A stretch of 64,000 nucleotides of DNA from Blepharisma stoltei ATCC 30299 (Eukaryota; Protista; Ciliophora), in the NCBI GenBank assembly GCA_965603825.1, contig CBFDEM010000064.1, positions 62,001 through 126,000 of the forward strand, in the 5' to 3' direction. The translations under genes were made by a program, and so were the position numbers. Below are positions 1 to 64,000 of this stretch, piece after piece; position 1 is the first letter of the stretch, and each line of letters begins with the position of its first letter. Under the pieces are notes generated by a model. That model saw only the letters and a program-made list of their open reading frames with translations, ran no database searches and was not told the DNA's origin.

Positions 1-1005
1 TGCCATAGATATAGGAATACTTGTAATTGGGGAATTAGGAAATAGGGTGGAATTTCCAGGAAATATGATCTGGCTGGCTATTGTGGCTTCATTATGGAAA
101 ATTTCGCCTACTTTAGCTCATTTATTATTTTGTACATTCAGCAAAGAAAACCTTGGAAGCGGGTGATGCTCAAAAGTTTCTTTTTCTAAAAGATCTCTCA
201 ATGACTCTCTATTTTGCCCTTCGCTGAAATTTAAAATCAATCGAATAAAACTTATACAGCTTAAGGATTCATAACTTATATAATCAAATGAGTTTTCTAA
301 ACCTTCCTCGACATATGCCAAAATACCATTTTCATCAGTGCCTCAAAAACTTTTGCTTCCCAAAACTACCCCGCTGCCAAAATTAAAAATATTTTTTTCT
401 TTTAAACTTTGCAATAATCATTTTGCACTTTCCCCATCCGCTAAAATGACGATATTTCTTGTACCAATTTTTTTAATTGCTTTTCCCACAAATAAATCAG
501 CCAAATTTTGGTCTTTGGTGTTAGCACATATAAAAAAGCTGACTGTTTTATTCGGAAACTCATAGGGAATTTGTTTTTGCAATTCATCAGAAAGCACAAT
601 AAATTTATTTCAATTTAAAAAATCAACAAGGGTTGAAAGCGCATTTTGATGCGCTTTTGATGAGTAGTGGGTAAAAAACCTCCAATCACTGTAAGAGTTT
701 TCAATATTTTCAAGACTGATTACTATTGATTGGATTTGACTCGCGAAGCTATTGATGCACTCAGCCAAAGAAAAGCTTGAAGTCAAGTCAATTATGGCTT
801 GTATGTCTCCGTCTTGATGCAAAATGTCAGAGCAAGAAGATATTAATACATTCTTTAGAGTTATTTGGTCAGCAAAAGTTTGCAAAAGTGAGACTGATAA
901 ACTATTTGCAAACTCTATGTCTGTCAAATTGCTATAAAATAATCCTATAAGCATTTGACACCTAATAATTTGGAAGAAAAAGCAAAAAATTCAATAAGCT
1001 TTCAT
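1..1005 (-). CDS. 5' part of periplasmic-binding (Venus flytrap/ANF-receptor-like) multi-TM receptor, paralog of 31513-34956; runs off left edge
   Basis: ATG at 1005. ORFs 610-954 and 118-321 join in frame with TGA=Trp. Near-identical to 33950-34956. Confidence 0.8.
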
Positions 1006-2879
1006 TTTTTATCACATTAGGTCAACGAAAAATTATCAGCCATTTTTCATCATATAAAAGAAGTTTTAACAAATTTTCAGCTGATGCATTGAAATTAAAA
1101 ATCTGAAAACTGTGAAATTTTTTCATATAAAAATTAACAATTTATGAATAATAAACCAATCCAAGCTAAAAATAAAAAAATAATTTTAATTTTTGGAATT
1201 AATACCTAATCTGATATAAATGTATTTTTATAAAGGAATGATTATTGATGGCATGACATTTGATTGACATGGTTTGATAAAGTGACAAATAAAATTAAAA
1301 TATAATGATCTTTGGATTTTCTAGTCTACTGACCAAGAGTTCTTCTCTTTTATATTTTGGATATTAAAGAAACTCTATCTGGAATTAAAGTTAATGCGCT
1401 CATCAATGGATATCCTTTTATGTGGATTTTTTCTGCTTTAAGATTATACAATTCTGCAGGCTTTAAATCTATCTTATAAAACAACTTTTTTGCATCTTTA
1501 TTGTAATAGTGCTGGCCGAGTTTATAGCGTTTTTCTTCATGCTCTATTCTTTTGCATACAGACCAAGAATTGATTCTTTTGCCCCTTAGTTGAAGGTGTA
1601 AAATAATCAGAATGCTCTTTGTCTAAATTAAAGCCAGCATATCTAAATGAAAGGAAAACTTTAAAATATAGCTTACAAATAAGTAAGCATTAAAGTTAGT
1701 GAGCATCGCGGGACCATAACCCATCCCTAAAGCCACATAAGGATTTCATCACAAAGGAGAAGGTTATGACTTTTCATCAAGTAGATCAAAATTCTCACTA
1801 GAACAGAAAAGAAACTTTATTTAACTGAATGCGAATATGGATCTATCCTATGAAAGCGAGACTGAAAATGATAAAACCTCGAGACGAATTGTTATCCAAA
1901 AATAATATATTAATGCATATCAAGTTTATAACGCCTATAATAAAGGAACAATCTATATTGGGCTCAGTGGCAACGAAATATATAATTGCAAGTTTTCTTT
2001 GAATGAAAAAATTGGACGAAATTATAAGCCCTTAAACTTAATATAAAATTTATTTATTATCCTTCAATTTCAATTTAAGCAGCTTTATTACTGGCACTGC
2101 CTATGATTATGCGCTAGAATCATAGATTGCAATTTATCCAGGCAGAAAAAGCCTGGAATTTTTTTATTATTTAAATAAGCATTATCAAATTCTATAAATT
2201 TTTATATTCAGTGGCTTCAAAATTTTATACGATAAGTAAAGAAATCTTCTCAATCTTAAACCTATATCTTTTGCCAATCGGTGATAGGCAATGCTCATAT
2301 TGAAACGCATTAATCGACATGCTCTCCTAGCTCATGTAGCAATGCTTGAAAATGGGCTGGGGACTTGAGTAATGAAAAACAGCGTCTGATACATGTATTC
2401 CACTAGGTCTTCTACATGGAGTAGCACATTGAGGTACTAGCCAATCACATATTTTTGAGTTAAGTTTTCTTACAGAAGGTGGAAGCAAAGTTGGAAAGGC
2501 ATTATCCAACAGCATCTAAGAAACCCATTAGATCGATTGGGGTATTTTCCCACTCACTATTTGGCATTGTGTCTTAAATTCGAGTTTCACTAAAATATTA
2601 AATATCAATTTATTTACTTAAATCAAAAGAAGTCATTAATTGCACTTTTATTATCTTCATAAGGATTCATTAATATAGACTTAAAGCTATGTTTTTATAG
2701 TCAGATGTCTTGCAAAATGAAATAACAGAAGTATTTTAAAGAGATGAGCATTTAAACGCATTCTAAAGCTATGTTTGAAGAATTTCTCTGCTATATTTTA
2801 CATTGTTATGCTATCCCCTTAGCTAGACATTTAAATGGAGTAGAAAATAGACACCCATTTTCTGAAGCCAATTCTTGAT

Positions 2880-3380
2880 GAAATTTAAGGTAGTTCGGTT
2901 CTAGAACCATCTTTTTTATAAGGCCAAAAAATCATGTTGAAGTCTCTTTTAACAGGAGTCCATTGATAGCATTGTCAAACAAAATGGAAATCAAATTGAG
3001 TGCATAAAGTATAAAATTTTAAATAGATTCTAAATAAGACAGGAGGTAAGGAAAGTTAATTATCTTCTAGAAATGTTTTTCATAAAACTGGAGGTAATAA
3101 ATTTACAAATTTACTAAGCTTAGCTGAAATCTTCTTGAAAATACCTTTAAGAAAATAAAATGCATATCCATATCTCTTTATAATAAATTCTAAATATTTT
3201 AGACTTTTAGAAAATACTTTATTTCTATAGATAAATTATGTCTAAAAATATACAGACCAAAAATTGGCATAATGTATAAAAATGGTTTTATTTATGTAAT
3301 AATTATTCTCAAACCTTGCAAGATCAACTTTTATTTGCCCTTGATGATTCGAAATTAAAATTTTATTAGATAATGACTAA
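2880..3380. repeat. Duplicated intergenic/promoter block lying between CxxC and RAP genes
   Basis: Same block at ~7400-7890, ~12475-12918, ~15695-16199, ~19650-19940. Partial inverted copy at ~52315-52600. Confidence 0.85.
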
Positions 3381-4100
3381 ATGGCTATACGATTTAAGCG
3401 ATTTCTTTATTAAACTAATAAATAATATTTTTTAGAGAACTAGGGATATCAAACTTTTTAGAAAACTGAGCAAAGTAATGTTCAAGCCAGAAGGAAATTT
3501 TAAAATATCGTGAATTACTATAACGATGTACATTACAGTTTAATAGTGACCCAGAAATTTATGTTCACTTTCTTATTGACAAAATTAGGTCTTCGGATAC
3601 AAAGCTTTGAGAGTTATTGATAAAAAAATCCTTAACGCTTTAGAAGTTATAAGAGAAAATCATTAGTGCTATTGGCCCATAAGTAGCTGGAAGACTTGAA
3701 GCTGAAAAGTACCTTAAATCATTTTTATTGGAAGAATTGATGAGCCCTTACCTCGAGAACTTAGATAGTAAAAACATTACAAAATCCTGAGCTACTAAAG
3801 TTTTAGCAAGTGATTAATAATAAAATTTAACTGGAAATGGGCTGAATTTGCTGTTTTATGTGGCTACATTAAATGATGCTGGAGTTTTAGAATATCTAGA
3901 AACTAAATTTTGTGAAATGCTACCAGATCTTAATAATATAGCAGCAATATTAGATCGTTTATGAGCTTTTAATGAAGATCGTATAGTAAAGGATCAAACA
4001 ATTATTTGTTTGAACTAAAAATCATTATTCAACTAAATATTTAAATCTGAAAGATATTAGCATCTTACAATATTCCAAAAATTATTTGGGAATATTATCT
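3381..4100 (+). pseudogene. Degenerate 5' copy of RAP-domain gene A
   Basis: Collinear with the reverse complement of 51570-52314, but with multiple TAA/TAG stops and indels. Confidence 0.85.
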
Positions 4101-4137
4101 GCCTTTATTTAAATCAGATTAGAGAAAGTTTTTAACT

Positions 4138-4290
4138 TTAAGAGTCGTTCTCCTTAAAGCTGAACGTGATATCAATTGGGAGCTTAGTTTCATCCAAGTC
4201 AGTTGTAACCTTGATCTGATTTACTGTCGATGATTTGACACTCCAAGTTGCTGTAGGATAGGAGGCTTGATTTTTCGTAGCTGTAAAATA
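4138..4290 (-). pseudogene. 3'-terminal fragment of CxxC-rich secreted protein gene
   Basis: Matches the family C-terminal coding sequence (...WSVKSSTVNQIKVTTDLDE...FKENDS*) joined to unrelated DNA. Confidence 0.8.
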
Positions 4291-4629
4291 CTTTTATTTT
4301 TGGTATTACACTGATATAAGAGATGCAAACAGCTGTGACTCTTTTGAAGGACTTGATTTCTATAGTAAAATTCCGAAAAAATGACAAAATACACAAGATA
4401 GGATTGGAATCCGCATGATGATATTAGAGCAAAAGAATGGACTTTTTATCCAGAAAACATAAATGGCATTTAATTAGCTTTCTAATTTTATCTCTCTCAT
4501 GGAATTTATTTATGGGGTTCGGCTTTGACTTAAGAACTTCCAATAGTGTATAGCTTTGTCATATAAGGTAAAGGAACTGCTCAATTCAAGAAGATTAAGT
4601 TTAACTCAGCATATCTGAGAAGGTCACTC

Positions 4630-5308
4630 TTAGGGATATCAAATCTTTTTCGAAAATTGCACAAAATGAGCCAAGTAATATTCAAGTGATAAGGAAATTC
4701 CAAAATATGGTGAATTACTATAAAGATGTACATTACAATTTGATAGTGACCCAGAAATTTTACGTTCACTTTCTTATTGACAAGATTAGGTCTTAGGATG
4801 CAAAGCTTTGAGAGCTTATTGATAAAAAAATCTTAACGCTTTAGAAGTCATTAGAGAAAATCATTAGTGCTATTGGTCCATAAGTAGCTGGAAGATCTGA
4901 AGCTAAAAAGTATCTTAAATCATTTTATTAGAAGAATTGATGAGATATTACCTAGAGAATTAGCTTAGATAGTAAAAACATTATAAAATTATGACTATTA
5001 AATTTTAGAGAGTGATTAATAATAAAATTTAATTGAAAATGGGTTGAATTTGCTGTTTTATATGGCTACATTAAATGATCTTGGAGTTTTAGAATATCTA
5101 GAAACTAAATTGTGTGAAATGCTACCTGATCTTAATAATATTGAAGCAATATTAGGATCGTCTATGAGGTTTTAATAAAGATCGTATAATAAAGAATCAA
5201 AAAAATTTTGCTTGAGCTAAAAATCATTATTCAGCAAAAGATTTAAATATAGAAGATATTAGCCACATCTTAGAATATTCCAAAGATTATTTCTGGAGAA
5301 TATTATCT
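4630..5308 (+). pseudogene. Degenerate RAP-A fragment
   Basis: Homologous to RAP-A 5' half; stops and indels. Confidence 0.85.
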
Positions 5309-5346
5309 GCTTTATTTTTAAACCAAATTAGAGAAAGTTTTTAACT

Positions 5347-7069
5347 TTAAGAGTCGTTCTCCTTAAAGGTGAAGACAATATCAATTGGGAGCTTACTTTC
5401 ATCCAAGTCAGTTGCAACCTTGATCTGATTTACTGTTGATGATTTGATACTCCAAGTTGCTGTAGGATAAACTGCTTGATTTTTCTTAGCTGTAAAAGAA
5501 TTAAATGCTACTGTTTTCGAAAGTGAGTGAGCAAAATCAATAACTGCATCTGGAGAGTCGAAACTCAATTGATATCCTACTTGATCCACTCTGCACGAAG
5601 TTCCATCTTGGACTACTAAGTCAGCACACTTATAACAATTAGGACTAGTAGTGCATGAATTGCACGAATCGGTACATGCTAAATAAATCTTACAAACACA
5701 GCTTGTTTTAGTCGCACTATCATCATAAAGGAAATATCCTGAATTGCATTGAGTGCAGACATCTTTTGAAGAGCAATCCGCACAATTAGAAGGACAATCT
5801 AAATAGAAAAATACCTTTAGCGCATAAGCCTGCTGCATTAATCATATAGCCATTATTGCATATGGCACAAATTGAGCCGCCTTGAGCTGCACAAGCGCAA
5901 TTAGAAATTGTATTAGTTGCGCTGCAAGAGCCACAGCCTAAAGCAGCTCCACTAGAACAGGTTGTACAAGTATAAGCATCAGAAGCCACGCTACAATACT
6001 GCAATTGAGACTGTATACACACTCCTGCTGCGTTGGGGAGATATCCAGCTGAGCATTTCGAGCAATGAGTTGGATCTGCAGTTTTAACGATAACACAATT
6101 AGAAAGAGATGAAAAGGAGCATTTGTCTGAATCATTAGCTATATATCCATCTGAACATGAGGTGCATTTTTTATCGATGGTGCATGCGGTGCAACCAGCA
6201 CTAATTGTGCTGCAATCCTTGCATTGGTTGTTGGATGAATCCCAGTATTCATTGTCCGTGCATCCTGCTGAGTCGCAGTTGGCACCCATAAGGTAATATC
6301 CATCCACACAAGTTTGACAATTGCCTGTACTAGATTCGATCACTTTACAATTGTTAACTGATGATTGAATGCATTTGCCTAGATCATTTACTAAATATCC
6401 TGTCGCGCATTTGGTGCATTGGTTGATATCTGAACATTCTTCACAATTCACGTCAAAGCTGGGACAATTCTTGCAAATGTTATTGAAAGAAAAATACCCT
6501 GTGCTGCATTTAGTGCAAGGAGAACCTCCGATACCGCAAGTATCGCAGTATCAAGCATTGCATGTCGAGCAACCATAATCCGCATTTACATAATATCCTG
6601 AACCACAAGTTATACATTTTCCATCATCAGAGCAAGAAAGACAATTGGCTATTAAGTCAGTGCATGATTCGCAGCGTTGATAATAGTCTGCTTTGCAAGA
6701 TTTGCATACATTAGCAGCAGAAACAAGAGCACAATTTTTAATGAACGAGTTTGTGCATCCGCCATTAGTGTCAGGAATATATTGACTTGTAGTGCAAGTT
6801 CCACAAAGAGTTGCAGATGCACAAGTCTGGCAATTAGCTTGATTATTTGTGCAGGATGCTGTTAGTTTTCTTTCTTTTTCTGTAGCATTTGACCTTATTT
6901 CTTGGCTAGATCCTTGACTATCGTTGTTTTGGAAAAGCAGGTTAAGAATCTCAGTATCTGAAATGGGAGCTGTAAAGTCGCCTTCAGAACTTTCCTCGTG
7001 CTCAATGATGTTGTTTTGCATTGCAGAAGCTTGAAGCATCAGGATAAGAATAAATGCTGGCACTACCAT
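5347..7069 (-). CDS. Secreted CxxC-repeat (furin-like/VSP-like Cys-rich) protein, copy 1, ~563 aa
   Basis: Signal peptide, acidic pro-region ending EKERKL, then CxxC repeats. TGA=Trp at 6551-6553 joins two ORFs. Removing introns 5799-5814 (16 nt) and 5679-5693 (15 nt) gives one frame to TAA at 5347. Confidence 0.9.
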
Positions 7070-7999
7070 ATATTTTTATTAAGATTTTAGATAATTGAAA
7101 AAAAATGGACTTATGTAAATATTTAAGCCTTAAGGCAAAAATAGGTTTATTAAATTTATTGAAACTTGAAAAAGTTTTTGATCTAATTCTCCTTTGGTTA
7201 GCGAAAAATTAATTCCCTTGAGTCCTCCATGCTTCTAAATTGGAATGGCAGGGCTCATCAACATGCCTAATTTTCCTTTTAAAGCTAGAAACTAAACGAT
7301 CTTGGGAATTTACATCAGCCCCTTTTTGAAGCTCAGCTTATTCTGTCTCCTGTCCCTAGGGCTTTGCATTCTATTTTTTATAAGCTTTCCTATACCAGTT
7401 TTAGGTGGTTCGGTTCTAGAACCATCTTTTTATAAGGCCAAAAAATCATGTTGAAGTCCATTGATAGCATTGTCAAACCGAATGGAAATCAAATTGAGCA
7501 CATAAAATATAAAATTTTAATTAGACTCTAAATAAGACTAGACATAAGCAAAGCTAATTAGCTTCTAGAATTATTTTTCATAAAATTGGAGGCAATGAAA
7601 ATTTACAAATTTACTAAGCTTAAGCTGAAATCTTCTTGAAAATACCTTTAAGAAGATAAAATGCGTATCAATATCTCTTCATAATAAATTCTAAATATTT
7701 TTGACTTTTAATAAACAGTCCATTTCTATCGATAATTTTCGTCAACACCTAAAAATATGCAAGCCAAAATTGACATAATTTATAAAAATGTTTTTATCTA
7801 TGCAATAACTCTCGTAATGCCATTTAAGATTAACTTTCATTTGTCCTTGAGGATTCGCAACTAATAATTTATTAGATAAAGATTAAATGACTATATGACT
7901 TAAGTGATTTCTTTATCAAGCTAAAAAGCAATTTATTTTTTACTCCCCTGGAGATCAAACGAAAAATTTCATTGTTTTTAAAACAACTATATATAAATT

Positions 8000-8690
8000 T
8001 TTTAGTAAATTCCTAAAGTTCCACTTTTATTGAGCCTGATTTTCATTTTTGAAATCTTCTCTCGTTGAGCCAAGTGAAAGGCCTCGTGAGTCTCTTGAGT
8101 TTTTTAAATTCAAAGTCATACTTTTGTGGATAAATTCGTTGTGCTTATCATAATCAGGCTCTTTTTTTTGGGTAATTTTTTTTTAAAAAATTTATAAGGG
8201 TTGTTTACAGATTGAGAAATTGGAAGAAGCATTTTTGAGTAGTGGAAATCAATGCCCTTGCTTATTAATTTATTCGATTTATGCCCTAAATTTGATGAAA
8301 ATGTAAGAGCTCTTTTGCTTGATCTGATTATGATTTTTTTCGGTTTGTTATTGAAAAATATTTGATTTTTGAGCCAATTTTCCATAAAATCCTTGTGATT
8401 GTAGCTGGATTGGATTTATTTGGGACAAATTCTTGGAGAATTGCATAATGAACTGAGTTTTCTAATTTTTTCTAGCGGAATCGTAATCAAAAATAGGAAT
8501 CACATTAGTTTCTGGACTTTTGAAGCAGAATAAAGGGTAGCCATTATCATTCTGAAAGGCTGTTGCGTCGAAAAATTCATCTAAAGTAGTTTCAGTTGAT
8601 TATATACGCTTTTCCTTTTTATTTTGAATTAAATATAGCTTATTCTCCAGTTTGATGAGAGTTACAATCTGAAAGAGTAAATATTGACAT
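8000..8690 (-). pseudogene. Degenerate hypothetical coding sequence (Lys/Ser-rich)
   Basis: Coding-like ORF piece 8116-8385 with flanking interrupted frames; no recognisable domain. Confidence 0.3.
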
Positions 8691-9430
8691 TTTAAGATAT
8701 TTTTTATTGTTAAAATTATTGAGAAATGTCTTTTGAATTTTTGACTGATTCTTCAGACGATGCAGGCCTACTCAGAGGAATCTTTTTTCCTCATCTATTT
8801 TCGTCACTGGAGAACCATTTAAACTCAAATAACCCCATAAATACAACAAGTTCAGAAATCCCCATTGAACCAGCAGTTGGTTTTTTCCTTTCACAGCTAC
8901 CAAGCTCGAGCAGCGATATCTCTTAAAAAATTCATTGAAGTTATGAGCTTAAACTTGAAAAAATTGTAAAAAAACCTTATAAGCTATATTAATATTTTGA
9001 CATATTTATGCATAACTATAGTCCTCATAAAACTTAAAATAGCTTGAATCAGAAAATGGTAAAATAATAAAGAATTGAAGAAAAAATTACTGGAAAAGAG
9101 ATCAATTAGCCTTGAATAGTTTTGTTTTGAAATAAAATTATTATATTAAGGACTTTCAATAACTTTTTGATATTTTTTTTATTTAAGATAAAAATTTCAA
9201 TTTATATGAAATATGTAAAACGAAATTTAAAGATAAATCTCAAAATCGAGGATAATAATTGGCAGCCTACAATATTTCGAAAATAATCAGGAATTTTAGG
9301 CTATTTTCAAAAAATATGCCTCCGAAACGGAAGGGCTTGGTGAAATAGTAGTTGGCGCCGGATTCCAGGCCTAGTCTATTGTCACACCAAATTCTCGCGT
9401 GAAAAAGTCATATAAAAAATTCATAAAAGA

Positions 9431-9840
9431 ATGCGAAAAATCTTTTATTTGTTATTAGACAAACCTGATCTAAAATTTCTCAAACAACATTCTCATACCC
9501 TTTTTAATACAGATTTCAATTATCTTTACAGCTATGTTGATAATTATAATGGGATAGAGATTTACGTTTACGATATTGAATCTCACAAAATGACTATAAA
9601 ATCTTATCGTCCTAATCATCGCATATTAGATAGTATAAAAAATATTGTAAAAATCTCAAAATCAAGATTACTTATCTCGGGGATAATAGCAGAATACTCT
9701 AAAGGATTTACAATGGATTTAGGTAGCAAAAATTTAAGACAAATTTTTCAAAGCAAAGCTCAAACTGGTTCTTTTCATGAGCTCAATAAATTTTTTTGTT
9801 ATGAAAATTATTTGCTTGTATTTGGATGCAAAGGTATGTC
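9431..9840 (+). pseudogene. Fragment of beta-propeller/kelch-like expanded family gene
   Basis: YLYSYVDNYNGIEIYVYDIE and FCYENYLLVFG resemble the fragments at 35.4-36.3 kb; sequence degenerates into a poly-T run. Confidence 0.45.
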
Positions 9841-10168
9841 TGATTTTGATTTTAGCTATTATTTTATTATTTTTTTTTTTTTCAGGCTTGCAAAAATGAA
9901 AAGCATAATTTCAAAAAAATATTGCATAAAAAAAATAAACATTTACAGATTTTTGATCTATACCTTGAAAATATTTGCATGAAATTTCGTATTGTAGATC
10001 TATATTTTATTTAAGTTCATAAATTCACCTTTAATCAAGAAGGAATTGCTATTTCATTAAATTTTTTATCAATTAAGGATTATTAGCTTCTCTAAATATA
10101 ATAGATAAATTTCTATTTGTTCAAAATTATTTTAAATTATTAAATTACAAAGTGCTCATTCTTTGTTG

Positions 10169-10680
10169 CTATTTTCGAAAAAAACCTTTCCTCAGCTGCA
10201 TTTTTATGCTATTTTTCGATTTAATTAGCTCTCTATATTCACTCATACTTGATAACTTCATCTTAATTGGCTTTGGTGTAGTTGTGATCACATTTGATAA
10301 CATTTGTCCTGAAAACTCATAAGGAATTGTCTTCAGCTCAACTGAAGTCTCCCTTCTGAGCTTTGTTGGTGAATCAAAAGAATGCTTCCTACAAAATCCT
10401 CGGAAATTCATATGATGCGGATTTGTTGAAGGTGGAAACTTATAAGGCTCTTTAATTCCTGAGCATCTTCTAGCAATAAATTGGTTGCTTTGAAAGAGCT
10501 CCTTTTTCCTTTTAGTCCTAATAATCGAATGATAAAAAGACTTCCTTCTATTAATGTCATCAAATGAACTGTTTGTGTTTTCTAGTTTATCTTCTTCAGT
10601 TGGTATCCTAATTATGAGTTTTCTTTGGGATTTTGGGGAAAAAGAATGCTCGAATCTAGAGATTTAAATCTTTTGTTCAT
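10169..10680 (-). pseudogene. Hypothetical basic protein with apparent 1-nt frameshift near 5' end
   Basis: The frame is open from ~10660 to TAG at 10169; the ATG at 10680 is off by one frame. Confidence 0.4.
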
Positions 10681-11479
10681 AATTCATATGGATTATTTAT
10701 AGTCTAATTATCCATTTGAGTATTTAGCCATTTCTATGATGGTCATAATATTAAGCAGAGTGTTTTGGAGGAGTTTCATAAAGGAAAAGCTTCATAGTAA
10801 AGAAAATAAATGTTTATTTATGAAGGAAATTATAACAAAAAATGTTTCTCTTTGAATTAAATTTGCAAAAAAACATCATTGAAAATTTTTAATTTTTGGA
10901 TAATTTGTGGAGATTTGTAGATAAAATTTGAAGAAAAAAAGATTTTGATGCAAAAAAAGATGATTTTGAGTAAGATGTCCCATATGTATGGAATAAATTA
11001 ATAAATTAAGTTTATTTCGAATAATATCGATCAAAAAAGAAATAAGCATAGATCTTTGTTTTCTGAAGATTTTTATTGATATTCTAAAATATTACCCGTC
11101 GATCCTTATGATACTTTCATTAAAATAAAGATAAGGGGTTTAGCTAAGGAATTTAATTATTATAATAAAAATTCGCAAAATTTAGGTTTAGCAATTTATG
11201 TTTTTTTGTTATATTTCAAATTCAATTATATCTTATCATATTATTCATATAAATAATGCTGTGCATTTATAATAAAAAGCTCTTGTCTGATCGAAAAAAT
11301 AATTTGTTATATGATTTTTGAAAGAGAAATGAATTGATCTAAATAATACAAATAATTAAAAGTAATATATTTTTAAAATGAAACAACTTTGGTGCTAAAT
11401 AGAAATTTAATTTGCAGACCATATTCTATTAAAGCGCTTATTTTGACAATAAAATTATTTATTTATCTAATTTTCCTTG

Positions 11480-11640
11480 ATGATTTCAGTTCTTTTATTT
11501 GTAGCAGGTATTTCAATTGACAAGAAAACAGAAGACTTACAATTTGCATTTGGGGATTATGCTTTATATTGTTTTATCTCAGTCTCTTTAGTTCTTTTTG
11601 CAGGCTTTATGTCAGGATTAACAGTAGGCCTGCTTATTCT
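11480..11640 (+). pseudogene. 5' fragment of CNNM/DUF21 metal transporter
   Basis: SLVLFAGFMSGLTVGLL is the characteristic DUF21 first TM motif; the gene is truncated immediately afterwards. Confidence 0.75.
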
Positions 11641-11689
11641 TGCGAATTTCTTAAAATTATATTTATGTTTTTACTATATATTGAGTAGT

Positions 11690-12325
11690 TAGGGATATCA
11701 AATCTTTTTCGAAAATTGCAAAAAACGAGCCAAGCAATATTTAAGTGAAAAGGAAATTCCAAAATATGGTGAATTATAATATGTGTATTAAATTGATATT
11801 GCCCCAAAATTTAATGGGTCGCATGATATCAAAGCTTTGAGAGCTTATCGATAAAGAAACCCCTAACGCTATAGAAGTCATAAGAGGAAAATCATTAGTG
11901 ATGTTGGTCCATAAGTAGCTGGAAGACCTGAAGCTGAAAAGTATCTTAAATCATGTTATTAGAAGAATTGATGAGCTCTTACCTAGAGAACTTAGATAGT
12001 AAAAATATTAAAAAATTATGAACAACTGACTTTTTAACAGTAATAATGAAATTTAACTGGGAATGGGCTGAATTTGCTGCTTTATGTGACTGCATTAAAT
12101 GATCTTGGAGTTTTAGAATATCTAGAAGCTAAATTTTGTGAATTCTACCTGATCTTAATAATATGTAGACAATATTAGTATTATTTATGAGTTTTTGATG
12201 AATGTCATAAAATAAAGGATCAAACAATTTTTTGCTCGAATTAAAAATCATTATTCAGCTAAAGATTTAATCTGAAAGATTTTAGCATCTTACAATATTT
12301 CAATAATTATTTAGGGAATAACATC
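11690..12325 (+). pseudogene. Degenerate RAP-A fragment followed by CxxC-gene 3' tip (12362-12432, minus)
   Basis: Homology to 51570-52260 and to 17593-17665. Confidence 0.8.
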
Positions 12326-12918
12326 TGATTCAAGTTTAGATCAGAGAAAGTTATTTAACTTTTAAGAGTCATTCTCCTTAAAGCTGAAGTCAATATCAAA
12401 TGGAAGCTTACTTTCATCCAAATCAGTCTGAATGGGGCGAGTAAGGCGTAAAAATCTTGTTGAAATCATCTTTTAAAGTCCATTGATAGCATTGTCAAGC
12501 CCAATGGAAATCAAATTGAGCACATAAAATATAGAAATTTAATTAGATTCTAAATAAGACAAGAGGTAAGGAAAGTTAATTAGCCTTCTAGAAATGTTTT
12601 GCATAAAACTGGAGACAATAACTATTGGCAAATTTACTAAGCATAAGCTGAAATCTTATTGAAAATACCTTTAAGAAGATTAAATAAATATCAATATCTC
12701 TTCATAATAAATTATAATTATACTTGACTTTTAATAAACAGTTCATTTCTATAGATAAGCTGCAATTTCAGCAACACCTTAAAATATGAAGACAAAAATT
12801 TACATAATGAATACATACAAATGGTTTTATTTATGTAATAACTCTCCTCAAACCATTTAAGATTAACTTTCATTTGCCCTTGAGGACTTGCATTTAAAAT
12901 TTTATTAGATAAAGTTAA

Positions 12919-13605
12919 ATGGTTATATGATTTAAGCGATTTCTTAGGGATATTAAATGTTTTTCGAAATGCCCAAAATTAGTCAAGTAATGTTCAAATC
13001 AGAACAAAATTCCAAAATATCGTGAATTACTATAGAAATGAGCATTACTATTAAATAGTGATTCAGAAGTTTTATGTTCACTTTCTTATTGGGATAAACA
13101 AGATTTGTCACATGATGCAAAGCTTTGAGAGCTCATCTATAAAGAAACCCCTAACGCTATAGAAGTTATAAGAGGAAAATCGTTAGTGATGTTGGCCCAT
13201 AAGTAACTGGAAGACCTGAAGCTGAAAAGTATCTTAAATCATTTTATTAGAAGAATTGATGAGCTCTTACCTAGAGAACTTAGATTGTAAAAATATTACA
13301 AAATTATGAACAACTGACTTTTTAACATTAATAATAAAATTTAACTGGGAATGGGCTGAATTTGCTGCTTTATGTGACTGCATTAAATTGTCCTGGAGTT
13401 TTAGAATATCTAGAAACTAAATTTTGTAAAATGCTACCGTTCTTAATAATATGTAGACAATATTGGGATCGTCTATGAGGTTTTAATAAAGATCGTAAAA
13501 TAAAGGATCAAACAATTTTTTGCTCGAATTAAAAATCATTATTCAGCTAAAGATTTAAATCTGAAAGATATTAGCATCTACAATATTCCAAAAGTTATTT
13601 TTAAT
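12919..13605 (+). pseudogene. Degenerate RAP-A 5' copy
   Basis: Starts at the homologous ATG; interrupted by stops. Confidence 0.85.
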
Positions 13606-13651
13606 AGCATCTGCCTTTATTTTAAATCTGATTAGAGAAAGTTTTTTAACT

Positions 13652-15368
13652 TTAAGAGTCGTTCTGGTTAAAGCTGAACGCGACTTCAATTGGAAGCTGA
13701 GAAACATCCAAATCAGTTGTAACCTTGATCTGATTTACTGTCGATGATTTGATGCTCCAACTTCCTGTAGGATAAACGACTTGATTTTTCTTAGCTGTAA
13801 AAGAATCAAATGCTACCGTTTTCGAAAGCGGGTGAGCAAAATCAATAACCACATCTGGAGAGTCGAAACTCAATTTATATCCTACTTTATCCACTCTGCA
13901 CGAACTCCCATCTTGGACTATTACATCAGCACACTTGAAACAAATAGGACTAGTAGTGCATAAATTGCACGAATCGGCACATGCTAAATAAATCTTACAA
14001 ACACAGCTTGTTTTAGTCACACTTTCATCATAAAGGAAATATCCTGAATTGCATTGAGTGCAGACGTCACTCGAAGACCAAGTCGCGCAATTAGAAGGAC
14101 GATCTAAATAGAAAAATACCTTTAGTGCATGAGCCTGCATTAAGCTTATAGCCATCATTACATTTTTTACAAACTGAGCCGCCTTGAGAAGCACAAGCAC
14201 AATCAGGGACTGAATTAATTGGGTAGCAAGAGCCACAGCCAACAGCAGCTCCACTAGAGCAGGTTGTGCAAGTAGTAGCATCAGAGGCCACATCACAATA
14301 CTGCAGATAAGACTGTATACACACTCCTGTTCCGTTGGGGAGATATCCAGTTGAGCATTTCTTGCAATAAGTTGGATCTGATTTTTTAACAATATCGCAA
14401 TGAGAGAGTGATGAAGTGGAGCATTTGCCTTCATCATTAACTATATTTCCAGCTGAGCATGAGGTGCATTTTTTATCTGAGTTGCAAGCGGTGCAAGCTG
14501 TATCAATCGTGCTGCATTCGCTGCAATCCTTAATGCTAGAATCCCAGAATTGAGTGCCTGTGCATGCTATTTGGGCACAGGTGGCACCACTAAGGTAATA
14601 CCCACTCACACAAGTTTGACATGTACTTGTTTGAGAATTGACCACTTGGCAATTTGAAATTGATGATTGAATGCAACTGCCTAAACCATTTGGTAAATAT
14701 CCTCCCACGCATTTGGTGCACGTGTTGCTTCCTGAACATTCTTGACAGTTTGCGTCAAAACTGGAACATGCTTTGCAACTGTTAGTATCTTTATAATACC
14801 CTGCTTTGCATACATTGCAAGCTAAAGTAATTTTATCGCAAATATCGCAGTTTGGATCATAGCATCTCGAGCAAGTAAAGTGCATAGTTATTCCATATCC
14901 TGAATTGCATTTTGTACATTTTCCATCATCAGAGCAAGTAAAACAATTGGCTACTAAGTCACTACATGATGCACAGCCTTGATAATAGCCAACTATGCAA
15001 GAGTCACATACAGTCTGTGCAGAAACAAGAGCGCAATTTCTCATATACGACATGGTGCATCCACCATTAGTGTTAGGAATATAAAGTTGTAGGCAAGTTC
15101 CACAAAGTGTTGTAGATGCACAAGTCTGGCAAGAATTTTGACCAGTTGTGCATGTTGGTGTTAGTTTTCTTTCTTTTTCTGTAACATTTGACCTTATTTC
15201 TTGGCTAGATCCTTGACTCTCGTTGTTTTGGAAAAGCTGGTTAAGAATCTCAGGATCTGTAGTGATAGCTTTAAAGTCACCATCAGAGCTTTCCTCGTGC
15301 TCAATGATGTTGTTTTGCATTGCAGAAACTTGAAGCATCAGAATAAGAATAAACACTGGCACCATCAT
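13652..15368 (-). CDS. Secreted CxxC-repeat protein, copy 2, ~561 aa
   Basis: ORF 14091-15368 with introns 14104-14119 (16 nt) and 13984-13998 (15 nt). Confidence 0.9.
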
Positions 15369-16199
15369 ATATTTTTATTAAGCATCATAGATAAGTGGAA
15401 AAAATCCTTATGTAAAATTCCAGCCTTAAGTCAAAATTAGGTTTATTAAATTTATTGTAGCTTGAAAAAGTTTTTGAATTAATTCTCCTTTGATTAGCGA
15501 AAAATTAATTCCCTTGAGTCCTTGATGCTTCTAATTTGGAATGGCAGAGCTTATCAATATTCCCAATTTTTCTTTTAAAGTTGGAACCTAAACTATCTTG
15601 GGCATTTACACAACTCCCTTTTTGAAGCATAGCTTATTCTGTTTCCAGTGCCTATAGCTTTCCATTCTATTTTATATAAACTTGCCGATGCCTATTTTAG
15701 GTGGTTCGGTTCTAGAACCATCTTTTTTGTAAGGCAACAAAATTTTGTTGAAGTCTCTTTTAACTGAAGTCCATTGATAGCATTGTCAAATCGAATGGAA
15801 ATCAAATTGAGCAAATAAAGTATAGAATTTTAATTAGATTCTAAATAAGACTAGAGCTAAGGAAAGTTAATTAGTTTTTAGAAATATTTTTCATAGAACT
15901 GGAGGCAATGCCAATTGACAAATTTACTAAGCTTAAGCTGAAATCTTCTTGAAAATATCTTTAAGAAGATATAATGCATATCAATGTCTCTTCATAATAA
16001 ATTCTAAATATTTTTGACTTTTAATAAACAGTTCATTTCTATCGATAAATTTCGCCAATACCTAAAAATTGCAAACCAAAAATTGACATAATGTATAAAA
16101 ATAATTTTATTTATGTAATAACTCTCGTCAAGCGATTTAAAATTAACTTTCATTTGCCCTTGAAGATTTGCATTTAAAATTTTACTAAATAAAGATTAA

Positions 16200-17550
16200 A
16201 TGGCTATATGATTTAAGTGATTTCTTAATCAAGCTAATGGGCAATATTTTTTAGGGAGTATGGGATATCAAATCTTTTTCGTAAATTGCACAAAATGAGC
16301 CAAGTAATGCACAAATCAGTGTAAATTCCAAAATATGGTGAATTACTATAAAGATACACATTACAATTTAATAGTGACCTAGAAGTTTTGTGTTCACTTT
16401 CTTATTGGGCAAAAAAGATTGGGTCGCATGATACAAAGCTTTGAGGGCTCATATATAAAGAAACCCCTGACGCTTTAGAAGTCATAAGAGGAAAGAATGC
16501 TATTGGCTCATGGGATAGCTGGAAGACCTGAAGCTGAAAAGTATCTTAAATCATTTTATTAGAAGAATTGATGAGCTCTTATCTAGAGAACAAGCTTAGA
16601 TAGTAAAAACATTACAAAGTCCTGAGCTACTAAATTTTTAGCAAGTGATTAATAATAAAATTTAATTGGAAATGGGCTGAATTTGCTGCTTTATGTGGCT
16701 ACATTAAATGATCTTTGAGTTTTAGAATATCTAGAAACTAAATTTTGTGAAATGCTATCTGATCTTAATAAAATGCAGAAATATTAGGATCGTCTATGAG
16801 CTTTTAATAAAGATCGTATAATCAAGGATCAAAAAATTTTTTGCTTGAACTAAAAATCATTATTCAGCTAAATATTTAAATCTGAAAGATATTAGCATCT
16901 TAGTGATATCAAATCTTTTTCGAATAATCCACAAAATAAGCCAAGTAATGTTCAAGTCAGAAGGAAACTCTAAAATATGGTGAATTACTATAAAGATGTG
17001 CATTTATAATTTAATAGTGACCCAGAAGTTTTATGTGCACTTTCTTATTGGGCAAACAAGATTGGGTCGCATGATATAAAGCTGTGAGAGCTCATAAATA
17101 AAGAAATCCATGACGCTTTAGAAGCCAAAGAGGAAATCATTAGTGCTATCGGCCTTGAAGCTTAAAAAATATTTTTAAATTATATTATTAGAAGAATTGA
17201 TGAGCTCTCACCTAGAGAATTACCTGGGATAGTAAAAACATAACCAAACTCTGAATCTTTTAGCAAGCGACTATAATAAAATTTTAATTAAAATATTTAG
17301 ATTTGCTGCTTATGTGACTGCATTAAATGATCCTGGAGCTAGAAACTAAATTTTGTAAAATGCTACCTGATCTTAATAATATGACAACAATATTGGGATA
17401 GTCTATGAGGTTTTAATAAAAACCGTATAATGAAGTATCAGAAAATTTATGTGCTTAAATAAAAATCATTTATTCAGCTAAAGATTTAAATCTAGAAGAC
17501 ATTAGTCATCTTACAATTATTCCAAAAAATTATTTTTGGGGAATAATATC
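16200..17550 (+). pseudogene. Two tandem degenerate RAP-A 5' copies (~16200-16900 and ~16903-17550)
   Basis: The RAP-A N-terminal coding sequence occurs twice, with stops and indels. Confidence 0.85.
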
Positions 17551-17592
17551 TGCCTTTGTTTTTAAATCAGATTAGAGAAAGTTATTTAACTT

Positions 17593-19321
17593 TTAAGAGT
17601 CATTCTGCGTAAAGCTGAACACGACATCAATTGGAAGCTGAGAAACATCCAAATCAGTCTGAATCTTGATCTGACTTACTGTCGATGATTTGACACTCCA
17701 ACTTCCTGTAGGGATAACTGCTTGACCTTTAGTAGCTGTAAAAGAATTAAATGCCACCGTTTTCGAAAGTGGGTGGGCAAAATCAATAACTGCATCTGGA
17801 GAGTCAAAACTCAATTGATATCCTACTTTATCCACTCTGCACGAAGTCCCATCTTGGACTATTAAGTCAGCACACTCGAAACAAATAGGACTAGTAGTGC
17901 ATGAATTGCACGAATCGGCACATGCTAAATAAATCTTACAAACACAGCTTGTTTTAGTCACACTTTCATCATAAAGGAAATATCCTGAATTGCATTGAGT
18001 GCAGACGTCTTTCGAAGAGCAAGTCACGCAATTAGAAGAGCAAACTAAATAGAAAAATACCTGGAGAGCATGAGTCTGCATTAAGCTTATAGCCATCATT
18101 ACATTTTTTACAAACTGAGCCGCCTTGAGAAGCACAAGCACAATCAGGGACTGAATTAATTGGGTAGCAAGAGCCACAGCCAACAGCAGCTCCACTAGAG
18201 CAGGTTGTGCAAGTAGTAGCATCAGAGGCCACGTCACAATGCATTAGTTGAGACTGTATGCACCCTCCTACTCCGTTAGAGACATATCCAGTTGAGCATT
18301 TCTTGCAATAAGTTGGATCTGTATTTTTAACAATATCACAATGAGAAAGTGATGAAGTGGAGCATAAGCCTCCTTCATTAACTATATATCCAGCTGAGCA
18401 TGAAGTGCATTTTGCATCTGTGCTGCATGCGGTGCAACCTGTGCTAATTGTGCTGCATTCCTTGCATTGCTTGTTGGCACCATCCCAGTATTGAGTACCT
18501 GTGCATGCTATTTGGGCACAAGAGTTAGTAGCATCAAGATAATACCCGCTCACACAAATACCACATTTGCCTGATTGAGAATTGACAATTTGACAATTTG
18601 GAACTGATAATAAAACGCAAGCGCCTAATTCATTTGCTAAATATCCTCCCCCACATTTGGTGCACTTGTCATTTCCTGAACATGCTTGACAATTCGGGTT
18701 AAAACTGGAGCATGCCTTGCAACTGCTAGAGTCTAAATAATACCCTTCTTTGCATAAACTGCAAGAAGAACCTTCTGAATCGCAAGTATTGCAGTTTGAA
18801 TCTTGGCATCTCGTGCAAGCAAAATCCGTATTTACATGATATCCTGAATCACATTCTGAACATCTTCCATCATTAGAGCAAGTAAGACAACCGTCTATTA
18901 AGTCACTACATGATGCACAGCCTTGATAATAGCCTGCCTTGCAAGAGTTGCATACATCATCGGGAGAAACAAGAGCACAATTTCTCACCGTCGATATGGT
19001 GCATCCACCATCAGTGTCAGGAATAATAGTATATCGACTTGTAAAGCAAGTTCCACAAAGAGTTGCAGATGCACAAGTTATGCAATTAGCTTCATATTCT
19101 TTGCAACTTGGTGTTAGTTTTCTTTCTTTTTCTGTAGCATTTGACCTTATTTCTTGGCTAGATCCTTGACTCTCGTTGTTTTGGAAAGGCTGGTTAAGAA
19201 TCTCAGGATCTGTAATGGGAGCTTTAAAATCACCATCAGAACTTTCCTCGTGCTCAATGATGTTGTTTTGCATTGCAGAAGCTTGAAGCATCAGGATAAG
19301 AATAAACACTGGCACCATCAT
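17593..19321 (-). CDS. Secreted CxxC-repeat protein, copy 3, ~565 aa
   Basis: ORF 18032-19321 with introns 18045-18060 (16 nt) and 17925-17939 (15 nt). Confidence 0.9.
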
Positions 19322-19949
19322 ATATTTTTATTAAGCATTTTAGATCAGTGAAAAAAAATGTACTTATGTAAATATTCCAGCCTTAAGGCAAAATTAAGTT
19401 TATTAAATTTATTGAAAATTGAAACAGTTTTTGAATTAATTCTCCTTTGATTAGCGAAAAATTAATTCCCTTGAGTCCTTGATGCTTCTAAATTGGAATG
19501 GCAGAGCTTATCAATATTCCCAATTTTCCTTTTAAAGTTGGAACTTAAACTATCTTGGGCATTTACATCAGCTCCCTTTTTGAAACTCAGCTTATTCTGT
19601 CTCCAGTGCCTATAGCTTTGATTCTATTTTTTATAGCCTTGCTGATACCAATTTTAGGTGGTTCGGTTCTAGAACCATCTTTTTTGTAAGGCCAAAAAAT
19701 CATGTTCAAGTCTCTTTTAACTGAAGTCTATTGATAGCATTGTCAAACCTAGTGAAAATTAAATTGAGCACATAAAGTATAGAATTTTAATTAGATTCTA
19801 AATAAGGAAAGTTAATTAGCGTCTAGAAATGTTTTTCATAAAAATGGAGGCAATGCAAATTTACAAATTTACTAAGCTTAAGCTGAAATCTTCTTAAAAA
19901 TACCTTTAAGAAGATAAAATGCATATAAATATCTCTTCATATAAATTCA

Positions 19950-20046
19950 TTTGAATGCTATAGGAATATCAGATATAAAAAACTTTGAGATTTCGTTACT
20001 AAATTCTCTGGATTCTTTAGAAAATCAACAACCCATTGATAAATAA
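19950..20046 (+). pseudogene. 3'-terminal remnant of RAP-A directly upstream of RAP-B
   Basis: Matches the reverse complement of 50707-50820. Confidence 0.75.
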
Positions 20047-20063
20047 TTTAGTAATTATATTAA

Positions 20064-21668
20064 ATGGCAATTGAGTCAATCAGACAGTTTATTCATATCC
20101 TAGAAAAGAAGGATTTTATCAAAGAGGTCACAAGCATCTCTAAAAAACTTCAGCAAAACAACAGAGACTCAGCAGCAAAGCAAGCTTGGCAAAACTTATT
20201 AAGTAATTACAAAACCTATCACCAAAATTACAATAAAGATGCAGATCTCTTTTGCACAATGACGTATTGAGCCAAGAAGCTAAGCACGGATGACAACAAA
20301 TTCTGAGAAATCATTGATAATCAAGCACCACTTATAATAGACAGCTTAAAAGGAAGGCCACTAGGACGCTTAGCATATGGGATTTCAGGGAGAGAAGAAC
20401 CAGAAAAATTGGTTATCAACCATTTGATTAAGAATAGAGATAAGCTTTCTTTTCGAGAAATTTCAGAAATAGCTAAAATCATCCCCAAAAATGAGCTAAT
20501 GGAGCTTCTTGTGAGTAAAAACCCAAGTTTCAAAGTTTATAGTGACCAAGATTTATTGTTCTATGTTAGTTCAGTAACAAATATAGGAATTTTAAAATCA
20601 TTAGAAAGCAGCTTTTGTGAGTTACTTCCAAATATAAACGCTTTAGACACTTTTATAAGCATCTTGTATGAATTTTTCAAAAAAGACATTTTATTTGAGG
20701 CAAGTACCATGAATTTACTTGAGCAAAAAATCCTTGCTCTACTAAAGAATTTTGAAATAAAAGACCTTAATAATATATTAAAGGTACTTAACAGCAGTCA
20801 GATATCAGGCCGCTTATCATCTTCATTTTGGGATACTCTTGAAAAGAAAATTGAGAACTCCATAGAAGCTTTTCCTGTCTCTTCTCTTATAAATACTTGC
20901 TCATGAGGCTTATTTTTTAGGCCTAAACTATTTGAGACCTTAATTAATAATTGGCGATCTATTATTGATAGAAGAAGACAAAGGGATTTTTTTAGAGAAG
21001 GCTTTTGTTCTCTAGCGCTAACACCTTATTTTACTGAAGATTTGATGACTTGAAGCAAATACTGGATTTTAAGGATGATGAAAAAATTTGACGGTTTAGA
21101 TATATTGAGTATTATGAGAACACTTGTTATTATTAATAATTATGATACTGAAATATGAAATGCTTTGACAGATAAATTTTCACAAGAGTCTTATAAAACT
21201 TTAAAGAGAAAAGAAAAATCTGCAGCATTTTATATTGCACTTTGCCTAGACATTGATAAGCCAAGTGAATATTTGCAATGAAATAGAAAAATACTGGAAC
21301 ATATAGATGATGATTACAAAGTAGATAGAGTTGTGCATGAAAGCGACGAAAATGAAAATAAAATTCATTATTTTTTAAATACCCATGGCACTCCTGCTGT
21401 AAAGCATCTTAAAATTAATGATATTTATACTGCAAATATAGTTATACAAAGCAAAAAAATCATCATTGAATATTTGCCTGCACATCTTAACATTTCCCAG
21501 CATACTTCGCAACTAATCCCTAAATCTTTACAAAAAATCCGCCACTTAAGAGCCTTAAAATGGCATGTTATCTACATCTCTAACATGACAAATTTCGAAG
21601 AATCTCTGTCCCAAGCCATATCCACCCTTTCATCACAAAGAACTCCACACTTTATCCATATTATTTAA
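20064..21668 (+). CDS. Helical-repeat protein with C-terminal RAP-like domain (RAP-B), ~534 aa
   Basis: ORFs 20064-20270, 20409-20906 and 21333-21668 are one frame via TGA=Trp. C-terminal KKIIIEYLPAH...QKIRHLRALKWHVIYI is RAP-like. Confidence 0.85.
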
Positions 21669-21676
21669 CTAATAGT

Positions 21677-22216
21677 TTATTTAGTATAAGAAACTCCACC
21701 CATAAAAGTCCTAGGATCAGGGACATTCCCATTAAACTCTGCATTAGAAAAATCAAACCCAGGGTTTTCCTGTTGGAACCTTTCCAGCATTAACTGTTTC
21801 TGCACCTCAGTTTTGGTAAAAGCGTCTAGTTCTCCATGCCTTCTACAACAAGAAGCCCAGGTCTCTGCTTTTCTCATTTTTTGCAAATTAATGACAAGTT
21901 CGTCATTGTCTACCATTCAGTAGCTTTCTGATTTTACGACTGAGCCGCCTAGTTCTTCATTAAGGAAAGGAGGGTTAGGCCTGATCCCGATTTCTATATG
22001 GTCTCTTTCAATATTTACATAAAGCTCTGGAAGAGACTCACCTGGCTTTAAGTTAGCTCGCAGAGCTCGCTGGTTTTTAGGTAAAGCCCATTCTGGTGGG
22101 CGCAGATACATTAAGACTTCATCTAAATTCTGTTCCCATTCATAAATTACTTGGTCTCCGTGCTTAAACTGTTGGCGGCCTCGAGCTTTTTCTTTAATTT
22201 CTCGTGGAATTTCCAT
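21677..22216 (-). CDS. NUDCD2: NudC-domain (CS) co-chaperone, NUDCD2-like, 179 aa
   Basis: YEWEQNLDEV, ESY(W)MVD and LMLERFQQENPGFDFSNAEF motifs; TGA=Trp at 21917. Confidence 0.85.
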
Positions 22217-22266
22217 TTTCTAATACTTTTTTGTAATAGGCTAACATAAATCTTATAGAAATTAAT

Positions 22267-23076
22267 ATGGAAAATCGACGAAGACAGCCAAAGCAGCGTG
22301 TTGTAAATCCACAGTTCAAGGGTGGGATTAAAAATGCAGAACCAGAGGTCTTTGAAGGCTACAACATGTATCCAGATTTGCAAAATGTTTGGTCACGCAG
22401 TGCTTTTCAAAATCCGCGGGTTAACGGCAAGTGCTTAAAACTTGGCTTGTTGGTATTTGGAATAACTCTTTCTATTTGTTTGACATACCAAAACATTTGA
22501 CTTTTACAAGATTACACTGAGCGCGCTCGGCCAATTGAAATACGAACAAAAGAAATAGTTATGGAAGAATCCCTGTCTACAAGAGATTTCATCAACTACG
22601 CAGCAGACTTCAACAAAGCCGAAATCATCCTTAAAGAAACCACTCCAGCATACCAAAAGCCTCTTTTCAAGTTTATGAAGCAGAAAAATGCCCCCGAATT
22701 TGCTTTATCAGACATAAATTCCCCAGGCCACTGTTGGGCATTCCAAGGAGATATCGGGCATATAACCGTCCAACTAAACCAAGACATATACCCCAGGCAT
22801 TTTACAATAGTCCATGCATCATTAGCTGACTATAACACCGCTCCTAAGCACTTCTGCATATACAGTGTGCTCCCAAAAAGCATAGAAGAGTTAGGCTGCT
22901 ATGAATTAGACCTCAGCTCCGAATTAAATGCCTTCAAGCAAACATTCCCTTGTCTTTCTAACTGTGACACCCCTACAAGAAAATACAGACTGGAAATAAA
23001 GTCAAATTACGGCGCAGACCTAACCTGCCTTTATCAGCTACAAATCCATGGGGATCCAAATAGCTTAACTTTATAA
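22267..23076 (+). CDS. SUN-domain (Sad1/UNC-84) nuclear envelope protein, 269 aa
   Basis: One TM helix, then PGHCWAFQG...TAPKHF...SNYGADLTCLYQLQIHG; TGA=Trp at 22498. Confidence 0.9.
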
Positions 23077-23109
23077 TAGCTTAATAATAAATTTATCTTC
23101 ATATTTCTC

Positions 23110-25185
23110 ATGCCGACAAGAGGGATACTTGAAGTTTTGATTCATTCAGAAAGCTTTAGAAATATCGATTTATACTACCAAGGCCTTTATTTTATCCAAT
23201 TCACAGCGTATTTCAAAGACGAAACCTGCGAAGTCCATGCGATCCCAATACAAATCCAGCCATCAGAGCATATTTCGCATTCAAAGTCTTTGCACAATCT
23301 TTGACCTGCACAGATTGATGACGAAAACAATGCTTATATGACAAAAATTTTCCTTATAAGGTATTCAGACGAAACAGTCAAATGTGGAGAAGTCGGCATC
23401 TTTAGGGCAGAAATTGAATTTGACTTGACAATTGAGCAGATTCCGTTAATTATTGAAGCAGAACTGTTTTTTTCAGATTTAGAAGGAAATGTGGAAGCTG
23501 AATATATCAGAAAAATCATGAAAGACCCAGTGCTGGCACCTCAGTTTAAGTCTGTAGGAAATGCTCAGTTTAAAGTTGCGAACCCTTTTTTTGGAGTAAA
23601 TCAGATGATTCCTGTGATTTTTACTGATCTTTATTCATGTGTGCTGAATACAACTATTCATGTTTTGCTACTGGATTATAAATTTGATGCAGACCATCAA
23701 GCGGAAAGTCTTTTCCCGGAAATCCAAACGAAACTGAAAAGCAAAGCAATTGATAGAGCGTATGACACTTTTGTGCTGTTATTAGCTACTGTGCATAATA
23801 ATATAAGGAATTTAGTTAGCAAAGTGATGAAAGCTGAAGGGGCAAGATATAAAATTTCAAATATCAAGAAAAGAATAAAACTCCCTGTGCTGATTGGACT
23901 AAAAGAAGGACAAGAATATGCAAAAACTGATACAGGGGTAAGAAGAGCGCTTTTCAGTGAATGCATGACTGTGAGGAATAAACAAAGTGTGACTGATTTT
24001 ATTATTAATGAAATTAAAGAAGTGGCTGCCAATTTGTGCCAGATTAAGTATGATTTAGGAGAGGTATTGAGGCATAATTCTGAAATTGTGTTTGAGATAC
24101 TTCAGATTAAGTACAACACAACAATGAGGGAAAGGTGAGGCGAAAACATATATCGTGCCATAAAGCCTCTTCCTTACACAGTAATCGCTGACCACAACAC
24201 TCAAGATTCCCACAACAGTGTGGCTGAAGCTCGAAGAAAATCCAACTACATGCCATTTCTTGAAGCTTTAGAAGTAGAAGACCTAAAGGTATTTTTACGT
24301 CCAGATTTATCCACAATCCTCTTTGAAGACGTTTTTATCAGAGAAAAATTTCAAGATTCCTTTGATCCTATCTGCTATTCCACAAAATCTAAATTTGAGC
24401 CAAAAACACATTTATTTATACTAGTCCACGGCTTTATGGGCTCCTACTATGACATGAAGATTATCAAGGACACTTTGTCCTTATTTTTGCCAAATTCCTC
24501 ATTTTTTAGCTCTAGGGCTAATGAAGGAAAAACAGAAGGTAGCATTTTTGATATGGGGTATCAGCTAGCTATGGAGGTTAAAAGTATTTTAGAAGAATTT
24601 CAGTATAGAGCTATTAATAGGATCTCGTTTATAGGACACTCGTTGGGAGGACTTATTATAAGAGCTGCATTGCCACATCTGTCTGAGCTGAAGGAAAAGC
24701 TGAATCTTTATATGACTTTTGGAAGTCCACATTTAGGCTGCATTTGTGGGTCGTCGAAACTTATTGATGCAGGGCTTTGGCTGCTTGCGAAGCTCAAGAA
24801 GACTATAAGTTTACAGCAGCTGGCAATGACTGATTCAAAAAACCCTAGGAAAACTTGTATTTATAGCTTGTCGAGGGCTGAAGGGCTAGGATGGTTTAAG
24901 AAAATTATTTTGGTTAGCTCTTCGCAGGACAATTATGTGCCATTTGAGTCTGCAAGAATTGAAGCTGGAAAAAGTGCTTTTGAAGGTGATACTTTGCAGC
25001 TAGAGATGGCTGATGGATTAATTTCACAGATTCGTGCAGACTTATTATATAGGATTGATGTGAATTTTGGAATGAAAGATGACTTGCTAAGTAATATGAT
25101 AGGAAGAACTGCACATGTCCAAATGCTAGATAATCCTCCCTTATTGAATATGCTTCTCTATCTTCATCCAGATGCATTTTGTTAA
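23110..25185 (+). CDS. FAM135-like protein with DUF676 alpha/beta-hydrolase domain, 691 aa
   Basis: N-terminal FRNIDLYYQGLY; HLFILVHGFMG, GHSLGG and SPHLG motifs; three ORFs joined by TGA=Trp. Confidence 0.9.
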
Positions 25186-26153
25186 TAATAATAGTTTATG
25201 TTTAAATTATCACTCTATTCCATAGCATTATTGTTTTAGATAAGGCATATCTGTGAGTAATTTATCAGTGAAATTTATTATTTCTTTGATTGTCTAGCTT
25301 ATTCGATTTCCTTTATTAAAAGTTTGTTGGGGCTATATAGATAGCTATTTAGATATCAAATAAAATCGATGCTATTAATTTTTGCATGAGCGAAAGTCTC
25401 TAACTCCAAACCAGTAGTCCTGCGTAAAATCTTGAATTTTTATTTTTATTGTTTGATGCATATGGCAGATTTTTACTTATCAAGAAATCTTCATTTACTA
25501 ATTTTAGTTGCTTCAGCCTCAACTATCATTTCTAACAAAATATGCATCCCAAACCCCTTCTCAGTCTATTCAATTTTATAGGCTTAATAGTTCACAACAA
25601 TATTTTAAAAGAGTTATTAAGGTTGACTCCAAATATAGAAGAGCATTGACCAATTAGTGAATTAAAAAAATTATCTTATTTAAATAGTGAATCTAAAGAA
25701 CCTATAAATTTCAATTTTAAAATTTTTTGTTATTGGACATGGGAAGAAATTTAAGTCAATGAAAGATTTTTATGCATATATAATTGTAAAAGGGTAAAGG
25801 CTTTGAAAAGAGCTTAAGCATGACTAAGGAGCATCATAAATTTACAAAAACGATACTGGAATTAGGGTAAAGAATAGCTTGATTATAATTTACTTAATAA
25901 AGATAAAGAAAAAAAATTTAGGGGTCATCGTTAAGTCCAACTGTTAGAAAGAATACTCTGAATCTAAATGTGAGCTAAAAGCCGGCCAAAAAATGCTTTA
26001 TATTTAAATTAAAAATTTTATCTAGAGTGTAAAAATATAATTTATGGCCCTTTTTGTAAGATAATTACTTATTGGCATTAAGCTTGCAAGTAATCATTCT
26101 GCATAAACTGATATAAAGTATGGAAGCACACAAGTAGGCAATGACTATAGGAG

Positions 26154-26645
26154 TTAAGGGGTTTGGATCGATTTACCATATAATCTTAAGCATGATCATT
26201 AAGTAAACATAGAAATTTTTTCTTCAGTGAACGAGTGTTATTAGTCCAAATCAAATTTGACTCTCCATCATATTTTTGTTCTATAAAACGTCAAAGATAC
26301 ATTAAAAAGCTTATATTTTTTGTCTAATTATAATTATTTAAGTTATTCAAAATTAAAACATAAAAAGTCTGCTATTTAATCCAAAGTAAATAGTTCAGAC
26401 GCAAATCAAAATTTAGGGAAGAGTAAAACTATTTGAATTCTTGAGGAGAGTAAAAAGGTGAATGATTTGCTTATTTATGACATAAAAATGACAAAAAAGA
26501 AGCAAAAGTCCAATACATTTAAATAATGGCATAGGCATTGCTCAGCTTCCAAACGATGAACTGTTCTGTTTAGGCAGCCGATCACTTTCTGGAGTTCCAT
26601 TAGCAATTGACAGGAACTTGGGAGTTAGAAAGATTCCATCTGGTG
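26154..26645 (+). pseudogene. Inverted degenerate copy of kelch-like gene segment 36050-36560
   Basis: Clear reverse-complement similarity, e.g. IAQLPNDELFC(L/F)GS and the upstream ttagtccaaatcaaatttgactctcc. Confidence 0.8.
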
Positions 26646-26869
26646 TATTTATTCCACAGAAATGCCTATTGCTTCGGAGGATATTATAGAAATCCTGGTA
26701 GCTTGGCTCTTTCTTGAAGATTTGACTTGGACAAAAATCGATTAAAAAAAATTTAAAATTTCGCAATCTGATTGCACCAGCTATAGTGTATTATTTAATC
26801 GGAAAAGTTTAATTTGTAAAGATAAACAATAAAGTTTTTTGTATTCAATTTTATAACACTCTTACTAAA

Positions 26870-27699
26870 AATTCTTTAAAGAATTAACTTTCTCTAATCA
26901 AAGGATATTTAATTAAAAAGCAATCAATTTTTAATACATGATAGCCAAATGTGAATCAAATAAAGGTTTGTTTGTTTGTTTGAAGCTTTAACTCTTATAA
27001 AGCTAAAAAAATTATGCTGAATTTATATTTTTCAACCCATTTTTGGTGGCTTTATAATTTATACAGATCATGTAGTAGATATCAAACAACCTCCTAGTTC
27101 CAGAAATAGACTAGCTACAGTTATTAGCTCTTAACCGTGACTTTCTTGACTAAAAGTACAGTCATAGCTCCTTTTCTAGGAACAATAAAATTATTTTAAG
27201 CAAGTGCAAATTTTAAAACATTATTATTTATGAGTCACAGCTTAGCATTAGTCCGAAATGAGCTAGTAATGGACTCTTGTCCTTTAGATAAAGGATTATG
27301 TGGAAGTGCGCTATCTATACAAAAAATCTAGGAAAATACCTTTGGAATATATAAATAAACTTAGCCAGGTATGATTGAGCTTAAAAGGCAAGTTTTCGGA
27401 AAATATTTTGAGGTGCATGCGCTGCTTTTAAGATCAGCTCAGGATTGAGACTAATTAAGCATTCAAAATGCTGCCTTGTTGGGCAGAATCATAAGAGAAC
27501 TACAAATAAAGATGCTAAACTTTAACATGCAATTATGTTGCAAAAATTTTAAACAAATTTTCAAATTATTACGATTAGAGGAAACCCTTATAAAGATTGC
27601 TTAAACCAAAAAACTAAATAAAACTAAATTTTTTCTTAAGTATTAAATAGTTGCATATGTTCATTTTTTAACTTTATATAAAAAACCTAATAGAAATAA
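26870..27699. repeat. Upstream block shared by plus-strand CxxC genes
   Basis: Homologous to 37340-38137 and 41760-42545. A ~330-bp sub-block also occurs at 36556-36910 and 40972-41330, and partially at 46290-46500. Confidence 0.8.
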
Positions 27700-29407
27700 A
27701 TGGTGGTGCCAGTGTTTATTCTTATCCTGATGTTTGGAGCTTCTGCAATGCAAAACAACATCATTGAGCACGAGGAAAGTTCTGATGGTGACTTTATTGC
27801 TCCTATTACAGATCCTGAGATTCTTAACCAGCTTTTCCAAAACAATGATAGCCAAGGATCTAGCCAAGAAATAAAGCCAAATGCTACAGAAAAAGAAAGA
27901 AGACTAGACTCACCAACCTGCACAAGTGATCAAGCTAATTGCCAGACTGTGCATCTGCAACACTTTGCGGAACTTGCAAAACAGCTAGCTATATTCCTGA
28001 CATTAGTGGCGGATGCATCCAAACTCATGTGAAAAATTGTGCTATTGTTTCTTCCTATGATTCATGTAGTGTTTGCAAAGCAGGCTATTATCAAGGCTGT
28101 ACATCATGCGATGACTTAATTCCAGGTTGTAATGATTGCACTGATGATGGACAATGCATAACTTGCGGTTCAGGATATCACCTAGATGATTCGACTGCAA
28201 CTTGCGTGGCTTGCAGCAATCCTCTTTGCGATTCTTGCCCAGGTGATACTTGCAGCAAATGCAAGCCAGGGTATCTCTTATACATGGGAGATTGTACACA
28301 ATGCTCCAGTCCTATACCAAATTGCCAAGAATGCTGAGACAGCACCTTATGCACCAAATGTAAGACAGGGTATATTCTAAATGAAAATGACCAATGCACC
28401 GAATCATCAATACTAAATTGCCGTCGACTTAATTCTGGTGCAATGCAATGTACAATTTGTGCGAGCGGGTATTACCTTAGTGGTAGCTCGTGTACTTAAA
28501 TTCCATGCGCAAGCAATCAATACTGGGATGATTACAACAAGCAATGCAAGGATTGCAGCTTAATTACTTCATATTGCATCGGTTGCTCCATAGATGGAAA
28601 ATGCACTTTATGCTCAAGTGGTTATGCAATTAGTAGTGCTGGCTCATGCCTCGCTTCAACTCTTTCTCATTGCGCACTGGTTGATTATTCAGATCCAAGT
28701 AATTGCTTGGGATGCCTCACTGGATATATCAATGGCGGAGCAGGAGGGTGCATACAGTCTCCACTAATGTATTGCAACAAGGTCTCTGATGCTTATACTT
28801 GCACAGCCTGTTCTACTGGAGCAGCTAACGGCTGTGGCTCATGAACGCACTTAATACAATCCCTAATTGTGTTTGTGCTGCTCATGGCGGCTCATTTTGC
28901 ATCAAATGCAATGATGACTCTATTCTTAATGCAGGCTCATGCACTAAAGGTATTTTTCTATTTAGTTTGTCCTTCTAATTGTGCGGATTGCACTTCGAGA
29001 AACGTATGCACTCAATGCAATTCAGGATATTTCCTATATTACGAGAGTGCGACTAAAATAAGCTGTGTTTGTAAGATTTATTTAGCATGTGCCGATTCGT
29101 GCAATTTGTGCACTAATAGCCCTATTTGCTTCAAGTGTGCTGACTTAATAGTCCAAGATGCAGAGTGGATAAAGTAGGGTTTCAAATAGGCTTTGAAGAT
29201 CCATATATCGTTATTGATTTTGCTAACCCACTTTCGAAAACGGTAGTTTTTAAGTCTTTTACAGCTAAGAAAGATCAAGTTACTATTCCTACAGCAGGTT
29301 GGAGTATCAAATCATCGACAGTAAACCAAATCAAGGTTCAGACTGATTTGGATGAAAGTAAGTTTCCAATTGATATTGTGTTTACCTTTAAAGAGAATGA
29401 CTCTTAG
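27700..29407 (+). pseudogene. CxxC-repeat gene, full-length pseudogene
   Basis: 1-nt deletion at ~27947, premature TAA at ~28497, further indels at ~28843 and ~29160. 16-nt intron 28950-28965 is still present. Confidence 0.85.
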
Positions 29408-29518
29408 AAGTTAACTAGAGAATATGTTTTCTTTGGTCTTTCTTAAATTTTTTGTAAATTTTTTATCATTTTGACTTTGATTGTGCAAAAAACATAGCTA
29501 TACTTTTTTATGATTACC

Positions 29519-29826
29519 AGATTCTTGCCCAAGTGGTGGTTGCGAAAATGCAAGACAGGCTATTTTGTAGAAGGTTACAGTTGCACAAAATGTTCCACTT
29601 ATAATACAGGTTGCGAAGAATGCTCAAATTATAGCAAATGCACCAAATGTCAGACAGGGTATATTCTAAATGAAAATAGCAAATGCACCGAATCATCAAT
29701 ACTAAATTGCCATCAACTTAATTCTGGTACAATGCAATGTACAGCTTGTGCGAGCGGGTATTACCTTAGTGGTAGCTTGTGTATCCAAATTTTATGCGCA
29801 AGCAATAAATACTGGGATGATTCCAG
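29519..29826 (+). pseudogene. Internal fragment of CxxC gene truncated by retroelement
   Basis: CKTGYFVEG...NKYWDDS, then an abrupt switch to APE-coding DNA on the minus strand. Confidence 0.85.
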
Positions 29827-31092
29827 AGTATGCTTCTATCACTGTGAGATTTGCTATTGATGTCCCTACAATTTTTCCTTTCATAAACAGTTTTGTTTCT
29901 CCTGTAACTAGCCTCTTTTTAAACAGTATTCCTACCCCAGAACTTCTTTCTGACCCTGGATTGTGTAGTCAACTATATCCGTCTATCGATGGTAGTAAAT
30001 CTGCTTCAGAGCAGTGAGTTTCGCTGACGCCTAGTATTTCTGCATTTGTGTCCTCTAAAAACTGCTTTATTTGTTGTTTCTTCTGCTTGATTTCATACGC
30101 ATTGACATGAGCGATCGTTGTCACCTTATTTTCCGCTCTTCTGGCTCACTTCGTCGCCTGAGCATCCATCCCTGACTCAATCGGTGTTCTTTTTCTAGGC
30201 CCATGAGTGTCCTCCTTTACCTGTATTTCCTGATTTTCCTTTTTCTTCTCTTCAAAGCTTATCAGGTCAGCATATGTAGAGTTATTATGCTTATCCTCTT
30301 CTAATTTCATTCTAAGGGCTAAAGTATCCGCAGCAGTTGCCACGCGCTTTTTCTTTTCTTCCTCCTTCTTCTTCCTCCTGATACAATCAATTCTTATCCT
30401 TTCTTGCCTCCTTTGTTCTATCTTCATGTGCCCTTCGCTGTTATGGCCAATTTGTCCGCATGTCTCACAGTATAGTGATGCTGCATGGTTAAGGTAGATT
30501 CTCTTCCCCCTTATGATGATCTCTTCTGGCAAATCGATTGCATCTTCCAACCTCCGGAATTCTCCGTAGATCTTGCATTTGGATTCTGGGCTAAAGTGAA
30601 CTGCATATCAAGTGTTCATATTCCTTATGGTGTTATCGACAATAATCTCCACAATTTTGCATTTGCTACTCAATGCTTCTGTTACAGCTTCTATACCTAC
30701 TTCCGCTGGTAAAGTCACCTGTATTAGATATTTGGCATAATTGATTTCCCCTTCTCTTCCAACTGGCCCAACCAGTACATTTACATTTTGGTTTCCTTGC
30801 TGGATCACTATCCTTCCGTACTCCAGCAGCTGTTTCCTCATCTTCTCATTAGTGAAGACCGCAATTACATCACCTGATGGAAGCTGCCTGCATTTCATCA
30901 CGTCTCCTGGTCTTGTACTCATCTCTAATGCTACTATGAACGCTATATAAAGCTCTCTTTTCTCGTCACGATCCTCCTTGGTCTTGTATTTGGATAGATA
31001 TATCTTAAGTGAATTCTCGAGAAAGAGTGATTCGTTAATTTCTGGCAACATTTGGTTCGGAGATGCAAATCCATAAAACGTCCCGTGTTCGC
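29826..31092 (-). mobile_element. Non-LTR retrotransposon fragment: Gag/ORF1-like + Zn knuckle + start of APE endonuclease
   Basis: One continuous frame with TGA=Trp at 30608, 30146 and ~29970. Contains CETCGQIGHNSEGH, a K/E-rich coil, then IAHVNA...LGVSETH...SSGVGIL...EAYS. GC content is visibly higher than the flanks. Confidence 0.85.
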
Positions 31093-31094
31093 TT

Positions 31095-31330
31095 AGTGAT
31101 TCTTGCTTAATTTCATTGATTTTTAACTTTTTTCAACTAAAATTTTGATTATGGCTTGTTTGGTTTGAGAGTTTGCTTCTAAAAGAAGCGGCTGAATATC
31201 ATGAGAAAGCTCAGATGATTTTGAATGCTTAATAATGTGAGCCTTGCAAATAAGGGTGCGTGGAGAAGTGCACTTACAAAACCTTGGCTTTTTGAGTGCA
31301 TTTCGGATAAAAACACATATGATTTTCCAT
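31095..31330 (-). pseudogene. N-terminal Cys/His (B-box-like) fragment of a host gene abutting the retroelement
   Basis: MENHMCFYPKCTQKAKV/CKCTSPRTLICKAHIIKH with frameshifts. Confidence 0.55.
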
Positions 31331-31512
31331 ATATATTTTAAAGATTTAAATTTTGATTTATTATTTTACTTTAAAAGATTATTTTAAATCTTTACCAATT
31401 TTTAGCTAAGCAGCTCAATTGATAAAAATATCTCAATTTAAATTTACTTCTTTAGAATTAGCTAGTTCAGTAATGTAAATTTAAATATATTTCATATATA
31501 GAGATAATAAAA

Positions 31513-34500
31513 TTAGCGCTCTGCTAAATTTTCTTTACTTTCTACATCATTTGGAACAAAATTAGTTTCGCACAAAACCTCTTGCCTAACTTTATTGATC
31601 TCCTTGGCGCTAACTTTTTTTCCAAAAGAAAATCTAACTAGCAGGCTGATATCGAATTGTTTTCCAGCATCAAGTAAGCTGGGATAATATTTACAGTTCA
31701 TATATATTCCAGCGACAACCATTGATGACCACCCAAGGAATTGCAGCGCAAATCACAGTTTTGCTAGTTTATTAGGGTAAATCCAATATAAAGACGAAAT
31801 AATAGCACTTCATATCAATGCAGAGTACGAAATATTTGTCCATAAATTGCACCTATGGTAGTTATAAAATTTTTTCTTCCGTAAAATCAGGAAAAACAAG
31901 ATAAAGGATATAATGTAAATAAACCCATATAAAGACTGATTAAAGGGTTTTAGGATTTTACTTAAGATGACAATAATAACCTGAAGCATTGCTTTTGAAA
32001 TCAGGTAAAGAGGAGAAGCTCTTATATTTATATGGTCATTCGAGTGGTTTCAATAGGGCTTCAAGAAAATTGCAAGTGGCAAGTAAATAATTAAAATAGA
32101 AATTGAGAGTGCGCCAATGTATAAATGACTATCTTTTCAGCAAAACACTGAGCAGTCTCATCTCACAAAACTATTTGAAAGTTCATTACCAATCGCTTGA
32201 TCACACTGAACTACGCTTATTAAAAATGACACAATCGGCAGAAAACAAATATTACCAAGGATTAAGACCAGTATTTGAGCAAAATCTCCTAAAAAATAAA
32301 AAATAAAGAACGAATATTTCGCATCAACCGCTAAAAGAATGTTGAAGCTGATATAAATTCATGTCCCTGCAGCACCTAAAATTATATATGTAAAGTACCA
32401 AAATTTATTTCTTTCTATCATTCAATCTAAGTTCAAGGCAATATATCCAGCAAGTAAGCTGGAATATTCATCATATTCCTTTATATCAGGACTCATAGCT
32501 AAAAACTGTAAAAAGTTTATAAAAATGATCAAGTGTTCGAGATAGTCTTCAAATTTTGCTTGGGCTTTAACACTTAGATTATTAATTCTAATATGCTTTC
32601 AGCTTTTCCATGCAAAATTGGTTGCCGTAGCTGCGACAATAAGTACAAAAAAACAAAAGCCATAAAGAATAGCTGCACCTTTAGTCGAGTATTCAATTAA
32701 TTTTTCATCAAAAGGACATTCACCTTCCATAATCATATCAGACGGATAAGTAGTAGTCATATTATCATTTCATATTATTGTTTCATAAAAAGAAAAGAGC
32801 TGGGTGCTGCCTCAATCATATTTTCCGACAAGATAGTCGTCCAATGAGTTTTGCTTTTCGTCCCACCTAAAATTAAATACACCCATCAGTCCTGTGCTTC
32901 TATCATTAGATCCAGGAGCAATTGAGACAGTTCCTGAGCAGCCTGTAAACTTTTGCTTTCTTAGATTTGAGTTGAGTATTGAGGAATCTTCTATATTCTT
33001 TCCTTGAGTAATTGTATACTTAATGCCACTTGCCAATAGCATTGCAGAGTCAAAAGAAAAGCACCTGTAGACTAGAGCATCTCCTCTGGAGCTGTGCTGC
33101 TTTTCAATAACGTTTTTAACCTGTTTCCCATATTCTCCCACCCAATCAATTTGATCAATAATTATACAATTATAAAATAGTTCATTTAGCTTGTGTATTT
33201 GGGTCGGGTCTGTTTCAGTTAATGTATAAAAAGTAACTTTAGCAAAGTGTAAAAGCAAAAAATTGTTTCTTCTAAAGCCAATATCATATAAATCTTGCAT
33301 AAAATAAAACAGCCATGGTGGCGAGAATAAAAGAATATATATTCTGACGTTTGAATTGAGGGCTTTTTGTAGCCATGGCTTATACTTTTCAAAATCACTG
33401 TGCCTATAATTAGCATTAAGCATCCTTTCATTTCTATCGTTTTCAATTTTTATATTTGACTTATTCACCAAGGCTTCAAAATAGTCGTAGATTGCGACAT
33501 TTGGAAGAGAACTAATATAATACACATTGATGTGCTTTCAATTGAACACTGATAAAAGACTGAATAGCACACCTACATTGAATCTTTGTTCTTTATAAAC
33601 TCTCATGAATTCAGGAAACGCTGCCTCATCAGTTAGTTGTACATGTGGAGCAAACTCTGATACATGAGGGATCGAAACATTTAATTTTCGAAGGGTATTG
33701 ATGTATCCTATACAAGTAGTTGAAGCGTAGCTCGTTAAAAAGCCTATTCCAAGGCGGTCTTTCACCTTGCTGAAGCAGTTAAAGGCGAAAGTTGCATTGT
33801 AGACATCTGCTCCACAATCTGTATGAGCAACCTGAAACTCAAATCCGTCAAAAAAATGGGAGCTTACTATATATTCTAATGCGTAATTTGCTCCTCACTT
33901 TATTACACTTCCATAACTACTGTTTGGAAAGCCTGGATTGGTGTCCCCATCGGCCATAGAAATGGGGATACTTGTAATTGGAGCGTTAGGAAATAGTGTA
34001 GAGTTTCCAGGAAATATGATCTGGCTGGATATTGTGACTTCATTATGGAAAATTTCGCCTACTTTAACTCTTTTATTATTTTGGACATTCAGTAATGAAA
34101 ACCTTGGAAGCGGATGATGCTCAAAAGTTTCTTTTTCTAAAAGATCTCTCAATGACACTCTATTTTGCCCTTCACTGAAATTTAAAATTAATCGAATGAA
34201 ACTTATACAGCTTAAGGATTCATAGCTTATATAATCAAATGAGTTTTCTAAACCTTCCTCGACATATGCCAAAATACCATTTTCATCAGTGCCTCAAAAA
34301 CTGTTGCTTCCCAAAACTATTCCGCTGCCAAAATTAAAAATATTTTTTTCTTTTAAACTTTGTAATAATCATTTTGCACTTTCCCCATTTGCCAAAATGA
34401 CGATATTTCTTGTACCAATTTTTTTAATTTCTTTTCCCACAAATAAATCAGCCAAATTTTGGTCTTTAGTGTCAGCACATATAAAAATGCTGACCGTTTT

Positions 34501-34956
34501 ATTCGGAAACTCATAGGAATTTTTTTTTTGCAATTCATCAGAAAGCACGATAAATTTATTTCAATTTAAAAAATCAACAAGAGCTGAAAGTGCATTTTGA
34601 TGCGCTTTTGATGAGTAGTGGGTAAAAAACCTCCAATCACTGTAAGAGTTTTCAATGTTTTCAAGACTGATTACTATTGATTGGGTTTGACTCGCGAAGC
34701 TATTGATGCACTCGGCCAAAGAAAAGCTTGAAGTCAGGTCAATTATGGCTTGCATGTCTCCGTCTTGATGCAAAATGTCAGAGCAAGAAGTTATTAATAC
34801 ATTCTTTAGAGCTATTTGGTCAGCAAAAGTTTGCAACAGTGATACTGATAAGTTATTTGCAAGCTCTATGTCTGTCAAATTACTATGGAATAATCCTATG
34901 AGCATTTGACACCAAATAATTTGGAAGGAAAAGTAAAAAATTCAATAACCTTTCAT
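31513..34956 (-). CDS. Venus-flytrap/ANF-receptor-like ectodomain + multi-pass TM protein, ~1147 aa
   Basis: All minus-strand ORFs here share one frame via TGA=Trp. Signal peptide, then LTDEAAFPEFMRV, FN(W)KHINVYY, FSFDSAMLLA, FTGCSGTVSI, then roughly seven hydrophobic segments including DCSVFC(W)KDSH. Confidence 0.85.
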
Positions 34957-35399
34957 TTTTGTCACATTAATTCAACGAAAGACTATTAGCCATTTTCAGT
35001 ACGTAAAAGAAGTTTTAATAAATTGTCGGCTGATTCCTTGAAATTAAAAATCTTAAAATTGTGAAATTTTTTTATTATAAAATTAATAGTTTATGGATAA
35101 TAAACTAATCTAAGCAAAAAATAATAAAAATAATCCTAATTTTTGGAATTAATACTTAATCTGGTATAAAAGCTTTTTTATATAAAGAAATAACATGGCA
35201 TTTGTTGGAATTTCTGATAGCGCGACATATATAATTAAAATATATATGCTTGGATTTTCTAGTCTACTGACCAGAAGTATATTTTCAATAATTATAGCAC
35301 CATAAATTTCTCTTGTCACTTCAGAGTTTATAATAATGAAATAATATAATTTATTAAAAGATAGTTATAAATACAATCCTTTCTTTGTACTAAATTTTA

Positions 35400-36366
35400 A
35401 AAAAGACTTTACCTTTTATTTAAGTTCGATCATTACCTTTTGGTCTAAATTAAATTTGTAAAATCCACTATTTGTCATGATATAGATGTCTCCTTTATTA
35501 TATACACAATAATCTTGATTATGATAACAAATTTTTTGACTTTGCTATTTGCTTCCAATTATATTCATCTTCAATCCATCTTTCATAGATCAAGCCAAGC
35601 TCTAATTCGATCAAATATAGTCTATTTTCTGCATTTATAAGTATTTTTGGTACATGATATTCAAAGCAATAAGGAATGTTGGAGTAAGAGTCGGTGTCAA
35701 TTGAATATAGAAAAATCCTATTGTTTTCATATCCAGAAACCAAAATTTTCCGATTCAATAATACACTATGGCAAGTGCAATCAGCTTGCTGCATTTGAAT
35801 TAATTCCTTCATCGATTTTTGTCCAAATCAAATCTCAAAGACAGAGCCAAGCTGCCAGAAATTCTATTATATCCTCCAAAACAACAGACATTTCTGTCGA
35901 AATAGATAGCTGAGGAATAGTAGCAAGGTACGCCAGATGGGTTTTAGTGATTTTTTGAATCTTTAAATCGGTGAATTTCACTAAAATAAGATTGATCTGA
36001 ATATATCAGCACAATATTAATAATAAATAAAAAATTAATGTTTTTAACCCTGATGGAATCTCTCTAACTCCCAAGCTCCTATCAATTATTAATGCAACTC
36101 CAGAAAGTGTGAGGCTGCCAAAACAGAACAGCTCATCATTTGGAAGCTGAGCAATACATGTGCCATTATTTAAATGTATTGAAGTTTTCAAACTTTTTGC
36201 TTCTTTTTTGTCATTTTCAGTGTCATAAACAAGCAAATCAGTTCCCTTTTCACTCTCTTCAATAATGTAAAGAGTGTCTCTTCCCAAAATCTTGATTTGT
36301 GTCGGAACTATTGACTTTGCTTCAAATAGCAGGTTTTTTATGTTTTGGTTTTTGAAATACTTTCAT
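35400..36366 (-). pseudogene. Kelch-like beta-propeller family pseudogene (discontinuous)
   Basis: TCIAQLPNDELFCFG and CHSVLLNRKILVSGY...FLYSIDTDSY pieces lie in separate interrupted frames. Confidence 0.6.
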
Positions 36367-37025
36367 AATTATCGGATACAGAAAATATAAGCTGTTTCAT
36401 GAATTTTTGACTGTATTATATAATAAAAATATGACGGAGAGTCAAATTTGATTTGGACTAATAATACTCATTCACTGAAGAAGAAATTTGTATGATTATC
36501 TAATAATCATACTTATTATATATTATAAGATCATATGGTAAATCGATCCAACCCCTTAAGGGAGAATAAATTAAAAAATTATCATTTTTTAATATTTGAT
36601 AGCCAAATGTGTATTAAAATACAGGGCTGCTTCTTTGAAGCTTTAAAATTTTAATTACTCTCATAGCTAATATAATTTATGCTGAAAGTGTGGAAATTGT
36701 TATAATTTCGAGCCATTTTTGGTGGCCTTATAATTTATACAGGCCATGCAGTAAATATCAAATGACTTTCTTAATTCCAGAAATAGACTAGCTTCAATTA
36801 TGAGCTATTAACAGTGAATTTTTTGACTAAAAATACAGTCATAGCTCCTTTTCTGAAACAATAAAATTATTTTTAGCAAGTAGAAATTTTAAAGCATTAT
36901 AATTTGCAACAAATTAAATAACTTTAGTTCAATTGATGAATTTTCATAAAGCTAATTCCTTAAGGCTGAAATATTCACATAAGTCGAAAATTTTTTCCCT
37001 TTTTTAAAATGGTTAATAAAAATAT

Positions 37026-37310
37026 ATGGTAGTGCCAGCGTTTATTCTAATCCTGATGCTTGAAGTTTCTGCAATGCAAAACAACATCATTGAGCATGAG
37101 GAAGTTTTGATGGCAACTTTAATACTCCAATTAAAGATCCTGAGGTTCTTAATCAGCTTTTCCAAAACAACGATGGTCAATTAGTGAGCAAAGAAATAAG
37201 GTCAAATGCTACAGTAAAGAAAGAAAACTAACACCAACCTGTGCAGAAGGTCAAAATAATTGCCAGACTTGTGCATCTGCAACCCTTGCAGATTTTGCAC
37301 AACAACTCTT
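37026..37310 (+). pseudogene. 5' fragment of CxxC gene
   Basis: Signal and pro-region only; frameshifted and truncated. Confidence 0.85.
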
Positions 37311-38137
37311 GCTATACATGCATAAATCGAAGACTCCAAAATTCTTTAAGGGAATTAATTTTCTCTAATCAAAGGAGAATTACTTAAGCACTATCAATTT
37401 TTAATACTTGATAGCTAAATATTAATTAAATAAAGGTTTGTTTGTTTTAAGATTTAAATTTTAATTACTCTTATAAAACTAAAATAATTTATGCTGAATT
37501 TATTCGAACCGTTATATTTTTCGAGCCATTTTTGGTGACTTTATAATTTATGCAGGCCATGCAGTAGATATCAAATGACGTTCTTAATTCCAGAAATAGA
37601 CTAGCTTCAATTATTAGCTATTAACTGTGACTTTCTTGACTAAAACACAGTCATAGCTCTTTGCCAGAAACAATAAAATTATTTTTAGCAAGTAGAAATT
37701 TTAAAGCATTATTGTTTATTTACAACAGCTTTGCATTAATTCGAATGGGCAAGTAATGGACTCTTGTTTTAGATAAAGGATTATTTAGAAATGCGGTATC
37801 TATAATAGAGATCTAGGAAAATACCTTTGAAATATATAAAAAACTTAAGCTGGTATGATCGAGGCAAGTGCTTAGAAAATATTTGGAGGCATATGCTGGT
37901 TTTTAAGATCAGCTCAGGATTGAAAATGATTAAGCATTCAAAATGCTGCTTGTTGGCGAGAATCATAACAGAATTACAAATAAAGATGCTAAGCTGCAAT
38001 TTTATTGCAAAAATTTTAAACAGCTTTTAGAAATATTACATAAAAAATTCAAAACACTGAATAAACCTAAATTTTCCCTTAAGGCTGAATTGTTTAATCG
38101 ATTTTTTCCACTTAATTTAAAAGCTTAATAAAAATAA

Positions 38138-39852
38138 ATGGTGTTGCCAATGTTTATTCTTATCCTGATGCTTCAAGCTTCTGCAATGCAAAACAATATT
38201 ATTGAGCATGAGGAAAGCTCTGATAGTGACTCTAAAGCTCCTATTACAGATCCTGAGATTCTTAATCAGCTTTTCCAAAACAATGATAGTCAAGGATCTA
38301 GCCAAGAAATAAGGTCAAATGTTACAGAAAAAGAAAGAAAACTAACAGCAACCTGCACAAATGGTGAAAATAATTGCCAGACTTGTGCATCTCCAACACT
38401 TTGCGGAACTTGTCTGCAAACTAATGCTATTCCTGACATTAATGGAGGATGCACCCAAACATATTTAAAAAATTGTGCTCTTGTTTCTTCCGATACTGTA
38501 TGTAGCTCTTGCAAAGCAGGCTATTATCAAGGCTGTAAATCATGCAGTGACTTAATTCCAGGTTGTACTGCTTGTTCTGATGATGGGAGATGCGTAACTT
38601 GTGGTCCAGGATATCAACTAGATGATATGACTTCAACTTGTGTGGCTTGCAGTAATCCACTCTGCGATTCTTGCTCAAGTGGTTCTTGCAGTAAATGCAA
38701 GCCAGGGTATTTTGCAGACGCTGGCACTTGTAAAGAATGTTCCAGTTCTATTACACGTTGCCAAGAATGCTCAAAGAGTGACCAATGCACCAAATGTGCG
38801 GCAGAATCAACATTAAATCACAATTCCCAATGCACCCTTGATTGAAAATCAAACTGTATTGTACTTAATTCTGGTACAATGAATTGTATAACTTGTGAGA
38901 GTGGATATTACCTTATTGGTGGTCGTGTGCCCAAATACTATGCATAAGCACTGAATACTGGGATGGCACAAGCAAGCAATGCATTGCATGCAGCACAATT
39001 GATCAAAAATGCATCGCTTGCACCTCAGATAAAAAATGCACCTCATGCTCAGGTGGTTTAATAGCTAGTGAATCAGGCTTTTGCTTCATTTCATCTCTTT
39101 CTAATTGCGCTATGGTTAAAGCTACAGATCCAAATTATTGCGTGAAATGCAAAACTGGATATATCTCTAACGGGGCAGGAGGGTGTATACAGTCTCAACT
39201 AAAGTATTGTGATGCGGCTTCTGATGCTTATACTTGCACAACCTGTTCTACTGGAGCTGCTAAAAGCTGTGGCTCATGCAACGCAATTAATACTCTCACT
39301 AATTGTGCTTGTGCTTCTCAAGAGGGCTCATTTTGTGTCAAATGCAATGATGGCTATATTGTTAAAGCAGGCTCATGCTCTAAAGGTATTTTCTATTTAG
39401 ATTGCTCTTCTAATTGTGAGGATTGCACTTCGAAAGACGTATGCACTCAATGCAAGTCAGGATATTTCCTTTATTATGAAAGTGCGTCTAAAACAAGCTG
39501 CGTTTGTAAGATTTATTTAGCATGTGCCGATTCGTGCAATTTGTGCACTACTCGTCCTATTTGTTTTGATTGTGCTGGCTTAATAGTCCAAGATGGAAGT
39601 TCGTGCAGAGAGGATAAAGTAGGGTATCAATTGAGTTTCGACTCTCCATATATCGTTGTTGATTTTGCCCACCCGCTTTCGAAAGCGGTAGCTTTTGATT
39701 CTTTTACTGCTAAGAAAGGTGAAGTTGTTGTTCCTACAGGAGGTTGGAGTGTCAAATCATCGACAGTAAGCCAGATCAAGGTTCAGACTGATTTGGATGT
39801 TTCTCAGCTTCCAATTGATGTCACCTTCAGCTTTAAGGAGATTGACTCTTAG
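38138..39852 (+). pseudogene. CxxC-repeat gene with a single 1-nt frameshift
   Basis: TGA at 38843 is Trp. ggtggtcgtgt at ~38920 lacks one base relative to paralogs; otherwise intact. 15-nt introns at 39386-39400 and 39506-39520. Confidence 0.75.
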
Positions 39853-39914
39853 AAGTTAATTAACTTTCTCTATTCTTAATCAGATGATTAACTAATTTTT
39901 CTGGCTCTGCTTTT

Positions 39915-40500
39915 ATCTGAAATCCCATATGATAAACGTCCTAATAGCCTTCCTTTTAAGCTGTCTATTATAAGTGCTTTATTATCAATGATTTCTCAGA
40001 ATCTTTTGTCATCTGTACTTAGTTCTTAGCTTAATACGTCATTTTGCAAAAGAGATCTGTATTTTTATTGTAATTTTGGAGATAATTTTGAAATTACTTA
40101 ATAAGCTTTGCAAAGTTTGCTTTGCTGCTGAGTCTTTGTGGTTTTGCTGATGCTTTTAGAGATGTTTGTGACTTTTTTGATAAAATCGTTTTTTCAAGGA
40201 TATGAATAAATGCCTGATTGACTCAATTATCGTTTAATATATATAATTAATAAATTATTTATCGATATGCATAAATTGTGGATTATTTTGTTGATTTTCT
40301 AAAGAACTCAGACTTTTAGCAATGGAATCTCAAAATTTTTCATTTCTGATATATCATATTATGTGAGAAATACGCCAAGGGCGCCCTAAAAATTCAATGA
40401 TAATTTTCTTTTCAGGCATTATTAAATCCACCTCCTACAATTCATTAATTCTGTAATTTGCTGCAACTTCAAATACCTTGTTCAGGTCTTCATGTTTCTT
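39915..40500 (-). pseudogene. RAP-A 3' remnant followed by RAP-B 5' remnant
   Basis: Homologous to 50707-51010 and to the reverse complement of 20064-20395. Confidence 0.8.
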
Positions 40501-41441
40501 TTTATAATTAAATAAATCCATTCTTCTTAATAAATAGCATTATGAATTCTTTAATTTCTTCATCAAAAATAACTTTCTTTAATAATTTTAATTTAAAACC
40601 AAATATTCACTAAATGTTGATTCTTTTAAATCTTCAAATTTTAATTCATAAGAGTCACGGTCAAACGAAAATAAATTTTTACAAAAAATGCAATTCATCG
40701 AAGTTATTAATTTCCTATTGTGATCATTAAGAAAATAGCACAAAATGACTTCACATAAGAATTGTAACTCTTATTTGTAAGAGGTTTGAAATTAAAAATT
40801 ATGTTTATAACTTTCGATCAATCCACTTCAATGAACTTTCCTTGATTTTCTGAAAATATAGATTTTTCTCTTTTTTAATTCTTTTCGAGTTGATGATTTC
40901 AGTAGTTATAATAAATTCTTGTTGTCTCGGAAGTTTCAATTATCGGATTGTGCATTTTAAAAATTGATTTCTTAAGGGAGAATAAATTAAAAAATTATCA
41001 TTTTTTAATATTTGATAGCCAAATGTGAATTAAATACAGGGCTGCTTCTTTGAAGCTTTAGAAATTTTAATTACTCTCATAGCTAATATAATTTATGCTG
41101 AAAGTGTGGAAATTGTTATAATTTCAAGCCATTTTTGGTGGCCTTATAATTTATACAGGCCATGCAGTAAATATCAAATGACTTTCTTAATTCCAGAAAT
41201 AGACTAGCTTCAATTATTAGCTATTAACCGCGACTTTTTTGGCTAAAAATACAGTCATAGCTCCTCTTCTAGAAAAAAAAAAATTATTTTTAGAAAGTAG
41301 AAATTTTAAAGCATAATAATTTGCAAAAATTAAACAACTTTAGTTCAATTGATGAATTTTCATAAAGCTAATTCCTTAAGGATGAAATATTCACATAAGT
41401 CGAAAATTTTTTCCCTTTTTTAAAATGCTTAATAAAAATAT

Positions 41442-41730
41442 ATGGTAGTGCCAGCGTTTATTCTAATCCTGATGTTTGAAGTTTCTGCAATGCAAAACAA
41501 CATCATTGAGCACGAGGAAAGTTTTGATGGCAACTTTAATACTCCAGTTAAAGATCCCGAGGTTCTTAATCAACTTTTCCAAAACAACGATGGTCAATTA
41601 GTGAGCAAAGAAATAAGGTCAAATGCTACAGTAAAGAAAGAAAACTAACACCAACCTGTGCAGATGGTCAAAATAATTGCCAGACTTGTGCATCTGCAAC
41701 ACTTTGCAAATTTTGCATAACAACTCTTGC
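41442..41730 (+). pseudogene. 5' fragment of CxxC gene
   Basis: Frameshift at the ERKL site, then truncated. Confidence 0.85.
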
Positions 41731-42545
41731 TATCATGCATACATCGAATACTCCAAAATTCTTTAAGGGAATTAATTTTCTCTAATCAATTTTTAATACT
41801 TGATAGCTAAATATTAATTAAATAAAGGTTTGTTTGTTTTAAGATTTAAATTTTAATTACTCTTATAAAACTAAAATAATTTGTGCTGAATTTATTCGAA
41901 ACGTTATATTTTTCGAGCCATTTTTGGTGACTTTATAATTTATACAGGCCATGCAGTAAATATCAAGTAACGTTCTTAATTCCAGAAATAGACTAGCTTC
42001 AATTATTAGCTATTAACTGTGACTTTCTTGACTAAAAACACAGTCATAGCTCTTTGCTAGAAACAATAAAATTATTTTTAGCAAGTAGAAATTTTAAAGC
42101 ATTATTGTTTATGCACAACAGCTTTGCATTAATTCGAATGAACAAGTAAGGGACTCTTATTTTAGACAAAGGATTATTTAGAAATGCGGTATCTATAATA
42201 GAGATCTAGGAAAATACCTTTGAAATATATAAATAAACTTAAGCTGGTATGATCGAGGCAAGTGCTTAGAAAATATTTGGAGGCATGCGCTGGTTTTTAA
42301 GATCAGCTCAGGATTGAAAATGATTAAGCATTTAAAATGCTGCTTAGTTGGTGAGAATCATAACAGAATTGCAAATAAAGATGCTAAGCTCTAGCATCTA
42401 GCTGCAATTTTATTGCAAAAATTTTAAACAGCTTTTAGAAATATTACATAAAAAATTCAAAACACTGAATAAACCTAAATTTTCCCTTAAGGCTGAATTG
42501 TTTAATCGATTTTTTCCACTTAATTTAAAAGCTTAATAAAAATAA

Positions 42546-44261
42546 ATGGTGTTGCCAATGTTTATTCTTATCCTGATGCTTCAAGCTTCTGCAATGCAAA
42601 ACAATATCATTGAGCATGAGGAAAGCTCTGATGGTGATTTTAAAGCTCCCATTACAGATCCTGAGATTCTTAACCAGCTTTTCCAAAACAACGATGATCA
42701 ATTATTGAGCCAAGAAATAAGGTCAAATGCTACAGAAAAAGAAAGAAAACTAACAGCAGCCTGCACAAATGGTGAAAATAATTGCCAGACTTGTGCATCT
42801 GCAACACTTTGCGGAACTTGCCTGCTTTCTAATACTATTCCTGACATTAATGGAGGATGCACCCAAACATATTTAAAAAATTGTGCTCTTGTTTCTTCCG
42901 ATACTGTATGTAGTGCTTGCAAAGCAGGCTATTATCAAGGCTGTAAATCATGCAGTGACTTAATTCCAGGTTGTACTGCTTGCTCTGATGATGGGCGATG
43001 CGTAACTTGTGGTTCAGGATATCTACTAGATGGTATGACTTCAACTTGCATGGCTTGCAGTAATCCACTCTGCGATTCTTGCCCAAATAATATGTGCATA
43101 AAATGTAAGTCAGGGTATTTTGCAGACGGTAGCACTTGCAAAGATTGCCCCAGCTATATGACAGGTTGCCAAGAATGCTCAAATAGCGACAAATGCACCA
43201 AATGTGTGACAGGATATATACTAAATGAAAATTCCCAATGCACCCAATCATCAATACCAAATTGTATTGCACTTAATTCTGGTACAATGCTATGTGTAAC
43301 TTGTGCGAGTGGATATTACGAGAATGGTGGCTCGTGCACTCAAATACCATGCACAAGCACTCAATACTGGGATGCTACCTTAAAGGAATGCAAGGGATGC
43401 AATACAATTAATTTAAGTTGCATTACTTGCAGCTCATATCCAAGATGCACTTCATGTTCAGCTGGAAAAATAGCTGATGATTATGGCTTATGCACCCCTT
43501 CAACTCTTTCTAATTGTGCTATGGTTAGAGCTACAGATCCAAATTATTGCGTGAAATGCTCCACTGGATATACCTCTAACGGAGCAGGAGGGTGTAGATG
43601 GTCTCCACTAAAGTATTGTAATGCAGTTTCTGATGCTTATACTTGCACAGCCTGCTCTAGTGGAGCTGCTAATAGCTGTGGCTCATGCAACGCAATTAAT
43701 TTATTCCCTAATTGTGCTTGTGCTTCTCAAGAGGGCTCATTTTGTGTCAAATGCAATGATGGCTATATTGTTAAAGCAGGCTCATGCTCTAAAGGTATTT
43801 TCTATTTAGATTGCTCTTCTAATTGTGAGGATTGCACTTCGAAAGACGTATGCACTCAATGCAAGTCAGGATATTTCCTTTATGATGAAAGTGCAACTAA
43901 AACAAGCTGTGTTTGTAAGATTTATTTAGCATGTGCCGATTCGTGCAATTTATGCACTAATAGTCCTATTTGTTTTGAGTGTGCTGACTTAATAGTCCAA
44001 GATGGAAGTTCGTGTAGAGTGGATAAAGTGGGATATCAATTGAGTTTCGACTCTCCAGATGCAGTTATTGATTTTGCTCACGCGCTTTCGAAAGTGGTAG
44101 CTTTTGATTCTTTTACAGCTAAGAAAGGTGAAGTTGTTGTTCCTACAGGAGGTTGGAGTGTCAAATCATCGACAATAAGCCAGATCAAGGTTCAGACTGA
44201 TTTGGATGTTTCTCAGCTTCCAATTGATGTCACCTTCAGCTTTAAGGAGATTGACTCTTAG
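42546..44261 (+). CDS. Secreted CxxC-repeat protein, intact, ~561 aa spliced
   Basis: Uninterrupted ORF containing two in-frame 15-nt introns (43795-43809, 43915-43929). Confidence 0.9.
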   Translation: MVLPMFILILMLQASAMQNNIIEHEESSDGDFKAPITDPEILNQLFQNNDDQLLSQEIRSNATEKERKLTAACTNGENNCQTCASATLCGTCLLSNTIPDINGGCTQTYLKNCALVSSDTVCSACKAGYYQGCKSCSDLIPGCTACSDDGRCVTCGSGYLLDGMTSTCMACSNPLCDSCPNNMCIKCKSGYFADGSTCKDCPSYMTGCQECSNSDKCTKCVTGYILNENSQCTQSSIPNCIALNSGTMLCVTCASGYYENGGSCTQIPCTSTQYWDATLKECKGCNTINLSCITCSSYPRCTSCSAGKIADDYGLCTPSTLSNCAMVRATDPNYCVKCSTGYTSNGAGGCRWSPLKYCNAVSDAYTCTACSSGAANSCGSCNAINLFPNCACASQEGSFCVKCNDGYIVKAGSCSKGIFYLDCSSNCEDCTSKDVCTQCKSGYFLYDESATKTSCVCKIYLACADSCNLCTNSPICFECADLIVQDGSSCRVDKVGYQLSFDSPDAVIDFAHALSKVVAFDSFTAKKGEVVVPTGGWSVKSSTISQIKVQTDLDVSQLPIDVTFSFKEIDS

Positions 44262-44324
44262 AAGTTAATTAACTTTCTCTATTCTTAATCAGATGATTAA
44301 CTAATTTTTCTGGCTCTTCTCTCT

Positions 44325-45846
44325 GTGAAATCCCATATGCTAAACGTCCTAATGGCTTTCATTTTAAGCTGTCTCTATTATAAGTGCTTTATTATCAATG
44401 ATTTTCCAGAATCTTTTATCATCTGTACTTAGCTTCTTAGCTCAATACGTCATTATAATAAAGAGATCTGCATTTTTATTGTAATTTTTGAGATAAGTTT
44501 GTAATTACTTAATAAGTTTTGCTAAGTTTGCTGCTGAGTCTCTGTGGTTTTGATAAAGCTTTTTAGAGATTTTTGTGATTTTTTTGATAATATCGTTCTT
44601 TTCTAGGACATGAATGAACTGTCTGATTGGCTCAATTACCGTTTAATATAATTAATAAATTATTTATCGATATCCATGAATTGTGGATTATTTTGTTGAT
44701 TTTCTAAAGAACTCAGACTTTTAGCAATGGAATCTCAAAATTTTTCATTTCTGATATTCCTATAGCATTCCAACCTAGTATATTTAAATGGCGGATTTTT
44801 GTTGCGTTCTCGGGTCAACTTGCACATTATGAGAGAAATATGCCAAGGGCGTCCTAAAAATTCAACGATAATTTTCTTTTCAGGCATTATCAAGTCCACC
44901 TCTTATAATTCATTAATTCTGTAATTAGCCGCAGCTTCAAATTCCTTGTCCTTCAGAAAATCCAAGATTATCCGCTCCCATTTTCCTTTAATTCTATTAT
45001 CCGGCACATTCTTATAAGAATCCGCAATATTTCCTATGATTTTTTCTTTCCATTCTAAATATCCATCAGGCTTGCCAATATCAAAACAAACAGAAACATT
45101 GAGTGCAGACAATTTTTCTTTATCATTGATTTTCTGATAAATATATTTAGAAAATCTCTCAATAAAAGGATTCCAGATTTCAGGATCATAATTACTAATT
45201 AGCGTAAGCGCTTTCATTATAATTACTGTGCCATATCCAGTGAATTTATTCATCATTTTCAATATATGATGCTAATTTTACTCCTATAATCCCCCAAGTA
45301 ATATATGGGGTATTAGCTAGAGCTGTAAATCCTTCCCTAAAGACCTCGACTTCTGTATATAATTCAACTAATATTATCTGCATATTATTAAGATCAGATA
45401 GCATTTCACAAAATTTAGTTTCTAGATATTCTAAAACTCCAGGATCATTAAAGGCTGTCACATAAAACAGCAAATCCAGCCCGTTTCCAATTAAAATTTT
45501 GGTATAATCACTTGCAAAAAGATTCAATAGTTCAGAGTTTGGTAATTTTTTTACTATCTAAGCTAGTTCTCTAGGTAAGAGCTCATCAATTCTTCTAATA
45601 AAATGATTTAAGATAGTTTTCAGCTTCAGGTCTTCCAACTACCCCATGGGCCAATAGCGCTAATGATTTTCCTCTAATGATTTCTAAAGCGTTAGGGGTT
45701 TCTTTATCTATTAGCTCTCAGAGCTTATCATGTGATCCAATCTTGTTTGCCCAATAAGAAAGTGTACATAAAACTTCTGTGTCACTATTAAATTGTAAAT
45801 GCACATCTTTATAGTAATTCACTTTATTTTGGAATTTCCTTCTTAC
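44325..45846 (-). pseudogene. RAP-A pseudogene with internal deletion plus RAP-B 5' remnant
   Basis: ORFs 45246-45527 and 44903-45262 match RAP-A, with ~300 nt missing at ~45370. 44325-44643 matches the RAP-B start. Confidence 0.85.
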
Positions 45847-46767
45847 TAAAAGGAAGATATTCTCAAACCGGATTACCTAAAATTGGTATTGGCCAGTTTA
45901 TAAAAATAAAATGCAAGGCTTAGCACTGGAGACAGAATAAGCTGAGCTTTAAAAAGAGAGCGGATGTAAATGCAAAAAAATCTGAAGGTAAAACTCCACA
46001 GCATTATGCTTGAGAAAAGAGTGATACGGAAATGGTTCGAAATCCCTCAATTAGGTGAAGAGGGACAAATCATTTGATGATTAGACTTAGGAGATTGGTA
46101 ATCTGAATATTTAAAAATATCTATAGCTTATAGAGACTTTAAAGCTAAATTAAATTAATGGAGATATAGCCATATTTATAAAAATGAAAGAATTCTATAA
46201 AGTAGCCAACTTTAAAAGGAAAAGCGGGCATATGGCATTAATAAGCTCTGCAATTGCAATTTAGAGGCATGTAGGACTAAAGAGTAAAGAGAATTAATAA
46301 TTCGCTAATCAAAGGGGAACTAATTAAAAAATCATCAATTTTATATTTGATAGCTAAACGTGAATTAAATAAAGAGTTGCTAGTTTAAGGCTAAAAAATT
46401 TAATTAATCTTTATAAAACTAAAGTATTCTATGCTGAAAGTGTTGAAAATCGTTATAATTTCGAGCCATTTTTGACTGGCCTTAAACTTATACAGAAAAT
46501 GTATTAAATATTAAATAGACAAAGCCATTAAGGCCTGCCTAAATATTAATCGAGGTGCATGTGCTGGTTTTTAAAATCAGCTCAAGATTGAGATTGATTA
46601 AGCATTCAAAATGCTGCTTAATCTGTGAGAACCATAGCAAGGCTATGAACAAAGATGATACTAGCAGCAATTATATTGTAAAAGTTTGGAAATTTTGCAA
46701 TAAAAATTAGTTGATAAATTTTTAATAGATTTAATCGGCTACTTTATCTATGGCCTATTGAAAATAT

Positions 46768-48347
46768 ATGGTATTGCCAGCGTTTATTCTTATCCTGATG
46801 ATTGAAGCTTCTGCAATGCAAAATAGCATCATTGAGTATGAGGAAAGCACTGATGGTGACTTAAAAGCTCTCATTACAGATCCTGAGATTCTTAATCAGC
46901 TTTCCCAAAGCAACGACAGTCAAGGATCCAGTCAAGAAATAAGGTCAAATGCTACAGAAAAAGAAAGAAAACTAACAGCAACCTGCACAAATGGTGAAAA
47001 TAATTGCCAGACTTGCGCATCTGCAACACTTTGCGGAACTTGCCTGATTTCTAATACTATTCCTGACACTAATGGCGGATGCACCTCATCTTCTTTAAAA
47101 AATTGTGCTCTTGTTTCTTCCGCTACTGTATGTAGCATTTGCAAATCAGGCTATTATCAAGGTTGTGCATCATGCGGTGACTTAATTCCAGGTTGTACTG
47201 CTTGTTCTGATAATGGAATATGCACAGCTTGTGGTTCAGGATATGGACTAGATGGTTCGTCTGGAACTTGCAGGGCATGCAATATTCAACACTGCAATTC
47301 TTGCACTGGTAGTAATTGCGATATATGCAATCCAGGGTCTTTTGCGAACAGTGGCGGCACTTGTACACAATGTTCCAGCTCTATTACAAATTGCCAAGAA
47401 TGCTCAAAGAGCAACCAATGCACCAAATGTGAGGCAGGATCTGCAGTAAATCAAAATGACCAATGCTCCCAGACATCAAAACAAAACTGTATTGTACTTA
47501 GTTCTGATACAAGTCTATGTGCAACTTGTGAGAGCGGGTATTACGTTCATAATGGCTCGTGTGCCAAAATTCCATGCGCAAGCAATAAATACTGGGATGA
47601 TTCCAGCAAGCAATTCAAGGATTGCAAAGATCTTGATTTAAATTGCATCGCTTGCTCCTCAGATAAAAAGTGCACTTCATGTTAAGCTGGTTTAACAGCC
47701 AATGAAGCAGGCAAATGCGGCAGTTCTTCTGTTTCTAATTGCTCTGTGATTAAAACTTCAAATGCATCTTATTGCGTAAAATGTTCAACTGGATATATCT
47801 CTAACGGGGCAGGAGGGTGTATACAGTCTCAACTAATGTATTGTAATGTGGCTTCTGATGCTTATACTTGCACAACCTGTTCTAATGGAGCTGCTAAGGG
47901 CTGTGGCTCATGCAACGCAATTAATACAATCCCTAATTGTGCTTGTGCTTCTTCTGACGGATCATTTTGTGCCACGTGTAATGATGGTTATATTCTTAAG
48001 GCAGGCGTATGCACTCTAGGTATTTTCTATTTAGTTTGTCCTTCTAATTGCGCGGCTTGCACTTCAAAAGACATATGCACTAAATGCAATTCAGGATATT
48101 TCCTTTATTATGAAAGTGCGACTAAAACAAGCTGTGTTTGTAAGATTTATTTAGCATGTGACAATTTGTGAAATTTATGTCTACTAGTAATATTTGTTTT
48201 GAGTGTGCTGACGTAATATTCAAAGATGGAAGCTCATGCACAATGGATAAAGTAGGATATCAAATAAGCTTTGAATCTCCATATATCGTTATTGATTTTG
48301 CTCACCAGCTTTCGAAAACGGTGGCATTTGATTCCTTTACAGCTAAG
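46768..48347 (+). pseudogene. CxxC-repeat gene pseudogene, 3'-truncated
   Basis: TCA>TAA at 47683, indel at ~48160, and homology ends at acagctaag (48347). Confidence 0.85.
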
Positions 48348-48659
48348 GCTAGACTACAATTGAAAGACGTTAGTCTTATAGATGGCGCAACCACAGGATG
48401 CCTCTCTCTGGAGATTCATCCACTTTGCGGAGAATAGGATAGTAGATCTAGCTGCAACTGATACAGTCGTCTGAGGTTTTAGCTTTGAGGAGCAATTTAT
48501 GAAATTTCTGATGCTAGAAGTCGAGTTGATGAGAAAAGAGCCTAAAATCATCAAAGGTCGCTTCAAATTTTCTGTTTCTTGGATAAAATTAGGAAAGCTG
48601 ATTCCTTTCAAACCAAATGCCATTTTATTTATGTTTCCTCCGCTCTTTCTCCCTGACGC

Positions 48660-50575
48660 TTCAAGAATTATCTATAAAGTTCGCTCTGATATAGCTTGCG
48701 GAATATGGGGTTTTGTAGCCTGTCAACACGGAGCTTCCTCTTCTTTAGTTCCCCTGTTCTTGTGTTCCAGTCCCAGATCTTCAAGGTGATCGGTAGATGA
48801 TCACTTTCAATCGGGCAATCCCCATCCACATCAAAATCTATAAGTTTATCAGCTAATCCCCTGTTTACAGCTGCATAGTCCAGACAGAAAGTGTTGCCTG
48901 CTGAGTGGAGGTTAAGTTGCAGCAAGTCTTGATCTCACTGTAGGCACATCGTTCTTAGTCTGTGTCCGTTTTGGTTTGTGTCTTTCGATCATCAGCCTTT
49001 TAAATGTGCATTAAAATCTCCCATCAATATTTCCTGTTTGTTCATCCTTCTGCTCCATGCTACAGCTGCATACAGTCCATCATAAAATGCTTCTGTTTCT
49101 TCTTCATAACTGCTTTCCACCGGGGAGTATGCCACAATAAGGGCAATCTTACCAAACTCTATTGCTATCACCCTGCCTTCCATGAATGATCGAACTTCCC
49201 CTACTTCGACTTCAATTTCCTTGTTAATAAGAATTCCAACACCTGCACTTCTTTCCTTCCTGGGCTTGACACTCATTCATAACCTGTGATTCTGGGCAGA
49301 TCCTCATTTTTTACACAATGGGTTTCACATATTCCCATTACATCAGGTACTACTTCCTCTATGTATTTGCTTAGTTGTTGGCCCTTGCTCCTAACTCCTC
49401 GTATGTTAGCGTGCGAGGTAGTCTTTATTCTACTTTGTTGCTCATGCCTATGTCTTTTTGCTGATGGTAGTCCAAATCCGGCCTCAGTCATTGTTCTCCT
49501 CTTCGGAATTTCGCCGATCATCTGATCAATCTGCTTAGGCACCTCCTTCGTCTTAGTCTTTTCTTGAGTCTTTTTTTCTTCAGGTGTTCCAGCCTTACCA
49601 GTCTCCCCATTTTTCTCATCTGCTCTGCCGCAATCCATCTCATTTACTCCTACATACGCTAATCTATTTAAGTTACCTGACGTTTCAATTTGCATCTTGC
49701 TCTTCAGTTCCTCTACTGCATAGTTACGCATTTTCTTTCTTCTTCTTCTTTCTTCTTCTTTCTTTTCCTTTATGATTCTTTCTTTTGCCTTCCTTTCATT
49801 TCTTCTCTCAAAAACTTTGTTGTGACCTTTCGCGTTGTGACCAATCTCTTGACATTTTTCGAAATAAAGGCAGGCTGCATGATTAACCCATATCTTATTC
49901 CCTTATTGTGATCTCATCGTTCATATCTAATGCCTTTTCCATCGCGTCAAATTCACCATACATTGTGTACCTGGAATTCGCATTGAAGTTCACAATGTAG
50001 TTGTCATTTCCTATGCTAACTGTGTTGTTTGCCACTATCTCTATGATCTTGCATAGCTTGCTGAGTTCTCCTATTATCTCCTCGAGCGCCACCCCTGCAG
50101 GTACCATCACTTGCATCTTGTATCGCACATATTTGATCTCTCCACCTTCCAAAACAGTCCTGATGGAACCGCTAGCTTGTTTCCTTGATGTTGAACCATT
50201 ATCTTACCTCTTCCCTTTAAGTCTTTCCAAGCATCCTCCTCTGCAAATGTGACCACTGCGTCACCAGATGGTAGTCTAAGGCTTCTCAGTATGTCTCCCA
50301 CCCTAGAGCATGTCTCCAATGCTATGATAAAGGATCCATGCAGACTAAGTTTTATCTCTTCGTCACCCTTCTTGAGGAATTTTGATAAATAGAATTTCAG
50401 CGTAAAGCCCAGGCATTCTCTGTCATCTATTTTAGGTAAATTAGTGACGGGTGTGCTAAAGCCGTAACAAAAACCACCTCTGCCAAATCCCAGGACTTGG
50501 ATCTCCTCATCCTTCGCGGCTTTGAGAATGATTTGTTTTTGCTTGCTACTGCCATCTTCGAAAATTAAAAAAGTA
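48660..50575 (-). mobile_element. Degenerate non-LTR retrotransposon: Gag/ORF1-like, Zn knuckle and complete APE endonuclease, no RT
   Basis: APE motifs HANIRG, GICETH, AGVGIL, AYSP, MGDFNAH, CLDYAAV and SDHLPI. The N-terminal region is homologous to the element at 29.8-31.1 kb. Several frameshifts. Confidence 0.9.
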
Positions 50576-50691
50576 CTTTGCTGGTGAGTCTCTGTAGTTT
50601 TCCAAAGCTTTAGAGATATTTGCGACCTCTTTGTAAAAATCATTCTTTTCTAGGTTATAAATAAACTGTCTTATTAACTCAATTATCATCT
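50576..50691 (-). pseudogene. RAP-B 5' remnant interrupted by retroelement
   Basis: Matches 20064-20180, then switches to the element. Confidence 0.8.
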
Positions 50692-50706
50692 AATATAATT
50701 AATAAA

Positions 50707-52314
50707 TTACTTATCGATGTGTATGAATTGTGGATTATTTTGTTGATTTTCTAAAGAATTCAGAGCATTTATCAATGAAATCTCAAAATTATCCATTTCT
50801 GATATTCCTATAACATTCCACCCTAGTATATTCAAATGGCGAAATTTTTGTTGCGTTTGCGGGTCAATTTGCATATTATGCTGAGAAATATGTCAAGGTT
50901 TCCCTAAAAATTCAACGATAATTTTCTTTTCAGGCATTATCAAGTCCACCTCGTACAATTCATTAACTCTGCAATTAGTCACAGCTTCAAATCCTTTGTC
51001 CTTCAGAAAATCCAAGATTATCCGCTCATATTTTCCTTTTATTCTATTATCCGGCACACTCTTATAAGAATCACCAATATTTCCTATGATTTTTTCTTTC
51101 CATTCTAAATACCCATCAGGCTTGTCAATATCAAGACAAACAGAAATATTGTGTGCAATCAATCTTTCTTTATCATTTATTTTCTTATAAATATATCTAG
51201 AAAATCTCTCAATAAAAGGATTCCAGATTTCAGGATCATAATTACTAATCAGTGTAAGCGCTTTCATCATAGTAACTGTGTCATATCCATTAAATTTATT
51301 CATCATTTTCAATATATGATGCTTGCTTCACTCCATTAGTCCCCCAGTAAAATATGGGGTATTGGCTAGGGCTCTAAATCCTTCTCTAAAGACCTCGACT
51401 TCTTTATTTAATTCAACTTGTTCTATTCATTTATTTTTTAAATACTCAAACAGTGCTGGCCTGAAAAATAAGTTTTTTGAGCAATAGCTCATTACAATAG
51501 CGATTGGGAATTTCTCTGAAGAATTTTTTACAATTTCTTCAAAATTGTCCCAGAATTCTTTAGAAACTATTCCCCAAAAATATTTTTTTTGGAATAATTG
51601 TAAGGTGTGGTTAATGTCTTTCAGATTTAAATCTTTAGCTGAATTAATGATTTTTTGTTCAAGCAAATAAACTGTTTCATACTTTATTACACGCTCTTTA
51701 TTCGAAAGCTCATAGACGATACCTAATATTGTCTGCATGTTATTAAGATTAGGCAGCATTTCATAAAATTTAGTTTCTAGATAGTCTAAAACTCCAGGAT
51801 CATTAAAGGCAGTCACATAAAACAGCAAATCCAGCCCATTTCCAATTAAAATTTTAGTATAGTCACTTGCTAAAATATTCAGTAGTTCAGAGTTTGGTAA
51901 TGTTTTTACAATCTCAGCTAATTCTCTAGGTGAGAGCTCATCAATTCTTGCAATAACATGATTTAAAAATACTTTTTCAGCTTCAGGTCTTCCAATTACC
52001 CCATGGGCCAATAGGACTAATGATTTTCCTCTTATGACTTCTAAAGCGTTAGGAATTTCTTTGTCTATTAACTCCCAAAGCTTTGCATCATGCGATCCAA
52101 TCTTGTTTGCCCAATAAGAAAGTGTACATAAAACTTCTGGGTCACTATTAAATTGTAAATACACATCTTTATAGTAATTGACCATATTTTGGAATTTCCT
52201 TCTTACTTGGACATTACTTGGCTCATTTTGTGCAATTTTTGAAAAGGACTTGATATCCCTAAGAAAATCTTGCTTATTAGCTTGATGAAGAAATCGCTTA
52301 AGTCACATGACCAT
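50707..52314 (-). CDS. Helical-repeat protein with C-terminal RAP domain (RAP-A), ~535 aa, possibly mitochondrial
   Basis: ATG at 52314 (MVM(W)LKRFLHQANK), single frame via TGA=Trp to TAA at 50707. YEVDLIMPEKKIIVEFLGKP(W)H...TQQKFRHLNILGWNVIGI is RAP-like. Confidence 0.85.
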
Positions 52315-53025
52315 TTAATCTTTATTAATAAAAATTTTAATTGTGAATCCTCAAAGACAAATGAAAGTTAACCTTAAATGATTTGACGAGAGCTAAAACA
52401 GTTTCTTATGCACTATGCTAATTTTTTCGTCAATCAATTTTTAGGTATAACTAAAATTGCAATTTATTGATATTAATGAAGTGTTTATTAAAAGTCAAAA
52501 ATAGTCAGACATTTACTATGAAGAGATATTGATATGCATTTATCCTCTTAAAGGTATTGTCATAAAAATTTCAGTTTATGCTTATTAAATTTGCCAATAA
52601 AATAAAAATAATTCATTATATTTCACATAGGGAATTATTTAAAATAGTCTAAATTTATCTTTTAAATTAAAGTAGAAAAATTTAATGATTTTTTATTCAA
52701 ACTTGAATGTTAATTAAATAAAAAGACATTGTTATTTTTTGATAAATGTTATAATAAAGAGGAAATTAAAAAAGATTATTCAATTATAAGTCGCCAATTA
52801 AATGCATATAAAAATACTTTTTATTTATAAGGCAAATTAATTATCATCATATTGCAAAATTGCTATATAAAATATTAAATTAATTTCTAAATTTATTATA
52901 TATATGAAAATCTTAATAAATGCTATTTATTTTAGTTCTATCTGCTGCTTTTAAATCAAATCTTAAGCTTCCTGCCTAGAAGGCAAAATATTACTATAAA
53001 TTTATAAGGTTTTTTCATTCTTATA

Positions 53026-56000
53026 ATGGATATCTCCCATGGTAAGAATTCCAATTTAAACTCTCCTCTTATTCAAAATTATCCACCAATAGTTACATGC
53101 AAAATTCATAGAGATGCTGATGAAGACTCGATCATCCAGCAAATAGACCCTTTTAAATACAGCAAGCTTCGTGGATTCATGTTTTGGATTCTGGTCATTT
53201 TGACATGTGGGATATTGTATTTAGTCGACCGCTGATTTCTTAACGTTCATCTTGCATTTCGCTTTAGCCGAACTGTCCCAGCAGAAGCCACTCACCTTTT
53301 AGTGAAAACTCAGCATTTTTTAGAGCTTGTTCCGACAGCCACAAAGCATTCTAAAATCCTAGGCAACATCCTTACCTTCCAGCACCACTATTTACAGTAC
53401 TATTTTGATGGCAAAGAATTCCTGCCTCTTTACTTCGATGTTAGCTTGAGCTACAAGAAAATGATTGATAAATACAGCCATGGATACATAGAGAGCGAAG
53501 AAATTTCTGAATTGCGGTCACTCTTCGGCATCTGCCAAATTATTGTTCCTCTAAAGACTATTTTCCAGCTTATCTGGGAAGAAGTTTTGCATCCTTTCTA
53601 TATTTTCCAAGTGTTCTCAGTTGGTGTCTGGTATTTCGAACAGTATTTTTTATTCTCTGGGGCAATTATTTGCATTACTTTAATATCGTTAGGGACCAGC
53701 GTATTTCAGACAAGACGGTCTATGAGTGCTATACATAACCTTGCTAAGCGCAGTGTGCAGATAAATGTACTTAGGGAAGGGAATTGAAAAACTATACAAA
53801 GCCCAGAACTGGTCCCAGGTGACGTAATAGAAATTCCACAAGGCGGAGAAATGCCTTGCGATGTAGTGCTTACATCAGGTGGCTGCATTATGGATGAAGG
53901 GACACTTACTGGAGAATCTATTCCAGTTATAAAGGATCCGTTGCCTTATCTTGAAGAGCCCATCTATAATATTGAGCATGATAAAAGACATAGTTTATAT
54001 GAAGGGACGAAGGTGATACAGACTCGCAATTATGGAGGGTCTAATGTGGTAGGCGTGGTTACCCGTACTGGTTTTTCTACGATGAAAGGAAAAATGGTCA
54101 GGTCTATTTTGTTCCCAAAGCCAAATAAATTTAAATTCTATAGAGACTCCATGTTGTTTGTAGGAGTTTTATCACTTATAGCAGTCACTGGATTTCTAAT
54201 ATGCATGCCGATAATGATTTATATTGGGTTGCCATTAGGTCAAGTATGGATAAGATGCTTAGATTTAATAACCATTACAGTTCCTCCTTCGCTTCCAGCT
54301 TGTATGAACGTTGGCACTGCATTTGCTATAAACCGCTTAAGAAAAAGCCACATTTTTTGCATCGCTCCTCCACGTGTAAATGTAGCAGGGAAAATCGACA
54401 TCTATTGTTTTGACAAGACAGGGACTTTAACTGAAGATGGGATGATTTTAATAGGAGTCCAGCCTTGCAATAACCGCGTAATGGACGTTCTATATGATGA
54501 CCCAAAATCAATTGAAGGGCATTCTAAAAAGCTTGTGGAGTGTATGGCTTCTTGCCATTCTTTGACTACAGTTGACAACAAAATTGTAGGAGACACCCAA
54601 GATTTGCAGATTTTTAACTGCACTGGATGGATTTTTGAAGAGCCTGATGATGAAATATATGAGCCTGCAGTAAAAGCAGTAGTTAGACCAAAAGAATCAG
54701 GAGAAATTCCTACAGTTTTTGATGAGCAAGGCAATGTGGTCGGTATGATTGAGGCACCTTATGAGCTGGGAATATTACATACTTTTCATTTTACGTCAAA
54801 ATTAAAGCGTATGGGAGTAATCACCAAAAATCTCAAAGAAAATTCCTTCCAATTTTACATGAAAGGCGCTCCTGAAGTCGTTATGGAAAAATGTGCGCCA
54901 GACTCAATACCGGCTGACATGAAAGTTATATTAGGGAACTACACATGTGCAGGTTATAGAGTTCTTGCATGTGCTTATAAAGCTCTTCCTCCTATAAAAT
55001 TCTCTGAGTTAAGGTCTCAAAAACTAGAAGACTTAGAAACTAGCTTAACCTTTTTAGGGTTAATTATCCTCCAAAACAAGCTGAAGCCAGAAACTATGCC
55101 TGTTATCCGCAGTTTGCATAAAGTTGGCATAAAAACTGTCATGGCCACTGGAGATGCAGTGCTGACTGGGATTTCTGTAGCAAGAGAATGCGCCATGATT
55201 GACCCTGAAGTCACTGTATATTTAGGAGAAATGCATGGAGAAAGACTGCTATGGCAGATTTTCAGATCAGCTTATCATGAAGGAGACTCAGAAGAGCATG
55301 AGTTAAAAGTAGAACCACCATGAAAAGACCATGGATTTGAAGTAAATTATGCATTAGCATTAACTGGAGCCTCTTTAGCGCACATGGCAAAATTGGCAGA
55401 TCAAGGAGACCAAGATGCTGTGATTGGCTTTAAAACTGTACTAGAAAAATGCAGGGTTTTTGCTAGAATGTCCCCAGAGCATAAAACCCTTCTAGTCGAA
55501 AGAATGCAAGAACTCGGCTACCTCATTGGTATGTGTGGAGATGGTGCCAATGACTGTGGTGCTTTAAAGTCAGCTGACATCGGAATATCGCTAAGCGAAG
55601 AAGAATCTTCTATTGCCGCCCCTTTTACTTCTAAAGTTTCCAATATTTCTTGTGTAATTACAGTCCTCAGAGAAGGCAGGTGTGCTTTGACGACTTCTAC
55701 CCAGTGTTTTAAGTTCATGTTTTTATATTCCACCATTCAGTTTATTACAGTAAGCATGCTTTACTCTATGGGAACTGGGCTTACTAACAACCAATTCGTT
55801 ACTTTTGATATGATAACTATGCTTCCTCTTGCTATCACCATGAGCAAAACAGGCCCTTACCATAAACTTTCCAAGCGCCACCCTACCGCATCCCTTATGT
55901 CAGTCGCCGTTTTAACCTCTGTCATAGGACAAACTGCTTTAGAAACCTTAGCCCAGGTTATCACCTATTTTATTGCCTCTGACATGAACTTTTTTAAGCA

Positions 56001-56439
56001 AAACGACTACAAGGCTGGTCATCCTATAACGGAATTTTTCCATTGTGACCCGAATACTGTTCTGTTTTTAATGAGCTGGGTTGAGTACGAAGTAGTCTGC
56101 TTTGTGTTTAATATAGGAAAGCCCTGGAAAAAGCCTATGTACACCAATTTCTGGTTTACAATTCTTCTAGTTTTTCTCTTTGCGTTTACTTTTACGACGA
56201 TTTTATTCCCTCCAGAATTCATTAAAGATCTTTATGATGTAAGGAATATTTAGCTTACCTACATGCCTGGGTATTTTCGAGGGACGCTAGTAGGGATTTG
56301 TGTGTGCTATGGTATTGCGGCGTTTTTGTTTGAAAAATATATAGTGCATATGGCTGATGCTTATTATAGAAAAAGAAGACAGGAGAAAAAGCATGCAGCC
56401 AAGGTGAGGGATTTGTCGGCGAAAAAGAATTTAGATTAA
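53026..56439 (+). CDS. P5B-type ATPase (ATP13A family), ~1132 aa
   Basis: LTGES, PPSLP, DKTGTLT, KGAPE, TGD and GDGAND motifs; three TGA=Trp; 15-nt intron 56239-56253. Confidence 0.93.
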
Positions 56440-56462
56440 TTAGGTGTAATGGAGTTAAAATA

Positions 56463-57482
56463 TTAAGGCTTTGTAGCTTCAAATATATACTGGCCTGGGA
56501 TTTTCTTAACGTTGTCAATAACAAATCCAGGGTATTCAATGATTCTTCGGAATTCTTCCATATTCCTTACTTTGGCCTCGATTTCTGAGATATCTATCAA
56601 GTCCAAATACCTAACTTCTCTATAGTTTTCATCAGTTTTTACTAATACGTGCTCAATGATGATAAGTTTTTTGCCACTTTCTAAAGATCTATAACAGTTT
56701 TCTAATATTCTTGAAGCAACTTCATCAGTTCAGCTGTTAAGTGTTTGTTTAAAAATGATACAATCATACCCACTAGGGACTTCTTCTCTGAAATCTCCAC
56801 CTAAAAAGGTGATTTTTTCTTGTAAGCCATAGCTTTCAATGTTTTTTGTTGCAATTTCACTTATAGAAGCCATATCTAGCACAGTCCCTTGGATATTAGA
56901 ATTTCTTTTTGCTAACTCACACAGTAATGTCCCATCTCCTCCTCCAGCGTCTAAAATTCTTATTGAATTTTTAAGATCAATTGAGTTAAATAAGCTGTCA
57001 CCTGACATTTTGGTATACGCTCCTAAGCCTGTCTGAAAATAATTATTATCTAAATTCCTGTGTGCTAGCTCATCATAAATATTTCTTCCAGTTTGAAGTT
57101 CGCATGAAGAGCGGTCACACTGTAAAGCATCAGCGAAACGGAGAAGAATTTCGTATTGAAAAGGGACACAGCAAAAATAAATCGCATCTCTGAAGGCCTG
57201 ATCGAGAAACAAAACTGTTTTTCCTGAATTTGACCATTTTTGAGACTGCTCGTCAAAAGAATAGTATCCAAAAGCTTCGAGGGCCAGGAGCGTTCTTTCT
57301 AATTTCCCTTTAACTGCTGATGTTTGTTGAGCTAGTTCATCAATAGTTTTTGGGTTTTCCAGAAGCTTTGGGATATTGAAGGCTAATGTAGAATTTAAAG
57401 CCATTGCAATCAGAGGTGACATGGCGAGATAGTAGATTTCGTCTTTGAATTTGTTACTTTCATCTGGCTGTTTCGGCTCCAT
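56463..57482 (-). CDS. SAM-dependent O-methyltransferase family 2 (COMT/ASMT-like fold), 339 aa
   Basis: N-terminal dimerisation helix-turn-helix; LDAGGGDG, GGDF, KQTLNS(W)TDE and GKKLIIIE motifs; TGA=Trp at 56730. Confidence 0.88.
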
Positions 57483-58181
57483 TTTATATATACGTTTTAT
57501 TAAATCTACTAAAGCATAGCATGATTTTTAAGGGCTGATTTATGCGATGAAGATTTGTAGCATCTACGATTACATTTTATTTTAAACGCTATTTTTTTAT
57601 TTAAATATGATAAAATAAAGAAAAAAAGAATAAAATGATACTTAATATATTTAAAAATTGAAATTTTACCAATTTAATTAAAGGAGTCAAGCAAATTCTC
57701 ATAATATGCTTGAATCATTATTCCAAATAGTCATCACAAACTTTGAAGCTCTAAAATGAAGTAATTATTTATAATTTATTTATTGCTAATTGATAAGTTT
57801 TTAGTTGTCATTAATGGCATTTACTTTTCCACTATCTATAGTTTATATAAAGCTTTCAGCTGTGAATATCTAATATTACTAAATATTTCTATCAATTTCC
57901 TTTTATCCTAAGTAAATAATAGCAAGCACATTACCATTGTACAAATTTAATGAAAACTTAAATAATAAAATTATCTCTTAAGCTATTATTATAATCTATA
58001 CCAATCTTTTTTGATCAAACCTTTGTTTAATCTATGCTATATGGCAACCTTAAAATTTTTTATTATTTACTAACACAAATTTTATAAACTTCTGAAGCCA
58101 AAAACCTAAATAATTAGAAAATACGAAAAAACGCTTAATTAGAATCGTTTAAATTTTCAGTAATCTTATCCTTCATTATAG

Positions 58182-59165
58182 ATGTCAAATATGTCAAGTG
58201 ATACCAAGATAGATAGACATGGCTTTATTTCTTCAACCTCACCTCACAGCTCTCCAGAAACAGTAACCCGAGATAATGCACGAATACAAAAATGACAAGA
58301 CATGCTAACTAGATGGGACTACAATATAAAACGTCGTAGAGCTTTTCTTAAGAAAAGAATCCGCAAAGGGATCCCAGACTGTCTTCGAGGAGTTGTCTGA
58401 ACAAAACTTGCGAATATTCAGACTATAAAAAATGAGTACACTGAAAATTATTATAAAAATCTAACGGAGCTAGATTCGAATACAGTAAGCATCCAAGATA
58501 TAACTAGGGACTATTATAGGACTTTTTCTGGACACGTCCTTTTTAGAGATCATGGTCTATGCCAAGATTCTCTATATAGAATTTTAAAAGCTTTTTCTCT
58601 ACACGACCCTGATCTAGGGTATTGCCAAGGAATGGGAGTCCTAGCAGCTACATTTTTAATGTATATGTCTGAAGAAGACTCATTTTGAATGATCGTTTCT
58701 TTGATGAGAAATTATGATATAAGAGATTATTATTTGCCAGGAATGCCTGGAATTTATAAAGCTTTTTATCAGATCAATGGAGTTTTCCGACAAGTTTTGC
58801 CAGACCTGTGGGATCATTTTATGGAAATAAGCGTGTATCCGTCAATGTTCGCTCCAGGGTGGATGATGACGCTGTATATGAGCTATTTTAAGTTTGAGAT
58901 TTCTTTGAGAATTTTTGACATCTTTTTAAATGAAGGAAAAAAGATTTTGTTCAAAGTTTATATAGCATTATTTAAAAAATCAAAAAAAGAGTTAATAAGC
59001 ATGCCGTGTGATGTTTTATTGGAAAAAATTCCAAATCTCCATGAAGATTTTACAGCAGATTCTCTGATTCAGTCATCACTGAAATTTACTTTAAAGAAGA
59101 AAAAATTACAGTTGTTCGAAAAGGAGTATGAAACAAATCCATCTCCAGAACTTAAAAATTGGTAG
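58182..59165 (+). CDS. TBC-domain Rab GTPase-activating protein, 327 aa
   Basis: DRHGF, RIRKGIPDCLRGVV(W), ITRDYYRTF and YCQGMG motifs; TGA at conserved Trp positions. Confidence 0.92.
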
Positions 59166-59488
59166 CAAGGTACTCATATCTAATTTAATATAAATAACTT
59201 TTTTACCATTTTCTCAATTTACTAATCTTTCCCAGCTCAAGCCGTCTAAATATTGCTTAAGCTATCTTTTTAGCTCTTTATGGAATTTATAAAAGTCAAA
59301 AAAACGATTTTCATGATAACTGTTTATCATTTATTTTTCGCAAATTTATTAATTAAATAGACCAAGAGTGCAAGCCCATTATATTTATTTTAAATTAATA
59401 ATTTCTGTGGAGATAGTCTAAATCCAATATTTTAAAATTTTAGAATTTAATATCAAGAAACGAATAATTTTGCACATTTTTATAATTT

Positions 59489-59806
59489 ATGGAAGCGAAT
59501 TGGGCCTGGTATCAATTGATTATAGTACTTTTCATTGCAGCAATCATTATATGAAGAATTGTTCTGTTTATTTTCCCCAAAATCAAAGAAATGTATGAAG
59601 AAAAAGCAAGATTGGAAAATCTTAATCGAGAGAAGGAAAGGCTACTAGGAAAAAGGAATGAAATTCAGTATCATGTAGATTGGGCGACTTATAATAATGA
59701 TTTATCAAAAGCACAAAGCTTGACACCTAGCTTAGAAAAAATCATGAATAAAATATCAGAAATTGATGCATCATTATCTGGTAAAAAATCAAATTTTTAC
59801 GTATAA
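59489..59806 (+). CDS. Small protein with N-terminal TM helix and coiled coil, 105 aa
   Basis: ATG at 59489 is in frame with ORF 59591-59806 via TGA=Trp. Confidence 0.65.
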
Positions 59807-59830
59807 TTCTCAACATTAACTAAATAGAGC

Positions 59831-62032
59831 CTAATTAAGAATTTTCCATTGCATGACTGTTTGGTCATACCCGCCAGTTGAAAACAAATATTCGTCATTA
59901 CTGCTCCATTTCACATTAGTAACATGTTCACTATGTCCTCTATAAGAAGTCCCTTTCGCTCCTTCTCCATTCGGATTGTTGAAAAGCACTACATTTCCCC
60001 AGTCATTGCCTACTGCAAAAAATCGCTTATTCTGAGACCTATCAACGCAGTTTACATGGGTCATATCTACAACCCCTTCATAAATCCCTTGTACATTCCA
60101 GCCTAATTTCGCTGTCCACGTAGTCCATTCTTCATCTCTATAAGCAGTTCCTCCACTTTTTACTTGTTGTCCTGAGTTCGTGTCCCAAAACAGCAGCTCA
60201 TAAGCCCCACAATTTGTATGGAGAGCTGAGCCATCAACGCTCCAGTCTAAAGCAATGATAAAAGAAGAATGGCCTTTAAGCTTGTGAAGAAGCTTATAGT
60301 TGTTTTCCACGTTATAAATATAAATAAAGTTATCATGAGATCCAACCGCTAATTTTGAGGAGTCTGGGGAATACGCCATAGACTCAATTCATTCTTTTGG
60401 GTCTTTTGCTATATGGATTCTCCTCAAGTTTTCAATATTTTGAAAAATACTTATATGCCCATCATTATGTCCAACTGCCACATGGCCATTTCCGCCGTTT
60501 ATACATACAGCTCTAGCTTGCTGGTTAGGTGAATTTGTAGCTAGTGTGCTTGCCCCTTCTCCTGGCCTTCTTTGTGGTCCTGGGTTTTCTTCCAAGATGG
60601 CTGTTTTCACACATTTTCTTTGTGCCATATTCCAGACTTTGATCGCATTATCATCGCCTACAGTCACAACAATATTAGCATTTGTAGGGGAAAGGGCGAG
60701 GCCCCAGACTTCTCCATCACTATGTGACTCCATTAATACAGTCCTTCTATTCCCTCCTGCTTGGTATTCAGCAATTGTCCCATCTCTTGTCCCTGCTAGA
60801 ACTGTATTTCCATTTACATCAATTGCCCTTGCGAATGAAGAAGTCTCAATCCTGCCGATTTCTGTAAAAGATAAGTCAAGAATGCGAATTGTATTGTCTT
60901 TGGAGCCTGAAAAAATTTTTTCATCAACAATAGCGAGGCTGTGTACAGTTTGGCCTTGTGGATGGATTTGGTAAGCTTTTTTAAGATTTTTGCCAGCCCA
61001 GTGGTAAAGTTGGCCATTTGTGGCACCAGTTACACAGGTGTTGTCGGGCATGTACTGGACACAGGTCATATTGCACATGGCTTCGACACTGCCGAAAATG
61101 CCTTTTTCTTTGCGCAGCTGGATTCCTGCAGAGTTAGGGTTGTAGGTCCAAAAACCCATATGCTTGATTCCACAGGTGCAAAATGTGAAGTCACGAGGGC
61201 TCCAGCATAAATCAAGGATTCGATCTGGGCCTCCTTTGTCTTGGGCTATCAAAGTGCCTTTTTCTCAATTCCAGATTCTGACATTATGGTCATTATGTAA
61301 ATCTGCTGATGCAAGTATTCTTCCATCATAAGAAAATCCAAGGGCTGCAACAGCTCTTGAATCTCTGCCTTGTCGGAATTCGCTGATTGATACCCTTGGA
61401 TCACTGCTTTTCCATATACATATTTTTGGGTTTTTCCCTACTTCTCCCGTAGCTATTATATCTTTATCAGGATGAATTGCTAAAGACGTAATATCATCTG
61501 TATGGCCAAACTCCTGATTCACAAGCCCTCCTCCAAATAACTTCTGTGTATTCGTCTGTTTATTCAGCACAACTCCTACTGCAGCAGTCATATATACAAT
61601 TTCTCGATTTCTGGTATAAAAAAGGTTTCTTCTTGAGTCAAAGCACCGATATCCATATACATATTCCAGCTCCATCCTGATATTAGGTGGATTATTATTT
61701 ACTCTTGGTGGATTTGTAGGAGCTCTTAAAGCGCCAAGCCATGGCTTTATAGCTAGCATTTGGTCGCCAACTCCTACTTCTTCTACATCAAAAAGCCCCA
61801 CTTTGACTTCTTCATTTGTATGAGTCGGCATTTTTGAGATAGATTTTCCTTTGCGAGAAACAGCTGCAGCTTTTAATTCTCTGTCAATGTCTTCATCAAA
61901 CTGAACATGCTCATCTTCATACCGGGGCTTTGTATTGATTTCCTGACGGGGACGAGCAGCCGGCTCTGGTGGAGGTCTTGCTTCTGGGAGTTTTACGTTG
62001 TGAGTTGTTTCTCTTGAAGCTCCGCAGCCCAT
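59831..62032 (-). CDS. EML/EMAP-like HELP + WD40 microtubule-associated protein, 733 aa
   Basis: HELP motif LEYVYGYRCFDSRRNL, WD40 repeats, GHSEHVTNVKW; three ORFs joined via TGA=Trp. Confidence 0.92.
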
Positions 62033-62046
62033 TTTTATAACTGTTT

Positions 62047-62520
62047 TTATGGAATTTTAAATTTTAGATTAATGCGAGAATTTACTCGTTTCTTTTTAAA
62101 ATATTTCTCAAGCTTCGGCTGGAGCTTTATCTGGCTTTTTGAATTTTCGAGAGAAAGTCGCTGCTTTCCTGGGGTAATTGAGCTGGATTTTTTTATGTGA
62201 TTTGTGGTGTGCTGGCTGGTTGTGCTGTCGAAGGTAGAAAATAAAATGTTTTTAGGTAAGGGATGCAGCTGTTTTGAATTATTTTGGAGGGTCTTGAGAT
62301 GAAAAGAAGATGATTTTGAGAGTTGGGAAAGTGAGGGAAAACGTATAAGTTTACGCCGAATATTTTGGTGGGTATCTTGGCTAAGCTGATTAGCTTGCAC
62401 TTCTAGTAGACGATTATATAGTTCTTTGAACTCAAAGCGAACTCCATAGCGATTATCAACAGTCGATTCATGATGCATAGGAATTTGAAGACTTCTGCGC
62501 AGATTGTTATCGTCAAGCAT
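62047..62520 (-). CDS. Hypothetical basic protein, 157 aa
   Basis: Open frame in a gene-dense region; no recognisable domain. Confidence 0.55.
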   Translation of the reverse strand: MLDDNNLRRSLQIPMHHESTVDNRYGVRFEFKELYNRLLEVQANQLSQDTHQNIRRKLIRFPSLSQLSKSSSFHLKTLQNNSKQLHPLPKNILFSTFDSTTSQHTTNHIKKSSSITPGKQRLSLENSKSQIKLQPKLEKYFKKKRVNSRINLKFKIP

Positions 62521-62952
62521 TAAACCGGACAGAATGGATTTATTTATTTCATGTGTAAAACCATAATGATGAATAACAATAAAGAAATAAGAAAAAATTG
62601 CGAATTTAGAAGTTAACTAATTTTCATAAAAATTTGTGACATAATAACCAATTTCACTTTTGCTATGTGAATAGAGAATTTTTGGCAAGGTAAATTGCGT
62701 AATATAAACCCTTTAATACAATAAATGGAAATGGAAATTATTAGATTAGCATCACTTAATTATATTTTTGAGTGAATTTTAAGCATGAATATAAAGCTTT
62801 TCTTTACTATCAAATATTTTTGGCAATTTTAAAGTTATTTTTTGTAAAAATAAAATTTTGATTGCAAATAGACTTTCAAGAGGAGCTTTTTGACCTAAAA
62901 TTTTTTTGATACAATATAAACAAGATAAAGATTGAAAATATAATTAAAATAT

Positions 62953-63351
62953 TTAGTAAAGATAAGAAGCAAACACAGAAACCACACAAAACATAAAGTC
63001 ATTCGAATATGAAAACCATGCCGCATTGTCAGTTTCTTCATCCCAAAAGCATTTTGATCCCATTCTCACGCCTTGTCCAAGCTTTTCACCTACTACAACT
63101 TGCACCATGATTTTATAGCGGTTTGCGTGTCCTTCTTTTAAGGCTGCTCTTACTTCTTCTGCTATAGCGAGAGGAAATGGGTTTACATTAGTGTTATTGC
63201 GGCCTTGATATTTATCTTCAGGACCTATCTGTCGCTCCACGATTTCTTTAATGATTTCTTTAGCCTTAAGAGGGCAAAATTTGTCTTTGTAGGAAGGCTT
63301 TGACGAGTAAGCGTCTAATCCAAGTCCAATGCCTAAAGTGGATGATTTCAT
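62953..63351 (-). CDS. Tctex-1 family dynein light chain
   Basis: RYKIMVQVVVGEKLGQGVRMGSKCFWDEETDN...FCVVSVFASYLY. Confidence 0.92.
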   Translation of the reverse strand: MKSSTLGIGLGLDAYSSKPSYKDKFCPLKAKEIIKEIVERQIGPEDKYQGRNNTNVNPFPLAIAEEVRAALKEGHANRYKIMVQVVVGEKLGQGVRMGSKCFWDEETDNAAWFSYSNDFMFCVVSVFASYLY

Positions 63352-63712
63352 ATTGAATATTATAATTTGCTTTAGTAGTTAATTTCATGTATCAATATTA
63401 TAAATTAAATGTCAAATTTCAGATAAATATGTAAGCCAGTAACTTTTTAGCATGCTTAATTAGATTCTTAAGTGTTTAAACTTATAAAATAATATAAATT
63501 TTCGAGTTTTAAATTAATGCTCCAATCCACCACAACGTAAGCTTATAATCCAGCCTAAAGATTATTAAATGGTTATCTCTTAAAATTTATCCAAACCTTT
63601 TGAAAAATCTATTTCTAGTAATTTTTGATTTTTTCCCTCAAACGTTTTAGAAAAACTCAAGAAAGTTATGCCATCAAAATCTGTTATTAACAATGCTCTT
63701 ATAATATAAAAA

Positions 63713-64000
63713 ATGAACCTTTTTGAAGATAACTCTACAGATTATGAACAAGACATTACAGAATGAATATGCGAAATCCATGAAAACCTCAATAAAATTG
63801 CATCAGAAAAATCAAATTACTATGGTTTTAACTTTGAGCTTGATTGCGTCAAAGATGACTCATCATCAATTTTTCAATGGGAAGAGTCAACAGATTTATA
63901 CAGAGCTAGCAAAGAGAAATTATCAATCAGTCGACTCTCTCAAGCTCGGTCAAGTATGTCAACTTTGACATCATTAGACGCCGAGCTTGCTGAAGAAATT
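63713..64000 (+). CDS. Acidic protein with CDK-inhibitor-like motif; runs off right edge
   Basis: Frame from ATG 63713 stays open to the window end with one TGA=Trp; contains EKSNYYGFNFELD...IFQWE. Confidence 0.6.

What the first reader, a model, noticed from the sequence alone, without database searches (positions are those of the whole stretch)
4138..48347. Array of secreted CxxC proteins with constant ends, variable middle and a pseudogene reservoir
There are at least 12 copies or fragments: 4 intact, 3 long pseudogenes and 5 fragments. All share a highly conserved signal plus acidic pro-peptide and a conserved ~80-aa Cys-free beta-rich C-terminal domain. The central CxxC repeats keep Cys spacing but vary strongly between cysteines. 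This constant-variable-constant design with silent copies resembles antigen or receptor diversification arrays (Giardia VSP, ciliate i-antigens). Unlike those, the spliced product has no TM or GPI tail. This is the best candidate for an undescribed variable secreted-protein system (inference).
Basis: partly seen in the sequence, partly recalled or inferred. Interest (0 to 1): 0.85.

Follow-up and report, generated by a model that had tools for sequence, protein, structure and literature searches.

The report
Fast-evolving secreted ciliate cysteine-rich proteins
The ciliate Blepharisma carries a tandem cluster of genes for secreted cysteine-rich proteins whose middles are being rewritten by strong positive selection, and these share an undescribed tail domain with about sixty other secreted proteins, which suggests a variable set of soluble binding proteins rather than a silent-copy switching system.

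Summary
The genome is Blepharisma stoltei (UGA=Trp, 15/16-nt introns). The window holds 12 copies: 4 intact (561-565 aa), 3 long broken, 5 fragments; two more intact copies lie on contig C35. The CxxC middle is under strong positive selection (dN/dS 1.3-1.7 overall, about 40% of sites at 3.3-5, far outside simulated nulls); the ends give 0.54-0.65. There is no TM or GPI tail. RNA contigs show one copy spliced and at least four copies transcribed in bulk. Gene conversion occurs, including one 12-nt tract most simply read as fragment-to-gene, but it lies in the pro-peptide; I found no cassette donation into the variable middle. The C-terminal domain has no Pfam match, models as an Ig-like beta-sandwich, ends about 60 secreted Blepharisma proteins with different heads (CxxC, LamG-like, a protease), and appears related to the juxtamembrane domain of ciliate multipass receptors. 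A sister LamG-head array is also positively selected. Best reading: a birth-and-death family of soluble, receptor-derived binding proteins; ligand unknown. Constant-variable-constant Cys-rich families are known in ciliates (Paramecium SAg, Tetrahymena Ser); the anchorless form and shared tail look new. Earlier scan notes flagged related arrays elsewhere in this genome.

The parts
42546..44261 (+). Copy K, intact: signal peptide (aa 1-16), acidic pro-peptide ending in R-K-L (17-69), 66-Cys CxxC rod (70-480), Cys-free Ig-like tail (481-561)
   Evidence: spliced transcript in two RNA-type runs
43795..43809 (+). K intron 1 (15 nt)
   Evidence: left out in both RNA-type runs and in neither DNA run
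43915..43929 (+). K intron 2 (15 nt)
   Evidence: RNA contigs end at 43914 and continue with the letters that follow 43929
42696..42707 (+). Short conversion tract in the K pro-peptide: 5 alleles shared only with broken fragments H and J
   Evidence: (p about 3e-4 before correction, about 0.03 after)
42996..43535 (+). Most variable part of K (aa 151-330), positively selected between the cysteines
44016..44258 (+). Cys-free C-terminal Ig-like beta-sandwich domain of K
5347..7069 (-). Copy B, intact, 563 aa; introns 5799-5814 and 5679-5693
   Evidence: B-specific alleles in an RNA contig
13652..15368 (-). Copy D, open frame, 561 aa, two Cys lost; introns 14104-14119 and 13984-13998
   Evidence: expression not tested
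17593..19321 (-). Copy E, intact, 565 aa; introns 18045-18060 and 17925-17939
   Evidence: E-type alleles in an RNA contig
27700..29407 (+). Copy F, pseudogene: frameshifts near 27947, 28843 and 29158, TAA at 28497
38138..39852 (+). Copy I, young pseudogene and sister of K: single 1-nt deletion after 38922, all 66 Cys kept
   Evidence: deletion bridged without a gap by 505-nt contigs in four runs
46768..48347 (+). Copy L, pseudogene: TAA at 47683, frameshift after 48180, 3' end cut off by an insertion
4137..4288 (-). Fragment A: last ~49 codons of the tail domain
12362..12433 (-). Fragment C: last ~23 codons
29520..29826 (+). Fragment G: ~100 codons of the variable middle
37026..37290 (+). Fragment H: signal, pro-peptide and first Cys, frameshifted
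41442..41725 (+). Fragment J: sister of H, frameshifted
48348..50576 (-). Decayed retroelement-like insertion that truncates copy L
   Evidence: endonuclease remnant PF03372 E=0.002, below cut-off; six dispersed matches at 68-77%; related piece near 29900-31130

Best explanation
A tandem birth-and-death gene family. Units of 2.5-4 kb are duplicated, probably by unequal crossing-over, and copies die by frameshift, truncation or insertion. Living copies are transcribed together in the population and make secreted pro-proteins (signal peptide, acidic pro-peptide probably clipped after R-x-L, a disulfide-stapled CxxC rod, an Ig-like tail). The cysteines and G-Y motifs hold the scaffold, while the residues between them are driven to change by positive selection, most likely because they bind something that itself evolves (prey or parasite surfaces, predator ligands, or non-self cells). 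Short gene-conversion tracts shuffle and homogenise pieces, mostly near the ends. The tail is a common module, probably inherited from the juxtamembrane domain of LamG/CxxC multipass receptors, so the proteins look like freed receptor ectodomains; it probably serves as a docking, assembly or sorting handle. Shown: gene structure, splicing, transcription of several copies, selection, recombination signal, family size. Modelled or weakly supported: the tail fold and its receptor origin. Inferred: secretion, pro-peptide cleavage, ligand binding and the tail's role.
For: Codon models with a separate tree per segment: M0 1.34-1.74 in aa 151-330, M2a vs M1a 2dL 52-83 with 37-48% of sites at 3.3-4.8; 0.54-0.64 at the ends. 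Holds with the six intact copies only (2dL 97; M8 vs M8a 97) and with indel neighbourhoods masked (2dL 87). 40 simulations without positive selection but with recombination and double-base mutations gave 2dL at most 10.5 and M0 at most 0.87. Sister units K and I differ by 2.9% upstream and 19-28% in the middle. Co-located duplicate pairs are purifying (0.23 and 0.41). Several copies are in bulk RNA contigs. Tail at the very C-terminus of CxxC, LamG-like and M8-protease proteins. Sister LamG array: head 2dL 71-195, stalk 0.54, tail 0.27. Receptor link.
Against: No ligand, localisation or proteomic evidence. Signal peptide judged by hydropathy and motif only. Silent divergence is also raised in the middle (K/I 14 of 110 third positions vs 2.9% upstream, p=1e-5), so part of the variability comes from older sequence brought in by recombination. 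The full-length model is unusable (pLDDT 38). The receptor link is weak by profile comparison (probability 4-12%, E 0.002-0.012). My codon models are a home-made implementation with scaled, not fully re-optimised, branch lengths and naive Bayes site calls.
Confidence: 0.62

Rival explanations
1. A variant surface coat like Giardia VSP or ciliate i-antigens: one copy is expressed per cell, held on the surface through the tail domain, with silent copies as a cassette reservoir.
For: Same constant-variable-constant design as Paramecium SAg (PMC4235209); weak to passing Pfam VSP scores; one fragment-shared tract in K; PHI p=0.001 and AU tests show mosaic history.
Against: No TM, CRGKA tail or GPI signal; at least four copies in bulk RNA contigs; no tract in the variable middle survives correction; broken copies look like ordinary decay, including a retroelement-like hit.
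Confidence: 0.12
2. [quoted passage not shown] Compatible with the best explanation, differing in route and role of the tail.
For: The tail is always C-terminal on unrelated secreted heads; acidic pro-peptide (12 D/E in 53 aa); the Tetrahymena precedent (PMC3824020).
Against: The fold is Ig-like, not crystallin; the apparent origin from a receptor stalk explains its terminal position without a sorting role; no localisation data.
Confidence: 0.15
3. Mating or kin-recognition proteins, diversified by sexual or self/non-self selection.
For: Secreted, fast-evolving and multi-copy; Blepharisma uses a secreted glycoprotein pheromone (abstract and title of PMC10892320).
Against: No link to conjugation was tested; the RNA runs could not be assigned to stages; about 60 tail-bearing genes with lectin-like and protease heads fit a broader role.
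Confidence: 0.08
4. No adaptive meaning: relaxed constraint between cysteines plus gene conversion at the ends produces the pattern.
For: Seven or eight of twelve copies are dead or decaying; silent divergence is also higher in the middle; recombination is present.
Against: Average dN/dS exceeds 1 even with invariant Cys counted; the likelihood ratios lie far outside neutral-plus-recombination simulations.
Confidence: 0.03

Closest known systems
Paramecium surface antigens (SAg) and Tetrahymena Ser immobilization antigens
   Same: Ciliate multigene families of Cys-periodic secretory-pathway proteins, tandem arrays, conserved ends with a high-dN centre, pseudogenes proposed as conversion donors (PMC4235209, PMC4136848).
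   Different: Those are GPI-anchored and, for the main serotypes, mutually exclusive. These have no hydrophobic tail, end in an Ig-like domain and carry an acidic pro-peptide.
Giardia VSP / CRMP / SCRP cysteine-rich families
   Same: Signal peptide plus many CxxC motifs; Pfam VSP E 3e-12 for copy D, 1e-4 for K; SCRPs are likewise anchorless.
   Different: No conserved TM or CRGKA tail, which define VSPs (bioRxiv 2022.03.07.483299); the match rests on CxxC composition; no evidence of one-per-cell expression.
Tetrahymena Grt1/Igr1 mucocyst proteins
   Same: Different secreted heads share one small C-terminal beta domain.
   Different: That domain is beta/gamma-crystallin and shown to target mucocysts (PMC3824020); here it models as Ig-like and its role is untested.
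Ciliate giant LamG/CxxC multipass receptor-like proteins
   Same: LamG-like and CxxC modules; the domain that follows their last CxxC resembles the tail domain.
   Different: They continue into several TM helices; the proteins here stop right after the domain.
S-layer / CopC-type Ig-like domains (Sap, SbsC, CrdA; Big_5)
   Same: Best structural matches, Z 5.1-5.7, rmsd 2.5-4.8 A over 66-82 residues; Atlas TM 0.56 to a Big_5 cluster.
   Different: Z below 8 and 8-13% identity show only a common beta-sandwich; no homology or function claim.

Membership tests
Giardia VSP | Signal peptide and multiple CxxC motifs | tested here: met
   25 CxxC motifs, hydrophobic N-terminus
Giardia VSP | Conserved C-terminal TM helix | tested here: not met
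   mean hydropathy of the last 19 aa -0.33 to 0.24; no window above 1.3 after aa 30
Giardia VSP | CRGKA cytoplasmic tail | tested here: not met
   C-termini shown
Giardia VSP | One gene expressed per cell, with switching | tested here: inconclusive
   at least four copies in bulk RNA contigs; no single-cell data
Ciliate i-antigens (SAg/Ser) | Periodic Cys scaffold with signal peptide | tested here: met
   the periodicity is furin-like CxxC, not shown to be the Ser or SAg block
Ciliate i-antigens (SAg/Ser) | C-terminal GPI signal | tested here: not met
   no hydrophobic tail in any intact copy; all 30 family loci examined stop after or within the domain
Ciliate i-antigens (SAg/Ser) | Variable centre with high dN, conserved ends | tested here: met
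Ciliate i-antigens (SAg/Ser) | Surface location and serotype switching | not testable with these tools
   needs antibodies and clonal or single-cell data
Silent-cassette conversion systems (VSG-like) | Pseudogene segments copied into the variable region of an expressed gene | tested here: not met
   no corrected-significant tract in aa 151-330; one 12-nt tract in the pro-peptide; one strain only, short or old tracts could be missed
Tetrahymena Grt/Igr granule proteins | [quoted passage not shown] | tested here: not met
   no Pfam hit; model matches Ig-like sandwiches
Birth-and-death multigene family under diversifying selection | Tandem duplicates, recurrent pseudogenes, sites with dN/dS above 1 | tested here: met

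The most novel reading that the evidence does not exclude
Blepharisma has a soluble recognition repertoire: about 60 secreted proteins with positively selected heads of different folds (CxxC rods, LamG/ConA-like domains) joined to one constant Ig-like tail taken from its own receptor stalks, the tail acting as a common handle that links bound prey or parasites to the cell, like an opsonin's constant region in a single-celled eukaryote.
Probability: 0.2. Interest if true: 0.82.

Novelty: new variant of a known kind. Interest (0 to 1): 0.55.

Why it matters
Why free-living ciliates keep variable cysteine-rich protein families is an open question. Here the variable proteins are anchorless, the selection signal is strong and mapped to sites, two different head types under selection share one undescribed tail, and the organism is culturable with a public genome and RNA series. 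That gives concrete baits to find what a free-living protist is racing against, and a new small domain that may be a sorting or docking signal of heterotrich ciliates. I found no paper describing the family in the searches run, which cover only open-access text.

Tried and rejected
Bacterial-code ORF lists split genes at TGA and were replaced by table 4. Assembly error as the cause of the copy I frameshift: rejected, four runs agree with the assembly. Hidden TM or GPI exon after the stop: none in 30 family loci. Neutral drift, recombination or double mutations as the source of dN/dS above 1: rejected by simulation. Full-length fold without alignment: useless, pLDDT 38. Pfam, PDB sequence search and Atlas feature search for the tail: nothing meaningful; Foldseek PDB gave no E below 0.08. 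Direct profile search of 54 proteins, mostly giant ciliate Cys-rich ones, found only one marginal hit; the link emerged only on the post-CxxC segments.
Full report
Organism and gene models. The window is C64:62001-126000 of a 41.46-Mb, 64-contig genome; homologue records name Blepharisma stoltei, whose MAC genome is described as 41 Mbp in 64 contigs with 15-16-bp introns and UGA read as Trp (PMC9942806). Reading TGA as Trp joins split ORFs of the window into frames of 1176, 1081, 741 and 701 aa. With that code and two tiny introns per gene, four copies are open from start to stop (K, B, D, E; 561-565 aa), and public records give the same products for K and E. F has three frameshifts and a TAA, L has a TAA, a frameshift and a retroelement-like insertion, and I has a single 1-nt deletion. 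Five fragments complete the twelve. Two more intact copies lie on C35; the pro-peptide matches only these eleven loci. The copies sit in duplicated units of 2.5-4 kb that also carry decayed pieces of neighbouring genes.

Protein anatomy. A hydrophobic signal ending in A-x-A, a 53-aa acidic pro-peptide (12 D/E, 5 K/R) ending in R-K-L, a rod of 66 Cys with 25 CxxC motifs and recurring G-Y motifs, and an 81-aa Cys-free tail. No TM or GPI-like segment. Signal and cleavage sites are inferred from sequence, not predicted by a dedicated tool. Pfam gives only VSP, from CxxC composition, and nothing for the pro-peptide or tail.

Is the middle really diversifying? Identity falls from 0.82 (aa 1-69) to 0.48 (151-240) and returns to 0.78 (416-561). 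In the youngest pair, K and I, upstream DNA differs by 2.9% and the middle by 19-28%. Codon models on nine copies, each segment with its own tree, give M0 0.56-0.63 for aa 1-69, 1.03-1.23 for 70-150, 1.34-1.45 for 151-240, 1.62-1.74 for 241-330, 1.12-1.34 for 331-415 and 0.54-0.64 for 416-561; M2a beats M1a by 2dL 41-83 in aa 70-330, with 37-48% of sites at 3.3-4.8 in aa 151-330. The result holds for the six intact copies alone (2dL 97; M8 vs M8a 97) and after masking around indels (2dL 87). Forty simulations without positive selection, with up to three shuffled genealogies and up to 10% double-base mutations, never exceeded 2dL 10.5 or M0 0.87. Two unrelated duplicate pairs in the window give 0.23 and 0.41. 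The models are my own implementation, so an independent rerun is advisable.

Mosaicism and the reservoir idea. PHI gives p=0.001, and AU tests reject end trees for the middle and the reverse; silent sites in the K/I middle are more diverged than the flank (p=1e-5). Recombination is therefore real. A run test finds one corrected-significant tract, between intact D and E at gene nt 1078-1230, and none in the middle. K carries five alleles within 12 nt (42696-42707) that only fragments H and J share, while its sister I has the common state. The simplest reading is one conversion from a broken fragment into K, but direction is not proven and the tract is in the pro-peptide. So broken copies can exchange sequence, but the variable middle is built mainly by selected point changes, not cassettes.

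Expression. On 38150-44149, two runs lack K intron 1 and break at intron 2 into the next exon, while two DNA runs keep the introns, which shows that those runs are RNA and that K is spliced. Contigs with other letters at 43992-44030 carry the allele sets of B, of E, and of a C35 copy, so at least four copies are transcribed in bulk cultures. The I deletion is bridged without a gap in all four runs. The contig unique to the I middle has depth 16 and 8 against 219 and 95 for K in the RNA runs, and similar depths in DNA; the tool warns that contig depth is a poor measure, so this only suggests low output from I. Single-cell exclusivity cannot be judged.

The tail domain. With a 28-sequence alignment it models at pLDDT 86 as an all-beta domain. 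Best matches are Ig-like sandwiches of S-layer and CopC type at Z 5.1-5.7 and TM 0.56-0.61: a common fold, no function implied. The profile finds 76 matches in this genome, about 60 near full length, in clusters on C26, C35, C48, C21, C14, C64 and others. All 30 loci read stop at or within the domain. Among 1.84 billion representatives it finds 32 proteins, three of them spurious or partial; those with a named source are B. stoltei or B. japonicum, and unnamed environmental contigs show the same LamG-CxxC-tail layout with TGA read through. Heads differ: CxxC rods up to 939 aa, LamG/ConA-like domains, a leishmanolysin-type M8 protease and a 2863-aa LamG/Cys giant. In the C26/C35 LamG-head subfamily the head is positively selected (2dL 195, or 71 after masking around gaps) while stalk and tail give 0.54 and 0.27; the C48 long-rod subfamily shows the same direction on four copies.

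Origin. The segment after the last CxxC in three environmental LamG/CxxC membrane proteins resembles the tail: best score 19.6 bits against a shuffled maximum of 11.7; profile comparison E 0.002-0.012 but probability only 4-12%. A profile of that segment finds 43 loci in this genome, mostly on C61, C6, C29, C63 and C12, and two of the weakest tail hits (C12:181171 and C6:288041) fall on those loci, same strand. I read this as moderate evidence that the secreted family descends from receptor ectodomains cut after the stalk domain; the Blepharisma receptor loci themselves were not read.

Comparison and verdict. Conserved ends with a high-dN centre, tandem arrays and pseudogene donors are described for Paramecium SAg (PMC4235209) and tandem Ser arrays for Tetrahymena (PMC4136848); both are GPI-anchored. 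VSPs are defined by a TM helix and CRGKA tail (bioRxiv 2022.03.07.483299). The array fails those membership tests but evolves like them. A shared C-terminal domain on unrelated secreted heads recalls Tetrahymena Grt1/Igr1 (PMC3824020), with another fold. Verdict: real, adaptive, and a new anchorless variant of a known kind; ligand and location unknown. Remote searches used references or database records only; the joined step for my own spliced models was left out of all search tools.

Noticed in passing
G000:C26:13000-37300 and C35:418000-434700 (L032-L038): Sister array of secreted LamG/ConA-head proteins with the same tail; head strongly positively selected, at least two copies frameshifted.
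   Followed up: partly
G000:C48:467000-487200 (L039-L041): Long CxxC-rod members (about 940 aa) with a pro-peptide ending in R-Q-L and the same tail; variable in the N-terminal half.
   Followed up: partly
P0022 / L051: A leishmanolysin-type M8 protease from a TGA=Trp transcriptome ends in the same tail domain.
   Followed up: partly
G000:C61, C6, C29, C63, C12: 43 loci match the juxtamembrane domain of LamG/CxxC membrane proteins; probable source of the tail domain; sequences not fetched.
   Followed up: partly
window 48348-50576 and about 29900-31230: Two diverged retroelement-like remnants, each abutting a truncated array copy (L and fragment G); non-LTR elements are reported in this MAC genome (PMC9942856).
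   Followed up: partly
window 20064-21665(+) and 50710-52314(-): Two intact ~535-aa RAP-domain-like genes, with decayed pieces repeated inside the duplicated units.
   Followed up: partly
window 1-1335 and 31516-35273: Duplicated ANF_receptor-domain membrane protein gene, 90% identical, dN/dS 0.23.
   Followed up: partly
L031:6039-7733 (C35 copy N): This intact copy lacks intron 1, with six coding bases in its place; the public model starts at an internal Met (406 aa) and keeps intron 2.
   Followed up: no
L052/L053: Metatranscriptome-like contigs with the tail domain have one in-frame TAA inside the Cys region and end in TAA TAA near a poly(A), as in ciliates with context-dependent stop codons; one codon only.
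   Followed up: no
window 40352-40358: Both DNA runs show a joint that skips 5 letters here, outside the genes; possible assembly discrepancy or excision footprint.
   Followed up: no
window 5347-7069 and 13652-15368: Copies B and D were not returned by the protein database search although K and E were; their public models may differ.
   Followed up: no
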